Below are positions 1 to 64,000 of a stretch of 64,000 nt of DNA, piece after piece. The stretch is from a virus: positions 14,797-78,796 of the IMG/VR virus record IMGVR_UViG_3300041809_000308. One strand, given 5' to 3'. Numbering within the stretch: position 1 is the first letter of the stretch; every line of letters begins with the position of its first letter. The translations under genes were made by a program, and so were the position numbers. The notes under the pieces were generated by a model, which saw nothing but the letters and a program-made list of their open reading frames with translations, ran no database searches and was not told where the DNA came from.

Positions 1-1355
1 ATGACCGAGCGATTCAGGAAGCTAAGGGGCGCGAGGCTAATTACTTCTACTCAGACACTGGGCTTTCACCACCCGCCCGTTCAGCATGGAATAGATTGAA
101 GCAAAGATACCCTGTGGAGAGTCTACGTGGGAAAGCAGAAGCGTATGAAAACTACAATCCAGAGGCCAAGAACAAAGGACTGTACAAAGTCCCACGCCTT
201 CGTATCGACTTGAACAAAGTGGCTGCAATCTCTCCTGCCGACCGCACGCTGTACCATGGCACCAACGATGAACAGGAGTTCGATACCCTGAAGCCCACGG
301 GTGGCGACCCAGTTGTGTGGCTGGGCGAGTTGGACACCGCACGCGACATCTATTCACGAACCATTCGTGGTGGTCGTGAACGTGTCTTTGAAGTGAAGTT
401 GAAACCTGATGCAAAGATTGCCGACCTGCTTGATGTGAATCAACCAATAACCAAGAAGGTACAAGATTACTTCCTGCGCTGCGTTGGTTCTCGTATTTGG
501 GATCATGGTTGGCCTGACATTATGAACTACATGGCTTTCCATCGCCATGACCATGAACTAATACCCCTGCTCAAAGAAGCTGGATTTGATGGTGCCATCG
601 TGATGGATAAAGGCAGACCGCGTGGAAGCACCCAATCGCGAGAGCATCACTCTGTCGCGCTGTGGAACATGGATGCTATTGAATCTCAACAGGAGATAAA
701 GACCGCCTCGGCTTCTACTGTAGGTTCTGCGTTCTGGAATAAGGTGCAAGAAGACGCTCTTGCAGGAATCGTCTATCACGGTACTACATTAGAGGTTGCT
801 GACCTCATCCTATCCACAGGCTTCCGTGGATTGGAATGGGACGCCATTCTCAAGGACGTGCTGGCAAAATACAACATGACTGAGACCGACATTCCAAAGA
901 AGATGTTCAAAGTGCTACAGGAAACGAAACGCAGCTACGAGGCGGAGGCTCATCTGGTTAGTACATCGCCGGGTGGGAACGTGGCTCTTCGCTGGGCGGG
1001 AAGTGGCGGGGAAGTACCGCAGCAAATCGAAGCATACATTCTCGGAAAATACAGTCCTCGCGAAGTTAAAAACTCACGACTTCATGGTGAACCCGCTATC
1101 CTGAAGTGTCGTATCAAGGAATTTCAATCGACGCCGCATTATACACGCATCAAGCAGTCGGTCGATGGGTTAAACCGTCTCATTGCCGATGGTGGGATCA
1201 CTGGGGTTTTCTCTCCCCATGAAGCGGCGGAAGACATGTGGGGCACCTACACGAATTTCCTTTGCAAGCCGGAGGAATTAGAGGTAGTAGAGATTATCAC
1301 GGGGGCGAGACTCCAAGAGTTAAGCCAGCATCCATTGGGGGTGTCAGTTGAATAA
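1..1355 (+). CDS. Polyvalent protein 1, 5'-truncated (GNAT C-terminus + two ART-like modules)
   Basis: Frame 3 is open from the window start (DRAIQEAKGREANYFYSDTGLSPPARSAWNRLKQRY, like the GNAT module at ~11.2 kb), so TTG at 96 is not the true start. LYHGT...GFDG and VYHGT..ILSTGF modules are separated by KVAA and KTAS linkers. Confidence 0.75.
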   Translation, partial: DRAIQEAKGREANYFYSDTGLSPPARSAWNRLKQRYPVESLRGKAEAYENYNPEAKNKGLYKVPRLRIDLNKVAAISPADRTLYHGTNDEQEFDTLKPTGGDPVVWLGELDTARDIYSRTIRGGRERVFEVKLKPDAKIADLLDVNQPITKKVQDYFLRCVGSRIWDHGWPDIMNYMAFHRHDHELIPLLKEAGFDGAIVMDKGRPRGSTQSREHHSVALWNMDAIESQQEIKTASASTVGSAFWNKVQEDALAGIVYHGTTLEVADLILSTGFRGLEWDAILKDVLAKYNMTETDIPKKMFKVLQETKRSYEAEAHLVSTSPGGNVALRWAGSGGEVPQQIEAYILGKYSPREVKNSRLHGEPAILKCRIKEFQSTPHYTRIKQSVDGLNRLIADGGITGVFSPHEAAEDMWGTYTNFLCKPEELEVVEIITGARLQELSQHPLGVSVE

Positions 1356-4300
1356 CCAATTGTTAAAACAGAAAGTTGGAGTGTGGGCTCGTGGGGCATC
1401 TGAAGCCCCTGATTATGAGCAAGAGCGCGATAAGAAATTCAATGAATTAGCATCAGCACAACGAGGTGAACCCGAAACGGCAATGCTCCGCTGTCAGATG
1501 CATCCTCTTGGAGCCGGGATCGGTCCGAAGACGCTGGAACATGTAGGTGACCTCACGCATCGAATGTCAGAAAATTTCTCTCATTTTCACGGTCAGTACC
1601 TGAATGTAAAAGACAAGGTGGAAAAAACCCTTTACTGGTTGACTAATCCATACGGTTTTGAGCGAGAAATGTCAGGAAATCTCCTCAATAACTACACAGC
1701 GCGTGCAGACGACCCAAAGGTGCGAGGACGCAGCTTTGATGAATTAAAGCAAGACTTCTTCTCCAAATGGGATGACTACGCCGCTGCTCACGCCAAACTT
1801 ACCGTCTACAACAAAGCGCAAGAACATGCCCGTGGGGCGGCTATAAGTCTAGGCCGTCGTGATTTCAGAATGGCGATTCTTTATCTTGAAGCCCTAAAGA
1901 AAATTCTGGATGCAGGGGAAGAAGCTTGGATGACGGCGGCGGGTCAATACACGCCGGGGAAAGTTGCCGCTACATCGACAGTCACCGCTTCCATTGAAAA
2001 AGAGGCGGGGTTGGCTAATATTCTTAAAGGACTGGGTGTAGCACTACTTGGTTTGGCGGGAACGGCGGCTGTGCTCAAGCCAGCACCCGCTCCTACAAGC
2101 CCCAAGGATAAAGCGTTGAATCAAATTGGTCATGAGATGATTAAGCGCCTCCCACAGTCCATTCAAAATAAAATTGGTGACCCCAATACCATCACGTTCC
2201 GCGAGGGTGAACCTGACGGTAGTCAAAACAGCAAAGAAATCGCTGAAGTGGCTGAGGGGTCTCGGGTAGTCTATATCAACCCAAAATATGTGAATGATTT
2301 CTTGCACACCAATTTGTCTGACCAATGGACAGCACATGAAACAACTCATATCATGCAGGATGAACTCGACCCACAGGGAAACAGATTTCCGGCCACAAAC
2401 CCGTCCGATCCGTATGGCAAAATGAAGGATGTTGAAAATTCTTGGAAAACTTTACAAGGGCTTCGAGCTAAAGGCGACCGGATGTGGGATCATTCTCGTG
2501 AGGAACAAGCAGCTATCGTGCAGGAATACGAAGCTGCCGTTGATATGCGAGACTTAACGACCGACCCGGCTCAGAAGAAACAGATTGAACAGAAAATACA
2601 GGTCTATCAACAGTATATCGCAGACTATGACCAGTTAAAGGTTGGAAGTCATCACAAGCTGTACGACCATGCTAACCTCCCCAACTTCTATGATCTGTTC
2701 GAATCAGGCAAACCCGGCTGCTCTTTTGGCATTTACGACTTGCTTGAAGGTGACGATTGGGAACCATATGAAGACGAAGCTGAAAAATTGGCTGCTGAAC
2801 AGGGGGTTGACTTAAAATCCATGGCCGATGATTGGAAAGACCAATGGATTTACGACAATATTGCTCGTGCTGACCTCGAAGCAAAATTCAACAAAGTTCG
2901 AGACCATTTCGCCAAGATACAGTTTCCTCTAACTGTCTATCGGGCTATCGACCTCCCCGACGGTATTGATGAATTGCGCGTTGAGAAAAAACCCTATCGA
3001 GGACCGAATAAGTTCAAGCAATATCATTTGGATGACGAAGTGTTCGGCCATTGTTGGGCATGGGATGAAAGGGGGGCTAAAGCTTATGGTGGAACAAACC
3101 CCTTAGGTTCACTCAATGAAGACACCTACATTTTCCGTGGTGAGATTATATCTTCCAACGATATAGACTGGGAAACTACATTACAAGTCAACTTCATGAT
3201 GCCAGAAGAGCATGAGATTCGTGTTCTTAATGGTCGCTCTATCAAAATCACTGGATATAAACAAAACGGCGGTCAGTGGCTTGTACCTGAAGAAAGTTTC
3301 AAGAATGTAGTTGCCAGCCATACTCCACAGCGTCTTCCAACTTGGATTGAGTTCAGAGGTTCTGAGGAAGACGATGAAGTTGAACAGGAGTTTAACGAGT
3401 GGGTTAAGATGTATCGTAAACGTAAATTCCCCATGAAGGTGTGGCGTGTAGCCACTCTGCCTCAGGGAATTGCTTCTCTGCGTACTGAACAAAATGAAAT
3501 TGGAATCTATTGGACATGGAATATCGACTCAGCCGAGGCAATGAACGGTACAGGTGTCGATGGAGAAAACAATTGGTTGCTAGAAGGGGAAATCGAAGAA
3601 GACGCTGTTGATTGGTTTGACACTTTGACAGCAAACTTAGACCCCATTCACGGTGACGATGAATGTGAAATCACCTTAAAAACGGGCGCAAAGGTGCGAC
3701 TGTTGAGGTATGCCCCGTGTATGCCCGGAACCCCTAACAGTTGGTTAAAAAAGGACACCTTCAAACCTTTGAACAAAATAGTCATCGCGTCAAGCCCCCT
3801 CTTGGCTTCGCATAAAACTCCGCCTCTGTCAGACACCGTGTATCCAAACACGGATGCTGACAATGAATTTGAACTCAACTCGGGTGAGGGCTCAAACGGT
3901 TATGCCAATATTCCAGAGCGCGTGGATGGCGACGAGACAATGCCGAGCATTGAATCTTTGCTCCCAAGACAAAGTGCCCTTGAGGGTGACGGGCCGGTTA
4001 GCTTCTTTGAAGAAGTTGAGAATCCGCACAGCGTGCAACCTTTACACGCACCTGATCCGCCGCCACTTGAAGAGGAAATGAAGACCGCAACCGTCGCCAT
4101 TCGCCGTGGTGAAATTGACCCGGCTGGTGCTTACTTCTCTCTACCGGGGCAGAGCACATACCACGATGAGGAGATGGTTGGAGTTGATCCCGGTCTCCAC
4201 AGTTACGATGTAAGCGGTGTAAACATCGCTGACACTTCAAAATTGGGGGTCGCAGTCTCCATTATTGAAGAGGCTATGAAGAGCGCCAAGACCGAGCGGG

Positions 4301-7300
4301 AGAGGGTTAGATTATCCGAACTCCTTCTTATGGCAAAGGTCAACGGACCATTCATCAACTACATAGACAACGACCAACTCCCACTGCCCGAGGCTGCGAA
4401 GCGGTTGGGCTATGACGGCATTCTTGTATGGGAGAACGATGACATCGCCAACCCATCATCGGCTTTCATCTGGAACACAGGCAAGGTGAAGAAGGTTGCG
4501 GCACCCGCCTCCGCTGTACTTCCCTCCGACTTTGAACAGTTTTGCCAGAAGTATGGTGGGTTCATGAAAGTGTTCGGTGAAATCGCCGATTTTGGCAGCG
4601 GCGATTGGGAACAGTATGCCGAGTTCTACGAAACAGATGAGCAAGAAGAGTTTGATGCATTACCTGATTCAGAAAAAGAAAAGGTGATGGAACGTCGTGC
4701 GTACGAAGACTGGGAGTATCGCTACAACGAATTGAGAGCAATGCACGCGAGTTGGAGTTGGCCGCTCAAAGTATGGCGTTGCGTCACTCTTGAGAACATC
4801 CAACAACTCAAGACAAAAGGAATCGGGGTTTATTGGTCATACGAAGAAGGTGCAGCACAGGCTCATTGGGGGCAGGGTGGTCGCCCTTACACCTTGGAGG
4901 GTCAGATTACTGAGAACGCCGTGGACTGGGAAAGCACTATCTATGCCAACCTTCACCCGTCTCTCGGTGAAGACGAGAAAGAAATCCGTCTGAAAGATGG
5001 AGCCCCTGTGAAACTTTTGCGATGGGAGGACACCACAGGCAAATGGCACAACGCTTTGCCAGAATGGAAGAGAGTTAAAGCCGCAGTTAAACCGCCAAAA
5101 TCTGAAGCCCCCATTTGGGGCAGATGGTGGGTCACACCGACCGGAGAATTCGTTCCCGCGATAGGCACGGGAAAATACGAAGGCCGAAGCATACACGATG
5201 GTGGACAATTCGGATTCGAAGATAAAGGCAAATGGGGTACGGATTACTATGTTCCCGCCGAAGAAGCGGCGTTGGAGGCGGGGTATACTCGTCTGATTGT
5301 CGAGCCCAGCATTGTCTATATGCAGTTCTGGTCACGGTCTCAAACTGAGAAAAAGGCTGGCGAGATTATCCGTCGTGTTCCAGTCACCGTGCGTTGGGTT
5401 GAAGTAGCATGGAGTGTTCCAACCCATGGCTATCAAAAACTTCCATTAGCTGAGGCCGAAGAACGTTTCCAGAATACGGGAGATGAAACAAGAGTAATAG
5501 CCTCAACCAAAAAATACCTATACCACGTAACCTACCTTGGCAACCTTGATAACATTGCTCAGTCCGGTCTCACACCAAATGCCAATACTGGTATCGGCGG
5601 ACCAGCATTGAGAGAATACAAATCGGGTAAGATATTTCTATCTGATGCCGGGGGTGTGTTTTTTTGGCTCAACCGAGCGGAACAATTCGCTTATCACAAT
5701 TCAGATAACCCAGCCGATGATGGACTCATCCCGGTCGTGCTTCGCGTTAGAGCCCCAAAAAACTTGGTCAAAGACGAAGAGGGCTCAAGCGATTCCGGGC
5801 ACGAAGCGTTCTGGTGTCCCAATGTGGAATCAGGGATTGAAGTATGGACAGGAGACAGGTGGGAGAACATCTACAGTGCTAATCTCAATCCGCAAGAATT
5901 TGTGGATGAGGAAGGATACATACAAGACTCAGCACTGAACTCTCCAAAACTTGCGACAGATGGAGATGCCAATGCTTATGTTCCACGTGAAGAGGCAGAA
6001 TCCCCGGCGTTGCACCGTGAGCCTATGTTCGAAGATGAGAAGGCAGCATCGGAGGCACCATACGCCGCCTACAGCCCACGTCACAGCATAGACAACCCAC
6101 AGTTGCACAAAGACCCGGTGTTCGAGACTGACCAAGAGGCTTGGGACGCTGCCCTGCCTAACCACAAAGTTGGCGGGAAGAAAAAATACGGTCCTCTGTT
6201 CCGAGAAGTCCCCGTTGTTGAGGGAGGAGAGGCTTGGGATGGCCGCGATGTGTGGGAATACCCCGTCAATGTAGGAGCCAGTCCTGATGAAGCCCCACAA
6301 GCTAACATCTCTCAAGTCATTAAAGATTTGGTGAAGGAATATGGTGAAACTCCACTTCAAATAAACCAAGGAAATTGTGATAGCTTCGCTTTTGATGTAG
6401 CTGAACGTGTAGCTGGATGCATAGTGCTCGAAGCTGGGGGTATGGTGTGGGAGGAGTCTGAACACCCCGCACATCTGTTCATCTACTATCAAAACAAGTT
6501 CTACGACGCCGCCCATCCCAACGGTGTGGCTCACTGGGAAGACCTGTACACGTTGGAGAGAAAGAAGAAAGTCGGAGCGAAGGAAGACCTACTGTCTCTC
6601 AAATACTACCTCACCATGACGCCGGAACAGAAGGCGGAAGAGGTTGCACGCACATTCACAGAGACCTTTGTCGATTGGCTTGAGGAAGAGGAAATCCAAC
6701 TCCCTGCTCCTCCCAAGCGGAAGCCTGTTGCTCATGAGCTACCCACTGCACTGCCTCATGAAGGCCCAGAGGGCTGGGATGTAGTTCAGGCTGATGGAAA
6801 AATGCGGCTGACAAATGGTGGGGCGGTTCCGGCTGGAACACTCGCCTTGAAGAACGGCTATGGTCAAATTGTCGCCACAGGAAAAGACGAAGCTGAAATC
6901 CTCGCTAACTGGCGAGACCTCGTTGATAAGGGATACAAGGCGGGTGACGCCGAACGTGCCAAGTACGATGGGGACATTCTTGAAGGACTCCGTGAGCATG
7001 ATGAGGATGCATGGGCTGCTATCCCGAAACAAGTCTTCGTGCAGTTCATGGATGCCAAGGAAGACTACCTAATGCAGGGAGACCCGGCAGACTGCCCGTC
7101 CTTCATGCACATGGCTTTCGAGAAGATGCTGCCAAAGCAGTGGCTCATTCACAAAACCGATGACCCGGAGGGAATTTGTGCCAACGGATTTACAATCGGG
7201 ATGCATGATGTGGCTCGACTGGGACTAACGACGTACTACAAAGATTCAGGGAAGATCGGAGGCTACAACTTTGCCTTCACCGCCGATGACGCCAGACAGG

Positions 7301-8250
7301 CGGAGAACAAGTATGGGAAGCACGCCGTGATTTTCCAAGCCCCCGGTGTTGAAGTCTACCATTATGGGGACTCGGAACGTCAGGTCATCTTCAAAGGCTC
7401 AGACGCCCACAACCTGATCCCGGTGTACAACTCCTATGGAGATTGGTCTCTGCCAGAGGTACAAAATGGAGCCTATGAGGAGCCCGTGTTCACTTCAGGT
7501 TCCTTGCAGGAGATTGTAGCATGGATTCAGACCAACTATACCAAGTATCGGAAGAGCATCGTAAAGAGAGCCAGCTTCAAAAAAGCCTACGATGACGACT
7601 TTGATTACGACACCGCCGAAGCCCACTTCGATGACGAAAGGACCGTGGCAGCGAACATCATCTCCGAATTCAAACAACACCGAAACGACCCCAACTATCG
7701 AATGGAGTGGGACGTAGTTCCTGCTGCTCGACTCATCAAAATCTGGAACGACTACATGAATACTGGATTCGTTCGGGACGAGAAGGGTATTAACATGATA
7801 GCCGAAATCGTTCTAACCAACATTGCCAAATTGAATGTCAACACCATCCTGTGCGGTCATTCTGAGCAAGACCCGGTGGCCTATGCTGATGACGTTATGG
7901 GCGGCGAGGGGGAAGAGGAACTCCCTGAGGACTATTTTTACATTGATGGTGCGTTTTTTGACGATGAAAAAGGAGCCTTGCGTATCAGCGACTATGCCCT
8001 GAAGCCTCTGTCTCAGGATGAGTGGAAGCTACGTCGAGCTAAGACAGCCGAGGAGAAACTACAAATCCTCGACCACATCTTAAACATCATCCACTGTCGT
8101 TCTGACCTCTCCAGTTGGTTCGTACAGGGGGGTCGAGCCACGCTCAATCGGCTGGCTGGGACAGGAGACAGCCTTGAACCTAAGAAGAAGCCCAAAATCA
8201 CCAATCCTTTACTGAAAAAGAAGACTCTCAAACCCAAAAGTAGGGGATAG
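1348..8250 (+). CDS. Polyvalent protein 2 (2300 aa): HExxH module, three R...ExE ART-like repeats, YHxT ART/Tpt1-like modules, papain-like module
   Basis: Long ORF overlapping the upstream stop. Motifs: AHETTH..EEQA, FPLxV(Y/W)R..GxYWxW..DW..ExEI (x3), YLYHVT..IAQSGL, GNCDSFA..HLF..YDA. Confidence 0.8.
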   Translation: MNNQLLKQKVGVWARGASEAPDYEQERDKKFNELASAQRGEPETAMLRCQMHPLGAGIGPKTLEHVGDLTHRMSENFSHFHGQYLNVKDKVEKTLYWLTNPYGFEREMSGNLLNNYTARADDPKVRGRSFDELKQDFFSKWDDYAAAHAKLTVYNKAQEHARGAAISLGRRDFRMAILYLEALKKILDAGEEAWMTAAGQYTPGKVAATSTVTASIEKEAGLANILKGLGVALLGLAGTAAVLKPAPAPTSPKDKALNQIGHEMIKRLPQSIQNKIGDPNTITFREGEPDGSQNSKEIAEVAEGSRVVYINPKYVNDFLHTNLSDQWTAHETTHIMQDELDPQGNRFPATNPSDPYGKMKDVENSWKTLQGLRAKGDRMWDHSREEQAAIVQEYEAAVDMRDLTTDPAQKKQIEQKIQVYQQYIADYDQLKVGSHHKLYDHANLPNFYDLFESGKPGCSFGIYDLLEGDDWEPYEDEAEKLAAEQGVDLKSMADDWKDQWIYDNIARADLEAKFNKVRDHFAKIQFPLTVYRAIDLPDGIDELRVEKKPYRGPNKFKQYHLDDEVFGHCWAWDERGAKAYGGTNPLGSLNEDTYIFRGEIISSNDIDWETTLQVNFMMPEEHEIRVLNGRSIKITGYKQNGGQWLVPEESFKNVVASHTPQRLPTWIEFRGSEEDDEVEQEFNEWVKMYRKRKFPMKVWRVATLPQGIASLRTEQNEIGIYWTWNIDSAEAMNGTGVDGENNWLLEGEIEEDAVDWFDTLTANLDPIHGDDECEITLKTGAKVRLLRYAPCMPGTPNSWLKKDTFKPLNKIVIASSPLLASHKTPPLSDTVYPNTDADNEFELNSGEGSNGYANIPERVDGDETMPSIESLLPRQSALEGDGPVSFFEEVENPHSVQPLHAPDPPPLEEEMKTATVAIRRGEIDPAGAYFSLPGQSTYHDEEMVGVDPGLHSYDVSGVNIADTSKLGVAVSIIEEAMKSAKTERERVRLSELLLMAKVNGPFINYIDNDQLPLPEAAKRLGYDGILVWENDDIANPSSAFIWNTGKVKKVAAPASAVLPSDFEQFCQKYGGFMKVFGEIADFGSGDWEQYAEFYETDEQEEFDALPDSEKEKVMERRAYEDWEYRYNELRAMHASWSWPLKVWRCVTLENIQQLKTKGIGVYWSYEEGAAQAHWGQGGRPYTLEGQITENAVDWESTIYANLHPSLGEDEKEIRLKDGAPVKLLRWEDTTGKWHNALPEWKRVKAAVKPPKSEAPIWGRWWVTPTGEFVPAIGTGKYEGRSIHDGGQFGFEDKGKWGTDYYVPAEEAALEAGYTRLIVEPSIVYMQFWSRSQTEKKAGEIIRRVPVTVRWVEVAWSVPTHGYQKLPLAEAEERFQNTGDETRVIASTKKYLYHVTYLGNLDNIAQSGLTPNANTGIGGPALREYKSGKIFLSDAGGVFFWLNRAEQFAYHNSDNPADDGLIPVVLRVRAPKNLVKDEEGSSDSGHEAFWCPNVESGIEVWTGDRWENIYSANLNPQEFVDEEGYIQDSALNSPKLATDGDANAYVPREEAESPALHREPMFEDEKAASEAPYAAYSPRHSIDNPQLHKDPVFETDQEAWDAALPNHKVGGKKKYGPLFREVPVVEGGEAWDGRDVWEYPVNVGASPDEAPQANISQVIKDLVKEYGETPLQINQGNCDSFAFDVAERVAGCIVLEAGGMVWEESEHPAHLFIYYQNKFYDAAHPNGVAHWEDLYTLERKKKVGAKEDLLSLKYYLTMTPEQKAEEVARTFTETFVDWLEEEEIQLPAPPKRKPVAHELPTALPHEGPEGWDVVQADGKMRLTNGGAVPAGTLALKNGYGQIVATGKDEAEILANWRDLVDKGYKAGDAERAKYDGDILEGLREHDEDAWAAIPKQVFVQFMDAKEDYLMQGDPADCPSFMHMAFEKMLPKQWLIHKTDDPEGICANGFTIGMHDVARLGLTTYYKDSGKIGGYNFAFTADDARQAENKYGKHAVIFQAPGVEVYHYGDSERQVIFKGSDAHNLIPVYNSYGDWSLPEVQNGAYEEPVFTSGSLQEIVAWIQTNYTKYRKSIVKRASFKKAYDDDFDYDTAEAHFDDERTVAANIISEFKQHRNDPNYRMEWDVVPAARLIKIWNDYMNTGFVRDEKGINMIAEIVLTNIAKLNVNTILCGHSEQDPVAYADDVMGGEGEEELPEDYFYIDGAFFDDEKGALRISDYALKPLSQDEWKLRRAKTAEEKLQILDHILNIIHCRSDLSSWFVQGGRATLNRLAGTGDSLEPKKKPKITNPLLKKKTLKPKSRG

Positions 8251-11200
8251 TGATGGAGCATCCTGACTACTACATGGAAGAGGGCTGTGGTATCTACGCC
8301 TTGGCCGTAGCGTCCAAGTACCCAAATGCCGAAATCTACATCATTTCCCGGAACCACGGTGAAGAGTGGAGCCGGTCGATCCCCTATGAAATAACTCATG
8401 TGTTCTGCCGTGTTCCCGGCGAAGGCGACTTCGATGTTAGGGGCAAGCGTACTCCTGACCAAATGGCTGCTGACTTTGATACGGCTAACGACTACAGCAT
8501 CAAAGGTCCATGGTCTCCGCAGGAGTTCTACGCCAAGTTCATGGGCAACTCAGACAACAAGCCCCTGTTTGGCACCAAAAAAGACATCAAAGAAGTGATG
8601 ACGAAAATCGCTGCCGCTCCATCTTGGATTCCCACATTCAAACAATTGCTGAACGAGTATGGAGGAGACATCACCAAGGACGATAAGGCCAGTTACGATT
8701 ACTATGTTCCCATATTGAGCAAACTCAAGTTCCCCCTCACCATCTACCGCCAGATTTACGTGAATTCGTTGGATGACATCAAACTCAGGGGCAAGGGAAA
8801 GAAACCCGGTCTAGGCAGGTTTTGGGCAGACAAGGAATCACTGGCATGTTCTCATAATGCGGATGAGGACAGTGGTGATATTGAAGTCCTTCTTCGTGCT
8901 GTCGTCCAGCCCACAGACATTGACTGGCTTGATACTTTCTATGCTCGAATCGTTTATGGAGAAGATGAAGCTGAAATCAGCATCGCTCCCGGAACGCCTC
9001 TCAATGTTACCGGCATGAGAGTGAACAAAAGCAAATGGCAAGTCCCTCCTCCGGGGGTGAAGACCGCCGCTTCCACCCCAGTCCCCCCTGACAAATTGTC
9101 AGTTGAGATTGTGCGTGTCGGAGACGTTTGCAATGTCAATGACTACAATGGGTACGCCTGTATTTCTAAAAAGGCTTCTGGAGTGAAAGTGCGTGCTTAC
9201 CACGGCACCACGAAAAACTTCGACGTGTTCGATACCCCAGCCATGTTCCACGTACGTCGCAAGTATTGTGAAGACTTGATTGCCGGTCAACCCGATGGTC
9301 ATGTTGTTGAAGCTATCCTGACGTTCAAGAACCCGGCTGACCTCGACACTTTACACATGAGCCCAAGTGACCCCAAGTTCAAGGAGATGGCAAAGAGTCT
9401 TGAAGAGCAGGGTTACGATGGGGCACAGTATAAGAAGGAAGCATGGATTGCCTTCTACCCGGAACAGATTGAGATTGTTCGTCCCAAAGTTGCGGCTGAA
9501 GTCGCTGTACAAGAACCGGAAATTTCCACTCCTGAAGAAGATGACTACGCCATTGAACGGCAGACGTATGGCTTGCCCAAGGACTGGAAACCGGCAAAGC
9601 CGCCCGAGGTCAAGCGTGATGAACCGGCGACAGAAACACAAGTTCCGAAATCCGCCCCACCCCCGGTCGAACACAAGCAAAAGGTGCCGCGTCAACGCAA
9701 GCAAAAGATGCCGACTTACACCCCGCCAACTGAGAACAAAGCGTTTCTGCGGTGGTTTGGTAAATCCAAAGTTGTGGGCAGTAACGGTCAACCGCTAGTA
9801 GTGTACCACGGTACGACTCATGACTTCGATGTGTTCAATACTGAATATGGCAACCCGGAGAATCACTATGGGGTGGGTTTCTATTTCACATCCTCGCGGG
9901 ACGATACCAAAAACTATGCCGGTGTCGGCCCCGACCTCACCAGTCGCATCGACCACGAAGCTGAAAACCTTGTCAACGAATGGCGTAGATGGCGGCACGG
10001 TGAGATAGATTACGGTGTTGAACCGCCAGATTGGGTCATCGGCGGCTGGGCTGAGATGAGTGACGACGAGAAGCGTGAGGCATTTCAAGACATGGATTGG
10101 AGTGCCCAGTTAGCGATTGCCAAAGCTGAAGTCAAGAAGAAGCTGGTCGGTGAACACGGCGGAGCAGTGATGCCTTGCTACCTCCGCATTGTCAAGCCGG
10201 TGATTGTAGCTCCTCATGGTGGAACCTATTTTACTCTTGGATACACACGAGATGGTGATTACAAGGGCAAGCTTTTCGACGCTGTGGTTCGAACGTTGAC
10301 ATACCAGTTTTGGGGGGACACCTTCGGGGAAGATGCACACGATGGGTTGAACGCTTACGACTTTGAACAGAAGCTGCGTAAATCTGAAGCCATGATGGAT
10401 GAGGACATCATGAATGAAGGCGGGCCGGGGCCGGTCATCACTGAAATCTACAAGAACATGGGATTCGATGGAATCATTATGGAGAATCCCGCTCAGGAAT
10501 TTCGTAACATGGGAATCGAGAGCGGCACCAAACACTACATCGTGTGGAACCCCAGTCAGATTAAATCCGCCTTGGGCAATGTGGGCAAGTTCAACAAGAA
10601 AAACCCAAGCATCGTAGCTTCTGGTGAAGAAGATTTCCATGAGTACATTGGCAACTGCACCGATGACGCCGTGGTAGAGAGCGTGTTCGGCGATGCGACC
10701 TTGTTCGCTCAGGCATTGGAGAAGGCTACACCGATTGACGACACCACCATGCAGAGCGATGAATATGGCGTGCTCATCAAGTACGACCCGGAGACCGACA
10801 TTCATTCCTTCTACAAGACAGCGGCGAAGCGGATCAAGACTGTCGAAGAAATTGAACATCTCACCGAAGATGAAAAAGAACTGTGCAAGAAGACCAGACC
10901 AGCGTCTGACAAAACCGCCATGCCCAACTACGATTACTCGCACTATACTGACCGTGAAACAGCCATCAAGACATTGAATTTTGAGTATCAAAAGTATGGT
11001 GCGAATGTTGTATTCAGTGCGGAAAATCCAGCCGATGACCGTTATCAGCCGGGGTACTTGGAAGCCAATATTGTGGATGACTACATAGTGGTTTCCGATG
11101 TCTTCATTGGCACATCATGGACAGGCACCGGGCTTGGTCAAATGCTTTACGATTACGCTATCTCTGAGTCCAAGAAAATGGGGCTGAGCTACTTTGTATC

Positions 11201-14200
11201 CTATCCAATTCAATCCATGTCCGCCGATGGTAAAAAGGCTTGGGGACGTATTGCTAGGAGATATACAGTGACAACAGTGCCAACTGATACGGTTCATGTA
11301 CCATCAGAAGCCAAAGGAACTGCATATTCCACAGATGACTCGGTGGAGGGGCGTTTTCAAATAGATTTGAAAACTGTTTTGCCGAAAACTGCCGCTGTTA
11401 GCCCCGAGGTCAGCCAGTGGTTCCGTAAAATGGTCGAGTTGAAGAAACAGTTTCATGAGGATTCAATGCTTCCCCTACGCGAGGCCGAAGCTCAAGCTCT
11501 TCGTGAACTGGGTGCGACCGCTTCTCCTGAGGCTGTGGCACAAAGAATCCATGAACTTATCGGTGGGAGGGGGGATATTCAGGACAGGATGTACGACAAT
11601 CCCCCGGAAATCAACAATGAGTACGAGGTTCAACAGTTCGGTAAACCTCTAAGCGAATTGCAAAGAGACGCGGAATTTGAGGACTGGGCTCGTAAGAAGG
11701 GGATTGAGATTCCAGAGTTTCCAAAGACGGCAGCGAAGAAGAACAAGCCCACCGCTGTTGTTATTATGGGTGACTCGAATCTCATTGAAGACAATAAAAG
11801 GGCAGAAAGTTTTTACGAGGAGTTGGGCGCGTTTCTTGAGAAGCTGGGGTTTGAAGTTAGCTTTGATGAGGGAGAACCATACACCGAACCCGAACCAGCC
11901 GACCTCTGGATTGGACACAGTAGAGGCGCAGACAGGCTTCGGTTTGCCCCCAAAGGCACCGCTGTAATAGGCATCAATGTTCCCCAGTCCGATGAGGAGG
12001 TTGATTATCCGATAATTAACAATCCAGATGACGCCATGTCAAAAAGGAAATTTGACCATGGTAAGTTAGTTCGGAGCAGTTGGACAGATGCACATTACAC
12101 CCTCACGGATGAAATGAAAGAAGAGTTGGTTAAGGTCATTTCAGAAGATGGTCTTATTAAGACGGCCAAGAGTCGGTATGTCGGCCCGTATGCCTTTTAC
12201 ATCGAGATTCCCTCGGCGGCTCGTGACCACTTTTGGAATGAGCCGCCAGAACACAACATGGAATTTTGGGCGTTCCGCAACACTCCTCGTGTGCTGAAGG
12301 GTGAACGCATCATCTTCACTATGGATAAGAAGCCTGTGGCTGAGGCTGTGTGTGCCTATGTAGAGAAGCCGGGACAGTCGAAGTGTGAACTTACTGGAAA
12401 ATATGAGAAGCACTGGAAGGTCTACTGGGAGCCTAAAAACTTCAAAAAGTACAAAACTAAGACGGCGGCAGAGCCTGAATCAGTTCCTTGGCAAACAGTC
12501 TGGAAGCACATCGAAAAGAACAATCCGCACGAAGGACCGAGAGACGCCTTTTTAGGAATCCCCATTACTGGTAAGGGTGCCACTTGGGTTAAGGAAACGA
12601 TTCAACCTGATGACCCACGTATTGACCGTAATGAAACGTCTGCGTACAGCCTGTACCCAGCCTCGAAGCGAGATGTGAAGAAGTACATGAAGATGTATCA
12701 ACAGGGTTCTCCCTTTCCACGTATTGTGTTGGGAGTACGGAGCAATAACAAGTTTGTAATCTATGATGGAGCCCACAGACTGCAAGCAGCAGTGAACCTT
12801 GGTGTGCCTATTGATGCTTATGTGGGATACCCAGAAGAAAATGCCCTTACTCAACGCCAAAGTAGCCTCAGAAATCCCTTGTTGGCAAAGAAGCTACCAT
12901 CCCTCAATGAACTGAAGAGGAAATTTGTATGGAAGCCGAACCCCTCTTACTTTGAGTTAGAAGGTGGGTTTGATTCTTGGTATCTGTTGCCTGATGGCTC
13001 CTACTTAAGTAGCAGGTTCAAGGATAGTGGTCATCACATGCACCATGGGCAGCTTGCCGCGTACGCTCTTGGAATGAACCCCGAGGACTTTGATGACGCT
13101 TATATCAAAGAAGACACATGGGACAATATCCGAGAGTTCTCTCGTAAGTTCAAAGCCATACGCATCAATGTGACTGGCGACAGTGTGAATGTGGACGCTC
13201 TCTTTCCACCAACCCCCGCACAGATGCGTGAACTTGCCAGACTGAGCGCGGGGAACAAGAAGGTCTACTGGGCTGACGATAGCCCAATTACAAGCGAATG
13301 GCTGGGTAAGGGAACCTTCCCTGACTTCCAGCGTTGGCTGGACTCACGCTTCGCTCCATCCACCAAGACGGCGGCTGAATATGAGAATGCCTACCAGCAA
13401 GACAGAAATGAATATGCTGGTGAGTGGAAAGAAACCGAGACCGAGGATGAATCCCGTACTCGTTACCGTCGCAAGAACGAGTGGGAACAGTCGTTACTCG
13501 CCGCACTGTCACTCGGAAAAATGAATCCCGATGATGCCGATACACGCAAGTATCTGGCAACGTCTATTGGTAGCCGTTTTGCTGATGCATTCAAGCCATT
13601 GCCACAAGTGTTGTACCACGTCACAACAGCTAAGAGCAAAGTACAGAACGGCGGATTGCAGTCTCGTTTCGAACTCAGTATGCAAAACGGTCTTGGTCTA
13701 GGCGGCGGGGACAACAAGTCCATCAGCTTCACCGAGGACTTGGACATCGCCAAGGGCATTTATAGTGCCATGATTGAAGCTAAGCGCGTTGCTGCCGGTG
13801 AGTTCACAGTTCAGCAAATGATGGACATTGCAGCCAAGGGAGAGGGTGCCGACCGTCCATGGATTACTGAATTCGTTCGTTGGGCTGGTGCCTATCGTTC
13901 ACACAATGAGTGGAGCCCCGGCCAGCCGCTGCCTGAAGACATGCAAGCCATTCTGGAAGGCAAGAAAGTCCAGAGTGTGGGATTTGTTGCTCCCATGTCT
14001 GAGAGCAAGCTTAAGGAGACTGGCTACGAACCCATAGGTGAGGGCTGGCAAGGACGCGACGAGCACTTCTGGAGTGCCTTCAAACGGCCTATGACTCCCA
14101 AGGAGAAGCAGGACGTTGAGTTTGACCAGTACAAGGTCTTCTGCTATGCCCGTGAGAACGCTGGCGGGGCTCTGAATCCCCTGTTCTTCTCTACGGACGT

Positions 14201-17200
14201 TGAGGGGTTGGCGAAGGTTCCTGAGGCAGAGATTGCCATCCTGAAGTTCAAGCCCGTTCTCGGTGCCATGGGGACGCAGGAATCGGCTCTTGGTGAGTGG
14301 CGGACTTACTCTGGTCAAGCTGTACAGTTGGTTGGTGATGTAAGCAAGACAGCCAGTGTCTACGATACCTACACCCCGGACGATGAGGATGACCACCCAT
14401 TGTTTGATAAATTAATCTCATTGAAACCAGCGTTTGTTGAATGCGTTCAAAAACTGTACAATAAATGGAGGCCAACCAAAACCAAATCCGGTGGTCTTTG
14501 TGACGACGTTGCAGCAGCATTCTCAGACATCATCCTGACTCATATAGCCATAGATGACATGGACACTGAACTTGGTGGATACACTGAACATGCATGGATT
14601 GTGGCTTACACTAAATCTGAATCATACGTAGTCGATGTTCCTTTCTGGAAATACGAATTCGGGAGTGGTGGGAACTGGAAGAAACTTCCCAATGTCCAAT
14701 TCACAGAAAACGACATCATAATTTTCCCCACAGATGAACTAATGGTTAAAACGGCGGCTGCCAACCCCCTTGTGATGTACCACGGCACCAGTGAGCCCTT
14801 CACAAAAGTGGATATGAGCAAAGGAGCACAGGGAGTGTTCTGGTTGACCTCCGACCCCAATTCTCTAAAGAGTGGAGAGCGCGGTGCATCAAGCACTAAG
14901 GTTATCTTGCGTTGTTTGGTTATTATCAAGAACCCGGCTGGATGGGAAGAGTATGAAAAGAAAAGTATTGGTGAGTTGAAGCGCGATGGGTTCGATGGTG
15001 TCATTCTGCCTGACCCTGATGGCAGTTTCGACGCCATTGTGTTCAAACCCAGTCAAGTGAAAATCGTGGGGGAGGAAAAGATTGCCTCCGGTTCAGTAGA
15101 AGTCTCACCCGAGGGTAGATTCAAGAACTTCACCCTCTCACTCGAAGAAAGAACTTTGGCAAACAAGCCCACAGTCACGATAAGTGCGTACACCATGGGG
15201 GAAGAAATCTATGTCGGTCATGTTACCTTTGTAAAACGTGATGACGGGAAGCTAGAGCCTGTGAATCTTGAAGTCTCATACAACTACCGTAGACAAGGGC
15301 TTGCTACAGCAATGTACATGTTCGCAGAGCAAAAAACCGGATGCAAAATTGCACCCGCTGTGGAACAAACAAGTAATGGAAGGCGACTGTGGAACCAACT
15401 AAACCGTCCCTTCGGTAATAAAAAAGAAGCCAAACAGTTGAAAGACATTGAAGGCAACAGAGATTTGTTTTCAACTATTGTTAAGGAGCAAGGGCTCACT
15501 GTAGAAACAGACCCCAAAGGCATTCGGTCGGCAGTTCTGAGACAACCCCTAATCCTTCATCACGCTACTCCGAAAAAGAACCTGCTTGAAATCGAAAAGA
15601 ATGGTCTCCAGCCTCGTTCGGATGATGGGTGTTACCCCATCGGGAGGAAACTGTTTCTTGGTCTCGAAGACACCTGTTCTCAATATTTAGGCGGTCTGGA
15701 AAACATTAAAAATAGTGTTGTGTTGGAGGTTACACTTCCGACAGGTACACGTATCTACGACAACGACTTTGAAGCGGATGAAGTGTTTATCCAAACTGCA
15801 ATTCCTCCGACTGGGATTAGAAAAACCGCCGCCCGTGGTGAAGCATGGCGTGGTCACGCTGACCAAAGCGAGTCGGAGGAATCCAAGCGTGCATGGTATT
15901 TAGAAATGCTTAGAAAACTGATTAGTGAGGCGAAGAATACACTTCGTGATGAGGCTGACCCACTAGAGCAAAAGCGTCTGACTGAAGCCATTAAGACCTA
16001 TGAGACCTTAAGAGAGAACATGGGCACACAAGGTATTCTATCCCCATTCAAGAGCGCCCTCCTGAAGTCCGCTGCCGACCTGTGGCACGGTGGACGTATC
16101 TATGGGCCAATTCAGATTCAAGCACCAACAAAAGGTCGGTATGAAGCTGGGCCGGGGTTATATTTGACGACCAGCTACTCGCGTGCATCTTCGTATGCGA
16201 AAGGTGGAGGTTCAACCTTCCTTGTTTCATTGAAGGATGGTCTGAACTTTGCTAATAAGGTTGAGATTCCTTTGAACGAGGGTGCGGAATTTGCCACTCG
16301 TTATTTAGGTAAGGGTAAACTAATCGCCAAGGACTTGAAAGCCAACTGCGAACGCATGAAGAAGAACACGTTCACGGCGGACATCCTCATCAACCTCACT
16401 GTCAACTACGAAGCCGGTTCCGGGAAGAGAGGCATGTACTTGTTGAACTTCTTGGTCGAACATGGCGTTGACGCTGCAATTGAGGAGCAGGGCAACGGCG
16501 AACAGTGGGTTGTTGTTTTCAATCCCAAGGTGGTCACAAAGGTCAGGAAGATTCCCGCCGCTGAGGTCACCCCTGAGATGTGGCATCTTCCGAAAATTGC
16601 AGCTATGACACCAGAACAGATGTTACAATCAGCAAAATTTTGGGAGAGCGCCTGTTTCTCTCACGGTGAACCGGGGAGAGTTCCCGCTGAGTCACTCAAT
16701 TGGAGAGAAGAAACATTTGACCTTAACAAATTAAAGGGGTGGGCTCAAGGAGACTGGGATTGGCTGTATGAAGATGAAAGGGAGAGAGACATCGAGAATT
16801 TCGAGACTCTTGAAGGTGCAGAAAAATTTGTCAAAGAGATGTGCGAAGCTATCAAGGATGGGACAATCGAAGAGATAGTTGTAGCTCAGGGAACGGATAA
16901 GAATTTCTATGTATGGGACGGCAATCACCGTGTGGGAATTGCCCACGTTATTGGTGTAAACACTCTACCAGCATTAGTGGGATACCAGAAGCCAAAGAAG
17001 ACAGCCTCAAAGAAGAAACTTTCCATCCTGTATCTGGATGATTGTCGCGTGCCCGACGACCCTGAGGTCATTCATGTTCACAACTATCAGGAGTTCGTGC
17101 AATATCTGAGCACGCACGAAATGCCTGACCTCATTTCGTTCGACCACGATATTGACCTTGAACACGCACCGACCGAAGAACAAGCACAAAAGCGTGATGA

Positions 17201-19811
17201 CGAATGGCGTGTGCCTTACGAGGACTACACCAAGCCGACCGGCGTAGACTGTGCAAAGTGGCTCGTGTCGCATAACATGCCAGTTAAAGCGTGGCAAGTT
17301 CATTCAGCCAACCCAGTGGGCGGCGACAACATTTGGGAAGTGATGAAAGCCAAATGGCCGCGAGGAGAAGTCTTCTATAACATTCCCCATCACAACGATG
17401 AGAAGAATGTCTACGGCGACAAAGTGCGAAATGGGATGCGTGTAGCTGCTGTCAGGCGAGTATTCCATGGCACCCCAGTCGCCTTCGAAAATTATGATTC
17501 CCATTGTGGGGTGTACTACTTTACAGACGACACTGAATATGCTGACTGGTTTGCGAACACCAGACATGGGATTCACACTGGGGTAACTCAAATCTATGAC
17601 CTAGACTTGAAGAATCCCTTCGATGCTCGTAAAGTGAAAAATCTCACCTTCCAAGAGTACGCTCAACTTCTTGGCATAGAGGAGAAAGACTTACTGTGGG
17701 AAGCCCGGTGGTATGAGACAGGTAAGAAGCGCCCGTTCTGGTACTGGTTCAACAAAATCAGAATGACCTCCAAAGAAGCCTTTCAAGCACAAGGGTACGA
17801 TGGTGTGATTCAAAAAGAGCGCACGGCTGTTTATGGTGCCGAAGCGAAAGCAAATTCTTATGTGGCGTTCTCGCCGGGGCAGTTCAAGAAGACCGCAGCG
17901 GAAGAATTCAACTTGGATGATTATCTCTCCAAGGTGACTTACGAGAACGACATCTACGACGCCCATGGCAACGAAACCTACGGCACCGTCCGCTGCAAAG
18001 GACCGAACGGGCAGACAGTGGGCTACATCGACTACAGTCTTTACACAGACTACGATATACACACGGAGTCCGGTGAACCCGCTGAGGTCATTCATATCAA
18101 GATGATTGAGACCCACCCGGAGGCTCGTCACCGGGGGATTGCAACCAAGATGCTTCAGAAGTTGAAGGCAGACTGTCCCGGCTATCTGCTGAACTGGGGG
18201 GGTCTCACACCGGCAGGTAGTGCATTTCGGGAAGAGTTTGAAAAGAATGTCACCGCAGCGATGCACTGGTACTACCATATCAGCCCAACCATAAATCGTG
18301 CTTCAATTCTTGAACACGGGCTCCGGGCTCAGATACAAGAGTTCATAGACATCAACCGTCCCGCTGGTGTTTATGTGTTCAAGACAGAGCAGAACGCCAT
18401 CAACTTTGCCCACAATACATGGTGGAATTTCTCAGGAGCCGAACGCGGTCTTGATCTTTGGAAAGTAAAAATCGAATCCACAGTGTTGAAGGTCGATGAC
18501 CACCCGGAGGTTAAGGACGCTTACTACACTTCAGATAGTGTGCCGGTAGCCAATTTGAAATTGGAGTCATATTTGACTGAAGACGGTGGAGAGTTTGATC
18601 CTTCGGAAGAAGATGGACACTTGGAAGAAGATGACATCGAATATCTCGATGGGGATAAAACAGCGTCAAAGATAGCTGCACCGCGTGGCATTTACTATCA
18701 CGGTTCTTCCATCAAGAATCTGCGGAGCATTCTCACGCAGGGGCTCGTACCCATGGAGAAGGGAAAGAACTGGCAAGACGATCCCGATGCTGGTTTCTAC
18801 AACCCAAGCCGGGAGAGCTACGGCGGGACATACGTCACCAAGAACCTCATGACTGCCCTTGGTGCTCCACGTGACAAGGGAGAAGAGGGCCGTGAGGTTA
18901 TTGTGTGCATGGAACTCCAGCCCAACACCTTCTACTTGGACGAGGACGACATCAACTTCTACATCTCGAAACCACTCTCGGGAAATCTAAACGACAGTAG
19001 CTACTACATCGGTCTCTACTACCTTGCCAACACGCTTCCTGATGCGGATCAAACTTTCAAGGAGAGCATCGCAGAGATGCGAGATGGCTTCGTGAAGAGA
19101 ACCATCAAGTCCATCGAATTCAAGATGAACAACTACAGCGAGGAGGGCAAACCTCTCCACGAAGGACTGAAAGCACAACTCGCCAAGCTTTTACATGGTG
19201 AAGTGTGGGACGCCTCTCTCAATCGCATGGCAGCACACGCTGCATCGAAGGCATCAAATTATGACAAGGCACACTGGGAGAATACAGTTCACCCACCGAA
19301 GAAGGATGCACAGGGTGAATGGATTGAAGAAGAGAGAGCTACGTTCCCATCGGTCGCCGAAGCTGAGGCTCAGTTCAAAACAGCATCAGAGAAAGTCACC
19401 CGCACCTTGCGTACTCTCGCAACTCGCGGAAACACTACCAATGCTCGTATCCCAACCCCTATCGGATACAGTGGCTCGAATCATATCACGGCTGTAGCAG
19501 AAGTTCGAGATGGCACGAAGTACCGCGAAACTGAGGCTGGTGGGTTTGCTAAGCCATCCCATATCATCGTTCATTATGGCACGCTGCCGCAGAACTTCCT
19601 TGACCAATACAAGGAACGAGTGGGTGACAGGTTCGTGGTGACTAAGCCGGGGGAGGAGCCGCCCCCAATGCCGGAGGAGCCTGACAAGGCACCAGAGATG
19701 CCTGACCCCAACAACATGGAATTCGCTGGTGGCGTTCCTGAGGGCTGGAAGCTATCTACCAAAAAGGAAACCCCGCCACTGGCGGGGTCCAGTGAAGCAC
19801 TGTTACCTTAA
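8250..19811 (+). CDS. Polyvalent protein 3 (3853 aa), about 24 modules: ART-like, GNAT, ParB-like, receiver-like, papain-like, alpha/beta-hydrolase-like
   Basis: Motifs: repeated YHGT..GYDG; GLGQMLYD, RRQGLATAMY and RHRGIATKML (GNAT); YDGAHRL and WDGNHRV (ParB-like); LYLDD..ISFDHD..HSANPVG; IGHSRG. Modules are joined by KTAA/KTAS/KIAA linkers. Confidence 0.85.
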   Translation: MMEHPDYYMEEGCGIYALAVASKYPNAEIYIISRNHGEEWSRSIPYEITHVFCRVPGEGDFDVRGKRTPDQMAADFDTANDYSIKGPWSPQEFYAKFMGNSDNKPLFGTKKDIKEVMTKIAAAPSWIPTFKQLLNEYGGDITKDDKASYDYYVPILSKLKFPLTIYRQIYVNSLDDIKLRGKGKKPGLGRFWADKESLACSHNADEDSGDIEVLLRAVVQPTDIDWLDTFYARIVYGEDEAEISIAPGTPLNVTGMRVNKSKWQVPPPGVKTAASTPVPPDKLSVEIVRVGDVCNVNDYNGYACISKKASGVKVRAYHGTTKNFDVFDTPAMFHVRRKYCEDLIAGQPDGHVVEAILTFKNPADLDTLHMSPSDPKFKEMAKSLEEQGYDGAQYKKEAWIAFYPEQIEIVRPKVAAEVAVQEPEISTPEEDDYAIERQTYGLPKDWKPAKPPEVKRDEPATETQVPKSAPPPVEHKQKVPRQRKQKMPTYTPPTENKAFLRWFGKSKVVGSNGQPLVVYHGTTHDFDVFNTEYGNPENHYGVGFYFTSSRDDTKNYAGVGPDLTSRIDHEAENLVNEWRRWRHGEIDYGVEPPDWVIGGWAEMSDDEKREAFQDMDWSAQLAIAKAEVKKKLVGEHGGAVMPCYLRIVKPVIVAPHGGTYFTLGYTRDGDYKGKLFDAVVRTLTYQFWGDTFGEDAHDGLNAYDFEQKLRKSEAMMDEDIMNEGGPGPVITEIYKNMGFDGIIMENPAQEFRNMGIESGTKHYIVWNPSQIKSALGNVGKFNKKNPSIVASGEEDFHEYIGNCTDDAVVESVFGDATLFAQALEKATPIDDTTMQSDEYGVLIKYDPETDIHSFYKTAAKRIKTVEEIEHLTEDEKELCKKTRPASDKTAMPNYDYSHYTDRETAIKTLNFEYQKYGANVVFSAENPADDRYQPGYLEANIVDDYIVVSDVFIGTSWTGTGLGQMLYDYAISESKKMGLSYFVSYPIQSMSADGKKAWGRIARRYTVTTVPTDTVHVPSEAKGTAYSTDDSVEGRFQIDLKTVLPKTAAVSPEVSQWFRKMVELKKQFHEDSMLPLREAEAQALRELGATASPEAVAQRIHELIGGRGDIQDRMYDNPPEINNEYEVQQFGKPLSELQRDAEFEDWARKKGIEIPEFPKTAAKKNKPTAVVIMGDSNLIEDNKRAESFYEELGAFLEKLGFEVSFDEGEPYTEPEPADLWIGHSRGADRLRFAPKGTAVIGINVPQSDEEVDYPIINNPDDAMSKRKFDHGKLVRSSWTDAHYTLTDEMKEELVKVISEDGLIKTAKSRYVGPYAFYIEIPSAARDHFWNEPPEHNMEFWAFRNTPRVLKGERIIFTMDKKPVAEAVCAYVEKPGQSKCELTGKYEKHWKVYWEPKNFKKYKTKTAAEPESVPWQTVWKHIEKNNPHEGPRDAFLGIPITGKGATWVKETIQPDDPRIDRNETSAYSLYPASKRDVKKYMKMYQQGSPFPRIVLGVRSNNKFVIYDGAHRLQAAVNLGVPIDAYVGYPEENALTQRQSSLRNPLLAKKLPSLNELKRKFVWKPNPSYFELEGGFDSWYLLPDGSYLSSRFKDSGHHMHHGQLAAYALGMNPEDFDDAYIKEDTWDNIREFSRKFKAIRINVTGDSVNVDALFPPTPAQMRELARLSAGNKKVYWADDSPITSEWLGKGTFPDFQRWLDSRFAPSTKTAAEYENAYQQDRNEYAGEWKETETEDESRTRYRRKNEWEQSLLAALSLGKMNPDDADTRKYLATSIGSRFADAFKPLPQVLYHVTTAKSKVQNGGLQSRFELSMQNGLGLGGGDNKSISFTEDLDIAKGIYSAMIEAKRVAAGEFTVQQMMDIAAKGEGADRPWITEFVRWAGAYRSHNEWSPGQPLPEDMQAILEGKKVQSVGFVAPMSESKLKETGYEPIGEGWQGRDEHFWSAFKRPMTPKEKQDVEFDQYKVFCYARENAGGALNPLFFSTDVEGLAKVPEAEIAILKFKPVLGAMGTQESALGEWRTYSGQAVQLVGDVSKTASVYDTYTPDDEDDHPLFDKLISLKPAFVECVQKLYNKWRPTKTKSGGLCDDVAAAFSDIILTHIAIDDMDTELGGYTEHAWIVAYTKSESYVVDVPFWKYEFGSGGNWKKLPNVQFTENDIIIFPTDELMVKTAAANPLVMYHGTSEPFTKVDMSKGAQGVFWLTSDPNSLKSGERGASSTKVILRCLVIIKNPAGWEEYEKKSIGELKRDGFDGVILPDPDGSFDAIVFKPSQVKIVGEEKIASGSVEVSPEGRFKNFTLSLEERTLANKPTVTISAYTMGEEIYVGHVTFVKRDDGKLEPVNLEVSYNYRRQGLATAMYMFAEQKTGCKIAPAVEQTSNGRRLWNQLNRPFGNKKEAKQLKDIEGNRDLFSTIVKEQGLTVETDPKGIRSAVLRQPLILHHATPKKNLLEIEKNGLQPRSDDGCYPIGRKLFLGLEDTCSQYLGGLENIKNSVVLEVTLPTGTRIYDNDFEADEVFIQTAIPPTGIRKTAARGEAWRGHADQSESEESKRAWYLEMLRKLISEAKNTLRDEADPLEQKRLTEAIKTYETLRENMGTQGILSPFKSALLKSAADLWHGGRIYGPIQIQAPTKGRYEAGPGLYLTTSYSRASSYAKGGGSTFLVSLKDGLNFANKVEIPLNEGAEFATRYLGKGKLIAKDLKANCERMKKNTFTADILINLTVNYEAGSGKRGMYLLNFLVEHGVDAAIEEQGNGEQWVVVFNPKVVTKVRKIPAAEVTPEMWHLPKIAAMTPEQMLQSAKFWESACFSHGEPGRVPAESLNWREETFDLNKLKGWAQGDWDWLYEDERERDIENFETLEGAEKFVKEMCEAIKDGTIEEIVVAQGTDKNFYVWDGNHRVGIAHVIGVNTLPALVGYQKPKKTASKKKLSILYLDDCRVPDDPEVIHVHNYQEFVQYLSTHEMPDLISFDHDIDLEHAPTEEQAQKRDDEWRVPYEDYTKPTGVDCAKWLVSHNMPVKAWQVHSANPVGGDNIWEVMKAKWPRGEVFYNIPHHNDEKNVYGDKVRNGMRVAAVRRVFHGTPVAFENYDSHCGVYYFTDDTEYADWFANTRHGIHTGVTQIYDLDLKNPFDARKVKNLTFQEYAQLLGIEEKDLLWEARWYETGKKRPFWYWFNKIRMTSKEAFQAQGYDGVIQKERTAVYGAEAKANSYVAFSPGQFKKTAAEEFNLDDYLSKVTYENDIYDAHGNETYGTVRCKGPNGQTVGYIDYSLYTDYDIHTESGEPAEVIHIKMIETHPEARHRGIATKMLQKLKADCPGYLLNWGGLTPAGSAFREEFEKNVTAAMHWYYHISPTINRASILEHGLRAQIQEFIDINRPAGVYVFKTEQNAINFAHNTWWNFSGAERGLDLWKVKIESTVLKVDDHPEVKDAYYTSDSVPVANLKLESYLTEDGGEFDPSEEDGHLEEDDIEYLDGDKTASKIAAPRGIYYHGSSIKNLRSILTQGLVPMEKGKNWQDDPDAGFYNPSRESYGGTYVTKNLMTALGAPRDKGEEGREVIVCMELQPNTFYLDEDDINFYISKPLSGNLNDSSYYIGLYYLANTLPDADQTFKESIAEMRDGFVKRTIKSIEFKMNNYSEEGKPLHEGLKAQLAKLLHGEVWDASLNRMAAHAASKASNYDKAHWENTVHPPKKDAQGEWIEEERATFPSVAEAEAQFKTASEKVTRTLRTLATRGNTTNARIPTPIGYSGSNHITAVAEVRDGTKYRETEAGGFAKPSHIIVHYGTLPQNFLDQYKERVGDRFVVTKPGEEPPPMPEEPDKAPEMPDPNNMEFAGGVPEGWKLSTKKETPPLAGSSEALLP
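19761..19790 (-). terminator. Intrinsic terminator for the convergent minus-strand gene
   Basis: GGACCCCGCC-AGT-GGCGGGGTTTCCTTTTT on the minus strand. Confidence 0.7.
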
Positions 19812-20819
19812 CTACTTTCCAGCCGTAGCAGCCTTCGCGTTGCCCTTGGCAGCGGGAGCCGGTGCGGGAACAGAAAGAACGGAGTTGCCATGCTCGATCC
19901 GCGAAACCTGAGTGTTGGCCCGCATCAACGCGCCTGTCCACAAGGACACAAGGGCTTGGGCTTCATTCAAGTGATGCTGCGTGATTTCGAGGAATGCTTT
20001 GGACGACAGAAGCGTCTTGTTCGGAAAGTCCGAGGTCGCCAATTGCCCGGTCGCCGACAGCGTGTACCACAGGAAGTTGCTGTCCGCCCACTTCTTGCTG
20101 TTGGGTGAAAGCTTCTGCTTGCTCTTCAAGGCGTTGAAAGCCGCAGAACGCGCCCCGCGACGAGTGGGGTCGGTGAGGTCCTTGATGTACTTGGCAGGAA
20201 GACCAACACGTTCGATAATACGAGCGGCGTTCACCGGCTTCTTCGCAGCTTCGAGTGCCTTCTTTTCAGCACGAGCCGAGGCGAGTGCCTTCTGCGTCCA
20301 GATACCCTTCGCCTTCGCGTAAAGCTTATCGACACGCCACCGTGCCAACATTGGCATCGCCTTGGCAACTTCGTCCTTGGTGTACCCCTCATCCACAAGA
20401 TGCTGAACGTTCCAGAGCAGGTCAGCTTCCTTGAGACCACGCTGGCGAGTCTTGAGAATGTCCTTGGAGACGGCGTAGGGACGGACTACGAGTTCGCGAG
20501 TGTCGGCGTCCAACTTCTCGAAGCTAGGAATATCGTCGTAAACTTCAACAGGGATTTTGGGGTCGTCTTCGCCGAGAAGAATTCTCAAAGCGAGTGCAGC
20601 GTTGCGACCAACGATGATGACGTAATCGCCCGTGACTTCGATGGGGAACTTGAGCAGTGCCCCGAGTGCTTCGTCGGCGTTCTTGTATGAAGGAATGAGT
20701 TCCTTCGTTACGAAGTCGGGGTCCTGTGCTCCCTCGGCTCGGGTGTCCATCTTGTGTTGCAACTGTGAGTACAACACTTCCGCTTTTGTGCGCGAACTGA
20801 AATCAATCACTTTGCTCAA
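19812..20819 (-). CDS. Hypothetical protein, possibly degenerate ParB-like/DNA-binding early protein
   Basis: 335-aa ORF with a GGAG RBS and an upstream sigma70-like promoter. PIEV..YVIIVGRN is weakly ParB-like. Confidence 0.55.
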   Translation of the reverse strand: MSKVIDFSSRTKAEVLYSQLQHKMDTRAEGAQDPDFVTKELIPSYKNADEALGALLKFPIEVTGDYVIIVGRNAALALRILLGEDDPKIPVEVYDDIPSFEKLDADTRELVVRPYAVSKDILKTRQRGLKEADLLWNVQHLVDEGYTKDEVAKAMPMLARWRVDKLYAKAKGIWTQKALASARAEKKALEAAKKPVNAARIIERVGLPAKYIKDLTDPTRRGARSAAFNALKSKQKLSPNSKKWADSNFLWYTLSATGQLATSDFPNKTLLSSKAFLEITQHHLNEAQALVSLWTGALMRANTQVSRIEHGNSVLSVPAPAPAAKGNAKAATAGK

Positions 20820-20907
20820 GATGCTCTCCTCTCAAATTGCAGCCGCCGTCGTTTGGACCTCAACGGGTGGTTCCGTCTCTTATTCCTTGGAGAGCGGCTA
20901 CGACTGA

Positions 20908-20937
20908 AGTATACCAGAGCAAACTCAATTCTGGCTA
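20908..20937 (-). promoter_or_regulatory. Sigma70-like early promoter
   Basis: TAGCCA-N18-TATACT with an AT-rich upstream element; same architecture at 26184-26213. Confidence 0.6.
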
Positions 20938-20989
20938 CTTGTGAGAAAATTATTTTTGATTCAGAAATTGATCCTTTATTTTCAATACG

Positions 20990-21751
20990 TTACACCAGTT
21001 GTGTCAGGCCCTCATCGAAAAACTTCCACTGCATTGGAGGAAGGGACTCTCGAATTTTATCCGGGTTCTGGTAGCGAGTCAAGGTGAATCCCAGTTTCAC
21101 CAGTGACCAGAACAATTGAATGCGGCTAATCAGTCCGGGACGTTCTTTCTGAAGTTCTGCAAAAACAGGGGGGATGTCGTCAGTGGGTACAAAACGGATG
21201 GCGGCTTCAAGCGACCACTTGTCCCCGGAGGCGATGTTGAACAACCCTGTTTCTGGAGCAATGGTGTCCCCCGTCAATTCGCGATATTGCTCAACAGCTA
21301 CATCACGGTATTTCAATGGGGCTTCAAGAGAAAGATGAACCTTGCCCGGTCCTACAAGATAGCCGAGAAACTTTGCCACGGTGCCTTCATCGTCAAATTC
21401 AATCGGGTCGATACTCAGGTAGTATGGACGGAGAGCCTTCTGCTCTTCTCGAATGTTCTTTTCCTTGGCGGCGTCAACTTCATTGACATCTTGTACGGTG
21501 TCAAAAGGAACGGTCCACGACCGTCCGTTCTTGCCTTTGATTGTCGCCGTATCGCCTACTAGGTCTACCAGTATACCACGCACCATCATGCCATTGGACA
21601 ACCGACCCCGGACCTCTATGTCCTCATCCTGCGCTTCTGCGAACTTAACTCTAATGGTCTCCCTGTGAGCGACCTTGAGTAGGTCCTTGTAGACATCCCC
21701 GCTTTCGAGCATAAACTCCCCCTGATATAGAAGAAAAAGCACTTTACTCAT
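20990..21751 (-). CDS. Hypothetical protein
   Basis: 253-aa ORF; the start may be the ATG at 21712. Confidence 0.6.
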   Translation of the reverse strand: MSKVLFLLYQGEFMLESGDVYKDLLKVAHRETIRVKFAEAQDEDIEVRGRLSNGMMVRGILVDLVGDTATIKGKNGRSWTVPFDTVQDVNEVDAAKEKNIREEQKALRPYYLSIDPIEFDDEGTVAKFLGYLVGPGKVHLSLEAPLKYRDVAVEQYRELTGDTIAPETGLFNIASGDKWSLEAAIRFVPTDDIPPVFAELQKERPGLISRIQLFWSLVKLGFTLTRYQNPDKIRESLPPMQWKFFDEGLTQLV

Positions 21752-21933
21752 TCGTTGATTGATGGTACACTGGTAAATACTGAGAAAATGAAGGGGAACT
21801 CACATGCAGCGACAAAGATTGAAAGTAGGGGATGTCAGAGTAGTGAACATCAATGGACGACCTGTCACGCTGGTCATCGGTCGGAAGTACGAGTTCAAGT
21901 TGAAGCCGGGGTGTCATCCACAACCCCCTACAG

Positions 21934-22983
21934 CTAGTTCTCCGCGCTTGCAAGTACCCGGCACACCGTACGACGGCTGAGGTTGAAGTACCGGGCAATG
22001 TCGCTCCGTGTTATACCCCTCTGAGCCCGAGCATAGGCTATGATGGTGGCATAATCTGCCTTACGTTTCTTTTCTCGTTCAGTGGGGTCTTCAAAGCGAT
22101 GAAGCTGTGCTTGTCGTATCTTTTCTCTAGTTTCTGCGGAGTGGGTCTTCCCAATATGCGCTTGCCGGTTTTTCTCCAAGGTCTCAGGAACTAGACTCGC
22201 CTGACGTATCTTTTCACGCTCCGCAGGGTCTTCATAGTGACAAAGCAAAGCCTGTCGTATCTTCTCTCTATGTTCAGGAGATAAAGGTCTCCCTAGCTTG
22301 GCCTGTCGTATTTTTTCTCGACACTCAGAAGAGTGAGGTTTTCGGGAACTCCCTAAGTTCGCTTGTCGTATCTTCTCTCTATGTTCAGGAGATAGGGGTT
22401 TTCCTAACTTAGCTTTTCGTATGTTTTCTCTAGCTGCGGGAGAGCGAGTTTTACCCAAACAAGCCTGACTTGTCTTTTCTCGTTCCGCAGAAATTGCATA
22501 ACGACGACCAGCGGCTTGACTTGCTTTTTCTCGCGCCATTGGATTTTCAAAATAATGAATAGTGGCTTGTCGATTTCTCTCCCGCACCGAGGGGTCTTCA
22601 AAGTAGCGACGTAAGGATTTGCTTATCTTTTCACGGGATTCAGGTGTAGGAACTCCCCCCTCTCCTCCTTCTGTCATGTTGTAGCCGTTACTCAGGGTAC
22701 TGTAGAACTGGATGCAGAATTTCTCCACGTCATCGAGTAAATCTTCAGCTTCAGCTTTCACAGTCGCTATCGTCTTTACTTCAAAAGCATCCCGCCCGTA
22801 TTTTCGGATAGCTCTATGAATTGCGTACTCACTCGCCCGTTTAGCGTCTGCTAGATGATGATTCCACCGATGTTTCACGGTTTTAATGGTCTTTCCCACA
22901 TACTGTTTTCCGTTAATTTTGTTTGTAACCAAGTAGATATACCCGACCATATCCGTTACTCCGTGTTCAATTTTTTTCCCCAT
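21934..22983 (-). CDS. GIY-YIG homing endonuclease with NUMOD3-like repeats and a C-terminal HTH
   Basis: YIYLVTNKINGKQYVGKT, GYNMTEGGEG, repeated SPEHREKIRQA. Confidence 0.9.
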   Translation of the reverse strand: MGKKIEHGVTDMVGYIYLVTNKINGKQYVGKTIKTVKHRWNHHLADAKRASEYAIHRAIRKYGRDAFEVKTIATVKAEAEDLLDDVEKFCIQFYSTLSNGYNMTEGGEGGVPTPESREKISKSLRRYFEDPSVRERNRQATIHYFENPMAREKASQAAGRRYAISAEREKTSQACLGKTRSPAARENIRKAKLGKPLSPEHREKIRQANLGSSRKPHSSECREKIRQAKLGRPLSPEHREKIRQALLCHYEDPAEREKIRQASLVPETLEKNRQAHIGKTHSAETREKIRQAQLHRFEDPTEREKKRKADYATIIAYARAQRGITRSDIARYFNLSRRTVCRVLASAEN

Positions 22984-23552
22984 CTTGTTTTCTTCATGAA
23001 AGTCACAGATGTGATTTCATGTCCGTTGGGTCGGTTAGTTCTCTTCCCTTGCGGAGTTCCACCACAATCCCGCTTCTCTAATTTCCATCCCGCCGCTTTG
23101 AGACTGGTTCCGGGTTCGGTCTCCAAAATGTACGTTTGAATTTTGCGGTAGCCAAGTGCCTTGGCGGCCTTAGCACTCGCTCCGTACAAAAAGCTGCAAG
23201 CGTTGTCAGTACCATTCGTAGCCAGTCGGCACACTTCAATCGTCTTCCCATCATCGAGAGCCCTGCACGCGGGTCGCATACATATCGCTACACCCACTAA
23301 CTCTCCGTTCTTCTCACACCCAATGCTGAACTTGGCAACCCGAATTGGTTTATGGTGACGGTGCCACCGTTCGACCGCTGCATTACTCTGCCAAAGATGA
23401 AGGGGCACCACCTTCAACTTCCCGGCTTGCCTGAGGGCTCGGGCAGCTTTCATTTTCTGCCGACGACGATACGCTCGTTGAGCAGCGGCGTGGTCCTTGT
23501 GAATCTTGGGACGCCCAACCTTGCGTTCGGGTGATTTAATTGGTTTCGTCAC
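22956..23552 (-). CDS. XF1762-family / Mom-like GNAT-fold protein, putative DNA base-modification enzyme
   Basis: HRHHKP..KFSIG..GVAI..RP..RALDDG..EVCRLAT..NACSFLYGA..ALGY..TY..EPGTSLKAAGW. Confidence 0.75.
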   Translation of the reverse strand: MTKPIKSPERKVGRPKIHKDHAAAQRAYRRRQKMKAARALRQAGKLKVVPLHLWQSNAAVERWHRHHKPIRVAKFSIGCEKNGELVGVAICMRPACRALDDGKTIEVCRLATNGTDNACSFLYGASAKAAKALGYRKIQTYILETEPGTSLKAAGWKLEKRDCGGTPQGKRTNRPNGHEITSVTFMKKTRWGKKLNTE

Positions 23553-23560
23553 TCTGGTTC

Positions 23561-23633
23561 TGGAGCGAGGGGGAGGATTCGATACTCCATTCTCTGTGGG
23601 GGTACCATAGAGTCTTACTTAGATGACCCTCGC
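23561..23633 (-). tRNA. Atypical tRNA-Gly(ACC)-like gene
   Basis: 73-nt cloverleaf: acceptor GCGAGGG/CCCTCGC, U73, encoded CCA, anticodon loop GT-ACC-CC. The D-loop lacks GG and the T arm reads GGAGT-ATCGAAT-CCTCC. Confidence 0.7.
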
Positions 23634-23640
23634 ATGAAGT

Positions 23641-23649
23641 CTAATACTC
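23641..23649 (-). promoter_or_regulatory. GAGTATTAG promoter-like motif upstream of the tRNA-Gly-like gene
   Basis: The same 9-mer occurs at 25921(-), 41157(-) and 43805(+), with a variant at 25514(-), mostly just upstream of genes. Confidence 0.45.
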
Positions 23650-24295
23650 AATCTCTCTGGTTGAAAGGCCAACGCCAACGAATCTCATCCGACAGGGTTT
23701 TCAAATAATCCCCGTATAGCACTCGTTTGGAGTTTTGCAGTTCTTTTTTATGCGGTAGGCTCTTCTCAATCTCTGGCATAACATCCCTCGCCAGCACGGC
23801 TGCACGGATGACTCCACCGCCATTATCCTCAGAAACTGTAACAGGAACAATGAGTACATCCTGATGCTCCAATTTGAACAATTCATCCGTGTGCGACTGA
23901 CTCTGGTTCCCACCCCGGTCTGCGTAACCAAAGAGGAAGGAGGCGGTGAACACCCTTTGCATTTCAAGAGTCTGTGACTTAACCGCGATTTGTAAAGTCC
24001 CACAGCTTCCTGATGGGAAAAACAAATCAGGCTTCCAAGATTTCTCTCCCTTTTTGTAGGTCTTGGTGTCGGGCTCCTCTAATATAAACCCACGGGAGCG
24101 TAGATACCGATAAACAAGGAACTCGCCCATCTTACCCTCACGGGTTTGATGAAATATACGGAAGCGGTCTGACTGTCCACGTTCTTCGTAGTAATCTATT
24201 GAGGTCTGATAAGACTCCTCGGCGAAAGCACGACATCTCTCAATATCGCCGAGTTCAAACTTGATACGTATGTCATCCATCGCTCTTGTCTCCAA
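23648..24295 (-). CDS. Hypothetical protein, possibly PD-(D/E)XK nuclease-like
   Basis: GKMGEFLVYRYL..PD..IAVKS pattern. Confidence 0.5.
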   Translation of the reverse strand: METRAMDDIRIKFELGDIERCRAFAEESYQTSIDYYEERGQSDRFRIFHQTREGKMGEFLVYRYLRSRGFILEEPDTKTYKKGEKSWKPDLFFPSGSCGTLQIAVKSQTLEMQRVFTASFLFGYADRGGNQSQSHTDELFKLEHQDVLIVPVTVSEDNGGGVIRAAVLARDVMPEIEKSLPHKKELQNSKRVLYGDYLKTLSDEIRWRWPFNQRD

Positions 24296-25505
24296 AATTC
24301 TTGGTTAGCAACCACATCAACTCTTGAGTGCGATGTGATGGTTCTTTAGTAAGAAAGCCTGAACCCCGCCCATTCTCATACGGGATGTGGATGTTCTTGA
24401 ATTCGAACTGCTCCTTGGTCCCGTCAACGATGTGCCCAGTAGCCGGGTGCTTGAGGTACCAGTGAGTTGTGTTGTTCGCCTCGGGGACTCGAACCACCTG
24501 TGGCTTGTATCCTCGGGTCTTGCCCCACTGATGATACAGATACTCAGCCATGATGTAGCAGTGACCGAACGTCTTGTGCTGACCCTCAGCCTGTGCTCTG
24601 TATTCAGGGGAGAGCAACTCAAGTGTGAGCGCCTGTTGGGCCTGCCAGATGAGGAAATCAGCCACCGGCTGACGCATCTCATCTTCAATGATAACCACAT
24701 CACCAGCCGTCCAGAATTTCTTGCCCAAATAGGACTGTCGAATCTGAGTCTTGCGTTTAGCGATGCGTTTTTCTTCCGGGGTCTTACCTTTCCACGAGGA
24801 AGCGTACTCACCTTCAACCACCTTGTTAAAACCCTTCCTCCATTTGCAGAAGGTATTCTTCGGTATAGTGTTACCGTACTTTCGGGTAGACTTACCTTCC
24901 ACTTGGTTCATGCCGGTGCCTTGAGGGTGCCCCACAGCCTTACCAGCCGTTGCCCCAACGAACTTCCAGCCAGTGTCAATGTAGCCGCGCCCGTCGCCAC
25001 GTCCGACCGAAGGATCAGGCTCGATGAATGTCTCGAAGCCATAGACCGGGAAACCATAGATGTCCTGCCATACTACAGCAACAGCTTTCTCCCACAGCGA
25101 CAGAGCACGTCCAAAAAGCCCTTTCTCATGGTTCGTAAGACAATAGACAGTATTGTCTACTATACCGTTCATCCACCGGGACATTCGTTCTTTGGTCTTC
25201 ATCTCTTTAGAGATGCCAAAGAACTCATCCCGCTTCGCTGTACACTTCACAGCACCACCGCCCGAGATAATCCCGGCGAGTTCTCCGTTGTACCAGATTA
25301 GAAAATGGATTTGCTGTCCACGGTCGCCAAACTTCAACCCCTGCTCTTTCCGTTCTTTGGCGGTGAGGACTACACCGCTATTAGGAATGGCAACTCCGTC
25401 TTTTTCATCAAGCTTCAAGGAAGCGATGTAGTGAGTTTCTCTCACCTGTGTGAAGCGTGGGTCACTCGCGGAGACAAACTCAAGGTATAGAGACGGGACT
25501 TCCAT
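24273..25505 (-). CDS. DUF4338/Mom-like GNAT-fold domain fused to a papain/transglutaminase-like domain
   Basis: N-part HYI..FLIWY..RD.F.G..YG..FETF..GW.FVG.T.G; C-part GHCY..THWYL..IVDGT. Confidence 0.55.
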   Translation of the reverse strand: MEVPSLYLEFVSASDPRFTQVRETHYIASLKLDEKDGVAIPNSGVVLTAKERKEQGLKFGDRGQQIHFLIWYNGELAGIISGGGAVKCTAKRDEFFGISKEMKTKERMSRWMNGIVDNTVYCLTNHEKGLFGRALSLWEKAVAVVWQDIYGFPVYGFETFIEPDPSVGRGDGRGYIDTGWKFVGATAGKAVGHPQGTGMNQVEGKSTRKYGNTIPKNTFCKWRKGFNKVVEGEYASSWKGKTPEEKRIAKRKTQIRQSYLGKKFWTAGDVVIIEDEMRQPVADFLIWQAQQALTLELLSPEYRAQAEGQHKTFGHCYIMAEYLYHQWGKTRGYKPQVVRVPEANNTTHWYLKHPATGHIVDGTKEQFEFKNIHIPYENGRGSGFLTKEPSHRTQELMWLLTKNFGDKSDG

Positions 25506-25540
25506 ATACCTTGTTAATACCCGGTTTTTGAAAAAGGAAA

Positions 25541-25681
25541 AGCCCCTTCGTCAACTCACTTCCTTGCCAGCGGATGCGTCCACCCGCAGACTTTAGAAAG
25601 GTCCTTTACTGCCGTGTCCCGACGCTCGGATTTATGGGACTGCCGACGAACAGTAAGCAAGGGTGAGTTGACGAAGAGGCT
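25541..25681 (-). ncRNA. Unknown multibranch RNA closed by a ~25-bp stem and followed by a U-tract (also terminates the cluster)
   Basis: Inverted repeat agccccttcgtcaactcac..ccttgc / gcaagg.gtgagttgacgaag.ggct enclosing several hairpins. Confidence 0.55.
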
Positions 25682-25682
25682 C

Positions 25683-25768
25683 TCGTCCGGGTGAGTGGTA
25701 CGCCGTGTCGAATGGCTACGCCTCACGGCCATGCCATACTGCGGACTCCTTCAGTCTCACCCGGACGA
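25683..25768 (-). ncRNA. Unknown structured RNA
   Basis: Perfect 13-bp closing stem tcgtccgggtgag / ctcacccggacga with internal hairpins. Confidence 0.5.
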
Positions 25769-25775
25769 AACTTGA

Positions 25776-25873
25776 TGGCGGCGTTGCAGGGCGAACCTTG
25801 TTGCCGGGGCTTAAACGTCATTGTTACGGACGCAGGGCGAAACCTTGTTGCCCGGACTTAAACATCGCCGCCA
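25776..25873 (-). ncRNA. Unknown RNA with two tandem ~31-nt units inside a closing stem
   Basis: tggcggcg / cgccgcca stem; near-identical units at 25786-25816 and 25832-25863. Confidence 0.5.
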
Positions 25874-25876
25874 AAC

Positions 25877-26002
25877 TGGGTGCCCCGCTCAGGATTCGAA
25901 CCCAAGTCCACCCCACAACTCTAATACTCGCAGCCGAGAGAAGCCGACTTTTCTCAGAGTTCTCTCAGTAGAGTGTCCTAACCAAGCTAGACCACAGGGC
26001 AC
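25877..26002 (-). ncRNA. tRNA-like RNA with a ~50-nt insertion in place of the anticodon loop
   Basis: Acceptor TGCCCTG/CGGGGCA-C-CCA, D arm GTCTAGCTTGGTTAGGAC, T loop GGTTCGAATCC, total ~125 nt. Confidence 0.65.
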
Positions 26003-26010
26003 AACAACAT

Positions 26011-26175
26011 TGGAGCAAAGCTTTACGCCGAGGGCTATCGTTTCGAACCGCTTTCCCTCTTAAGGAGTCCCTTCCTCCGCCGACTACAAGGCGGTGTGCT
26101 CACGCCTAACATTGGGCACCATTTTGTCGGAGTGCGCTACGGTGACCGTTCGCTTTCCCCGGCTGCGCTGTTGCC
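26011..26175 (-). ncRNA. Unknown ~165-nt structured RNA ending in CCA
   Basis: The 5' GGCAAC.GC..GCCGGGG pairs with the 3' CCTCGGC..GCTTTGCT-CCA. It contains GGTTCGAAAC and starts just downstream of a promoter. Confidence 0.45.
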
Positions 26176-26183
26176 TCATTCAT

Positions 26184-26213
26184 AGTATACCTGAGTCACC
26201 CAAGTTTTGGCTA
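26184..26213 (-). promoter_or_regulatory. Sigma70-like promoter driving the ncRNA cluster
   Basis: TAGCCA-N18-TATACT with an A-rich upstream element. Confidence 0.6.
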
Positions 26214-26296
26214 GTTTTTTGGAAATTTTTTTACAAATAGGGAGGGGCACCCGGAAGGTGCCCCCAATTCAATCCTACGCTTGGTAGGCGAACGTC

Positions 26297-26824
26297 TTAT
26301 CCAATAGAATACGATGAAAGTTCTCGACCTATCAACAGCGGTGAAAGGTGTGCCATCTCTGGTGTCGTCTTATATTGAAATTGTGGAAGGATGTTCAACA
26401 GCCGAACACCGCCTGACCATAACGCGGCGATGAGGAAGGCTGAACAAATTGTTGCGTTATCTTCGTGCCACGACTGATGAAGCATGAGACCGAGGATGTC
26501 TTTGAAATCGTACTTGGTTCCGATTCTTGTTTTGATGAAGCTGGTGATTGTCCTGTACTGGTCATCGTTCATCGGTATGCTGTAGGCTCTTGCACGAATA
26601 ATCGTGTTCCCGCCAACATAGTAGGAGTCATCATAAGCTTCGACTCCACCTGACGCATGAGCGCCCACATAAGGTCCGCTTAAGCCTAAGGCTTTCTGCT
26701 CATCTGCATCGAACAGAAACTCTACATGACACCACTGACTCCCACCAGTGAAATACTCAATGAGACCACTCACCAAATCTTTCTCTGCTACAAACCTAAG
26801 CCTGATGTCCGTCATACCCACCAT
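26297..26824 (-). CDS. Permuted papain-like (YiiX/YaeF-type NlpC/P60) amidase
   Basis: WCHVEF...YDF...ICS order (His before Cys). Confidence 0.65.
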   Translation of the reverse strand: MVGMTDIRLRFVAEKDLVSGLIEYFTGGSQWCHVEFLFDADEQKALGLSGPYVGAHASGGVEAYDDSYYVGGNTIIRARAYSIPMNDDQYRTITSFIKTRIGTKYDFKDILGLMLHQSWHEDNATICSAFLIAALWSGGVRLLNILPQFQYKTTPEMAHLSPLLIGRELSSYSIG

Positions 26825-26829
26825 TGTTG

Positions 26830-28914
26830 TTAGAGTTCAATACCGTGACGCTTGGCGATACGTTGACGAGTCGCCTCACGACGAGCGGCGGCAGCTTTGT
26901 TGGCCTCAGACTCACCTTGAGCCTCGGGGGCTTCAGTCTTCGCCGGGGCTTCAGGCTTGGCATCGTGGTCGCGGTCGGTGACGAAGCCAGCGGAGCCATC
27001 AGCCTTCTTTTCCTTCTTCTTGCCGTCGTCTTCCTTGCCGTCTTTCTCGTCCTTTTTCTTCTTCAAGAAATCCGGGAGTTCCTTTTTCTTGGCGGCGAGA
27101 ACTGGAGCCTTGGGTTCGCCTTCTTCATCACGATCAGTGGTGAATTCGATGCTGCCAGCTTCTTTTTCAATTTCTTCATCCAGCTTTTCTTCAGCCGGAG
27201 CAGCTTCAGGAGATTCGAGTTCTTTCTCGCCCTCTTCAAACTTAGCTTCATCGACCTTGGGCTCTGCACCAGATTCTGGTTCTTCAGGACCCCACTCACC
27301 ACTCAACTCTTCCTTGCCTTCCTCACCGAATGCTTCTTCGGCTGGAGTCAAGCTGAGTTCGATACCGAGATTCTCGGCGAGAGTTTCCACGGCACCGGCA
27401 ACGTCATCGAGTGAATGATAAACCTCGCTCAGAGCGTCAGCCACAACTTCAGGTGCTTCTTCTGCTATCTGGCGAAATCGAGCGGCATACTTACGCGCAG
27501 CTTGAATGCGAATCTTGATGCTTGCGGTTTTTGGTGCCTCGACCAAATCGAGGTTCGTCCGCAAGTTGTTCAGGGAATCGGCCATGGTGCCCAGTGCTTC
27601 AGCGAGTTCTGCAATCGCGCCATCGGCCTCCTTAGGCTCTTCGACAGCGACTTGACGTAGACGAGCCCACTTGCTCGAAGCTTCCTTGGTTTTGCTTACT
27701 TTTGGTGTAGCCATGGTTATTTCCTCCACTGCCTTTTTTGCAGTTCTATTAGGGGTTTTCGTAGTTGCAGTTTTGACCGGGGTCTTATGTTCCCCACCAT
27801 TTGCCGTACAGGGGCGGAGATTACAGGTCGTACATTCGCCACAATCTTCGCAATACTCGTGGTCTGAGAATTCATCGTGGTTGGGCGTGGTGGGCTCTCC
27901 CTCATCTTCGTAGGGGTTGGCCTCTTCCTTGTCACCACGGATGCTCAAAGCCTTCTTCTTGGCTTCGGTCATCGTACGTTCTTCGTACGATTCACCTGTT
28001 TGCAAATCCTTCAAGAGGAACCACTTCTTACGCCGGGTCGCATCAACGATTGTGATAGTGAAGCGGTCGTCATCGCTCTGCACAGTGGACATGGAGATAC
28101 GCTTCCACCCACCGCGTGCCATCTTTGCTGCGGAGATGCCCATGCGTTGGAATTCTGCTTTGGTGTTTTCATCAAACTCGGGCACCGTATTGCCTAAGTC
28201 CTCCGTCCCATAGCCCATGTAGTTTTGGACAATCTGGATAAGCTGCATCTTGATACCGATAGTAAGTCGCTTCCACGGTGTGCCAGCTATCTGATACACT
28301 TCCGCGTCAGAATATTGTTGAGGCTGCTTTCCTAAAAGAGTGCCGCCATGTTCTGGTCTTGGAATCTGTAAAGTGCTACGACGGGCAATTTCCTGCCGAG
28401 TGTCAAACGAAGCCGAATCCCAGTAAACTTCAACATCACGATTGTCAGCCGTCATGTGTAACATGGAATTAGGAAGTTCGGGGAGAATCGTGTGCTTCTC
28501 TTTGGTAGTAGCCGACTGGTCTTCAAGAGCCATCGCCTCTTCAACGCTTCTCTGACCTTTGTTAAGTAGAGAAGGAGCCGCAGCACCGGGAATGTTAGGG
28601 GTATTCGGTGTAGTATCCTGACGAAGATTCACTTGAGGTTCAGTCGCTATTTTGCGTGAGGCTGTGATGCCCAATCGAGAAAGCCACTGCTTGTCTTCAT
28701 CGGTGACCTCATGAGATTCGGGGATAACCTCAAGGCCGTCGTTTATCATACCGTCTACAATGTTAGGCGCATACTTCCACTCAACAGCGAAAGCATCCCC
28801 CAGCCATTGCCAAGACTCCAAACCAAGATTCTCGTCCACCCAACTCCGACCTTCGTCAGACCTTGGAGTGAACATAACAACAGAACCTTCGTTTCTAACT
28901 AGAACATCTGCCAT
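26830..28914 (-). CDS. Head-associated acidic protein with K-x-A linkers and DRD motifs
   Basis: Start moved to MADVLV (TAATG overlap with the upstream stop). Motifs ITASRKIA, KTAT, KEAS, KTAS, KEAG, F(T/V)TDRD. Confidence 0.6.
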   Translation of the reverse strand: MADVLVRNEGSVVMFTPRSDEGRSWVDENLGLESWQWLGDAFAVEWKYAPNIVDGMINDGLEVIPESHEVTDEDKQWLSRLGITASRKIATEPQVNLRQDTTPNTPNIPGAAAPSLLNKGQRSVEEAMALEDQSATTKEKHTILPELPNSMLHMTADNRDVEVYWDSASFDTRQEIARRSTLQIPRPEHGGTLLGKQPQQYSDAEVYQIAGTPWKRLTIGIKMQLIQIVQNYMGYGTEDLGNTVPEFDENTKAEFQRMGISAAKMARGGWKRISMSTVQSDDDRFTITIVDATRRKKWFLLKDLQTGESYEERTMTEAKKKALSIRGDKEEANPYEDEGEPTTPNHDEFSDHEYCEDCGECTTCNLRPCTANGGEHKTPVKTATTKTPNRTAKKAVEEITMATPKVSKTKEASSKWARLRQVAVEEPKEADGAIAELAEALGTMADSLNNLRTNLDLVEAPKTASIKIRIQAARKYAARFRQIAEEAPEVVADALSEVYHSLDDVAGAVETLAENLGIELSLTPAEEAFGEEGKEELSGEWGPEEPESGAEPKVDEAKFEEGEKELESPEAAPAEEKLDEEIEKEAGSIEFTTDRDEEGEPKAPVLAAKKKELPDFLKKKKDEKDGKEDDGKKKEKKADGSAGFVTDRDHDAKPEAPAKTEAPEAQGESEANKAAAARREATRQRIAKRHGIEL

Positions 28915-30809
28915 TAGTGAACGTCCCCGTAATACAACGTGTTGAGGCAGTCGCCACAAAGCTTGAACTCGTACTCACGCTCTTCACGATTTGCTGCCTG
29001 AGCGTCTTCGAGATTGCGGTAGCCTTTGTAGTCGGTAATATCTCCGCCGCCGCCATTACAATAGTCGCACCCATCCCAACTGAAGTAAGGCTCACCTTCC
29101 GCTTCAAACAAGCCAGAAGAAATACACTCTGCAATGAAGTTCTGCATCTCTGGAGGAGTGAGACCAATATGCGGCTCATCCGAAGCTACAACTGAAGAAA
29201 GAGAAGCCTTAGGAATAATACGTACAGGTTTGCCTTTGGCAATGCCGTTTTTAACTTTAACAGCGACTCGCTTAACATCGCGCCCTTCGTCTACCCAGTC
29301 ATAGACGAGAGCCTTCTTAAGTGAAGGAGTTAGTATATAGTTGCCTAAACTATCCATGCTGAGCCAGTGGCTGCCTACCGAAATTACGTAACCACTAGAT
29401 TGAGCAAGAAGTGACGCAGCAGCCTTCTTTGACGCCACACGGTCATGACTTGGGTTGTTGGCGTGATGATTGAGAAGACAGTCGCCACAGAACTTTTCGT
29501 GACATGCGGGACAGTCAGTCGGACCTTCGGCGGTGCCGCAACTCTTGCACTTGGGAACCTCCCATTGAGCCGCAGCCTTACTCGCAGCCAGAGCTAAGGG
29601 AGCAAGCGCCTCAAGGGCTTCCCCAGCCCCACCAGCAGCCTCTTCAGCTTCAGCAGCCGGAGCAGCGAGGTCGCCCAATGATCCGCCGCCACCGCCTGAA
29701 TTGTTATTGTCATTAGACTCAGGCGGGGTTGATTCAATTTCATGATTGATGGGAAACTCTTCAGCCAGTTTCAAACCGCCGAAGGCCGCATGAATTGGTT
29801 GCAGTTCCTGCCTGTTGCGATTCTGGTATTTCCAAGCACCGCCAATGTTCTGCATGACTTCAATGAATGGGTTGACTTCTTCGCCGCCCAGTTCCTTGGT
29901 GACATAGGTGTCAATCAACTTGGGAAGATTTGCGAACAATATCTTGAACCAAGCTGGTGACTTGTCAGCGCCCAGTCCCTCTTTCCATTCCGCCCAAAGG
30001 TCAGTGCCTTTCGGGATGTCTCCTTCTCTTAAGTGAGCATAGAGAAGATCGAATATGGAGAGGTATTGAACCACCGTCTCATCGCGATACTTTTTTGAAA
30101 GGTAAGATTCAAAGCCGCGACGGAAGGTCAGCACATCGACGTCGGCGTCTACAGCGTTGTACTCGTTTGGCCGCTTGTGACGATACTGGTCAGCATCCAA
30201 CAGGTTGACATCCGGTTCACCCTCACCGACCTCTTGCCACATGGAGCTAGTGTTCTCTTGAAAGATGAACTGCTGGATGTAGCGGTTGGCTTCGGCGGTA
30301 CGCCAATTAAAATTCTGCATCAAAAACGTGGTGACTTGTCTCTCTAAAGGCAACTCGCGAATGTGGGCTGGAAATTTTTTGATAGCATCTTTGAAATTCT
30401 CAAGGATACTTCTCTCCGCCAAAGCGTTAATGATGATGTGATGGATGGCCTCATCCTGAACTTCAGGGTCTCTGGACATCAACTTGGGGGCGATTCTGGC
30501 TGAGAAGAACCTAGACCAGTTCATCTTCGGGTCAACGGGCAACCCTGCGGCAGCGATGTATTCTTTGACGTAGAGGTCAAAGTCCTTATTGTAGGCGACA
30601 ACCCAACGCATCCACGATGCAAATCGTGCGAGAGTGGAACTGATAGGACGGAAATTAGCGGGTGTGGGTACAGGGTTACCTTGCAGGTTGGCAAGCCTAA
30701 AAGTTGTGCCTTCACTGGATGCAATCTTAGAAGTAACACGGAGGACACCACCATTCGCAGTGTGGACGATAGAGCTAACGTGGATGGGGAACTTAGGCTT
30801 AGAGTTCAT
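28914..30809 (-). CDS. Hypothetical virion-associated protein with zinc-finger modules and K-x-A linkers
   Basis: 631-aa ORF; KLAE, SKAAA, RVASKKAAAS, VVAS; CxxC clusters. Confidence 0.6.
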   Translation of the reverse strand: MNSKPKFPIHVSSIVHTANGGVLRVTSKIASSEGTTFRLANLQGNPVPTPANFRPISSTLARFASWMRWVVAYNKDFDLYVKEYIAAAGLPVDPKMNWSRFFSARIAPKLMSRDPEVQDEAIHHIIINALAERSILENFKDAIKKFPAHIRELPLERQVTTFLMQNFNWRTAEANRYIQQFIFQENTSSMWQEVGEGEPDVNLLDADQYRHKRPNEYNAVDADVDVLTFRRGFESYLSKKYRDETVVQYLSIFDLLYAHLREGDIPKGTDLWAEWKEGLGADKSPAWFKILFANLPKLIDTYVTKELGGEEVNPFIEVMQNIGGAWKYQNRNRQELQPIHAAFGGLKLAEEFPINHEIESTPPESNDNNNSGGGGGSLGDLAAPAAEAEEAAGGAGEALEALAPLALAASKAAAQWEVPKCKSCGTAEGPTDCPACHEKFCGDCLLNHHANNPSHDRVASKKAAASLLAQSSGYVISVGSHWLSMDSLGNYILTPSLKKALVYDWVDEGRDVKRVAVKVKNGIAKGKPVRIIPKASLSSVVASDEPHIGLTPPEMQNFIAECISSGLFEAEGEPYFSWDGCDYCNGGGGDITDYKGYRNLEDAQAANREEREYEFKLCGDCLNTLYYGDVH

Positions 30810-31612
30810 GCAATTTCACCTATAATAGACGCAGAAAGTTGTTGAATATACTCAAAATGCTTTCCTGAAAAATTGTAACCAAGTCGAATCGCACGAGATA
30901 AGTTCTCAGGCGATTTACTCCCGGTCCATTTTGCGGCTTCCAGTAGTGAGGAAAACACATCTCCAGTTTCAACGCATCGAACTAGCTTTCTGATTTTAGT
31001 GAGAGTTTCTTCAGAGTGGGTTTTACCATAGAAATGATTGTTGGAACCGAGGACACTTTGACGTTGTTTTTCCCGAGATTCCAAACTACGGGTAAGTCCT
31101 GTGTGGGCGATTTTAAGCTTTCCGCGAGTCTCTTCTGATGGACCAAGTTTATTACGTGTGATTACTGCTTTCACTGCGTTTGGGTATGCCGGGTGTCCGA
31201 TAACCTTACTAATAATTGCATCTCGCACTTCAGGACGATTCCACATATCTCTGGAAGCGGCGGCTATTTTCTCACGAGTAGCTTGACTGTGGGGACCGGA
31301 GAATCCTTCACCGCCTCGGCAGATGTTATAGCCGACCTCTGGATTGCGAGAATTGAACAAAGCGATGAAGAACTGTTCCCATTGGTCGAGTTCTTCTCGC
31401 GTTTGAACATCAGAAAGAAGGGCGTGGATAGACCACGCTTTTTTGGGGTGTTTACGCATGGAAGCATACAGATATGAACCTGTGCGACCTCGCTTAAACT
31501 GGTACTTAGCGTCAGACATTTTATCTTGAAGATACTTCTTCAAGTTCTTGCCTTTATGTTGCCCTACGTAATACTTGCCCGTGATACGATTGACGATTAG
31601 ATAGATGAACAC
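30806..31612 (-). CDS. GIY-YIG homing endonuclease (NUMOD3/NUMOD1-like)
   Basis: FIYLIVNRITGKYYVGQH, GYNICRGGEG, NHFYGKTHSEET. Confidence 0.9.
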   Translation of the reverse strand: MFIYLIVNRITGKYYVGQHKGKNLKKYLQDKMSDAKYQFKRGRTGSYLYASMRKHPKKAWSIHALLSDVQTREELDQWEQFFIALFNSRNPEVGYNICRGGEGFSGPHSQATREKIAAASRDMWNRPEVRDAIISKVIGHPAYPNAVKAVITRNKLGPSEETRGKLKIAHTGLTRSLESREKQRQSVLGSNNHFYGKTHSEETLTKIRKLVRCVETGDVFSSLLEAAKWTGSKSPENLSRAIRLGYNFSGKHFEYIQQLSASIIGEIA

Positions 31613-31657
31613 AACCTACCTCTCTACCTAATACTGTGAAAGTCAAGTTTCTCGACC

Positions 31658-31885
31658 TCAATCCAACGTAGGGTCGTTGGGCGAAAAGTCGGTCTTTTTG
31701 TCTTCCGCCATAACAGATTTCAAGGTTTCGAGATACTCCGCATGATCCTCAAAAGCCTGAGGGTCATGCGGGGCTCCCTTTTCGTCGTCAGCAGCGGTCT
31801 TCGTTGCCGCGCCCATGCGGGTTAGCTCCGAAGCGTAAAGAGAGTTCATCGCTTGAGCATCAACTTGTGCGATTTTGTTAGCCAT
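31658..31885 (-). CDS. Small acidic protein with a KTAA motif (putative internal head protein)
   Basis: MANKIAQ start with a GGAG RBS and the late motif at 31927-31942. Confidence 0.6.
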   Translation of the reverse strand: MANKIAQVDAQAMNSLYASELTRMGAATKTAADDEKGAPHDPQAFEDHAEYLETLKSVMAEDKKTDFSPNDPTLD

Positions 31886-31949
31886 TGTGGAAATTCTCCT
31901 ATAGGTAGTAAAAAATACCAACCCTACTAAGGAATTCGTAGTTAAGATT

Positions 31950-32180
31950 TTAAGGTGCTGCTCCTGATAGGTGTAACCAAGACTGCTCGACACATTCATA
32001 AATGGTCACTTTAAGCACGCCATCTGCTGAATAGTACCGGCCTGTTTCCTTCAAATAACCGGGACGACACTTGCTATATTTATGCACTTCATAGTAGTCC
32101 CTGTTGACCCCCTTTGAGGGGTGGATACACCCAAAAAGGGGGAGGGATATAAGAGCACCGAGAACCAACAACCCCCTCAT
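31950..32180 (-). CDS. Small lipoprotein (possible o-spanin)
   Basis: Signal peptide ending in a LFGC lipobox; ATGA overlap with the upstream coiled-coil gene. Confidence 0.5.
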   Translation of the reverse strand: MRGLLVLGALISLPLFGCIHPSKGVNRDYYEVHKYSKCRPGYLKETGRYYSADGVLKVTIYECVEQSWLHLSGAAP

Positions 32181-32587
32181 TTGACACCTGACTGAGACGG
32201 TGGTGCTTCAAGTTGCTGCTTGGCTTTTTGTGCATTCATCAAACTTTGTTGGGCCCTTGTTTGACCCTGTAGGGCATCCTCCTCCGCCTTTTGCAGTTGA
32301 ACAAGATTCTCAATTTGATTAGCCTGAGCAACCACCACTTGCTTCTGCAAATCAGCAATTTCCACCTTTAGATTGGCAATATCCACATCTTTCTGAGCCA
32401 AGTCCAAATTTTGTTGTGCGATTTGCTTCTTCAAAGAAGCCACTAAATCAGTCTGTGGGGTGGAGTCTGCGGTCGGCGCAGACTCCACAGGGGTGGTGGT
32501 TACTTTCTTCGGCGACTTTGCCATTGCCATTGTACTGACAAATAGTAATACAAGTGATAAAGCAACAACGATTTTCTCCTGTTTCAT
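32177..32587 (-). CDS. Membrane-anchored or secreted coiled-coil protein (possible i-spanin)
   Basis: MKQEKIVVALSLVLLFVSTMAMA followed by a Gln-rich heptad coil. Confidence 0.5.
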   Translation of the reverse strand: MKQEKIVVALSLVLLFVSTMAMAKSPKKVTTTPVESAPTADSTPQTDLVASLKKQIAQQNLDLAQKDVDIANLKVEIADLQKQVVVAQANQIENLVQLQKAEEDALQGQTRAQQSLMNAQKAKQQLEAPPSQSGVK

Positions 32588-32691
32588 GCGTAAAGATTCT
32601 CCTCTCCCGTGTAGGGGTGTCGATAATATAATACCGCCCGAACAAGCCCCGAGACGACCGGAAATATCTCCCACAATCGCCACATCGCCAT

Positions 32692-35600
32692 TTAATTTCC
32701 GCCACAATTGTAGAATACGTCCCATGTAATATCTACTTGAAAATCTTGGCTAACAGAATTTTCACCAATTACAATGGTCGGAGATGATCCTGAAGTCGTC
32801 ACAACGGTCATATCCGTCGCTCCGACTCCCTGATTTCCGGCGGCAGGTAGGATGCTCACCACACAATTTGCCTTATTTGTTCTAGTACCCGGCAAATTGA
32901 TAGTCATGAGAGTTGCCGTTGTAAGTCCAACATCGCCGCCAGAAATTTGCCAATCGCCAGAGAGCGAATCACATACATGTCCACTAGCACAGCCGACTGA
33001 GGAGAAATTACTGAGGGCTGAACCGCCTGAAACCGTGGCAGTCCCGGTACCTGCCAAACTAGTTAAAACTGTGGGGAATGGAATTGACACTGAAGCCACC
33101 CCCGTACTCCCGGAGGGGTGGGCGAAGGTCAATGTAGAGGTTGGGTTGGTTCCTGTACCCACCACATTTGTCATAGACCAGTCATCATTTATCGCACTAC
33201 CGTTCCAAACACTCGAATAAAAGTTGAGAGAGTAGGAATTGTAGTTAGCTCCCGATGTGGCTGTGCCCGAGGGGGTGATATAGGATGCAGTGAAATCTGT
33301 AGAGCCTGTAAAGTTCGCACTGTTAAATGTTGGCCCGGTTGCCAGCGCAAACACCGTTCCAATGCCTGTACAGGTATTCGCAGTAAATTGACTACTTGAA
33401 TTAGTCCCCACATTACACGCCGAAGCAGGAATTGAACCCCCATTTACCTTAACAACTGTAGTTGCCACACCACCATTACTGCTCGTCATATCCCCTGTAA
33501 ATCCGGGCATGATCGCGGTTGGGAGGTACCCGCTACCTGTCAATTGTGGGATGTCATTAGCACTAGTGCCAACCGTGTAACTACCCCCCCACGCTGATCC
33601 TGTAGAATTTGGAATACCCGCAGCAGGATAGTTAAAGCTTACCGGAGCATACCACTTATCCAGCACATAGGCTCCAAAAGCCCCATAAATTGCAGTCTGT
33701 GTCGTACATTGATTTGCGGTGGTTGAAATTGTAAATCCGTTTAGCCAATTAGACGGCCATGTGAGGGTGTACGGGCCCCCACTACTAGCTTGACATGCGG
33801 TCACGGTGACCGCCGCACCCGGAGACCCATTCGCAATCGTCAAAGTCGTATTACCTGTAAGATAAAGACTGTTCAGGGCTCCGTTGTACGAATTGAGAGC
33901 TACAGTTCCTGTAGCGGCTATATTAGCAGTTTCATTAGCATTTGATCCACTTAAAGGTAAAGATGTTGGCGTACCTAAGTTTGTGGCCGTTACATTAGCA
34001 ACAACTGGCTCATTTGCTGGAGTAAAAATGCTCGTATAGAGGAAGTTACCGATGTTATTGACCACAGCACCGTTGATTATGATTTGACCTGTTGAACTCG
34101 TTCCATTTGGAAATGAAATCAAGGTATCCCCGGATGTGCTTGACGCGGCTACATACGAAACATCTGTGGCGGTGAATGTTCCGGTCAATTGACTCTGTTC
34201 ATAGAATAAGGCACCCGCCGCAGCCGCACCAGATTCTTGTATCAAGTGATCGTTAACGAGATCAATCGACGCTGGTTGCACACCACCACCAAGGAAAACG
34301 ATAGCCGTCATTGCTGTTGAACTATTGAAGTCAAAGCTGGAGTTAGTTATTTTGAGATGATTGAGACTTCCCTCAAGATAAATCGGTGCGAAAAGACCGC
34401 CGGTCATATTCCACATGTTCATGCCGTCGATGTCCAGAGTATTTATAAGGGTCGTAGTACTGAACGCGCCCTGCCATACGGCCAGCATAGTAGGTGTGTT
34501 CGACAGACTAGTCTGTAAATCTTCGATTTTCAAGTTATTTATTACTATGTTCCATGTGGACCCCGGCGGAGGGATCAGTATAAGTCCCTCTTGTTCACCC
34601 GATCCTACAGGATTCATCAAACCGTTGTAGGCTGAGAGGGTCTGTCCAATGTGACGTAAGGTGATGTCGCCACCTGCATAGGTGGAAATTTGCACTGCGC
34701 TGGCTCCAATGTTTCCGCCTACGTCATCTACGATGATCTTGTCTAGTTGACCCTGCTCCAAGCCGACAGCGTAGTTAAAACCAAAGGGAAGAGAGCCCCC
34801 AGTACAAGCTGTACACGTATAGGGAGCACCAATCACATGTGTAATTCTAATGTTACGAACTGGGATAGGCGCTCCACTTGAATATGATATTGGAGTTGCC
34901 CCGGAAACAGCTACACCATGACTTTGAACTGATCCACCCACCACATTACTTATTGACACCCCTGAAATCACACCATAAACCATCTCAGTGTTTGGATAAT
35001 AATTGCCATCAGCCGCTGCCAACGCCACCATATCATCCCCGGACGTTCCAAACACACCATCAACAACCCCACTCTTTATCGGCCCCACCATGTGAAGCCC
35101 ATCCTGTGCGTAAACCCACCCACGCACCGTCAGATTTTTGAACACAAAGTCATCAGAGTCCATAATCCAAAAATTGTAATGTCCAACACCAGTGGGTACT
35201 GTGCAGGAGCCGTCACATGCATAAATATTTTCTAGGTGCAAGCGATTGGTCGAGACCATCCATATTCCGAAACCGTATTCCGCTGGTGCTCCCCCTTGCA
35301 TCAAAAGGTTAAGATTCTTGACGGTGATGTCATGGTCACGGGAAATGATTTTACAGGTTGTTGGGTTGGAAGCCGCAGATGGAGGGTCGGATAAAGTCGC
35401 CGAGGTTGTGCTATTCACAGCAGCTATTGTTGTGTGCCAATCAGTGCTTCCAACTGGAGGGCCACCAAAAGCCAGCCCCCCGGCGTATCCGCCAACACAA
35501 TCAATAGACTCCGTGCCCACATCTGCTTGAGTAAAATTGCACGTTGCAGATGTGATCGTATCAGAGCCCGGAGTCAAAACAACGTCTGTGCAAGTGCGGT

Positions 35601-36090
35601 TTGGTACTTGTGCAATTTGCGAGTTGCCCAAAATATAGTCATCGCTTGAAGGGTTGTAAGTGATCGTGGTGCTGTTGAGCCCATCCCAAATGGTGTTTGA
35701 TCCGATGGTAAGATGCCCGGATGTTGACCCCAAAACGCAGTTACCCGTGGTAGTCACATACCCCCCTGCGTTCAGTGCCGCTTGCAATGCTGCTGTATCG
35801 TTAACACCGCCACAAACCACACTGGGTTTAGAGAAATTATCAACCTCCCAGCCATCCGTACCGCAATGGTAGCGTCCATTGGGAGTTACAGACCTGTCTT
35901 GATATGGTTGCCCATAATTTGCGGCTGTACAACTTACACCCACTGTCGTAGGGGTTCCAAGACCCGTGATGAGCGGCCAACGAATATCTGTAGTGGGGTT
36001 AACCTGCGCTCTGGCGCTCCCAACAACAGTCATCAAAAGACCGAACAACAAACAACTACTAACTCGCATAAATCTCATGTGTATCTCCAT
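32692..36090 (-). CDS. Pectin-lyase-fold (GH28-like) beta-helix tailspike/depolymerase with an N-terminal signal peptide
   Basis: DTAALQAAL; QDGLH..SGDDMVA..SHG; Ser/Thr/Gly-rich C-terminal fibre-like region. Confidence 0.7.
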   Translation of the reverse strand: MEIHMRFMRVSSCLLFGLLMTVVGSARAQVNPTTDIRWPLITGLGTPTTVGVSCTAANYGQPYQDRSVTPNGRYHCGTDGWEVDNFSKPSVVCGGVNDTAALQAALNAGGYVTTTGNCVLGSTSGHLTIGSNTIWDGLNSTTITYNPSSDDYILGNSQIAQVPNRTCTDVVLTPGSDTITSATCNFTQADVGTESIDCVGGYAGGLAFGGPPVGSTDWHTTIAAVNSTTSATLSDPPSAASNPTTCKIISRDHDITVKNLNLLMQGGAPAEYGFGIWMVSTNRLHLENIYACDGSCTVPTGVGHYNFWIMDSDDFVFKNLTVRGWVYAQDGLHMVGPIKSGVVDGVFGTSGDDMVALAAADGNYYPNTEMVYGVISGVSISNVVGGSVQSHGVAVSGATPISYSSGAPIPVRNIRITHVIGAPYTCTACTGGSLPFGFNYAVGLEQGQLDKIIVDDVGGNIGASAVQISTYAGGDITLRHIGQTLSAYNGLMNPVGSGEQEGLILIPPPGSTWNIVINNLKIEDLQTSLSNTPTMLAVWQGAFSTTTLINTLDIDGMNMWNMTGGLFAPIYLEGSLNHLKITNSSFDFNSSTAMTAIVFLGGGVQPASIDLVNDHLIQESGAAAAGALFYEQSQLTGTFTATDVSYVAASSTSGDTLISFPNGTSSTGQIIINGAVVNNIGNFLYTSIFTPANEPVVANVTATNLGTPTSLPLSGSNANETANIAATGTVALNSYNGALNSLYLTGNTTLTIANGSPGAAVTVTACQASSGGPYTLTWPSNWLNGFTISTTANQCTTQTAIYGAFGAYVLDKWYAPVSFNYPAAGIPNSTGSAWGGSYTVGTSANDIPQLTGSGYLPTAIMPGFTGDMTSSNGGVATTVVKVNGGSIPASACNVGTNSSSQFTANTCTGIGTVFALATGPTFNSANFTGSTDFTASYITPSGTATSGANYNSYSLNFYSSVWNGSAINDDWSMTNVVGTGTNPTSTLTFAHPSGSTGVASVSIPFPTVLTSLAGTGTATVSGGSALSNFSSVGCASGHVCDSLSGDWQISGGDVGLTTATLMTINLPGTRTNKANCVVSILPAAGNQGVGATDMTVVTTSGSSPTIVIGENSVSQDFQVDITWDVFYNCGGN

Positions 36091-37363
36091 TTGTGGTATT
36101 GGGTGGTGGTGAGAATAATATCGTCAGGACATTGCCTGTGATACTATAGTAAGAACCATATATTCTTTTGAGTCCATTTACAAAATAAAATGACCTTGTT
36201 GGATTGACAGGCGTGAGTGGAAGCGTGTAAGTTGTTCCACCATTCGGGGCTGAAATTATCAAGGGAGCACCGAGCGTGCTCGTAATTACACCAAAGGCAA
36301 CTGCAACAGTAGTCCCATCGGGTTTTACAATGCCAAGATTGCTGGTGGTCGCTGTTGGCAGAGAAGTAGCAACAAGTTGACCAGATGAATTTGTTGCTAC
36401 GTACAACGCTGAAATTGGAACCGCTGCGCCATTGACCCGAATCACAGTCGCTGCTTGTGAACCACTTCCCGGTCCTGAAGTTACGTCACCAGTAAGCTGG
36501 TCAATTCCAGACGTTCCAGAAATGGCGCTAATAACCCCATCAGTGATAGAAATGGTGGTTCCGTCTGGTTTAACTGCCCCTAGTATTGAAGTAGTGGCTA
36601 CTGGTAAATCTGCTGCAACCAAGGTTCTAAACGCTGGAACTGCTGCTGAACCTGAAACGGGACCGGCGAATACCGAATTTGCATTCTGAGGATTATCTAC
36701 AATAACAAGTGTTCCACTTGTCGTAATAGGTGAACCAGATACCCCTTGATGCGCTGGAACAGACAAAGCCACGCTCGATACTGTACCAACCCCTGCTGGT
36801 AAGTCAGCAAATACAAGATTACGAAATGCGGGAGTTCCCGCAGAGCCCGAAGGAGGACCGGCGTATACCGAGTTGATGGCCTGATTTGCTTTTGTAACAG
36901 TGAAGGTGCCCTCTGATGTAATAGGAGAGCCCGTAACAGTGAACTCTGAGGGCATGGACAAAGCCACGCTAGTCAAACCGGCGAGAGGTTCCCATGTCGA
37001 GCCCGTGTAATAAAAGAACTCACCAAGATTATCTGCCCAAACAATCCACCCTGTGTTGGGGATGTAGAAATCCCACGCAGGAACCAAATTGTTACTTCCT
37101 ATTTGAGTAGCTTGCGTCGTCCACACAGCTATCTGGTTGACTTTCCCTGTCCATATCCCCGAAGGAGTACCTAAAAGAAGATAGGCATCCCCATTATTTG
37201 GAAATGGTGGTGGTACCGTCACTGTCGTGTTCAACACGCTAGCTTGAATGAGATTATCTATTGCCCTCAAAAAGGGGCGGAGTTGGTCATAGTATGCCTC
37301 GCCTATCGTGGCATTGTTTATCAAGCCAAGCTTAGGTCCGAAAGATAGCACCGCTGTTCCCAT
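36059..37363 (-). CDS. DUF2793-like tail fibre protein
   Basis: PP..GDAYL..G.W.G..NQIAVW..W.F..P..GW N-terminus; repeated TSVALS.P..GSPIT.SGT and GxVKPDGTT. Confidence 0.7.
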   Translation of the reverse strand: MGTAVLSFGPKLGLINNATIGEAYYDQLRPFLRAIDNLIQASVLNTTVTVPPPFPNNGDAYLLLGTPSGIWTGKVNQIAVWTTQATQIGSNNLVPAWDFYIPNTGWIVWADNLGEFFYYTGSTWEPLAGLTSVALSMPSEFTVTGSPITSEGTFTVTKANQAINSVYAGPPSGSAGTPAFRNLVFADLPAGVGTVSSVALSVPAHQGVSGSPITTSGTLVIVDNPQNANSVFAGPVSGSAAVPAFRTLVAADLPVATTSILGAVKPDGTTISITDGVISAISGTSGIDQLTGDVTSGPGSGSQAATVIRVNGAAVPISALYVATNSSGQLVATSLPTATTSNLGIVKPDGTTVAVAFGVITSTLGAPLIISAPNGGTTYTLPLTPVNPTRSFYFVNGLKRIYGSYYSITGNVLTILFSPPPNTTNGDTHEIYAS

Positions 37364-37380
37364 AAATATTTCCTTTCCTC

Positions 37381-38088
37381 TTAGCTTGAAAATTCCTGTG
37401 CAAAGTTCTGCCCGAACCCATCTGTGATTACAATGGGGGTGAAAATTACAGTAAGGGGTAAGAGAATTGTCACCGCAATGTGGGTGAGTGTGTCATAAGC
37501 ATTGAAAGTCAAAGTCATACTCTGCTGTAATCCGTTTACAATCTCATACAACCCCTCAGTGCCCACAACAGAGATAAGCCCCGAATTAACAGGGGGGTCA
37601 ACCCCGTTATTCCCTGTAATCTCCACCTGTACAATGTTTACCGTATTCCAAACAACGTAAATAGGTGTATATGCAACCATTGTTGATGGTATTGCATCCG
37701 CAAAAGCCATAGGGGCTAAAGCCCCATCGCCTAAAGTGCTGTATACGCCCATAAGAGCAAAACCGGGAAGGTACACTGTAGTAATCGGTGAAATTGATTG
37801 TGTAGCGTAAAACGGCGGATTTGGCATGTGGTGGATTACTTGAACCACACCTTGTAAATTGATGTTCTGACTCATGTAGAGCAGGTACCGATTGTTGGGC
37901 AAGTCAAACACAAAACTACGCACAGAAACCAAAGTGCCGTCTACATAGACTCTCAAATCCCGACGAGGATCGAATGCTCCTAACGGTCCAATCTGTGTCA
38001 ACGGCCCTGTGTAGCTGTCTCCTAGAATCCACTGAATGCGATTAGGGTATGGGGCGTTGGTCTGAATACTCATCTCAGTCATTGTCAC
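37381..38088 (-). CDS. Hypothetical structural (tail/baseplate-associated) protein
   Basis: Beta-rich ORF in the tail-fibre operon. Confidence 0.5.
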   Translation of the reverse strand: MTMTEMSIQTNAPYPNRIQWILGDSYTGPLTQIGPLGAFDPRRDLRVYVDGTLVSVRSFVFDLPNNRYLLYMSQNINLQGVVQVIHHMPNPPFYATQSISPITTVYLPGFALMGVYSTLGDGALAPMAFADAIPSTMVAYTPIYVVWNTVNIVQVEITGNNGVDPPVNSGLISVVGTEGLYEIVNGLQQSMTLTFNAYDTLTHIAVTILLPLTVIFTPIVITDGFGQNFAQEFSS

Positions 38089-39523
38089 CCTCCGCTACAG
38101 ATGCCAATAAAGATGCTTCCAATGAAGTTTGCTTTCTCTTTCTCATATCTTCAACAAACTTCTTTGCCCTCTCAGTAGACTCGTCAACCCGTTGACGAGT
38201 GGACTCCAGTGCCTGAATCAATTCTTCATCGGTGGGCACGTTATGCCCGTGTTCCTGTTTCTCGTCTTCAGTCTCGTATGGAAGACCCCTATGCAAGTGG
38301 GGTTGATTCTTAATTTTCTTGTGATGCTCTTCGCGAAGCTTTTCTTCTTCCTGCTCAGTCAACGCGGTGAGGTCTTCTTCACCTTCAGGCTCTTCCGCAG
38401 TGATGTCCTCTGTCTTAGGTGTCTCCACCGTAGCAGGAGCCGGAAGAGTGGCCGGATGGTCACGACCAACAACATCAGGATTCTGTCCCTCTTGAGCGAG
38501 GGCTTTGTCTTCTTCGTGCTTGATTTTACCGAGAGATTCTTCCTCCTCCCGCTGCCGCAAAGCATCAAGCAGCTTTTGTTGAATCTCCTTGTTCTTCAAC
38601 TTGCGGATTTTCTTCAGTTCCTGCCGCTTCTTCATTTCATCCTGCCGCTTTTTCAGCCGGTCAGGAGTTTCCTTCTGCTTCAGTTGTTCCTTGTTCTTGC
38701 GAACCTCCATCTCGCGAACGATGTTGATGATGTTGTGTTGGACGGAGGGGAGGATGCGTTCGAGCACAGCCTTGCAGTGCTTGCAGATGACGAAGTTGCC
38801 GCGCAGGTCGAGTCGTTGCGTTGGTGCCACAAGTTCAGGACGGGGCTTGCCGAGGAGACCGTCACGCTGGTGAAGATTCCACTGGGCTCCCCAATAGAGA
38901 AAGGCGGGGCAGGAGCAATTCAACTGCACATCGAGGTCGTTGGCGTTCTGTGTTTCCTGCACCTTAGAGACATCGAACTTAACGCGCACGTCGTGACCGG
39001 ATGGGTCGGAGTAGGACTCACGACACTTGACATTGTAGTGAAGGAAAAGCTGCTTGGGGTTTGAATCAAGGAGAGACGCTTCGCATCCCGGACGCCGTTT
39101 GACTGAGAAAGCGTTTGTCTGAGCAACCAACTCCGGTACTGAGATGGCAACTTTGGTGATAGGTGCTTTACACTGTCCCAGTGGGATGGATATGAAAAAC
39201 AGTGAGGCTCTCTTTGAATTGGTTGTCTTCACGAGATGAACAACCCCGGCTTCATAATCAATCAAGTCGATGATTTTGCCGCCAAACTTCTCTTTCAACG
39301 CGATGTCGAAAGAGTTGAATTTTTCAATCGTGTCGTCATCAAACTGACGCAAACGGTCTGAGTCCTCTCCACTTATAGGAAGAGTTGCCATGCTCCACTG
39401 TACGAAGTTTGGAGCATCCTGTTCCTCATCCAATCCCTCGTCCTGAATGGCATTCCAAACATCCGGGGTTACTGTCTTGAAGAGCAGAGTGCTAACCGCA
39501 TCAATGTAGTTGGATTCGCTCAC
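38075..39523 (-). CDS. SWIM-type zinc-finger protein with K-x-A linkers
   Basis: CSCPAF.YWG...CKH; KRAS, KVAI. Confidence 0.65.
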   Translation of the reverse strand: MSESNYIDAVSTLLFKTVTPDVWNAIQDEGLDEEQDAPNFVQWSMATLPISGEDSDRLRQFDDDTIEKFNSFDIALKEKFGGKIIDLIDYEAGVVHLVKTTNSKRASLFFISIPLGQCKAPITKVAISVPELVAQTNAFSVKRRPGCEASLLDSNPKQLFLHYNVKCRESYSDPSGHDVRVKFDVSKVQETQNANDLDVQLNCSCPAFLYWGAQWNLHQRDGLLGKPRPELVAPTQRLDLRGNFVICKHCKAVLERILPSVQHNIINIVREMEVRKNKEQLKQKETPDRLKKRQDEMKKRQELKKIRKLKNKEIQQKLLDALRQREEEESLGKIKHEEDKALAQEGQNPDVVGRDHPATLPAPATVETPKTEDITAEEPEGEEDLTALTEQEEEKLREEHHKKIKNQPHLHRGLPYETEDEKQEHGHNVPTDEELIQALESTRQRVDESTERAKKFVEDMRKRKQTSLEASLLASVAEGDND

Positions 39524-39528
39524 GCAGA

Positions 39529-40155
39529 CTAAGCCTCTATGGTAGAAACTAAAAGTTCTGATTCTACAGAGCCCGTTCTACGCAATTGAAAGTAGTGCTT
39601 TTGACAATAATCCTTGTATGGCGTGACTCTTCCGCACTCAGCGACAATACAGTAGTTTGGGGCCTTTCGGGGTCGTCCACGACGCTTAGATTTTGGTGGT
39701 GACGGGGGTGTATACTCCCGTTCAAGATACAGAGCAGCGAGGCGCAACAATTCAGGATTGTCTTTGAATCGCCCTAGCCCATTGTTACACTGCTCACAAA
39801 GCAATCCCCGTATCTTGTGGGTCACATGGTCATGGTCAACTGCCAGTCGATAACCATTTACGGTCGGGTTGCTGCAAATAGCGCAAACCCATCCTTGCTC
39901 CTCACCCATCGCTGCATATTGTTCTGGCTCGACTCCGTAGTGTCGCCTAATGTTTTTACGATGCCCATATTCTGCCCACTGACTTTTGTTCGCTGCTTGG
40001 TGCTTCTTGACCCGTTCTCCACAACAGACCCGACACCAAGCAAATTTGGACGTTGTAACCACACCCGTTTTCTTACTCACATAAGAAGAACTATCGTAAA
40101 AATCGGATAACGGTTTGGTTTGCCCACAAGGTCCCTTGCACAATTTCTGTTCCAT
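39529..40155 (-). CDS. Endonuclease VII-family homing endonuclease
   Basis: CAIC..LAVDHDH..RGLLC..CN.GLG.F.D. Confidence 0.9.
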   Translation of the reverse strand: MEQKLCKGPCGQTKPLSDFYDSSSYVSKKTGVVTTSKFAWCRVCCGERVKKHQAANKSQWAEYGHRKNIRRHYGVEPEQYAAMGEEQGWVCAICSNPTVNGYRLAVDHDHVTHKIRGLLCEQCNNGLGRFKDNPELLRLAALYLEREYTPPSPPKSKRRGRPRKAPNYCIVAECGRVTPYKDYCQKHYFQLRRTGSVESELLVSTIEA

Positions 40156-40177
40156 TTTCCGAACCCCTACTTATGTA

Positions 40178-40513
40178 TCACAAATTCGGAAAATCAAATG
40201 GGCTTGCGTTCCCCTCTCCATAGAAAACAACCCGGACTTTATCGTGTAAGTTGGGAATAGCAGCGTAACCCATACTGATAAGTCGGCGAACAACAAGGGC
40301 TTTTAGATACTTACGATGCTGACGGACGTTCATATCTCCCTTGGTATTATTACACCAGACACAGGCGGGGAGGAGGTTGTCGCTCCGGTTGGTGCCGCCC
40401 TGAGCACGAGGCGTTGCATGGTCGATTGTTTTGGCCTCCCGGCCACAGAACCAGCAACAACCGCCGCATTTTTGGATAGCCTCAATCCATAGGGTACGAG
40501 GGGTACGAGACAA
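40178..40513 (-). CDS. HNH endonuclease
   Basis: CWFCG..TIDH..P..GG..NL.PAC..CN..K. Confidence 0.85.
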   Translation of the reverse strand: MSRTPRTLWIEAIQKCGGCCWFCGREAKTIDHATPRAQGGTNRSDNLLPACVWCNNTKGDMNVRQHRKYLKALVVRRLISMGYAAIPNLHDKVRVVFYGEGNASPFDFPNL

Positions 40514-40726
40514 TTATTTCTCCGAGTGCCAGTTCTTGGTGCGTTGACCTGCCCGTATCTGGTTATTTCTAACCTGTAATTTTTTGAGTGTCTTGGGGCA
40601 GTTATCAGCACGCCAATGATAGGACTGGCTAGTGCCAACGGGTGGACCGTGATTTTCGCTTCCACAATAAGGACAAGGTTTGTGTTCCACCCCGTCTGTC
40701 CTAAAGTGTGGGGGCGTGAGTTTCAT
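40514..40726 (-). CDS. Small hypothetical protein (CPYC)
   Basis: Coupled to its neighbours; GAG RBS. Confidence 0.4.
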   Translation of the reverse strand: MKLTPPHFRTDGVEHKPCPYCGSENHGPPVGTSQSYHWRADNCPKTLKKLQVRNNQIRAGQRTKNWHSEK

Positions 40727-41156
40727 CGTTCTCTTCAGTTTCTTTTTTGGCTAGTGCTGCCACTAAACGAGAATTGTCAGCGATGAGAACTTCTTCACCG
40801 TGTGCCTTACGCCGCTTGATGGCAATCTCTGCCTTTGTGGGGCTCTCAGGCGCGTCGGAGACCGCTGGAACAGCCTTGGGTGTTTCCACAGGTATGGGAG
40901 CCGCCACAGGCGTTGGAGAGGGTGTAGTAACCTCTTCGATGAACTTACTCTTTAGCATAGCTACGACACCCAGTGGGTTCTGTTTTACCACCTTGACAAT
41001 TTGCCCATTGCGATACACAGTAAGGCGATTCTGGTTAGCGGGATCATGTACCAGAAGGTCGCCGGGGCGAATGTAGAACTCGAAGTTCACAAAATTGATG
41101 GTGTGCTTGGCTACGTAGGATTTTTGCATGGGCCTTTGAGACGCCTCCTCAGACAA
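40701..41156 (-). CDS. Hypothetical protein
   Basis: ORF downstream of the capsid terminator; likely start MQKSY at 41129. Confidence 0.55.
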   Translation of the reverse strand: MSEEASQRPMQKSYVAKHTINFVNFEFYIRPGDLLVHDPANQNRLTVYRNGQIVKVVKQNPLGVVAMLKSKFIEEVTTPSPTPVAAPIPVETPKAVPAVSDAPESPTKAEIAIKRRKAHGEEVLIADNSRLVAALAKKETEENDETHAPTL

Positions 41157-41219
41157 CTAATACTCAATAAAGAAGCGTATATTGGGTTAAATGAAGTTAG
41201 CTCCCAGTTACCGGGCAGC

Positions 41220-41247
41220 AAAAAGGCACTCCCGAAGGAGTGCCTCT
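41220..41247 (-). terminator. Intrinsic terminator after the major capsid gene
   Basis: AGGCACTCC-TTCG-GGAGTGCCT-TTTT. Confidence 0.85.
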
Positions 41248-41272
41248 CTGGTTTGAGTCTCGAAGTCAGCTA

Positions 41273-42238
41273 TTAGTTCTCGCCGACGTTCTTTGTGGAG
41301 TTGAAGCGGCCAGTAACGGTCAGACGCTGAACACCAGACGGGTTGAAGACCAAGAAGCCAAGGTTCTCAAAAATCGAGAAACCAATCTGACGCAAGTCAG
41401 GGCGGTCAGCCGACATGACGGTAAGCGGAATACGCTCAGGGATGACACCGAGGAACTCGGCATCGGCCAGAATGTACACGCAACCATAGCCAACCTTACG
41501 GGACTGGAGCAGAGTCGAACCCCAAAGGTAGCCCATGACGCCTGTCTTGAGCAGCTTGCGCTGGGTCTCACGGTCGATGTTCTGCTGAGTCCACTTCAAC
41601 AGGTCCGTGTAGTCACGGGGGTTGAAGAAGCAGAAAGCAACCGACAAGTCATGACGCTGCACCTGTCCGAAACCATCGGCCATCGAGTTGATGTCGATAG
41701 GAGCGGAGATAGCAATGTCAATGTTGTACACCGGGTCGGTCGCACCAATGAGAGAACCATTGGCAGCGGTCGCCACAGCGTCGAACAGTGTGAAGACGTA
41801 ACCGTCTTCGGCGGCACCCACTTCAGCCTTCGCGAGGTTCAAAGAACGGGCAACGAGGTCGAAGCGACGTTCCTTAATCTGCGTGATAGGAATCATGGGG
41901 TTTGAAACGATTTCGAACGTCGGAACCGTGACACGCTTTGGCTTAGTCACGCGAACGATGTCTCCACCTTCTTCGCCAACCACGAAAGCTTCCACAAAGG
42001 AGCCACCGGGAGTCGAACCAACCGTCATAGCGGCTGTGTCGAATTCCTTATCGTAGATGGGCAGGGCACCGTCAGGAAGTGTTTCTACCATCAAAGCCTT
42101 ACGGGCGATTGACATGTAGTCACGACGACGGCGGAGTGATGGGCCGAGCGAAGCAGCAAGCTTCTGACGACCACCGGCAGTCTTGAGCAACTGACCAAGC
42201 ATTGCGGTCTGTTGCTGTGTGCGAGAAAGGTTAGCCAT
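41273..42238 (-). CDS. Major capsid protein (HK97 fold)
   Basis: MANLSR start with a GGAG RBS. GRQKLAASL..LRRRRDY..RK..V..LPDG..P.YDKE is typical of large-myovirus capsids; strong codon bias and a terminator follow. Confidence 0.85.
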   Translation of the reverse strand: MANLSRTQQQTAMLGQLLKTAGGRQKLAASLGPSLRRRRDYMSIARKALMVETLPDGALPIYDKEFDTAAMTVGSTPGGSFVEAFVVGEEGGDIVRVTKPKRVTVPTFEIVSNPMIPITQIKERRFDLVARSLNLAKAEVGAAEDGYVFTLFDAVATAANGSLIGATDPVYNIDIAISAPIDINSMADGFGQVQRHDLSVAFCFFNPRDYTDLLKWTQQNIDRETQRKLLKTGVMGYLWGSTLLQSRKVGYGCVYILADAEFLGVIPERIPLTVMSADRPDLRQIGFSIFENLGFLVFNPSGVQRLTVTGRFNSTKNVGEN

Positions 42239-42258
42239 TTTGTATTCTCCTTTTTCTC

Positions 42259-42771
42259 TTAGAGCAACGAGGCAACGCCAAGCCAAGGCTCAGCAGTGGT
42301 TGGGACGTGAGTGCAAATTCCCACGATGACCGAGTTCGCACCCTTACGGGCAACGTTCGTGTAAAAGCCGATGCCAGCGGTTGCTCCGCCGTTGTAGAGG
42401 TACGCACCGATTGAAGTGGTAGTGCTCCACGTTGCACCAGCATCATAAGCTTCCGAGTTCACATTGCCCTGCCAGAGGGCACGAACAACCGGAGCCTTCT
42501 TGGAACCCGAAGGACCAATTGCACCAGCGAATTCGCCGGGGCCATTGATAAGGGAACCAAAGGGAATAACACCAGCAGTGTCACCGTTGGCTGGAACAAT
42601 TACCGCCTCGTACTGAGTGGCAACTGCTGGAGCCGCGAGTGCGACAATCTTGCCACCGAGGTAGCCAGCAGCAGTCAACGTCTGTTGGTCAGTGCCGGGG
42701 TCGCCGGTAAGCACAACATCAGGAGACCACTGGGTGTCATTTTGTCCATAGTAAGTCAATTTCAATGCCAT
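42259..42771 (-). CDS. Capsid decoration/cement protein (putative)
   Basis: 170-aa Gly/Ala/Thr-rich ORF immediately upstream of the MCP. Confidence 0.6.
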   Translation of the reverse strand: MALKLTYYGQNDTQWSPDVVLTGDPGTDQQTLTAAGYLGGKIVALAAPAVATQYEAVIVPANGDTAGVIPFGSLINGPGEFAGAIGPSGSKKAPVVRALWQGNVNSEAYDAGATWSTTTSIGAYLYNGGATAGIGFYTNVARKGANSVIVGICTHVPTTAEPWLGVASLL

Positions 42772-42873
42772 ACTATTTTCTCCATGTAGAAGTCTTTGAA
42801 TTAGGTTTCCATTCCAATTCGCAGTCGAGGAGACGACCCTGAACTATAGAATGGACTACCTTACTTCGTACAA

Positions 42874-42889
42874 CTAAGGTATGGATAGT
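42874..42889 (-). promoter_or_regulatory. Putative late promoter ACTA-N8-TTAG of the capsid operon
   Basis: One of about 12 copies of the motif upstream of late genes. Confidence 0.55.
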
Positions 42890-42995
42890 TACAAAATGCG
42901 ATTTATTGGAGTTAGCGCCCGTAGTGGCTGACCGTAGATGCGAAGAATATGTTGAATGAAATCACTACTATCTCCATCTATAGGAGCAGCAAATT

Positions 42996-43778
42996 ATGGC
43001 AAATAGAATTCGCAAGCTTAAACTGGTGGAAAAGGATGGAGTAGTTTACAAGCGATGTTCAGGGTGTGGGCTTCAACCAATATCTAAATTCGGATTCCTG
43101 CTCAAGGGAAAGCTAGGAAGCGACGGGCGGCCTTTTTACACGAGTCAGTGTAAGACATGCCAAAGAATACGCAGAGACCAGTTCCACCCTGAGAGAAAAA
43201 AAGAATGGAATAGAAAGGCGGTTTACAAACGGCACAACTTGTCGGTCGAACAGTGGGAGGCTCTATTTGAAAAACAAGGAAGGTGTTGTGCTATATGTCG
43301 CAGTTCGACTCCGCGTGGTGGGGGTGACTGGCAAATAGATCATGACCACTCTTGCTGTCCGAGCACCCATACCAACAAAACCAGTTGTGGGAAGTGTGTG
43401 CGAGGCATTGTATGCAGTCTATGCAATCGTGGATTGGGGCTATTTTCTGATGAGCCCAAACTTCTTCGAGCCGCAGCGACTTACCTTGAAACGTACAACA
43501 CCAGAGGAGGGATGCCTCTGGAGCAACGTCAAAAAATAGCCGCGCATTGGACCCATGAACGCAAACAGCGACAAGCTGAAATAGCCCGTCGAGTAAACGA
43601 TGTAGAAAACAAAAAACTAAATGACTATGTTTGTCCAACCTGTAGCAGGGAGTTCGAGCAAATAACCAAAGGTAGGTATGGAGCCCACCGTAAGGCGTGT
43701 CTACATTGGAAACAAGTGGCTGAGGCTCTTGAAGAGGAAATGGGTAAAACACTGGATGAAATTCTCGATACCGTTTAA
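42996..43778 (+). CDS. Endonuclease VII-family homing endonuclease
   Basis: CAIC..IDHDH.CC..CGKCVRG.VC..CN.GLG.F.D. Confidence 0.9.
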   Translation: MANRIRKLKLVEKDGVVYKRCSGCGLQPISKFGFLLKGKLGSDGRPFYTSQCKTCQRIRRDQFHPERKKEWNRKAVYKRHNLSVEQWEALFEKQGRCCAICRSSTPRGGGDWQIDHDHSCCPSTHTNKTSCGKCVRGIVCSLCNRGLGLFSDEPKLLRAAATYLETYNTRGGMPLEQRQKIAAHWTHERKQRQAEIARRVNDVENKKLNDYVCPTCSREFEQITKGRYGAHRKACLHWKQVAEALEEEMGKTLDEILDTV

Positions 43779-43836
43779 AAATGCCAGCGATTTTTTGAGA
43801 TTTTGAGTATTAGTGGATGAGGGCTAACGCCCGAAT

Positions 43837-44475
43837 TTGTCAAGTCTAGTTGAGGAAAATAAAATGGTAAAACCGCTTAAGTCGGTGGCGCGTCCTGCTG
43901 CCCCCACAAAACCTGCCGAACTACCTTCCGGGATTTTCTACGCTGTTGTGATGTTTGATAGTAGCGAAAGTCTCAAACCCAAAAAAATGTCATCGCGTAT
44001 CCGCAATGATTTTGACCACTATGTTGTAGTGAACTCATCTCCCGCTGGGTGGGCGTTAGATGATGTGCCTACATTGTTTACCACTCTCGCTAAAGCACAG
44101 AATGTGAAGACAATTGTCGCTCTTGACTATGAAGACACAGAATCCGTGCAAGTGTTCATTCAAACTTTTCGTCTTGTTGAATCCAATTGGAGCCCCGGAG
44201 CAGATACTTGGACCACCCGTCGTCATGATGCATGTGATATGGCAGAAGGCGTCATGGCTTATGACAAAACTGCGGAACAAGTAAAAAAGTTGGCAGGTAA
44301 GGTACTGACGATTCTTGATGCTGCTTACGTGAATGACAATCAGAACAAGGCCGTGAAGGATTTAGTTAAATCCAGCTTCCGCTCTCAATTGTCGGATATG
44401 TGGAAAATAGCGTACGCCGATCCGAATAGCGATTGCAGCGAAGGGGTCTGTCAGAAGGACATTCTGGACGACTAA
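43837..44475 (+). CDS. Hypothetical protein
   Basis: 212-aa ORF; likely start ATG at 43864 after GAGG. Confidence 0.6.
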   Translation: MSSLVEENKMVKPLKSVARPAAPTKPAELPSGIFYAVVMFDSSESLKPKKMSSRIRNDFDHYVVVNSSPAGWALDDVPTLFTTLAKAQNVKTIVALDYEDTESVQVFIQTFRLVESNWSPGADTWTTRRHDACDMAEGVMAYDKTAEQVKKLAGKVLTILDAAYVNDNQNKAVKDLVKSSFRSQLSDMWKIAYADPNSDCSEGVCQKDILDD

Positions 44476-44479
44476 AATC

Positions 44480-44507
44480 AAAAGCCCCCGGCGAACCGGG
44501 GGCTTTG
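44480..44507. terminator. Bidirectional intrinsic terminator
   Basis: aaaagcccccgg-cgaa-ccgggggcttt between convergent genes. Confidence 0.85.
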
Positions 44508-44531
44508 AGTTATGTATGGATGTAATGTAAG

Positions 44532-46901
44532 TTAGTCTTCGTCCTTGCCGAAGAGTGCCTCGCCGACATCGAACTTGTTGGCAGATGCAATCTTGCTGTC
44601 AGACGCTGCGGTGGTCTTGATCTTCTTCAACACAGCAGCCTTTGGCTTTTCAAGCTGATTCACGCTGTCCTGAGGAGTGCGCTTTGCACCCTGCTCTTCA
44701 GGAGTAATGTCCTTGATCGTCTCCGCCCACAGAGTGTTAGAGTGGTCGGATTCGTTGTCACGGTCGTCACTGGTGGCTTCATCCTGCTTGAAGTGCTCGG
44801 CAGCTTCGCTGAAGGACTCAACAACTTCCATACCAGCGACCTGTTCAGCGGTCTTCAAACTACCAATGAGTGCAGCCAGTGGGTCGCCGTCAGCGCCCTG
44901 CATGGAGAACATGTTGTGCATGTCAGCCATACCGTCGTCGTCCAAGGAAGCTTCGAGTGAGGAGGCAGCGGAAGGAGCGAAGAAGTCATCCTCTTCACCA
45001 GCTTGCTTCTCGTCGCCTTCGTTCGCAAGAGATGCAGCCTTGTCTTCCATATCACCCTCATTGAACACTTGGGAGAAGTCGAGTTCCTGACCCTCTTCGC
45101 CGGGGACCTCTTCGCCTTCGATGTCATCCAGACCTTCGAGACCTTCAAGGCCCTCTTCTTCGCCTTCCAACTTGGCGAGGTCGAGTTCCTCTTCGCCCTC
45201 TGAGAGGATTTCGGACTCGATAGCCTTGATAGCGGCCTGAGCCTCGTCAATCTTCTCTTCGAGAACTTGCTTCTTCTCATCGGTCAGAATTTCAGTTGCT
45301 TCAGCTTCGGGGTTACCCTCAACTGGAGGAGGCAACTCAGCCGGTGCTTCTTCAGCCAGAGGAGCCTCAACTGGGGCTTCTTCAGCAGCCGGGGCTTCAA
45401 CTGGAGCCTCTTCGCCTTCAGCCGGTGGGAAGTCAGCCTTCTTGGCATTGGCGTGCTTGTCGCACTTCTTGCCGTCCTTGCAGTCAGCACAAGACGCTTC
45501 CTTCTTCTTGCACTCGGGGCAACCCTTGCAGTCCTTACCGTCGCACTTTGCGGCAGCAGCCTTCTCGGTCTTGCCATCGGACAAGTTTTGTGTCTGACCC
45601 GGCTTCTCGCCAGCATCAGGACGTTCGCCAGCCTTGGAGGCATCAAGTTCCTTGGGCTCTGTGTGAGTCCCGCCGCCGCAGCCACGACCATCATTGTAAG
45701 TGCCTTCCTGAGGACCGGCGTCCTTGCGGTCGTCGGCAACCTTGCCAGCATTCTTCGCATCGCCCTTGACTTCGCTGGAGACAGCCTTTTTCTCAGCATT
45801 CAAGATAGACGGGTCTTCAAGCAGGTCATTCATTTCGACCTTGTGAACTTCCTTGAAGGTTTCCGCGACCTTGGTATAGTGGGCGTTGATAGCAGTCTGA
45901 CGAAGGGCCGCCTTGAGCACCTTTGTCGAGTTAGAGAGTAAAGAAGCCGCGAACGCCTTCTTTACATCATCGGGGGCTGTCGGGAGCATAGTCTTGGCGA
46001 TAGTCCACGCGGATGCCACACGGGTCTTGGCCTCCTTAGTAATCGCCTCCCGCTTGTTCTTAGCCTCGGCAAGCTTCTCCTTCAGTGAGGGCTTGGTAGG
46101 TTGATTTGCCATGTGAGTATCGCCTTTCTTCAAGTCAGAGGAGTCCTTAGACCCCTTCTTATCTTGGAGTTCATAGTTGGTTTTTTCATTGATTTTTGCG
46201 TTTTTGGTGCTTGCCATCGGTGCCGCAAGGGGCTCAGCCGGGGGAGCAGATGCCTCAATGGGCGGCTCGGTGGTTGGCGGGGCAAGTGTTTCATCAACTC
46301 CAACACCGGCATCTGCCGGAACTTCAGGAGTTGACAGAGGGGCCGGAGCGCCCGGAACCTCAGGAGTCATAGGTGGAGGGGGAACCATAGGTGCTCCCAT
46401 TGGCTCAGACGAGGCTCCATCTGCGATAGTTGCAAACTGTTGGTCGAGAGAGTTCAACTCGGATTGGATGTCATCGCTCCAACCACCACCCTTAAACTTT
46501 TCCCATTCGGAGATAAGTTGAACACGCTCACGCATGGAGCGAATCTCTTGTTCGAGTTCTTCGCGCTTATCGGAGAGGAGGTCAAACTGCTCACCGATAC
46601 CAGAGTCCATCATGCCATCCATGGGGGCTTCGGCGTCGAGGTCAGCGAACTGTTCGTCAAGTGCGTCCAACTCAGCAAACTTCTGCTTGATGTTCGCAAT
46701 GATTCGAAGGACTGCCGTGTCTGCTGCTTCTTTTTTCATGTTAGCCATTGCTTGTTTTCCTTCTTGGCCCTGTTCAGATTTGTTAACTCCATAATCTTCA
46801 GGAACCACGAGTTTGCCATGGCAAACACCACATTGCTTCTTTTGGTCCTGAAAATTGGTACAACCAGTCCCTCGACATTGAGGACATTCTTTATTAGCCA
46901 T
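44532..46901 (-). CDS. Scaffolding / prohead core protein (putative)
   Basis: Very acidic coiled-coil protein between the protease and capsid genes, dense in K-x-A motifs; start moved to MANKEC. Confidence 0.7.
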   Translation of the reverse strand: MANKECPQCRGTGCTNFQDQKKQCGVCHGKLVVPEDYGVNKSEQGQEGKQAMANMKKEAADTAVLRIIANIKQKFAELDALDEQFADLDAEAPMDGMMDSGIGEQFDLLSDKREELEQEIRSMRERVQLISEWEKFKGGGWSDDIQSELNSLDQQFATIADGASSEPMGAPMVPPPPMTPEVPGAPAPLSTPEVPADAGVGVDETLAPPTTEPPIEASAPPAEPLAAPMASTKNAKINEKTNYELQDKKGSKDSSDLKKGDTHMANQPTKPSLKEKLAEAKNKREAITKEAKTRVASAWTIAKTMLPTAPDDVKKAFAASLLSNSTKVLKAALRQTAINAHYTKVAETFKEVHKVEMNDLLEDPSILNAEKKAVSSEVKGDAKNAGKVADDRKDAGPQEGTYNDGRGCGGGTHTEPKELDASKAGERPDAGEKPGQTQNLSDGKTEKAAAAKCDGKDCKGCPECKKKEASCADCKDGKKCDKHANAKKADFPPAEGEEAPVEAPAAEEAPVEAPLAEEAPAELPPPVEGNPEAEATEILTDEKKQVLEEKIDEAQAAIKAIESEILSEGEEELDLAKLEGEEEGLEGLEGLDDIEGEEVPGEEGQELDFSQVFNEGDMEDKAASLANEGDEKQAGEEDDFFAPSAASSLEASLDDDGMADMHNMFSMQGADGDPLAALIGSLKTAEQVAGMEVVESFSEAAEHFKQDEATSDDRDNESDHSNTLWAETIKDITPEEQGAKRTPQDSVNQLEKPKAAVLKKIKTTAASDSKIASANKFDVGEALFGKDED

Positions 46902-47541
46902 TGAGAGCCTCACTATATGTGTACGGTATTTGAATTTCTCTATTCTTAGCCGCGACACTCATCTTTTTTCGAGTCTCTTTTGAAAAAGGGGCACGACCGA
47001 GTACCCACCCTTGCTCCTTAAAAACAGGGAGTTCCTCAACTTTGATACAACGAGTTTCCTGAGTTGAAGGGTTGAATACCCACTTCGTTCCAAACATGCC
47101 ATTGATGCTACCGACCAACTTCTTCCCATTCTTGCGTAGCTGTTCTATAACTTCAAACTTGTGCTGTTTTCCGAGAAATGGATGGGGATTATTCTCATGC
47201 CATGCTTTTCTGGCGTCACTCATTTTCCTACGAGTCGTATCAGTAGGAACGAGCCCGTCTCCTCCAAGAGTGGAATTGTACCCCTTATCTGAGTCGGAGG
47301 ATTGATATTGCTTAATGAGTTCAATCTCAAGCTGGGATAGCTCCTCTGATGTCTCAACTTTACCCAGCACCTGTACTTCGAAAGCAGCGGGACCGTACTT
47401 TCGAATAGCGTTGTAAAAGTAGTAGGGCTTTCCTTGTTTGGCGTTATCCAAATGCTGTTGCCAACGCCGCTTCAATGAGAGTTTAGTCTTACCAACATAG
47501 ACCTTTCCATTGACCTTGTTTGTAATGAGGTACACTATCAT
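46894..47541 (-). CDS. GIY-YIG homing endonuclease
   Basis: IVYLITNKVNGKVYVGKT, GYNSTLGGDG. Confidence 0.9.
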   Translation of the reverse strand: MIVYLITNKVNGKVYVGKTKLSLKRRWQQHLDNAKQGKPYYFYNAIRKYGPAAFEVQVLGKVETSEELSQLEIELIKQYQSSDSDKGYNSTLGGDGLVPTDTTRRKMSDARKAWHENNPHPFLGKQHKFEVIEQLRKNGKKLVGSINGMFGTKWVFNPSTQETRCIKVEELPVFKEQGWVLGRAPFSKETRKKMSVAAKNREIQIPYTYSEALNG

Positions 47542-48413
47542 CGCCCATCCTCATCCAACCAAGAGTCTATAACTGGTAAAGAAGACGCCGCCTTTGCAAA
47601 AACACCCTTCATGTAGGCATGTCCGCCTTCCGTGCTGGCTGCTTTGCGCGTGTATGGAGTCTTCGGTCCGACCCATTCATCTGAGACGATTGACCGTTTC
47701 GCTGCACCGGGGAAGGCCGGAGTTGCTACCCACGACGCTTCCACGAACTTTACACCACCGTTGGATAGAGTCTTGTGACCGCACAATTCGGCGACACGAC
47801 GGGAGATGCCGTCGTCATCCACAAGGAAAGTACCCTTATTGAAATTCAGGTGGTGACAATATGTACTCTGGTCGGTAACACGAGCCCCACAAAAGGAACA
47901 GATAACGAGGTCGGTTACACAGCCCATGGAAAGATACCGGACATGACCCTCACGAATGTCGTTGACCAACTTATCGTGAGCAAGATCGGTGGCAACGAGA
48001 ATGTCACAAAAGTACACCCAACATTCCGGTCCAGCAATTTGAATCTTGCGGAGGACAGCATCGAGGATGTGACCCTTGGCGTACTTGGAATTCTGAAAGT
48101 GTTCAACGAAGTTGAAAGCACCGACGAATGAACGATGGGAAAGGCGGAGAACTTCGTTCGTCCATGCGTCATCGTTGTTGTTCACGAGATGGCTGCACTC
48201 GGGCTTGATGAGATAATCAAACGGCTCTTCTTCAGTTTGTACCGACGCCATGATAGTGCAGTGACTCAACAAATACTTACTGGAGTCGGCTGAGATTTTA
48301 TTGAAAGCAGCAGTCTTGTGTCCGAATGTATGAACACCGTACATCTTGCCCCACTCTGTCACACTGAGTGTAGGCTCTTGAAGTTCGGCATTTGCTGTTT
48401 TCTTGAAAGCCAT
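47538..48413 (-). CDS. Prohead (capsid maturation) protease, putative
   Basis: NNN.D..FVEH..KG.ILDA..LSMGC..CSFCG..C.HL..F.EASWV..PAF; located upstream of the scaffold and MCP. Confidence 0.75.
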   Translation of the reverse strand: MAFKKTANAELQEPTLSVTEWGKMYGVHTFGHKTAAFNKISADSSKYLLSHCTIMASVQTEEEPFDYLIKPECSHLVNNNDDAWTNEVLRLSHRSFVGAFNFVEHFQNSKYAKGHILDAVLRKIQIAGPECWVYFCDILVATDLAHDKLVNDIREGHVRYLSMGCVTDLVICSFCGARVTDQSTYCHHLNFNKGTFLVDDDGISRRVAELCGHKTLSNGGVKFVEASWVATPAFPGAAKRSIVSDEWVGPKTPYTRKAASTEGGHAYMKGVFAKAASSLPVIDSWLDEDGR

Positions 48414-48417
48414 AAGT

Positions 48418-48999
48418 TTACTCTACTGTAGATAGCTGTAGTTGAAATTTTCCTGCTCTACACAGAAAATTTATGAACTGAGCGTAGGGCACGTTGCTCT
48501 TTGCCTTCTGACATTCCTTGCAACAAGAGACCACATTATCGGGTGTGTATCCCAAGTCGCTATCCTTGCGGTCAATCCCGTTATAGTGAAACTCACCAAA
48601 ACTGGTATGTGTAGAATGCACGTTTGTTGGGGCTTGACCACAGTAGTGACAATTACCCGAGGTCAAGCAATCAAATAACTCTTCAGTCAGTAACCATGGG
48701 CGACCGGCTATATGGGCGTTTCGCTTATAGCGAGAGAGAATGGAGTTCCTTGATGACCTACCCGACTTCAAGGGCCTACCTCGATAGCAACCACAACTCT
48801 TGGTGTTCCCGTTCAACAATGCTGAACACCGAACTTGGGTGCTCTCACCACAATCACACCTACACAACCAGACCCCTTCTTTTCTTCCTGAGTCCTTGGT
48901 GATAACTACCCGGTGTACCGCAACCAATCTGCCAAACCTCTGTTCAGTTAAATCAACCGACGGTTTTCTTCCTTCTCTTGGCATCGACTTATCCTCCAT
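48418..48999 (-). CDS. HNH homing endonuclease
   Basis: RFGRL..WLCRCDCG..KSCGC; CHYCG..NGIDR.D...GY...NV..CC..C. Confidence 0.85.
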   Translation of the reverse strand: MEDKSMPREGRKPSVDLTEQRFGRLVAVHRVVITKDSGRKEGVWLCRCDCGESTQVRCSALLNGNTKSCGCYRGRPLKSGRSSRNSILSRYKRNAHIAGRPWLLTEELFDCLTSGNCHYCGQAPTNVHSTHTSFGEFHYNGIDRKDSDLGYTPDNVVSCCKECQKAKSNVPYAQFINFLCRAGKFQLQLSTVE

Positions 49000-49034
49000 A
49001 CTAAGGATTGAATAGTCGAAAAATTAGTCATGAC

Positions 49035-51593
49035 CTATATGGCAAAAAAGCATCCGCAAGCGAGACACTCAACCAAGCTACCATCCTCTTGATTCGTATT
49101 TTGCAATTTTTTTACGTCCTGACCATGGCACGCAGGGCAAGCCAGATTGACGCCTTCCTCAGTTTGCATGGCGGTTTTACTGGCATAAATGTCCTGCTTC
49201 TTGTATCTCGGGTAGCACGTGTTGCAGACGTTCCCCCGCTGGTCTTCAGTCATACAGCAGCAGTTACCCACCCACTTACCACAGTCCTGACACTGAACAG
49301 CGGAGTTACTCGCGTCACAGTGGTTGCTGATAAGGTCGCCGCAGTAGTCACAGGTGCCGTTGCTGTACTCTTCTTTGCAGTAGTTGCAAATCTCCCCGGT
49401 GGGGGTGATACCCGCCTTCTTGGCCTTGATGCCCATGCTCTTCATCAAGTCCTTGTCTTTGTCAGTGGTGCGAAACCGCTTCTTTGGTTTTGGTGGCAGC
49501 GACGATACCTCTTCTTCGGGGACTCCCGCCGCTTCCAATAGTTCAACATCATCCGGCTCGATGTACTTAACCAAATCCTGTAGCTCTGATAACTCACTGT
49601 AACTTATACGTTCAGCCCTAAGTTGACCTCTTAGGTATTCCAGACGGGCATGGGGTGACATTGATTCTTCTTCAAATTCTCTCTGCCCCGGCGACCACTT
49701 GGTGTCCCTGCCTATCGGCTTGCCGTACAAAGTACCAGCATCCGTCACATTCTCATCATCATCGTCATCCTCATCTTCGGCAGACCACGCTTTCTTATCA
49801 GAGGACAAAGTTTGCTTCAACAGTTCCTGTTGTGCAGTCGGTGCAACTGGTACTTGAGGTTGAGTTGGTGGGGGCGGCATTGTCGCATCCGCGTGCCCCG
49901 GCTCTGTCGGGGCGGCTGAAGGCTTGACACCTTCCATGACTTCATCCTGCGCTGTCTCATCTATGTGACGACGCATGTCATCACGAGGCGGGAGGGAAGT
50001 GGGAGTATCCTTGATGGGAATTGCAGCAAGGCGAATTTGTTCAGCGTAACGCTGGGTCTCATTAAGTGCGGAGGATTTCAACGCTTCAAGCACTTGACTC
50101 AACTGTTGCTGAGTGAGATTACCTGCCTCAGCAGGATTGTTTTGCGCCTCATCGTGAAGTTGCTGCGGGGTTTTGTTTACCGTCTGCACCGGAGGTACAG
50201 GATTCGGCGGTGGCGCTTGCGGATTCGGATTCGCTGCCGATGGTTTCGGGGCCGTGGGTGAACCCCCAAGAGGCATTCCAACACCGTAAGATTTTGTGCC
50301 AGACTGCTTGAGTTTAACAAGTTCTTCTTTCGTGAGTTGCTCTTGTTCCTCACCCTCGGCTTCCTGCTGCCCATTGTCTTCCTGAAGCTGTTGTGGAACA
50401 TCAGCGACAATCACTTTACCTGAAGCAGTACGGCTCACTTCAAAATCATTTTCACTCTCTTTGAAGAAGGCGGCATCTTCAATAACAGACTCGACCGGGG
50501 GCTGGGGTTTGACAACTGTTTTAGTGAGACTATCAATGCTGCCGCCGTGGGAAACACAATCCCCACTTTCGCAAGCAACACATGCCTTTGAAGCAATCCT
50601 TGAAGCAACCATGGTGTTTCCTCTACTATAGATTCCGTTATATGAACTAGCTTCAACATCAATCCGACTAACATCGTCCTTGATGGGAAAGAGTTCAAAG
50701 AATTCATCCACTGTGTCGTCTACAGCCTCATCGCGCAACTCACCCGCTCCACCCACACAGCGGACGCGAAGCACATCGTCATCAAGAATGATGAACCCCT
50801 TCTCAGTCTCGTCGTAGTCTAAGTGATTCACAGAGCACATTGCGCTGTGTACACACGTACCACCGCCACTCGTAGCATAGTAGTTGAAAAGAATTGGGCC
50901 AGTTGACTTCGACCAAATCCACTTGAATCCCTTACCGGGGTTGTCTGCATTAACCCGATAACCCGTGGGATAATTTGTAGCAATCTTCTTACTTGCCAAG
51001 AGTCTGCCGGGGATTGAGTCGTTCAATGCCCCTTCTTCAATCTCAGTAGTGTTCGCCCCCGCATAATCCTTGCCATTCTGAGTAGTGTAATCAGGATCAG
51101 AGTGGTGCTGGTGTGTGGCGTAGTCCTCATCGCTAATCATCTCCAACAAAGCATCCAACGCAACTTTGTTTTTTAGAGACGCGAGATGGCAACCCTTCAG
51201 AAACACTTTGTAGCCGGGAAAGGCTTCTTTGAAGCCATTCAATACTTGCTTAGGAACGAAGTCGAGCCAGTCTGCCACTAGTGGGGCTGTCTGAATCTGA
51301 ACGGTCTTATCCTTGCGGTCAACGAAAGCGTAACCACGATTGAGGTCGTCGTAGAGCCTGTTTGGGATGACTTCAGTATGAGACGTGCCCTTCCCATCTC
51401 CTTTACAGAAACGGTAGTGGTTGTTCGTCTGTCCTTCGATAAAGTAGAAGCCATAGCTGGGATGAAACACCCAGCAATAATCCTCCTCGTCACTGAGCAC
51501 AGGCGCAACAGGGCGTCCATTCATAGCCACAAGGCTTTCAGGAATGGGGGCTTTCTTTGAGGGTTTGAGGAGAGGGCTCTTCGGGTTAGGCAT
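49035..51593 (-). CDS. Modular head-associated protein with K-x-A linkers and zinc ribbons
   Basis: 852 aa; KVAL, LLASKKIA, MVASRIASKA, RTAS, KKAW, KKAG, YASKTAM. Confidence 0.6.
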   Translation of the reverse strand: MPNPKSPLLKPSKKAPIPESLVAMNGRPVAPVLSDEEDYCWVFHPSYGFYFIEGQTNNHYRFCKGDGKGTSHTEVIPNRLYDDLNRGYAFVDRKDKTVQIQTAPLVADWLDFVPKQVLNGFKEAFPGYKVFLKGCHLASLKNKVALDALLEMISDEDYATHQHHSDPDYTTQNGKDYAGANTTEIEEGALNDSIPGRLLASKKIATNYPTGYRVNADNPGKGFKWIWSKSTGPILFNYYATSGGGTCVHSAMCSVNHLDYDETEKGFIILDDDVLRVRCVGGAGELRDEAVDDTVDEFFELFPIKDDVSRIDVEASSYNGIYSRGNTMVASRIASKACVACESGDCVSHGGSIDSLTKTVVKPQPPVESVIEDAAFFKESENDFEVSRTASGKVIVADVPQQLQEDNGQQEAEGEEQEQLTKEELVKLKQSGTKSYGVGMPLGGSPTAPKPSAANPNPQAPPPNPVPPVQTVNKTPQQLHDEAQNNPAEAGNLTQQQLSQVLEALKSSALNETQRYAEQIRLAAIPIKDTPTSLPPRDDMRRHIDETAQDEVMEGVKPSAAPTEPGHADATMPPPPTQPQVPVAPTAQQELLKQTLSSDKKAWSAEDEDDDDDENVTDAGTLYGKPIGRDTKWSPGQREFEEESMSPHARLEYLRGQLRAERISYSELSELQDLVKYIEPDDVELLEAAGVPEEEVSSLPPKPKKRFRTTDKDKDLMKSMGIKAKKAGITPTGEICNYCKEEYSNGTCDYCGDLISNHCDASNSAVQCQDCGKWVGNCCCMTEDQRGNVCNTCYPRYKKQDIYASKTAMQTEEGVNLACPACHGQDVKKLQNTNQEDGSLVECLACGCFFAI

Positions 51594-51610
51594 TCACGAC
51601 CTCATAGGTA

Positions 51611-51637
51611 GAGCCCCCGATTCGTCACCGGGGGCTC
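51611..51637 (-). terminator. Hairpin after the tail tube gene
   Basis: gagccccc / gggggctc inverted repeat; U-tract weak. Confidence 0.5.
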
Positions 51638-51642
51638 AGACC

Positions 51643-52520
51643 TTAGCTGATGCTATAGAGGAGCGAACGACCTGTCGTGTCACCAGTATTCAGACCGGAG
51701 TCAATGAACTCACCGTACACGCTGCCAGACACGTCAAAAATATCCGTAACCATGACCGTGCAGTTCTCGGTTACAGCCGCTGTTTCAATAGCATAACCAG
51801 TGTTGTAGCTCGACATCCAGCAACCCTCGTAAACAGTTGCGACCGCATACAAACCGGGGTTGCCTGTGTTGTTGAGACCGCCTTCATTCGGGATGTCAGC
51901 CAAAATCGCTTGACCGATGTTTGGGTCTTCAGATGCCAATTGACTAAAGACAATTTCTGTCTTTATGTCAAAGGGCCATTTGTGATGACGGATGGAGCGA
52001 ACGGCACCGCTGACGCCAGCCTTGTAACCGAGAACCTGCATGAGGTTGGCAAGGTACAGACAAGTACGAGCAATGGTTAGCTGCATCGGCTCAGTCACGC
52101 CGGGGACGAGTTCGGCAACTTGGTCGCCGTAGCCGAGACCACGAATCGTTTCGACGTTCTTCGTCTCTGAAAGTTCAAAGGACGAGGTAACGCCAAGCTT
52201 CACGAACTTACCAACATCCACTACGTCGGTAAAGATTTTGAACCGCGAACTGATGACGCTCTCGGTTTGCGCCGAAGTGCCCTGTTGATAAATATCCTCG
52301 CTTGTTACTCACCTTGCGGCGGGGCTGGTCATTTCTATTCTGCCAGCCTCTCATAGTTCAATTTGCTATGAGGAGCAGACTATCGCATCACCTGTAACGG
52401 GTGTCTCTTCGTTTAGTCGTTCACGGTCCTTTTTCAGGTTCCGCCCTGTCAGCATCTCAGCTTTCCAAGTCAATTAGAAGAGATTTAATGTGGCCTAGCT
52501 ATTAAGCCACCTTGTGCCAT
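51643..52520 (-). CDS. Tail tube protein, intron-split (exon 1 52505-52520, exon 2 51643-52295; 222 aa)
   Basis: ATG with a GGAGG RBS at 52520. Splicing gives MAQGGYIYQQGTSAQTESVISSRFKIF..., in frame (669 nt). Lies downstream of the sheath; RGLGYGDQVAELVPG motif. Confidence 0.8.
52296..52504 (-). mobile_element. Group I self-splicing intron, ORF-less (209 nt)
   Basis: P1 exon GTGGCT pairs with intron GGCCAC, with U-G at the splice site. P7 elements ACGACTAAAC and GATAGTCT; terminal G; removal restores the reading frame. Confidence 0.88.
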
Positions 52521-52525
52521 TTGGT

Positions 52526-53191
52526 TTATGCCTCCTGAACCGCATGAGCGGCTTCAATTGAAGAATTCAGTAGTGTTTCTTCATAAAAACACTGGTGTGG
52601 TTTTGGTTCGTTAAAATCAAAACCCCATCTCGAAGCGGCACCTTTTCTACCCAACCAAGCAATATATTCCGGGGTGCGATTAGCTGCCATTTTTCGTAGA
52701 TTCCGCGCTGTCCCTTCAGTGGCTGGACGACCGCTTAATGTTTCTGATATTTGTTGCCGTTGCTTAAGTGGGATAGGTCGGTTCTTAAACCCTGAAGTTC
52801 GTTTACTAACCCAATCCGCAGATTGCTTCTTACCTTTTCTAACGGAAGACATTAACTCTTTAGTAGCTTGAGAATGCTTCCTCCCCGCCATGGAACTTCC
52901 CGCAACGGGGGCTATGTTGTACCCTGCCCGAACCGCGTCGAATGCATTGATAGCCAATTGCTCCTGCCAAAACAAGTCCAATCCTAACCCATAAGCAATC
53001 ACTTCAAACTCAAAAGCGGATTCCCCATACTTGTCCCAAGCCCTTTGCAATTTTTGGTTATCGTGAGTGCCTTCTCGTAGCATCTTTAGGTGACGATACC
53101 ATCTAGCCTTAATAGACTGGGCGCTCCCCACATACACTTTCCCATTCACAGTGTTCCGAATTAAATAAACTCCACAATCAAACCAAGCCAC
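52526..53191 (-). CDS. GIY-YIG homing endonuclease, free-standing next to the intron
   Basis: GVYLIRNTVNGKVYVGSA, GYNIAPVAGS, GRKHSQ. Confidence 0.9.
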   Translation of the reverse strand: MAWFDCGVYLIRNTVNGKVYVGSAQSIKARWYRHLKMLREGTHDNQKLQRAWDKYGESAFEFEVIAYGLGLDLFWQEQLAINAFDAVRAGYNIAPVAGSSMAGRKHSQATKELMSSVRKGKKQSADWVSKRTSGFKNRPIPLKQRQQISETLSGRPATEGTARNLRKMAANRTPEYIAWLGRKGAASRWGFDFNEPKPHQCFYEETLLNSSIEAAHAVQEA

Positions 53192-53193
53192 AA

Positions 53194-54711
53194 TTATTCC
53201 TTGTGTGGGCTATCCAGTTCCCAACGTTCACAGTCACACTTAGTGCATTTGCCATCTTTGTGTTCATCCTTCTCATGTTCACAATTAGCGCACTTCCAGT
53301 AACCCTCTTCATCATCTTCAGCCGCCGCGAAGTTCAAACCAGCCAGAATCGAACTCTTCTTTCCTTTGTTCTTTTCCTTGACCTCGGTAGCCTGTTCTTC
53401 CGCTTCTTCCTGCATGTGCTGCTTGTTCAATACCTTAGCGGCCTCGCCCATCATATCGTATGCCCGATAGATGGCCTCAACAGCCTCGCGTACTGGGCGA
53501 GAGTCAAGAACTTCAGTGACCGGCTTGGCTTCAAAGTACAAACCCTTGAGTTCATTGCCTAGCCGTTCGACCAGCTTGAGGGCTTTACCGCTTGTCATGT
53601 CGCCAGCAGCAAACTTGCTAGGAAGTACAGTAGCGGGGCGGCTGATGCTGGTGTTGTCCTCCACCTTGCTGTGAGCCTCGGCGATTTCTGGAGTGCGACC
53701 GCCGTTCTCTTTCACATCACCTGTGTCACCATCATTGACAAACCAAGAACCACCCTGACCACTTGCAGCTTTCGCAGCCGCATTAAGAACCCGCAGAGCA
53801 GCGGATTTGTCATTATGAATCGACCACGCAGTTGCGTATGCCTTTTCTTTATCGCCGGGATATTCTTCCTTCAGCTTATGCATCAGTTCTTCACTGATGC
53901 CGGGAGGCGTAACAGCAACCTTGGGTTCAGCAGCCACGAGAACCAAACCACCGAAAGAAGCTGCCATTGGAAGAGGAGCCGCAGCAGCCGGAGGAGCACC
54001 AGCCGCTGGTGCAGCAGGAGCCTTTTCCTGTTCAACTTCAACGGGACGTTCCATGAGAGTTTCAGCGATGGCTGCAATGAAAGCCTGAGCAGCCTTGTCA
54101 TTCATGAGGTCGTCAGAACCTGCGAGAGCCTTTTGCATCTTGGCGAGTGTATCGCTGGAAAGTTGATTGATGTCGGCCTCAGGTTTTGGAGTAGCGGCGG
54201 GGGCCGGAGCCTTAGTTGGAACTGGAACAGGAGCGGCCTTCTTTGTCCCGTAGAACAAATCATCATTCTTGGAAGCAAGACGAGGAACCTCTGCTAGTTC
54301 AGGTGCCTTTGGCTCTCCCTTCTCATCTCGGTCACTAACGAAGTCGATACTAGAAGCTAGAACCGGGGCTGTTTCCTGAGTTTCTGTTCCCGAATTTTTC
54401 ATCTTGGCAATCATGTCCACATCCTGTTTGATTTTTTGAGCCATCTGCGGCATTACAGCATCGTCCAAGTAGTCATCCAACGTGGATGCTCCTTCTTGTT
54501 GCATCTCCATTGGAGACTTCTTGAGAATGCCCTCAAGAAAACTAATCACTTCGGAAAGTTGATCGAGCCGCTCATCATGAGCATTGGCGTTCACAAATTG
54601 CCCAACAAGAACATTAGCCTCTTGCACCGCTTGTTCAAGTGTTTGCTTAGAAACTAGCGTGGTCGCCTTTTTCGTTGGTTGCTGACGACGGGCAAATAAT
54701 CTTGACGCCAT
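53194..54711 (-). CDS. Head-associated protein with K-x-A linkers and a DRD motif
   Basis: KKAT, VLASS, RLAS, KKAA, KVAV, KSAA, KAAS, KFAA; IDFVSDRDEKGEPKAP. Confidence 0.6.
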   Translation of the reverse strand: MASRLFARRQQPTKKATTLVSKQTLEQAVQEANVLVGQFVNANAHDERLDQLSEVISFLEGILKKSPMEMQQEGASTLDDYLDDAVMPQMAQKIKQDVDMIAKMKNSGTETQETAPVLASSIDFVSDRDEKGEPKAPELAEVPRLASKNDDLFYGTKKAAPVPVPTKAPAPAATPKPEADINQLSSDTLAKMQKALAGSDDLMNDKAAQAFIAAIAETLMERPVEVEQEKAPAAPAAGAPPAAAAPLPMAASFGGLVLVAAEPKVAVTPPGISEELMHKLKEEYPGDKEKAYATAWSIHNDKSAALRVLNAAAKAASGQGGSWFVNDGDTGDVKENGGRTPEIAEAHSKVEDNTSISRPATVLPSKFAAGDMTSGKALKLVERLGNELKGLYFEAKPVTEVLDSRPVREAVEAIYRAYDMMGEAAKVLNKQHMQEEAEEQATEVKEKNKGKKSSILAGLNFAAAEDDEEGYWKCANCEHEKDEHKDGKCTKCDCERWELDSPHKE

Positions 54712-54736
54712 AGTAGTCGCTTCTTTCTCTCCGAAC

Positions 54737-55168
54737 TTAAACAGTCACATCCCCAATTGACGGAACCAGTATCTGAGCACGCAATGCTGCCATTGCATTC
54801 TGAATACGGGTAACAATCACTGCTTGCCAAGCCACCGCAGCCTCACTCGGGTTTGGAGTGATGCACGCCAGAGACCCTTGAATTGGAGCCGGTTGATTCG
54901 GCGGGCCAGAAGGAAGGGCAAGCATAAACTGCGCCGTCTGCGAAGAAAGCTGAGTTGTAATCCCTACATAGAGTTCAGAAGTGGGGAATTGAAACGTAAA
55001 ATGTATGTTATTGGGGTCTGTAAACTGCCCAGCAATGTTTACCTGAGGATCACCGAAAGCAGCAATCAACGCCTTATCATTAGCGTCAGTCAAGTCGCCC
55101 ACGAAGGACGGCTGAATGATGAGACTGATGATGCCATTCGCCTGAGTAATCACGGTATGCAATTTCAT
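54737..55168 (-). CDS. Hypothetical structural protein
   Basis: 143-aa ORF after the sheath gene with a GGAG RBS. Confidence 0.55.
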   Translation of the reverse strand: MKLHTVITQANGIISLIIQPSFVGDLTDANDKALIAAFGDPQVNIAGQFTDPNNIHFTFQFPTSELYVGITTQLSSQTAQFMLALPSGPPNQPAPIQGSLACITPNPSEAAVAWQAVIVTRIQNAMAALRAQILVPSIGDVTV

Positions 55169-55187
55169 CTAAGACTCCAAAGTAGGT

Positions 55188-55213
55188 TGAGGGGTGAGCC
55201 ATCCCACCCCTCA
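55188..55213 (-). terminator. Hairpin after the sheath gene
   Basis: tgaggggtg / cacccctca inverted repeat; no U-tract. Confidence 0.4.
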
Positions 55214-55218
55214 GTGTT

Positions 55219-58200
55219 TTACAGACTGGTTGTAACCGTGAAGGTCACGCTGATGTAAAGCAACGCGAACATCGGCATGAAGGTGACAGTCACATCAACC
55301 GTTGTTGGGTCACTCGGATCAGGTATGACAGCCAGATTATTGTACCCATTGATGATTTCGTTTGAAACCAGCGAACGGAGACGAGCGTTGCAAACGGCTG
55401 TGATGTCGTTCACGAGGCTGCTTACCAGCTTGCGACCAATGAACTGTTGCAGGTCAGCGCGGAACTGCTGACGAACATAGTCGGTGATGGTTGTGCAAGT
55501 CGGTTCCGACGTAATCGGGTTCGATGGGTCGGTGGACTTGTAGTGGCGAATGCTCAACGCACCGGAGTTGTCGGTGAGCAGAACAAGACCCTGTGAAGCC
55601 ATCAGATTCATGGTTGCATCGTCGTAACGAATGAGGAGACGACTGAAGCCAACCAAATCCTGCAACGTGAGCGAGGTCGCCACGTCGTTGGCCGGGTTAA
55701 CTTCCAAGCCAGCCATGGCCGCAGCCATGAACTCGCCAGACAATGCAAACTCCTGAGCTACGCCAGTTTGAGTGTTCGTAATCTGGAGACCGGCAACTGG
55801 GTTACCGATAGCAATCATACGAGCATTCCCCAAACCCGTTGCATTGGTGATGGCTTGAGTGGAAGTTGTGTACTGACTGTAGCCCACGAAACCAATCGCC
55901 TCACCCTTGTTGCGAACGTTAGCCTGAGTGATAAGCTGACGGCTCAAGAACTGGTGAACCGTTGGACTCGTGCTCAGAGGAACAATAACGTCAGCCTTCT
56001 TGGTGTAACCCGGCAGATTTACTGTCAAGGTCTGAATGGCCGCGATGAAATCATTGTCCGAAGCGGTGTTTTGTCCGGGCTGTTGAGGCACCTGAATGGC
56101 ACCGAAGACATTGGCACCATTCTGTACCATGAGCGAGATACCCAAGGACAGGCGGTTAACCACGCTCGGCTGACCATAAGCCGTGTAAGCGTCAGCTTCA
56201 TTGTCATAAAGCTGAAGAGCCATGTCGGCGGCGGTCTTCGCAACCGTGAAGGTCACGTAGTAGAATTCGCCAACACTCGGCTCATTGCCAGACTTGTTGT
56301 AGGTTGCCACGAGAGCCGTGTCACCAGTTGCCGCACCAAAGGTCGTAACCACGCTGGTGGTCAAACCGGGGATGGCAATCAGGTTGTTTGGCTGCGCTGT
56401 GCCAAACGGGATGTATGTTGAGCCCGTGTAGCGAACGCTGGTCTTGCTGGTCGTGTAGGTGAGAATGTCGCCCGGAGCGAAAGCATACTGAGGCGAAGGA
56501 AGCTGCGTGTAGCCAAAGCCCAAAGCATCAGCAGGGTTGACAATCGTAACCTTGAAACCAGTGGTCACGTCGATGTATGTTTGGTCGAGGTAGCCCACAC
56601 CGTGAGAACCGCTGACGCCCAAAGAAGAAGTCACCGTGTAGCTGTGGGTGTATGGGGTTGAAACTGGTGCGGCACCGCCAGCCAGATTCAGAGGCGAAGC
56701 GATTGCAGCGTTGGTTGAGGAACCACCAACCGCCGTAATCACGCCACCATCTGTCGTGGTTGGAGGGTAGGTTGAAAATAGAGCAACAACCTGAGCCGTT
56801 GTACGAGTGGAGGATGACAGTGTGGTGATGTCCACGGTGATAGCGTCTCCAGTTACGGAGATGGCACTAACATCAGCCGAACCTACGCTAGTGAAAGCGA
56901 TGGTTACGGAGTTGCCGCCAGTACCCGGAGTCGTTGCCGTGAAGATAATACCTTGAGTCGTCAACGAAGCCTGAACACCGGGTGTGGTTGTTGAGCCATC
57001 ATTGTTGAACGTCAGAGTAACTGTCTCATCCGGGGCATCCGGTTCATCCCATGCATCCGCGAAAGCGTTGGGATAAACGATGCCGGTGTTTGCGAAGTTT
57101 GGAGCCGCAACTGTGTTGGTGCCATTGGCAACCACAGGAAGCACAAAACCAAGTTCGTTGGTGATGCTGTAAGTTCCCTGTCCAGACTGAGCCGGGTTGG
57201 CAACAGTCAAGGTGTAGGTGTGGTCGTTCAAAGTGTTACGGTAGTAGCTGGCGTAAACCTTAGTGCCAACCGCTGGGATGTTGTAAAGCGTAGCCTGAGC
57301 AGAAGCGCCTGACAAACGAGCGACCTGAACCGGACCAGACTGATAAGCAGTGTACGGGTTGGTACCGACAAACACCTGAATCAAGTTTGGATTGTCAGTT
57401 GCACGACCCAAACCGCTGCCATCTGTTGGCACATCGGGGAGGGTGAAGACCGCAGTGGTTCCGTTGCCATTACCGGCGTATTGCAGGTAGACGTGTTCGT
57501 CAACCAAGGTGGTTACAATGTCAGCCGGTCCGAATGGAGCCGTGTCGGCAGCGTTGGAGGTTCCCACTGTGGTTGTAGTTGAAGCGCCCCAGTTGATTGT
57601 GGGATTGCCGTTTGAATCCGTGCCCAATACATAGTCGATGTCCTGTATGTAATCAGCACGGTCAGGACCGAGACCAACCTCGACAATGCTGGCGACGTTA
57701 CTGGCCGGAAGCAAGTCATAGGTGTTCTGATAAGTGTTGGTGTAGTATGTGATGGTCAGTGTGGAAGCAGTCGAAGGCACTGGGTTGGCAAGAGTCACCA
57801 AACCATTGGCACCATCAACAGCCGAGACTGTCACCGCAACACCGTTCAACTTCACGGTTACATTCGCGGGGCTCGTAGTTACAACTCCGCCGTTTGTACC
57901 GTCAACAATAGGAACATGCTGAACCTTGAACTGGGTGTTGGAGTTTGGACCTTCACCGCCAGCCAAGTTGGTAGCAGACATCACAGAGAGTGTGGCTGTT
58001 CCGAGTGGGGTTGTTGCCGTCAGGTATCCAGCCGAAAGGGTGAGGATACCAGCTTCGATAAGGTTGTAGAGGTCAACAACCGTACGAACAGTGCTATCCG
58101 CCTTGCGGATATTGATAGTGATGGCATTTGTGCCATAACCGCCCACAGCCAGTGTGTCAACAACACCCGGAGTTGGAGGAGAGAGCAGTGTTGAGTCGAT

Positions 58201-58800
58201 GAACTTAACGCTGACTTCGTTGCCAACTGCGCCGGGGATAGTTGTAGAAATGGTCAAAAGTGTGCCGGAAAGCGGTGGAGAGAGTGGCGGGGAGAGCAGT
58301 TCAGGACCAGTGATTGCCAAGGAGGCAAAGGTTGGAACCTGAGGCAGCAAGTTTTCATTGCTGATGAGAGTGTCACCACGCAGGAAGTAGTAAGTCACTT
58401 CGAGATTGGAACCCGCTGGAGGAATATCCTGCAACAGGAATGCACCCGTTGCGCCATTCAGAGAAATCACGGTTGTCGGGACGCCATCTACTGTGACCTG
58501 AATTTGAGTGGGGTCAGTAGTTACCACTCCCGTGCCAGTGCTGTTAACCACAGGGAAATAGGTTGTAGTAAAGGCATTGGTCAGTCCCGTAACTTGGTCA
58601 GAGATGTTCTCATTGACTGCTTGAGGATCGGCCACAGCGGAGGAACCGCGAAACAGTTCCACGTTATCATAAGTGAAGGATTCCTGACCCTCACCGATGA
58701 TGACAGGGATACGAGCAGAGCCGAATAGAGGCTGTCCGCCGCCCTCGATGACTACGTTTGTGTAAACTCCGGGTTGTGCATAAGAACCAAACAACGCCAT
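55219..58800 (-). CDS. Contractile tail sheath protein (1193 aa, with inserted beta-domains)
   Basis: N-terminal Y.QPGVY; C-terminal sheath domain (DYVR..L..FIG.K..DP..V.V...P.F.L.YI.VTF). Confidence 0.9.
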   Translation of the reverse strand: MALFGSYAQPGVYTNVVIEGGGQPLFGSARIPVIIGEGQESFTYDNVELFRGSSAVADPQAVNENISDQVTGLTNAFTTTYFPVVNSTGTGVVTTDPTQIQVTVDGVPTTVISLNGATGAFLLQDIPPAGSNLEVTYYFLRGDTLISNENLLPQVPTFASLAITGPELLSPPLSPPLSGTLLTISTTIPGAVGNEVSVKFIDSTLLSPPTPGVVDTLAVGGYGTNAITINIRKADSTVRTVVDLYNLIEAGILTLSAGYLTATTPLGTATLSVMSATNLAGGEGPNSNTQFKVQHVPIVDGTNGGVVTTSPANVTVKLNGVAVTVSAVDGANGLVTLANPVPSTASTLTITYYTNTYQNTYDLLPASNVASIVEVGLGPDRADYIQDIDYVLGTDSNGNPTINWGASTTTTVGTSNAADTAPFGPADIVTTLVDEHVYLQYAGNGNGTTAVFTLPDVPTDGSGLGRATDNPNLIQVFVGTNPYTAYQSGPVQVARLSGASAQATLYNIPAVGTKVYASYYRNTLNDHTYTLTVANPAQSGQGTYSITNELGFVLPVVANGTNTVAAPNFANTGIVYPNAFADAWDEPDAPDETVTLTFNNDGSTTTPGVQASLTTQGIIFTATTPGTGGNSVTIAFTSVGSADVSAISVTGDAITVDITTLSSSTRTTAQVVALFSTYPPTTTDGGVITAVGGSSTNAAIASPLNLAGGAAPVSTPYTHSYTVTSSLGVSGSHGVGYLDQTYIDVTTGFKVTIVNPADALGFGYTQLPSPQYAFAPGDILTYTTSKTSVRYTGSTYIPFGTAQPNNLIAIPGLTTSVVTTFGAATGDTALVATYNKSGNEPSVGEFYYVTFTVAKTAADMALQLYDNEADAYTAYGQPSVVNRLSLGISLMVQNGANVFGAIQVPQQPGQNTASDNDFIAAIQTLTVNLPGYTKKADVIVPLSTSPTVHQFLSRQLITQANVRNKGEAIGFVGYSQYTTSTQAITNATGLGNARMIAIGNPVAGLQITNTQTGVAQEFALSGEFMAAAMAGLEVNPANDVATSLTLQDLVGFSRLLIRYDDATMNLMASQGLVLLTDNSGALSIRHYKSTDPSNPITSEPTCTTITDYVRQQFRADLQQFIGRKLVSSLVNDITAVCNARLRSLVSNEIINGYNNLAVIPDPSDPTTVDVTVTFMPMFALLYISVTFTVTTSL

Positions 58801-58880
58801 GGTGATGCTCCAGTCTGAAATAGGACTTCAATTTGAGGAAACCAAAGTCCAAATTTTTCTTAGTTATTGACGAATAATCC

Positions 58881-59396
58881 CTACTCGTCTTTATTTACCG
58901 TGCTTTCAGGGACAGTCACTTCTTCCAAGCGTCCTCCCTTAATGGGCTGGTACTCGTTCCTTCCGGTGGCTTTCAAAGCCTGAGTACCCGCGTCCTTCCT
59001 AATCTTGTCCCGTGTTGCTTTACGTTCGTGAATCCGGCCCCATTTTTCTTCTGCATCTCGACCAATGAGCACATCCACACTAGCCTTATTGCTACTTTTT
59101 CCATGAACAATGGAAAAACCTTGAAACTTTTTCTTGGCTACCTTGCCACACATCGGGCATGGATAAGTCTCAGGAGCAGCACCAGTGAGATGTTCAACGC
59201 TAAACAGAATCCCACAACCACCATCACTCGACCAACACTGGTATTCATAGTCCTCGGTCGATTCTGGCTCTTCGTAAGTCAAAGCCTTTCCACAAACCGG
59301 GCACGGAGGAACTTCTTTGTCCCATTTCGTCCCGAAGGAAAGATGCTCGTGCTCAAAATTGCACGGTTCACAACGATATATCAATTTGGTAGGCAT
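58881..59396 (-). CDS. FmdB-like double zinc-ribbon protein (putative tail assembly factor)
   Basis: MP...Y.C..C...CP.CG twice; D..IGRDAE.KW. Confidence 0.6.
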   Translation of the reverse strand: MPTKLIYRCEPCNFEHEHLSFGTKWDKEVPPCPVCGKALTYEEPESTEDYEYQCWSSDGGCGILFSVEHLTGAAPETYPCPMCGKVAKKKFQGFSIVHGKSSNKASVDVLIGRDAEEKWGRIHERKATRDKIRKDAGTQALKATGRNEYQPIKGGRLEEVTVPESTVNKDE

Positions 59397-59406
59397 AGCC
59401 CCCTCC

Positions 59407-60087
59407 TTAAATCTTGTGCTTGCGAACAAAGTTCATGGACATACTCAATTGCGCTGCTATAGCAGGAAGCGAAAGTCCACTTGCATACAGACTTTTTACT
59501 CGGTCTCTCTTAGCTTGATATTTTTCCGCCATAGTTTTAGATTGATTAGGGTGTGGAATGAAATACGGGGTGAGGTCGCGCTTTAGAGCAGCAGCCTTCA
59601 TACGTTCAAGAGTTTCAAGTGTGTTCTTACGCCCAACATTTTCTTGGTAGTTTCCCTTGGCTCGGCGAGTGGCTACTCGTTTGATTGCTATGTCTGGAGA
59701 CTGATTAGGAATTAAATAGGCCCCCTTAGCTCGGCGAGTGGCTACTTGTTTTGCAATTGATTCAGGCGACCGTTTCTTCCCAACCCACCATGAAAGCCCA
59801 TCGCCACCCGGTGTTAGGTTGTAACCCTTATCGTGGTTTGTAGAATCAAAAAGTTTGATGAACTCTTTTTCTCTTTCATTCAATTCAGCCTCAGTGGAAA
59901 CCCTGCAAAGAGGTTCAATGGTGAACTGACTGACTCCGTACTTACGTATGGCTCTTTGTAGAATCCACTTTGCTCCACGCTTGGCTTCCCATACATGCTG
60001 ACTCCACCGGGTGTTGAGATTCTGTTTAACTGTCTTCCCGATGTACACTTTGCCATTGATTTGATTCGTAATTTTGTAGATGAACAC
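59407..60087 (-). CDS. GIY-YIG homing endonuclease
   Basis: FIYKITNQINGKVYIGKT, GYNLTPGGDG. Confidence 0.9.
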   Translation of the reverse strand: MFIYKITNQINGKVYIGKTVKQNLNTRWSQHVWEAKRGAKWILQRAIRKYGVSQFTIEPLCRVSTEAELNEREKEFIKLFDSTNHDKGYNLTPGGDGLSWWVGKKRSPESIAKQVATRRAKGAYLIPNQSPDIAIKRVATRRAKGNYQENVGRKNTLETLERMKAAALKRDLTPYFIPHPNQSKTMAEKYQAKRDRVKSLYASGLSLPAIAAQLSMSMNFVRKHKI

Positions 60088-60161
60088 ACATTTTACCCTA
60101 TCTACATAAGAGATAGAAAGTTGCTTTATTTTATAAACTGTTGAAAAAAAAAGACTTCAGG

Positions 60162-61787
60162 CTACGAGTACCAACTAACGAACTGAAACCGAGTGTTGCC
60201 AAGTGCCGAGACCCGAGGAGTCAAATGTAGCTTGCCCTGAAAGTCGGGAGCGTATGCAGTGTCGGTGATTTCAAATGATGCCACGCGAGTCACCTTCGGA
60301 ATGAAAACTTTCCAGTCAGCCGATGCTGAAATAGAAACGCTGTAGACAAACATGGGGGCTGTGCCGGAGTTGTCACGCTGTTGACCACGATAAGTGCGCC
60401 GGGCCTCAAAGATAGTGATGCCGTCTGCTTCCATATTCTCCCGACGCATAACCAAAAGCTGCTGTTTAAGCAACTCGCTTAAGTCAGAAGAGGTCTGAAG
60501 ATCGTTGGAGCGGAAGTCCAAAGTGAAATCCAGATTTTCCTTGGAACCATACACTTCATAAGTCTCGGTCGTTGTGGGGCTTACGATGATAGCTGCTTGG
60601 TCATTAGCGACTACAGCATCCCCCATGGCAACAGCCAATCCGGGAAAGGCATCAACCTTTTGTTGAGTCACTGGGTCGAGAAGATATTGAAGTTTGCCTT
60701 GCAGGTCTGTGTATGTCTCCCAGTACCCATTGATGGCGAATTTCTTTCCTCGACATGTAGTCTGACCAGCCTCAATACGAACTTCCCAACGTACCCATTC
60801 GCCGGGTTTGAGAAGCTGAGGCAGAGTTACCGTGCCGTCCTTATTAACGGTTGCATTGTAGTAGTCGTTTTCAGTGGTGTGAATGAAAACTTGTCCCGGT
60901 GCCAAACTTTCATTCGGCTGGACGCCGACCTGAAGAATGTTTTCAGGATTGGTACCAGCAACAGTGCTGGGGTCAACTTTTTGGATGACTTGCGCTGTAA
61001 TGGTACTGCCTGACGGGCTCCACTGGCTCAACTGAATGAAATCCCTGCCATAGAAAATCCAGTCAATCCCCTTTCGAAGCTGGTAATCATCTTGGTCAAA
61101 TAAAGTGAAGGATACCCATGAACCGGGAATGTTCGCTACCTCCGGCCCACCCAGCGTGCTCTGAATGATGACTTCTGAATTCGACCGTTGATACCAATAG
61201 TCAGTCATCGGAACGAGAGGCGTGCTGTTAGAGTAGTAAAGTTGAAGAGTTTGTGTTGGAACAAGAAGAATGACATACTGTGAGAAACCCTCAATCGCGA
61301 CCGAATCGCCCGTTGCCAAATCTTTGGCTGTAAGAGTAGTTCCGTCGATGCCTTCACGCAGGTAGGCGATTGAACCCACAGCATTGTAGTATTTACCCTC
61401 AACCCAACGAAACTTCTGGATCGTCAGGTCCACATCGTTGGTCTTCTCATCGACAGTGTTGACATTCAGGTAATAGACCCCCGCGACAGGTGTTGCTCCT
61501 GTGGCGTCAGTTTCCTTAATCCATTCGATGAATGTGCCTTCTTTGTTCTCAACCTTGGCGACGAGAGCGCGACCATATTGGTTGCACATGAAGTAGTCTG
61601 GAGAGAGGCGGTTTCCCGACGTGTTGACATCCCGGACGGTAATCTGCACATCCCGGTATTGAATCATGTTGTTAGATTGGAACGTGACTTCACCCAACGT
61701 GGAATTGAACCGGGGATTCCGTGAAACGGCGTCCCTGATTACACGCAAAAGATACCCGACAAGATTTGCACCAGTAAGGTCAATCAC
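60162..61787 (-). CDS. Structural protein (possible neck/tail completion)
   Basis: 541-aa ORF upstream of the sheath; called on position only. Confidence 0.5.
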   Translation of the reverse strand: MIDLTGANLVGYLLRVIRDAVSRNPRFNSTLGEVTFQSNNMIQYRDVQITVRDVNTSGNRLSPDYFMCNQYGRALVAKVENKEGTFIEWIKETDATGATPVAGVYYLNVNTVDEKTNDVDLTIQKFRWVEGKYYNAVGSIAYLREGIDGTTLTAKDLATGDSVAIEGFSQYVILLVPTQTLQLYYSNSTPLVPMTDYWYQRSNSEVIIQSTLGGPEVANIPGSWVSFTLFDQDDYQLRKGIDWIFYGRDFIQLSQWSPSGSTITAQVIQKVDPSTVAGTNPENILQVGVQPNESLAPGQVFIHTTENDYYNATVNKDGTVTLPQLLKPGEWVRWEVRIEAGQTTCRGKKFAINGYWETYTDLQGKLQYLLDPVTQQKVDAFPGLAVAMGDAVVANDQAAIIVSPTTTETYEVYGSKENLDFTLDFRSNDLQTSSDLSELLKQQLLVMRRENMEADGITIFEARRTYRGQQRDNSGTAPMFVYSVSISASADWKVFIPKVTRVASFEITDTAYAPDFQGKLHLTPRVSALGNTRFQFVSWYS

Positions 61788-61823
61788 AGGATGAGTCCTC
61801 TAATATAGGGGGCGAATGTCTGG

Positions 61824-62135
61824 TTACCCGTCATCCCAATCGGGAATGTCCACAGTTGAACCCGCCAACGGGTGGGTACAATCGGCGAGAAACTGAATCT
61901 TCCCATTCTTAACAAAAACATGGCAGCGTCTTTCAAGACGCCACTCCTTGAACTCTTCAAGAGCATCTGGATTTGCTGGATACGTTACGAGGATAGAAGG
62001 AGTCACAGTTGGCTTCTCTAAATCCCCATTCCATTCCCAAACGGGGTGAGCCCCGGAAATACGAATCATGTGACCACATTCGCATCCGGGGCAGTTAAAA
62101 GCTACATGCTCCTCGTTCAAGCGGCAAAACTTCAT
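61824..62135 (-). CDS. DUF6527-like small Cys/His protein
   Basis: FNCPGC..H..WEWNG..PT..PSI..CH.FV..G.IQFL.DCTH.LAG. Confidence 0.7.
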   Translation of the reverse strand: MKFCRLNEEHVAFNCPGCECGHMIRISGAHPVWEWNGDLEKPTVTPSILVTYPANPDALEEFKEWRLERRCHVFVKNGKIQFLADCTHPLAGSTVDIPDWDDG

Positions 62136-62896
62136 TACCAGCCGCCAGTGAGGTCTGTCTTATGGTAGTCGGTGAGTTCATCACCAGCACCGTAACGCTC
62201 CGGCCCGTCAACAATCTTGACAGGCAGGGCACCATAGTCAACACCCGGAGGCGGCGGCGGTACAGTTTGTGTGACAGGCTCAATCCACTGATGAATCGAA
62301 CGGCGAATGTCGTTGATAGAAACTATCGCATTGAGACGGGGGTACCAACGGTTTTCAATTTGAATCTCATCGGGGGCGGTGTAAGTGAGAATCCACCACT
62401 CGCTACCGTCGTGGGCTTGGAAGATGGCTCCGGGGATCATGTAGGCAAAGAAGATTTCGTCGCCCTCTACGGGCGACATTGGGTTGGGGAGAGCCATAGT
62501 TCCGGGGTTAGGTTGAAACTGTACAAATGTGGACACCCGTGTATCATCAGGGTCACCAATTATTGCTTGAAGATTCGAATCACTGTTGACCTGCTCATCC
62601 TCACATAGGACACGCGCCGTTTTTGCAAGAGTCTCAGCCAAAGAAACTGATGCTCTTTTATTTGGGTCGGCGGAAAGTTCCCCCTTCAATTCTTCAGGGG
62701 TTCCTTTTGCAAAGGACTGCCATTCACCCCCCTTAAAGATTTCAGTGTATAGCATTACTTGACCACTGTCATTGACATAAGAGGAAGGCTTACTGATACG
62801 AAATGTATCTCCGGGAAATGCACGCAAGCCAAATAAAGGAGGAAATTGGTTCATCGCCTCTGTGACCAATTCTTGTTGTTTTTGCAGGTTAATCAT
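62135..62896 (-). CDS. Hypothetical protein with a KRAS/KTAR linker
   Basis: 253 aa, two modules joined at NKRASVSLAETLAKTAR. Confidence 0.55.
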   Translation of the reverse strand: MINLQKQQELVTEAMNQFPPLFGLRAFPGDTFRISKPSSYVNDSGQVMLYTEIFKGGEWQSFAKGTPEELKGELSADPNKRASVSLAETLAKTARVLCEDEQVNSDSNLQAIIGDPDDTRVSTFVQFQPNPGTMALPNPMSPVEGDEIFFAYMIPGAIFQAHDGSEWWILTYTAPDEIQIENRWYPRLNAIVSINDIRRSIHQWIEPVTQTVPPPPPGVDYGALPVKIVDGPERYGAGDELTDYHKTDLTGGW

Positions 62897-63660
62897 TTGA
62901 CGCCTCCCTTAAGAGAATGAAAGTTAGATTTCCACCGTAATTTTGTAGCGCAGGACTTAGAGCAACAAACTTTATTCCTCTGTTTCAAGGGGACGGGAAA
63001 TTCCACACTGCAAACTGGACATACCTTATACAAATCCTCAACCGCTACACCTAGCCTCTTCAAAGCATTGAGATGTTTAGTTGCCCCCATTCGGGCCTTA
63101 ACTTCTTCAGAGTGTTTTTTACCAAAGTAGGGGTTGCTATTCCCAACAAACACCCTCCTCGAAGCATAAAGAGAGGCTATCTGTGCTTCTGTGAGAGAGG
63201 CAAAATACTGCTTTTTCTTTTGACTAATCAATCCCCTAGTCTCCGCCGAATGGTGCCTCCCGTAAAATGGATTGTTGCTCCCAGTGAAAACTTCTGACCT
63301 TCCATACGCCCAGTGTTTATTCCCGGAAGCACAACCCCCATCTCCGCCCTTGGTCAGGTTGTACCCCTTAGTCCGATTATCTGACTCATACTGAGCTATG
63401 TATCGCTTTTCAAGTTCAATTAACTGCTTTCTTGTGTTTGCGACACCCAAAACCGCAATATCAAAAGCATCAATTCCATATTTCCGAATAGCTGCATGGA
63501 AGTAATTTCGACCTGTAAGTGCATCTTTCTGATGACGCTGCCAACGGTAAGATACTGGACGGGTGGACTTTCCTATGTACACCTTGCCGTTGACTTTATT
63601 AGTCACCAAATAGATAGCCATCCGAGTATCTAAACTAAGTGGGGTAATGGGGTTTGGCAT
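62893..63660 (-). CDS. GIY-YIG homing endonuclease with NUMOD3
   Basis: IYLVTNKVNGKVYIGKS, NPFYGRHHS. Confidence 0.9.
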   Translation of the reverse strand: MPNPITPLSLDTRMAIYLVTNKVNGKVYIGKSTRPVSYRWQRHQKDALTGRNYFHAAIRKYGIDAFDIAVLGVANTRKQLIELEKRYIAQYESDNRTKGYNLTKGGDGGCASGNKHWAYGRSEVFTGSNNPFYGRHHSAETRGLISQKKKQYFASLTEAQIASLYASRRVFVGNSNPYFGKKHSEEVKARMGATKHLNALKRLGVAVEDLYKVCPVCSVEFPVPLKQRNKVCCSKSCATKLRWKSNFHSLKGGVK

Positions 63661-63706
63661 TTGAACCTCTCACTTAGATACTGAAAGTCAAGAAACTATT
63701 TGTTGA

Positions 63707-64000
63707 TTATCTCATGATGCGTCCAAACGTCACCGTCCTACCAATTGGAATCTCTGCCTTGTTTTCCCACACAGCTTTACCCGGCTGAACACGAGCATCG
63801 TAAATTGGCTCCCCATCTCCCTTGAGATTGAGTGGGTCAACTCCCTGAAGCGGGTTCTCGGTGATAACTGGGTCAAACAGGGTGGGCAATCCTGTGTTAA
63901 TGGGTATGAGATAACGAGTATCTCCCCACGGAAGTAGCTGAACTGTAAAGTCTTGCTGTAACATGATGCCTCTCGGCTGCTTGTAGGTCACCCCATGGAT
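63707..64000 (-). CDS. C-terminus of a structural (possible neck) protein, truncated by the window edge
   Basis: The frame stays open to the window end. Confidence 0.5.
   Translation of the reverse strand: MHGVTYKQPRGIMLQQDFTVQLLPWGDTRYLIPINTGLPTLFDPVITENPLQGVDPLNLKGDGEPIYDARVQPGKAVWENKAEIPIGRTVTFGRIMR

Follow-up and report, generated by a model that had tools for sequence, protein, structure and literature searches.

A recurrent tetrapeptide at module junctions of giant polyvalent proteins in a soil jumbo phage is a candidate recognition site of the prohead protease

Introduction

The cleavage site of phiKZ gp175 is S/A/G-X-E and that of T4 gp21 is L/I-X-E, the packaged ART Alt being among the substrates of the latter. 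In herpesviruses, the maturation (M) and release (R) sites of assemblin follow the consensus (V/L/I)-X-A↓S, where the arrow marks the scissile bond. [quoted passage not shown]

In 2017, Iyer, Burroughs, Anand, de Souza and Aravind described polyvalent proteins in phages and conjugative elements and already proposed the polyprotein analogy and peptidase-mediated release (PMC5512222). Assemblin-like peptidases are fused to some polyvalent proteins as rare C-terminal fusions, and Welch 1991 is cited there for the herpesvirus assemblin sites (PMC5512222). In SPN3US, cleavage of ejection proteins at A-X-E by the prohead protease gp245 has been shown (PMC10052503).

Here we analyzed a window of 64,000 nucleotides (IMG/VR record IMGVR_UViG_3300041809_000308, positions 14,797 to 78,796). 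Its source is a soil jumbo myovirus of ~300 kb, represented by an IMG/VR jumbo-phage fragment. It is related to Tunturiibacter phage Tunturi_5, a cultured phage whose host is Tunturiibacter psychrotolerans, and Bacillus phage G is more distant. By megablast, the head region had no match among phage records. A sequence-only reading of the window had interpreted three giant ORFs as polyproteins that are packaged in the head and cut by the maturation protease. This interpretation is partly supported by the results described below.

Results

Array of giant polyvalent ORFs

Four consecutive polyvalent ORFs of 437, 1667, 2300, and 3853 aa form an array on the + strand. The last three, designated ORFs A, B, and C, are within the window and are the three giant ORFs of the sequence-only reading.

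3..1355, + strand: C-terminal 450 aa of ORF A (full ORF 1667 aa, L002:11148-16151, start upstream of the window)
1348..8250, + strand: giant polyvalent ORF B, 2300 aa, with an 8-nt overlap with the stop of ORF A
8250..19811, + strand: giant polyvalent ORF C, 3853 aa, ~21 modules

The array amounts to ~8,000 residues and ~40 modules, which include ART-like, GNAT, InPase, cREC, ParB-like, and zincin modules and many of unknown kind. ORF A contains a SprT-like zincin (HExxH motif HELAH at aa 522; weak Pfam SprT-like match, E 0.0015), two GNAT domains, and ART-like modules. ORF B has a zincin-like HETTH motif at aa 330. ART-PolyVal (PF18760, E 1.8e-43; three stretches), two GNAT domains, cREC_REC, a weak PARP-like match, and a ParB-like PHROG match were detected in ORF C, where scanning for the HExxH peptidase motif found none, though this ORF is the richest of the giants in the junction motif described below. 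The 437-aa ORF just upstream of the window possesses two KTAS junctions and an InPase domain (PF18823, E 5.7e-37) common to PHROGs annotated as minor head protein, virion structural protein, and DarB-like antirestriction protein. A stand-alone ORF of ~107 aa with an HEMVH motif lies between this InPase ORF and ORF A.

A gap of ~7 kb separates the array from the first gene of the head block, which is on the opposite strand. Tunturi_5 has three polyvalent ORFs, of 1365, 1501, and 1279 aa; the gene for one of these proteins, gp321, is part of the virion gene module and is bordered by head-tail connector and tail genes. The giants are polyvalent proteins, with unrelated domains in one chain, signature domains of this class, and a location near virion genes in a phage.

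Tetrapeptide at the module junctions

Almost every module joint has a tetrapeptide of the form [K, less often V/I/R]-[T/I/V/S]-A-[A/S]. The positions are listed below, and all motif coordinates given in the sequence-only reading were correct.

ORF A
216..227, +: KVAA junction, ART-like YHGT strand 12 aa on
699..710, +: KTAS junction, start of homology unit A 1450-1662

ORF B
1960..1971, +: KVAA junction, aa 205, where HSPs of relatives stop
3307..3318, +: VVAS junction, aa 654
3781..3792, +: VIAS junction, aa 812
4081..4092, +: KTAT variant, aa 912, candidate junction by motif match
4492..4503, +: KVAA junction, aa 1049
5074..5085, +: VKAA junction, aa 1243, six HSP ends
5494..5505, +: VIAS junction, aa 1383, ART-like YHVT strand 9 aa on
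7564..7575, +: KRAS junction, aa 2073, three HSP ends

ORF C
8604..8615, +: KIAA junction, aa 119
9060..9071, +: KTAA junction, aa 271, end of HSPs 144-279
9486..9497, +: KVAA junction, aa 413
10611..10622, +: IVAS junction, aa 788, end of large ART unit (SITAG or MTAAE in relatives)
10815..10826, +: KTAA junction, aa 856
11385..11396, +: KTAA junction, aa 1046, end of GNAT-like unit
11724..11735, +: KTAA junction, aa 1159
12459..12470, +: KTAA junction, aa 1404, six HSP ends
13365..13376, +: KTAA junction, aa 1706, start of unit 1706-2033
14346..14357, +: KTAS junction, aa 2033, end of unit 1706-2033
14748..14759, +: KTAA junction, aa 2167, start of ART unit 2167-2277
15078..15089, +: KIAS junction, aa 2277, end of ART unit 2167-2277
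15822..15833, +: KTAA junction, aa 2525
16065..16076, +: KSAA junction, aa 2606; next module corresponds to whole stand-alone proteins of ~190 aa from the first post-motif residue
16593..16604, +: KIAA junction, aa 2782
16998..17009, +: KTAS junction, aa 2917, cREC_REC module next
17439..17450, +: RVAA junction, aa 3064, ART module (FHGT) next
17889..17900, +: KTAA junction, aa 3214, GNAT module next
18249..18260, +: VTAA junction, aa 3334
18657..18680, +: double site KTAS-KIAA, aa 3470-3477, start of unit 3474-3805
19377..19388, +: KTAS inside a module, aa 3710

The last entry was rejected as a junction, since it falls inside a module and homologues do not conserve it: six of them align over this stretch without the motif.

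The recurrence of the motif claimed earlier is clear from the counts. KTA[AST] occurs 13 times in ORF C against 0.28 expected (maximum 4 in 2000 shuffles), and K-x-A-[AS] occurs 20 times against 3.2 expected from shuffles. An unbiased k-mer scan of the three giant ORFs put KTAA (11 vs 0.21 expected) first among 4-mers and KTA (22 vs 2.5) first among 3-mers. Across 17 giant ORFs of related phages, KTAA (21 vs 1.05) is outranked only by ART catalytic words such as YHGT. The strict K-x-A-[AS] excess is weaker in ORF B (5 vs 1.9), which uses V-[VI]-A-S and KTAT variants instead, as had been noticed, and has stretches of ~450-500 aa with no recognizable motif. In the giants of more distantly related phages, enrichment of the strict motif drops to ~3-fold and looser junctions (SITAG, KTGAP, and KQSAD) are found.

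The codons of the motif should be noted. At 22 sites in ORF C they are freely synonymous, the four Ala and two Lys codons all being used about as often as in the background. This free variation indicates that selection acts on the protein, and a DNA-level recombination signal at the junctions is ruled out because the codons are not conserved. The joints had been described as short basic linkers, but only the tetrapeptide is distinctive: the 10 residues on each side have the same hydropathy and polar fraction as random positions. A generic flexible linker was ruled out on this composition.

Module boundaries and cassette exchange

The positions of the motif were compared with the ends of homologous stretches. 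In the three giant ORFs, 48 of the 159 BLASTP HSP ends are at most 8 aa from K-x-A-[AS], against 9.7 expected. A phmmer search with residues 2160-3345 of ORF C against 1.8 billion representatives resolved six units that run from motif to motif, with 89% of the stretch ends lying no more than 10 aa from a motif. Several motif-to-motif units of ORF C correspond to entire stand-alone proteins of 130-200 aa. Judging from these two independent homology tests, it is confirmed at the sequence level that the tetrapeptide marks module boundaries rather than interiors, as had been proposed. The related claim was that modules often open with a catalytic strand right after the motif; of the 11 ART-like strands ([YFW]H[GVN][TS]), 7 have a motif within ~15 aa before them and one more has it within 25 aa.

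Module shuffling among related phages breaks at the motif, and the new junctions keep a motif variant. For example, ORF C 1703-2037 matches residues 457-797 in the related phage G003, and ORF C 2167-2277 matches 2865-2981 in G002 and 1879-1984 in G004. These alignments bear out the expectation that related phages swap modules at the junctions.

Head-maturation protease

The ORF at 47538-48413, previously taken to be the maturation protease, has a fold and flanking motifs that agree with this assignment.

47538..48413, minus strand: head-maturation protease, 291 aa, assemblin/T4 gp21-like fold
48306..48317, minus strand: KTAA, protease aa 33-36, predicted N-terminal autoprocessing site in a disordered, length-variable N-flank
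47583..47594, minus strand: KAAS, protease aa 274-277, predicted C-terminal autoprocessing site in a disordered C-tail

An alignment of 18 protease sequences gave a model with pLDDT 52 and a meaningless Foldseek list, and homologues of the phage G clade were added to obtain a good model. The resulting AlphaFold2 model has a mean pLDDT of 77 (core >90), and both flank sites are in segments below 50. Structural comparison by VIA-align against 48,161 chains placed the proteases of VZV (1vzv_A; Z 9.6, rmsd 3.1, 119 aa), T4 gp21 (5jbl_A; Z 9.0, rmsd 3.6, 127 aa), HCMV (8j3s_A; Z 7.7), and KSHV (1fl1_A; Z 6.0) as four of the six best matches among these chains. Foldseek on the same model gave nothing significant, the best match being the pseudorabies virus protease (E 0.2). 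His105 and Ser162 do not vary among 44 sequences spanning 25% identity, and a Zn-ribbon-like insert is located between Ser162 and Glu209. In an hhalign comparison with the single T4 gp21 sequence, of only 0.3% probability, Ser162 falls on Ser140 and the His-to-Ser spacing is 57 against 55 in gp21, where we take His85 and Ser140 to be the catalytic residues.

Searches of the protease against Pfam (E ≤ 0.001; S21, S77, S78, and S80 being the families of interest) and NCBIfam gave no match, and a PDB sequence search gave nothing usable; one of 18 family members matches Peptidase_S78_2 with E 0.05. Only PHROG 18299, "head maturation protease", matches the protein (E 6e-16). The assemblin fold together with the lack of a curated Pfam or NCBIfam match indicates a family that is separate and uncurated in sequence.

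The protease family comprises 1315 homologues at E ≤ 0.001. Both flank motifs are widely kept. Of 111 homologues, 106 have [KR]-x-A-[ASG] in the N-flank (17% expected) and 109 have it in the C-tail (22% expected). Lys33 and Ala35 are at least 90% conserved over two clades sharing only 25% identity, phage G gp19 included. This protein (28% identity to the protease) carries VKTAAK in one flank and EKVAS and LKIAS in the other. The protease gene adjoins a scaffold-like gene, with a GIY-YIG homing endonuclease inserted between them, and is 5 kb from the major capsid protein (MCP) gene; the order is the same in Tunturi_5.

Scaffold, capsid protein, and distribution of the motif

44532..46958, minus strand: scaffold-like protein, 808 aa, acidic, low-complexity, beside the protease gene
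44583..44618, minus strand: KTTAAS...KIAS, scaffold aa 781-792, 15-20 aa before the scaffold C terminus
41273..42238, minus strand: MCP, 321 aa, N-terminal LLKTAGGRQKLAAS

At this place relatives keep [KR]-x-[VT]-[VTI]-A-S followed by a conserved D-[IV]-x-x-A-L-F-G tail. Ala/Lys-rich low-complexity stretches in the scaffold give many loose K-x-A matches. All 39 relatives compared have the N-terminal LLKTAGGRQKLAAS of MCP without change, and phage G gp27 lacks it; because of this invariance, it is uninformative on cleavage.

In the complete relative G004, the motif occurs 11 times in the head-side block (1.4 expected) and 3 times in the giant ORF (0.36), against 0 on the tail side (0.6) and 10 in the non-head rest of the genome (72,746 aa; 11.8 expected). 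The corresponding counts for the contig of the window are 25 vs 1.6 in the giants, 8 vs 1.8 in the head block, and 1 vs 0.6 on the tail side. Two of the eight head-block matches fall in homing-endonuclease genes and are probably chance occurrences. A KTAA in the tail sheath (aa 855) is conserved in 17 of 20 orthologues, which shows that conservation of an occurrence alone does not prove a site. The motif excess is limited to head proteins and giants, as in prohead-protease substrate systems, and the enrichment over non-virion genes predicted earlier is found. Likewise, one motif is common to the protease, the scaffold, and the giant-ORF junctions, as the shared motif of prohead-protease systems would be. 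An ART-PolyVal search in phage G gave no match, so that the polyprotein part cannot be tested there.

Discussion

Proposed role of the tetrapeptide

We consider it likely that the tetrapeptide is the recognition site of the prohead protease, and that the giants are cut in the prohead and the freed enzymes are ejected with the DNA. The junction motif also flanks the head-maturation protease itself, and this makes division of the giants into separate injected enzymes probable. Polyvalent precursors would be incorporated into the prohead, where the assemblin-fold serine protease (47538-48413) would trim its own N- and C-flanks and free the scaffold from its C-terminal capsid-binding peptide. It would also cut the polyproteins at the tetrapeptides, probably between Ala and the following Ala/Ser. 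The mature capsid would then contain separate small enzymes to be ejected together with the DNA. A universal adaptor of only four residues would make the modules exchangeable between phages as cassettes. The broader reading, a jumbo-phage clade with true polyproteins in which a capsid protease specific for K-[T/I/V]-A↓[A/S] releases ~40 free enzymes, complete cutting being presumed, and in which the site doubles as the cassette adaptor, is more tentative; we put it at a little under an even chance.

Alternative explanations

The zincin (SprT-like/MPTase) metallopeptidases of the array might instead cut the junctions, either before packaging or after injection, as Iyer et al. proposed for polyvalent proteins at large (PMC5512222). 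Candidates are present: ORF A (aa 522) and ORF B (aa 330) have HExxH motifs, a small HEMVH ORF is located between the InPase ORF and ORF A, and an MPTase module is kept in relatives and in Tunturi_5 gp321. Autoprocessing by MPTases was argued for by Iyer et al. (PMC5512222). However, such cleavage leaves unexplained the motif at the flanks of the serine-protease core in >95% of homologues, phage G included, the motif near the scaffold C terminus, and the enrichment in head-block proteins; moreover, the motif-densest ORF C contains no HExxH. Cleavage by the zincins therefore seems quite improbable to us. Less can be said for a compositional origin. Ala, Lys, and Thr are common residues, and the low-complexity part of the scaffold yields loose K-x-A matches, but both chance and a signal in the DNA itself (a recombination hot-spot or a repeat, for example) are refuted by the 13 occurrences against a shuffled maximum of 4, by the lead of KTAA in the unbiased scan, by the free use of synonymous codons, and by the lack of enrichment in the 72,746 aa of non-head proteins of G004. 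We give this explanation almost no weight.

It is also conceivable that the tetrapeptide is left uncut, either as a docking or packaging signal (for the scaffold or portal) or as a neutral adaptor fixed by recombination, and that the giants act intact. According to Iyer et al., N4 vRNAP, ArdC, and TraC1 are delivered uncut (PMC5512222), and the motif flanks in our giants are not linker-like in composition. On the other hand, unrelated folds (ART, GNAT, REC, and ParB-like) have no reason to have a common structural cap, and the synonymous codons exclude a DNA-level recombination signal. The motif is also placed in the disordered protease flanks and near the scaffold C terminus, and known prohead-protease substrates of T4 and herpesviruses have their sites in this same pattern. 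SPN3US likewise has a shared motif together with protease self-cleavage (PMC10052503). We regard an uncut tetrapeptide as unlikely; even if it were so, its common occurrence in the protease flanks, the scaffold tail, and the module junctions would still require explanation.

Implications

If the junctions are cut, phage polyvalent proteins would gain their first defined cleavage grammar, and dsDNA phages a counterpart of RNA-virus polyproteins, driven by the capsid protease. It would become possible to test directly whether such proteins act as a whole or through their released domains, with a specific predicted site, a proposed catalytic Ser162 that can be mutated, and the cultured phage Tunturi_5. 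Cutting would also explain the evolution of the arrays by cassette exchange and would allow giant unannotated ORFs to be divided into functional units of ~100-350 aa. Many module units match stand-alone proteins of unknown function, and the discovery of anti-defence and host-takeover enzymes could be accelerated. If the polyprotein reading is true, the mature boundaries of thousands of injected effectors could be read from metagenomic sequence.

Our literature search, whose coverage was incomplete, found no described junction grammar for polyvalent proteins, and the phage G proteome preprint and the Tunturi paper, in which cleavage sites were looked for, report none. The novelty claimed by the sequence-only reading is therefore confined to this grammar, since the polyprotein analogy (PMC5512222) and motif-directed cleavage of ejection proteins (PMC10052503) were already described.

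Comparison with known systems

The giants resemble the polyvalent proteins of Iyer et al. in having many unrelated conflict or effector domains per chain, genes beside virion genes, and the ART-PolyVal, InPase, GNAT, and zincin MPTase domains. They differ in size, with ~21 domains in one ORF and ~40 per array against 2-15 per protein, and in the defined tetrapeptide, whereas no cleavage-site grammar was given for polyvalent proteins. Release was attributed mainly to embedded MPTases, in contrast to the separate prohead protease proposed here (PMC5512222). As in SPN3US, where the protease cleaves itself, a short motif is common to head proteins and packaged or ejected proteins; however, cleavages of the SPN3US type mostly trim N-terminal propeptides and do not release dozens of globular enzymes per chain (PMC10052503).

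T4 Alt is annotated as packaged in the capsid and as entering the host with the DNA. The protease studied here belongs to the fold class of T4 gp21 (Z 9.0) but is without a Pfam match, and its putative site, K-[T/I/V]-A-[A/S], is different from the x-X-E motifs of giant-phage proteases.

The likeness to herpesvirus assemblin covers the fold, the Ala followed by Ser/Ala, the sites flanking the protease domain, and a site ~15-25 residues before the scaffold C terminus. The analogy with V/L-x-A↓S drawn earlier is valid only for the latter half of the motif. Upstream there is Lys and a β-branched residue instead of hydrophobic-X; if the cut is at A↓A/S, the hydrophobic P3 rule is not kept, because K and then T/I/V precede it. 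In herpesviruses, the protease is fused to the scaffold and there are no effector polyprotein substrates, whereas here the protease has its own gene. The logic is the same as that of RNA-virus polyproteins but without homology, in a dsDNA tailed phage with a capsid-maturation enzyme. The products of RNA-virus polyproteins are replication proteins, while those of the giants would be packaged and injected.

Giant ORFs and genomic setting

The 78.8-kb viral contig from IMG/VR (L002) that contains the window as its bases 14797-78796 is 25% complete by CheckV, and this completeness gives a genome size of about 300 kb. The minus strand carries recognisable genes for a major head protein, a tail sheath, and a head-maturation protease (PHROG 18299, E 6e-16). 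Identity of the major capsid protein is 71.5% with its counterpart in Tunturiibacter phage Tunturi_5 (a 309-kb myovirus), 50% with the one in a 485-kb uncultured phage, and 35% with Bacillus phage G gp27. More than 100 related metagenome contigs carry the same protease, and 80 were retained as loci. The features are as follows (window positions unless marked L002).

L002:9419-10732 (+), 4.1-5.4 kb ahead of the window's first base: 437-aa ORF with an InPase domain (PF18823, E 5.7e-37)
L002: about 10780-11105 (+), after the InPase ORF and ahead of ORF A: ORF of ~107 aa with a HEMVH (HExxH) zincin motif
3-1355 (+): ORF A, the end of a 1667-aa ORF
1348-8250 (+): ORF B, 2300 aa
8250-19811 (+): ORF C, 3853 aa
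41273-42238 (-): major capsid protein
44532-46958 (-): scaffold-like protein, 808 aa
47538-48413 (-): head protease, 291 aa
46894-47541 (-), 48418-48999 (-), 30806-31612 (-), and 42996-43778 (+): homing-endonuclease-like genes (GIY-YIG and HNH)

The three giant ORFs follow one another on the plus strand, the first starting upstream of the window. Their coupling is tight, with ORF B beginning 8 nt ahead of the ORF A stop (1348-1355) and the GTG start of ORF C overlapping the TGA stop of ORF B (GTGA; 8248-8250). The 437-aa ORF, with KTAS at aa 148 and 303 after the InPase domain, belongs to the array as its fourth polyvalent protein, a small one. InPase, its first domain, matches PHROGs annotated as a minor head protein, a virion structural protein, and a DarB-like antirestriction protein. 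The ~107-aa ORF resembles a stand-alone SprT-like metallopeptidase and is a candidate alternative processing enzyme. A relative, G012, has a single 5490-aa open frame of the same modular type (G012:C1, about 112.8-129.3 kb; L096/L097), and another representative protein, P0007, has 5005 aa. Homing-endonuclease-like genes are inserted to either side of the protease gene and at other places in the head block; two more paralogues, 59407-60087 and 62893-63660, match genes of the same GIY-YIG type in the complete relative G004.

Enrichment of the tetrapeptide

The sequence-only reading had placed K-x-A-[AS]-type tetrapeptides along the giant ORFs, and all of its motif coordinates proved right when each was checked. 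In ORF C, KTA[AST] occurs 13 times (0.28 expected from shuffles) and K-x-A-[AS] 20 times (3.2 expected), while ORF B uses the motif more loosely (KVAA, VVAS, VIAS, and KTAT). An unbiased k-mer scan of the three giant ORFs gave KTAA as the most over-represented 4-mer (11 vs 0.21); in 17 giant ORFs from relatives (21 vs 1.05), only ART catalytic words ranked above it. Codon choice at the 22 sites examined in ORF C roughly follows the background, with each of the two Lys and four Ala codons in use; the constraint therefore acts on the peptide, not on the DNA.

Specificity was controlled with the strict motif K-[TIVS]-A-[AS] in the complete G004 genome (299,875 bp).

Strict motif in G004 and motif in the window's contig, observed vs expected
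Giant ORFs: G004, 3 vs 0.36; contig, 25 vs 1.6
Head-side block: G004, 11 vs 1.4; contig, 8 vs 1.8
Tail side: G004, 0 vs 0.6; contig, 1 vs 0.6
Remainder: G004 outside the head block and giant ORF (72,746 aa), 10 vs 11.8; contig, 2 vs 1.1

Both occurrences in the remainder of the contig sit in the InPase ORF. KTAA at aa 855 of the tail sheath (55219-58800, minus strand), which is not a head protein, is kept in 17 of 20 orthologues; this conservation is probably structural, since the site lies within a conserved region. Loose K-x-A counts in the low-complexity scaffold-like protein are mostly uninformative.

Position of the motif at module boundaries

The motif marks module boundaries, and two independent tests agree. 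When the clade's giant ORFs were all compared with one another by BLASTP, the three ORFs had 159 distinct HSP ends, of which 48 were no more than 8 residues from K-x-A-[AS]; the expectation was 9.7, with a maximum of 27 in 2000 randomisations. The corresponding figure for the relatives' giant ORFs is 138/934 (35 expected). With residues 2160-3345 of ORF C as query, phmmer returned 2172 hits from 1.8 billion representative proteins, and their best stretches form the query units 8-118, 447-623, 623-758, 758-905, 905-1055, and 1055-1175. The motifs in this query are at 8, 118, 366, 447, 623, 758, 905, 1055, and 1175, and 89% of the stretch ends fall within 10 residues of one, compared with 14% for random site sets. 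Many matches are entire stand-alone proteins of 130-200 aa, the alignment starting one residue past the motif. Pfam cREC_REC and GNAT domains likewise begin right behind motifs. KTAS at aa 3710 of ORF C is, judging from six homologues without the motif that align straight across, an internal occurrence. The boundary position of the proposed short basic linkers thus stood, whereas a compositionally distinct linker region around the motif was not found; the joint is essentially the tetrapeptide alone.

Homologous modules differ in order and neighbours between phages, as in the following segments of ORF C.

C1703-2037: matches G003 457-797
C2167-2277: matches G002 2865-2981 and G004 1879-1984
C3474-3805: matches G003 1131-1475

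Module swaps at the motif, which the sequence-only reading had proposed to look for, were found, and the new junctions in these related phages keep a variant of it (e.g. SITAG, MTAAE, KKAAE, QTAAV, KSAAT, and KAAAQ). Giant ORFs totalling 50,221 aa have 22% of all residues near HSP ends, but 65% of their K-[TIVS]-A-[AS] and 86% of their V-[TIVS]-A-[AS] occurrences there. At the third position Ala prevails over Gly, and at the fourth the order of frequency is Ala > Ser > Lys.

Fold and flanks of the head protease

The head protease has no match to Pfam, NCBIfam, or PDB sequence models. When its AlphaFold2 model was compared with 48,161 representative chains, the varicella-zoster virus protease ranked first (Z 9.6, rmsd 3.1, 119 aa), T4 gp21 second (Z 9.0, rmsd 3.6, 127 aa), the HCMV protease third (Z 7.7), and the KSHV protease sixth (Z 6.0). 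This ranking supports the assemblin fold assigned in the sequence-only reading. The best Foldseek match, which is non-significant, is likewise an assemblin, and a single stretch in hhalign against T4 gp21 sets S162 on Ser140 (His-to-Ser spacing 57 vs 55), which is suggestive only. By sequence the enzyme nonetheless forms a family apart, and it carries a Zn-ribbon-like insert (CSFCG...YCHH, aa ~172-188) between the proposed catalytic Ser162 and E209. The Cys residues are invariant and the insert is conserved from the window's clade to phage G; we are aware of no counterpart in T4 gp21 or the assemblins.

In the orthologue alignment, K-[TSVQ]-A-[AS] is the sole conserved element of the length-variable N-terminal stretch, and F-A-K-x-A-S that of the variable C-tail. 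Of 111 anchored close homologues, the N-flank contains [KR]-x-A-[ASG] in 106 (17% expected) and the C-tail contains [KRM]-x-A-[ASG] in 109 (22% expected). Phage G gp19 (28% identity) has VKTAAK directly before the core and EKVAS and LKIAS behind it; in its clade, the tail carries [KR]-x-A-[ASG], nearly always [KR]-[VI]-A-S, in 107/120 homologues (11.5% expected). An alignment of 44 sequences from both clades shows no variation at H105 and S162 and at least 90% conservation of K33 and A35. In the AlphaFold2 model based on it, residues 45-255 form a confident core and pLDDT is <50 in segments 1-16, 28-39, 106-109, and 260-291, which places both motifs in low-confidence flanks that abut the core. 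The extreme N-terminus (aa 3-9, F-K-K-T-A-N-A; K5, A7, and A9 invariant) holds a third motif-like element, K-T-A-N.

The acidic scaffold-like protein, whose gene adjoins the protease gene, has a conserved [KR]-x-[VT]-[VTI]-A-S 15-20 residues before its C-terminus, followed by a conserved D-[IV]-x-x-A-L-F-G tail, a layout that resembles the herpesvirus scaffold maturation site.

Proposed processing and alternatives

The analysis shows that the motif is shared, where it lies, and which fold the protease has, and to this we add, by inference, packaging, cleavage, the scissile bond, and the completeness of cutting. The four ORFs would be polyvalent effector precursors built into the prohead, where the assemblin-fold serine protease would recognise [K/V/I]-[T/I/V/S]-A-[A/S] and cut, probably, C-terminal to Ala. 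It would trim its own flanks, release the scaffold from its C-terminal peptide, and separate the polyvalent modules, which would remain inside the capsid and leave with the DNA on ejection. We consider this mechanism as a whole likely.

The motif could instead be an uncut joint or a docking signal, which seems rather unlikely. Cutting by the zincin peptidases of the array is improbable: it would not account for a motif that also flanks the protease core and recurs in phage G and in the scaffold, and ORF C has no HExxH motif. A chance or DNA-level feature has next to no probability, being refuted by the counts against shuffles, the k-mer scan, the free codon use, and the genome-wide control in G004.

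Comparison with known systems

T4 Alt, annotated as an ART packaged in the capsid, is processed by gp21. Polyvalent proteins were defined by Iyer et al. 2017 (PMC5512222), who likened them to polyproteins, proposed that embedded peptidases release the domains, and noted rare C-terminal assemblin-like fusions; that paper gives no site grammar. In SPN3US, gp245 acts on both head and ejection proteins, with A-X-E as the sequence preceding the cut, and what it removes is mostly N-terminal propeptides (PMC10052503). No description of tetrapeptide junctions together with the protease-flank motif and cassette exchange turned up in the literature searched. What is new is their joint occurrence: nearly all junctions of ~40-module arrays carry one defined tetrapeptide, this tetrapeptide recurs in the flanks of the protease itself across a deep clade, and cassettes are exchanged at that site.

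Follow-up and report, generated by a model that had tools for sequence, protein, structure and literature searches.

A tRNA-like RNA gene of 73 nt lies directly before a gene for a Mom-like DNA modification protein in a giant phage from a peat bog, and this observation was confirmed as real. The element is very probably a genuine, selected RNA gene that was derived from tRNA-Gly and is linked to Mom. The best reading of its role, a predicted one that we hold tentatively, is that it acts outside translation as the glycyl donor of the Mom-like enzyme. The features of the element and the gene in the window, i.e., the whole stretch of 64,000 nucleotides that was analysed, are as follows.

22956..23552, minus strand: XF1762-family, Mom-like GNAT gene, 198 aa, with a GTG start and without a Shine-Dalgarno sequence (NF045478, PHROG 1384)
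23561..23633, minus strand: cloverleaf RNA of 73 nt, tRNA-Gly-derived, ending in UCCA, from its fold and the homologue at L001:2490-2564 in a related jumbo phage
23633-23627 paired with 23571-23565, minus strand: acceptor stem of the element, 7 bp, GCGAGGG / CCCUCGC
23623-23613, minus strand: D hairpin of the element, with a 5-nt loop AAGUA, without GG
23612-23592, minus strand: anticodon-like helix of the element, 8 bp with one mismatch, loop UACCC
23588-23572, minus strand: T hairpin of the element, loop UAUCGAAUC
23564, minus strand: discriminator U73 of the element, from the sequence
23563-23561, minus strand: encoded CCA of the element, from the sequence

The CCA of the element is separated from the GTG (23552) of the Mom-like ORF by a spacer of 8 nt, GAACCAGA, and both the coordinates and the anatomy are as given in the original prediction, which had placed a 73-nt element 8 nt before the XF1762/Mom-like gene. 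The retained and lost features that it had listed were all seen in the sequence. The window element has G1-C72, C2-G71, G3-C70, U73 and an encoded CCA (tRNA-frame numbering), it has no GG in the D loop, it carries U53/A54 for G53/T54, and its ACC triplet is followed by C37. The cloverleaf is the minimum-free-energy fold of the 73-mer (-22.5 kcal/mol, z -2.4), and one of 200 shuffles was as good. The T stem of this fold contains the pairs G49-C65, G50-C64 and A51-U63. Its anticodon-like loop has 5 nt, and a 7-nt loop presenting ACC requires the opening of the G32-C38 pair.

This element is not a standard tRNA. ARAGORN with default settings found 0 tRNA genes in the whole window; at -ps70 (70% threshold) it called the element tRNA-Gly(acc), alongside 11 spurious calls. 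The Rfam tRNA model RF00005 did not match the element, either at the gathering threshold or at E<=10 (searched within 3 kb and within 106 nt), and it gave no match in the whole record. In their minimum-free-energy folds, both copies are cloverleaves that have an acceptor stem of 7 bp, a discriminator and a 3' CCA. The elbow set of G18, G19, T54, psi55, C56 and G53-C61 is broken, with AAGUA as the D loop and U.C at 53-61, and at 53/54 the window has U/A where L001 has U/G. Neither copy has the standard anticodon arm (5-bp stem, 7-nt loop, U33, anticodon at 34-36); the corresponding arm in both is an 8-bp helix with one mismatch, closed by a loop of 5 nt, UACCC, in the window and of 7 nt, AAUUCCA, in L001, where UCC is one position out of register. 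A variant found in metagenome runs X2 and X3 has U33 changed to C and the loop CACCC. The ACC anticodon of the original prediction is therefore present in the window but is not conserved among UACCC, CACCC and AAUUCCA, and N-C-C alone persists. The bacterial glycine identity set (U73, G1-C72, C2-G71 with G3-C70, C35 and C36, taken from PMC9976931) was found in the element, as the two copies do not differ in the acceptor set and all loop variants have a variable base followed by C-C. Elements of this class escape the standard tRNA finders, which is a warning.

The copy at L001:2490-2564 is 76% identical to the window element, and when folded alone it gave the same cloverleaf. Four pairs are changed on both sides and are all Watson-Crick in both copies: 4-69, 6-67 and two more within the anticodon-like helix. 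Of the 22 pairs, 20 are retained between the copies. Neutral simulation gave P values of 5e-4 for the compensatory doubles, 1.4e-3 for pair retention and 3e-5 for the two jointly; this covariation rests on two full sequences and on differences read from contigs. The glycine-type positions are invariant while the adjoining pairs covary, the acceptor and T stack are the best conserved helices, the CCA is kept too, and a D-arm block of 16 nt is invariant between the copies. When the exact 15-mer of this block was searched in IMG/VR, 61 stretches were obtained, in which the L001/L002 phage was the sole real copy; a three-block gapped pattern gave 7 stretches there and no new copy of the element.

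Each of the relatives G001 and G002 carries three canonical tRNA-Gly genes (GCC, UCC and CCC) and one copy of the element, which occurs once per genome. The window's own record, a 25% fragment, is without those canonical tRNA-Gly genes. The tRNA-Gly(GCC/UCC/CCC) genes of the relative have GCGGGAU..AUCCCGC-U-CCA where the L001 element has GCGGGUG..CACCCGC-U-CCA, so that GCG(G/A)G...C(C/U)CGC-U-CCA is common to the element and the canonical genes of the phage. The canonical genes of G001 and G002 share the GCGGG start, U73, CCA and the UCGAA core of the T loop with the element, and are its likely ancestor. They differ from it in scoring 59-76 bits on the Rfam tRNA model, where the element scores nothing, and in standing in tRNA clusters; conversely, they score nothing (E>1) on the element's own model. 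The D loop, the T loop and the anticodon arm are remodelled in the element. These sequence comparisons support the descent of the element from a phage tRNA-Gly gene and selection on its structure. With three canonical tRNA-Gly genes of its own, the relative does not need a fourth, odd copy for decoding.

The 198-aa protein matched the NCBIfam family XF1762_fam, NF045478, with an E value of 2.7e-47 and 160 bits (cut-off 50), and PHROG 1384, 'Mom-like DNA modification protein', with an E value of 4.6e-32. It had no match in Pfam at E<=0.01, including Mom (PF25680); a 54%-identical homologue, P0059, passes Pfam Mom PF25680 with 32.9 bits against a cut-off of 27.1. The AF2 model of the 198-aa protein had a pLDDT of 81.3, and its best PDB match by Foldseek was Mu Mom (8bv8_B, E 8.1e-8, TM 0.60), slightly ahead of generic GNATs and with 16% identity over the structural alignment. 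The comparison of profile A3 with Mu Mom by hhalign was not significant, and a sequence search of the PDB with the Mom-like protein gave no Mom match; the tie to Mu Mom was made by fold search and stepwise alignment. R109 (EVCR) and S120 (NACS) align with the essential R111 (ELNR) and S124 of Mu Mom and are invariant in 18 relatives, as placed by MAFFT through Pfam-Mom-positive intermediates, which is a sequence alignment and not a superposition. The N-terminal 45-aa extension of P0004, P0007, P0008, P0010, P0012, P0014 and P0017 (GTPTNEVVGNAAK) was considered as a translated variant of the element, and was ruled out by the L133 DNA.

Mu Mom transfers glycine from Gly-tRNAGly to the N6 of adenine in dsDNA, as the original prediction had correctly stated (PMC13219725; published 2026, preprint 2023). 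The reaction requires Gly-tRNAGly with an intact 3' adenosine, and the enzyme accepts all three tRNAGly isoacceptors, rejects Gly-tRNAAla and appears to read features of the 3' end (PMC13219725). Beyond Mu Mom, two metagenomic homologues are the only enzymes with this transfer established, and the paper is silent on phage-encoded or dedicated tRNAs (PMC13219725). The window protein resembles Mu Mom (PF25680; 8bv8) in its GNAT fold, as its best structural match and in the conserved essential Arg and Ser. The differences are that Mu uses host tRNA-Gly, encodes no tRNA and controls mom through Com, whereas the window protein belongs to the XF1762 family, and its product and donor are only predicted.

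The element occurs upstream of Mom-like genes, behind a shared motif, in three lineages, with other neighbours that differ in each. In contigs of runs X2 and X3 (peat metagenome), it lies 9 nt before a P0011-type Mom gene (MGEGMSH...), which is about 71% identical to that of the window. These contigs resemble the window from 23647 up to the CCA (23561) and no further, and their element has 2 differences from the window's, one of which repairs the A26.C38 mismatch. Run X5 holds a diverged copy as well. The L001 copy lies about 440 nt before Mom with one ORF between, and that ORF begins 30 nt after the element. The covariance model R1 was run over about 55 Mom-like loci, drawn from collections of viruses, metagenomes and genomes, and the window and the L001 group alone matched; ARAGORN found no tRNA-Gly at the same loci, and a custom scan of Mom-like loci for a Gly-type acceptor with a T hairpin gave extras at chance level only. 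Relatives with 72-77% identical Mom-like proteins are without the element, and in them the same motif stands immediately ahead of the start codon. The linkage expected upstream of Mom homologues was thus seen in three lineages, but the element is absent from about 55 loci. From its absence in these close relatives and loci, the element is an optional accessory of Mom-like loci, and because most Mom-like genes have no such RNA, the Mom-like enzyme evidently works with ordinary tRNA-Gly. In our literature searches, no publication was found that describes a Mom homologue together with a tRNA-like gene as its partner.

A promoter-like motif precedes the element:

23641..23652, minus strand: promoter-like motif ATTGAGTATTAG, 12 nt, 7 nt before G1 and overlapping the TGA of the 215-aa ORF

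In relatives L118 and L119 the identical 12-mer stands 6 nt upstream of the ATG of Mom, which agrees with the proposal that the element and the Mom-like gene stand behind one promoter-like motif. Variants of it precede the RNA in L001 (CAGTATTAT) and the Mom gene in L120. The sequence GAGTATTA has 4 copies in the window, of which 3 are ahead of genes or the element on the matching strand. The fourth copy sits inside an interrupted tRNA-Leu. Because a sigma-70 consensus scan of 22800-24400 found no promoter-like site, we can only infer a promoter function for the 12-nt motif. A terminator search after the CCA of the element found none. In the RNA library run X16, a single 208-nt contig spans the element and extends beyond both predicted mature ends; with DNA carry-over possible, this contig is weak evidence that the element is expressed.

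Another gene near the RNA and the Mom gene in both phages is the following:

24273..25505, minus strand: DruA-like protein, 410 aa

Pfam DruA gave an E value of 0.002 for the window protein and 1.3e-10 for its 35%-identical L001 homologue, and no match was found in cultured phages. The C-terminal pattern GW..G.PQG..R..G..I..TF.K.W is common to the DruA-like and Mom-like proteins, in a comparison that was not significant, and the DruA-like protein is possibly a second acyltransferase of the Mom superfamily. The upstream 215-aa protein had weak EndA-like matches only, and its single-sequence AF2 model (pLDDT 42.6) was unusable. Other tRNA scraps lie near the element within the window. The relative G002 carries a phage mini-GlyRS that consists of a catalytic core without the anticodon-binding domain. 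It was considered as a dedicated charger and rejected: a 60% homologue is present in the 87%-complete phage G008, which lacks both the element and an XF1762 gene, and no tie between mini-GlyRS and element is therefore shown.

Since Mu Mom takes glycine from charged tRNA-Gly, the element may be the private glycine carrier of the Mom-like enzyme. In this donor model, one transcript would carry the element and the Mom mRNA, and an RNase P cut at G1 followed by 3' trimming to CCA would free the element, the same tRNA-end processing leaving the Mom mRNA nearly leaderless. The host GlyRS, reading mainly the acceptor end and C35/C36, would charge the element with glycine. The lost elbow nucleotides suggest that the element may avoid EF-Tu; as it has no tRNA elbow, EF-Tu and the ribosome would accept it poorly, so that the glycyl-RNA could be kept as a private acyl donor. 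It would feed the Mom-like enzyme, which would acylate adenine in the phage DNA as Mu Mom does, and the neighbouring DruA-like enzyme would perhaps draw on it too. The structural selection, glycine identity, Mom-like enzymology, linkage, spare tRNA-Gly copies and the S. aureus precedent support this model. On the other hand, neither the size nor the register of the anticodon-like loop is constant, and C35/C36 may not be presented to GlyRS. The GlyRS of T. thermophilus also reads G10, U16 and C50-G64 (PMC9976931), and the element has A10 and G50-C64. In addition, most Mom-like genes, including those of the 72-77% identical relatives, are without the element, the invariant 16-nt D-arm block has no explanation in the model, and the X16 RNA contig runs past both predicted mature ends. 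It is possible, if rather doubtful, that the whole forms a self-supplied, translation-independent donor circuit, in which a ribosome-excluded tRNA-Gly and a Mom-type GNAT are co-transcribed and the element is the preferred glycyl carrier; in some genomes the DruA-like GNAT may use it, and the mini-GlyRS core (G002) may charge it whatever its loop.

The main rival, which we regard as unlikely but worth serious attention, is that the element acts only in cis: as a tRNA-like leader or processing signal, it would bring RNase P and 3' processing enzymes to the transcript, and their cuts would set the 5' end, stability or translation of a toxic Mom mRNA, while the freed RNA has no role of its own. 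The element does separate a conserved motif from a start codon that has no Shine-Dalgarno sequence; in relatives the motif abuts the ATG. No terminator follows its CCA, and the best conserved helices, the acceptor and T stack with the CCA, are what RNase P reads. Translation of Mu mom is also known to depend on a special control, by Com (PMC6483171). However, processing needs no U73, no glycine-type G1-C72/C2-G71/G3-C70 and no N-C-C triplet, and yet all of these persist; moreover, the L001 element precedes a different ORF, not Mom, by 30 nt. In mascRNA and mitochondrial tRNA punctuation, tRNA-like processing elements are read by RNase P or RNase Z, and no amino-acid identity set is needed. Like these, the cloverleaf inside a longer transcript could mark cleavage and release the downstream mRNA, but processing alone does not explain the conserved glycine-type nucleotides of the element. 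A processing role is also compatible with the donor model and does not exclude it.

An improbable alternative is a trans-acting decoy or sponge, a mimic that soaks up a host factor targeting tRNA-Gly (such as a GNAT toxin that acetylates Gly-tRNAGly, or a tRNA nuclease) or regulates a tRNA-sensing system, the proximity to Mom reflecting an anti-defence cluster. U73 and G71 suffice for the GNAT toxin TacT (PMC9976931), so the acceptor end of the element is what TacT-type toxins read, and counter-defence-type genes, Mom-like and DruA-like, are nearby. No such toxin or target was identified, however, and the repeated tight placement before the Mom start amid differing neighbours is not predicted by a decoy. 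Less probable still is a decaying tRNA-Gly pseudogene or chance cloverleaf without function, for which ARAGORN and Rfam missing the element, the other tRNA scraps near it in the window and the many relatives without it could be cited. Such random decay, which the original prediction had named among the outcomes that would overturn it, is contradicted by the four compensatory doubles with 20 of 22 pairs kept (joint P about 3e-5), by the invariant 16-nt block, and by the 2-difference copy beside an about 71%-identical Mom, with boundaries exactly at the element ends. That the element is an odd but working translational tRNA-Gly reading GGN codons for the phage is hardly credible, as its N-C-C triplet, glycine acceptor identity and encoded CCA are accompanied by the absence of G18/G19, A54 or G54 for T54, an unpaired 53-61, loops that differ in size and register between copies, U33 changed to C in one variant, and all three canonical tRNA-Gly genes already held by the relative.

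The donor model has a true precedent, as originally proposed, in the non-proteogenic tRNAGly NP1-NP3 of S. aureus and S. epidermidis, which are donors for FmhB/FemA/FemB (PMC7826273). The normal GlyRS charges those tRNAs, their binding to EF-Tu is weak, and an aminoacyl-tRNA-dependent transferase that works outside translation prefers them; like them, the element is an extra tRNA-Gly copy kept beside the canonical isoacceptors (G001 and G002). The staphylococcal RNAs are bacterial and recognisable tRNAs with a normal anticodon loop, which serve peptidoglycan and do not lie beside the enzyme gene, whereas the element is phage-encoded, far more degenerate and probably within the transcription unit of the enzyme, and its presumed acceptor is DNA.

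The published Mom assays would allow a direct test of the donor idea. If it is true, a private, ribosome-excluded glycyl carrier would extend the principle of the staphylococcal non-proteogenic tRNAs to viruses and to DNA chemistry. It would also explain how the phage secures a donor during host shut-off or attack on host tRNAs, and the 73-nt RNA and the 198-aa enzyme would form a compact two-part module for installing DNA modifications.

The window derives from a 78.8-kb jumbo-phage fragment (~25% complete) from wetland or peat metagenomes. The original prediction placed a degenerate tRNA-Gly directly ahead of a Mom-like gene, and its coordinates and base-by-base description of this element were correct. 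The locus is arranged as follows.

Features of the locus in the window, in gene order 5' to 3'
25505..24273 (-), DruA-like gene, 410 aa, first in the order
24295..23648 (-), gene for a 215-aa protein without assigned function, after the DruA-like gene
between the 215-aa and 198-aa genes (-), 95-nt spacer, containing the motif and the element
23652..23641 (-), motif ATTGAGTATTAG, first item in the spacer
23633..23561 (-), 73-nt element with 3' end UCCA, 7 nt after the motif and 8 nt before the GTG
23552..22956 (-), Mom-like gene, 198 aa, GTG start, after the spacer
22983..21934 (-), GIY-YIG/NUMOD3 homing-endonuclease gene, overlapping the Mom-like gene

The free-standing GIY-YIG/NUMOD3/HTH gene (21934-22983, minus strand) shares 28 nt with the 3' end of the Mom-like gene; it is missing at the equivalent position of L001, the locus of a relative, where a 230-aa homologue of window 20990-21751 directly follows the Mom gene. 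The 215-aa protein showed weak, sub-threshold similarity to the tRNA-splicing endonuclease EndA (E 0.015-0.043). Upstream of the DruA-like gene lie ~800 nt without ORFs (25506-26296, minus strand), with tRNA-like scraps (GGUUCGAAAC and ...UGCUCCA) and a pair of ~30-nt direct repeats; the tmRNA model matched there weakly (11 bits). The intron search of ARAGORN called a tRNA-Leu(GAG) at 25877-26001 (minus strand), interrupted by 38 inserted nt that directly follow the anticodon loop; its D loop is normal (GG), it has the T arm GGUUCGAAUCC, and default ARAGORN and Rfam both missed it. Window 26063-26122 is 81% like a spot within the tRNA cluster of the relative contig G001.

In DNA contigs from two other wetland runs (X2 and X3), similarity to the window extends from 23647, within the motif, precisely to the A of CCA at 23561, with 2 differences across this stretch. 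Their downstream flank, AGCUUGAUU-AUG GGU GAA GGC AUG AGU CAC, encodes MGEGMSH, with which P0011 begins; this Mom-like protein and that of the window share 71-75% identity (family alignment 71%, BLASTP 75%). The upstream flank of these contigs is also unlike the window. The homology boundaries fall at the ends of the RNA gene. At L001, the element is preceded by a motif variant and followed, after 30 nt, by a 140-aa ORF that overlaps the start of Mom with its end; run X5 contained a further, more diverged copy. From the window, X2/X3 and L001 contexts, it is concluded that the arrangement of motif, RNA and Mom persists and all other neighbours change.

The element was absent from L118/L119, L120 and L121 (loci with 72-77% identity), from the acidobacterial MAG contigs L133, L134 and L135, and from L084-L088 (fused forms included) and about 40 more distant loci. 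No canonical tRNA-Gly was found near the element-less Mom-like loci, and pattern scans of IMG/VR gave no other copies. Because relatives, distant loci and the IMG/VR scans lack it, the element is a rare, lineage-restricted accessory that the enzyme family does not require. Among the sampled relatives of the Mom-like protein, the pairing of tRNA-Gly and Mom is limited to one phage group. At L118 and L119, the same 12-mer motif lies 6 nt before the ATG, in what looks like a leaderless arrangement. L118 also contains, at 2838-2851, the 14-mer CCCTCGCTCCAGAA, which matches the element's 3' acceptor strand, UCCA and flank; it is located within the end of an ORF, ~150 nt upstream of Mom, and was possibly left over from an element since lost.

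No sigma-70 consensus promoter was found at the locus and no terminator after the CCA of the element; the role of ATTGAGTATTAG as a putative promoter rests on conservation. The only matching contig of the metatranscriptome run X16 has 208 nt and is identical to 23468-23675. It covers the element with about 40 nt of upstream sequence and about 90 nt of Mom; the rest of the 1.4 kb compared had no match. This contig fits a co-transcript or precursor, and is a weak hint, since neither ends nor levels can be read from contigs and DNA may have been carried over.

The 198-aa protein belongs firmly to the XF1762 family (160 bits, cut-off 50) and has a further match in PHROG 1384, 'Mom-like'; it scored below the threshold of the Pfam Mom model, which a 54%-identical homologue reaches. 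The best PDB match of its AlphaFold model (18 relatives as input, pLDDT 81) was Mu Mom 8bv8_B (E 8e-8, TM 0.60), with generic GNATs just behind. R109 and S120, which are invariant across the family, were placed by stepwise alignment on R111 and S124, the two residues of Mu Mom shown to be essential. Mu Mom takes glycine from Gly-tRNAGly and attaches it to N6 of adenine in dsDNA, and an on-base rearrangement follows (Silva et al., Nat Commun 2026; preprint 10.1101/2023.03.24.534169; PMC13219725). The donor chemistry named in the original prediction is real. All three E. coli tRNA-Gly isoacceptors are usable, Gly-tRNAAla is not, the terminal riboadenosine is required, and specificity is apparently directed by 3'-end features (PMC13219725). 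That paper is silent on tRNA-like or phage-encoded tRNAs beside Mom genes, and our literature search for a tRNA-like gene paired with Mom found no report.

Close Mom-like domains (64-74% identity) form the C-terminal part of larger proteins at L084, L085 and L087 and in P0030, including a 454-aa fused protein (L084:903-2267); one domain of this group is joined to an N6/N4 DNA methylase domain (PF01555). In one subgroup, a conserved open frame of ~45 codons (…GTPTNEVVGNAAK…), perhaps an N-terminal extension, lies ahead of the usual Mom start, at L133:113-250 and with P0004, P0007, P0008, P0010, P0012, P0014 and P0017; it was rejected as a variant of the element. The DruA-like proteins (Pfam PF14236) of the window (24273-25505, minus strand) and L001 (L001:4259-5083) are 35% identical, and their genes are near the Mom-like gene and the element in both phages. 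DruA-like and Mom-like proteins have a C-terminal GW..G.PQG..R..G..I..TF.K.W pattern in common, and their profile comparison was not significant; the DruA-like protein may be a second Mom-superfamily acyltransferase.

By the usual criteria, the element is not a tRNA. ARAGORN called no tRNA in the window at default settings, and had to be lowered to a 70% threshold, with eleven spurious calls alongside, before it named the element tRNA-Gly(acc); the Rfam tRNA model did not match it at E<=10, even with 106 nt as the whole search space. Folded in isolation, the 73 nt gave a cloverleaf (-22.5 kcal/mol, z -2.4), which was retained in a 131-nt context.

Parts of the element, from the fold
acceptor stem, 7 bp
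D hairpin, 3 bp, 5-nt loop without GG
anticodon-like helix, 8 bp with one A.C mismatch, 5-nt loop UACCC
T hairpin, 4 bp, loop UAUCGAAUC

The T loop is the canonical GUUCGAAUC after changes of G53 to U and T54 to A.

Two relative jumbo-phage contigs, G001 (184 kb) and G002 (231 kb), encode a Mom-like protein 77% identical to that of the window and carry one element copy each (76% identical; L001:2490-2564), together with 19-35 ordinary tRNAs, tRNA-Gly GCC, UCC and CCC among them. These tRNA-Gly genes read GCGGGAU...AUCCCGC-U-CCA, with CCA encoded; the corresponding ends are GCGGGUG...CACCCGC-U-CCA in the L001 element and GCGAGGG...CCCUCGC-U-CCA in the window element. From these shared acceptor ends, the element is most plausibly a phage tRNA-Gly paralogue that has been remodelled. 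The covariance model of the element left canonical tRNA-Gly genes unmatched (E>1), as the Rfam tRNA model did the element, which forms a class distinct from canonical tRNA. The top non-self match of the element's model (20 bits) was a 78-nt tRNA, Ser(AGA) by ARAGORN, at L100:2755-2832 and L003:1755-1832; the Mom-like gene ~1.2 kb downstream of it is a more distant one (50-58% identity). The acceptor of this tRNA starts in a glycine-like way (GCGAG), its discriminator is A, CCA is lacking, and the anticodon arm, TCCC-TAGAC-GGGA, is unusual.

G1-C72, C2-G71, G3-C70, U73 and CCA are unchanged in the element copies, and pairs 4-69 and 6-67 covary. Acceptor-stem microhelices are reportedly chargeable by E. 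coli GlyRS, as described by Francklyn, Shi and Schimmel in 1992. The anticodon-like loop is UACCC in the window, CACCC in the X2 and X3 variant and AAUUCCA in L001, in each case a variable base followed by CC, which gives a glycine-type NCC triplet (ACC or UCC). Bacterial glycine determinants are U73, G1-C72, C2-G71, C35 and C36, and U73 and G71 alone specify tRNA-Gly recognition by the GNAT toxin TacT (PMC9976931). G002 encodes only the catalytic core of a GlyRS (235 aa; L011:1595-2299 = G002:148087-148791; NF003211 E 5e-14; PDB GlyRS 8t5n E 1.4e-5), with class II motifs 2 and 3 and without an anticodon-binding domain, from a gene beginning ~20 nt past tRNA-Gly(CCC). Phage L141 has a 60% homologue of this core and lacks both a Mom-like gene and the element.

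The window and L001 elements differ by 17 substitutions, eight of which form four perfectly compensatory pairs: 4-69 (A-U to G-C), 6-67 (G-C to U-A) and a further two within the anticodon-like helix. The A.C mismatch is mended by another substitution, and 20 of 22 pairs are kept. In a neutral simulation of 200,000 runs, at least four compensatory doubles occurred with P = 5e-4, at least 20 kept pairs with P = 1.4e-3, and both jointly with P = 3e-5; the control, with 3' partners slid by 1-3 columns, gave zero double changes. The L001 copy folded separately into the same architecture, and a 16-nt block over the D arm, GUCAUCUAAGUAAGAC, is invariant between the copies.

The element is a selected, tRNA-Gly-derived RNA with glycine acceptor identity, in the putative transcription unit of a Mom-type GNAT. 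In the mechanism that we propose, tRNA-end processing would free the element and leave the Mom mRNA near-leaderless, the host GlyRS would charge it, the lost elbow would keep it from EF-Tu and the ribosome, and the Mom-like enzyme would use it as glycyl donor. This chain as a whole is tentative, and we place it somewhat short of an even chance. The original prediction of a private glycyl donor is confirmed for the element itself and partly supported in its interpretation, with donor function a serious possibility. The main rival, a purely cis-acting processing or leader element, accounts for the position and leaves the retained glycine identity unexplained; we regard it as rather unlikely. A decoy for host factors targeting tRNA-Gly seems improbable. 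A decaying pseudogene is contradicted by the compensatory pairs, the retained fold and the invariant block, and because of these it can be set aside as very improbable; a working translational tRNA is hardly credible. Non-proteogenic tRNA-Gly serving an aminoacyl-tRNA transferase is a known principle. With the element as glycyl donor of the Mom-like enzyme, this principle would here putatively operate for DNA modification, and the modification in question, of the Mom type, is a tRNA-dependent one that has just been discovered.
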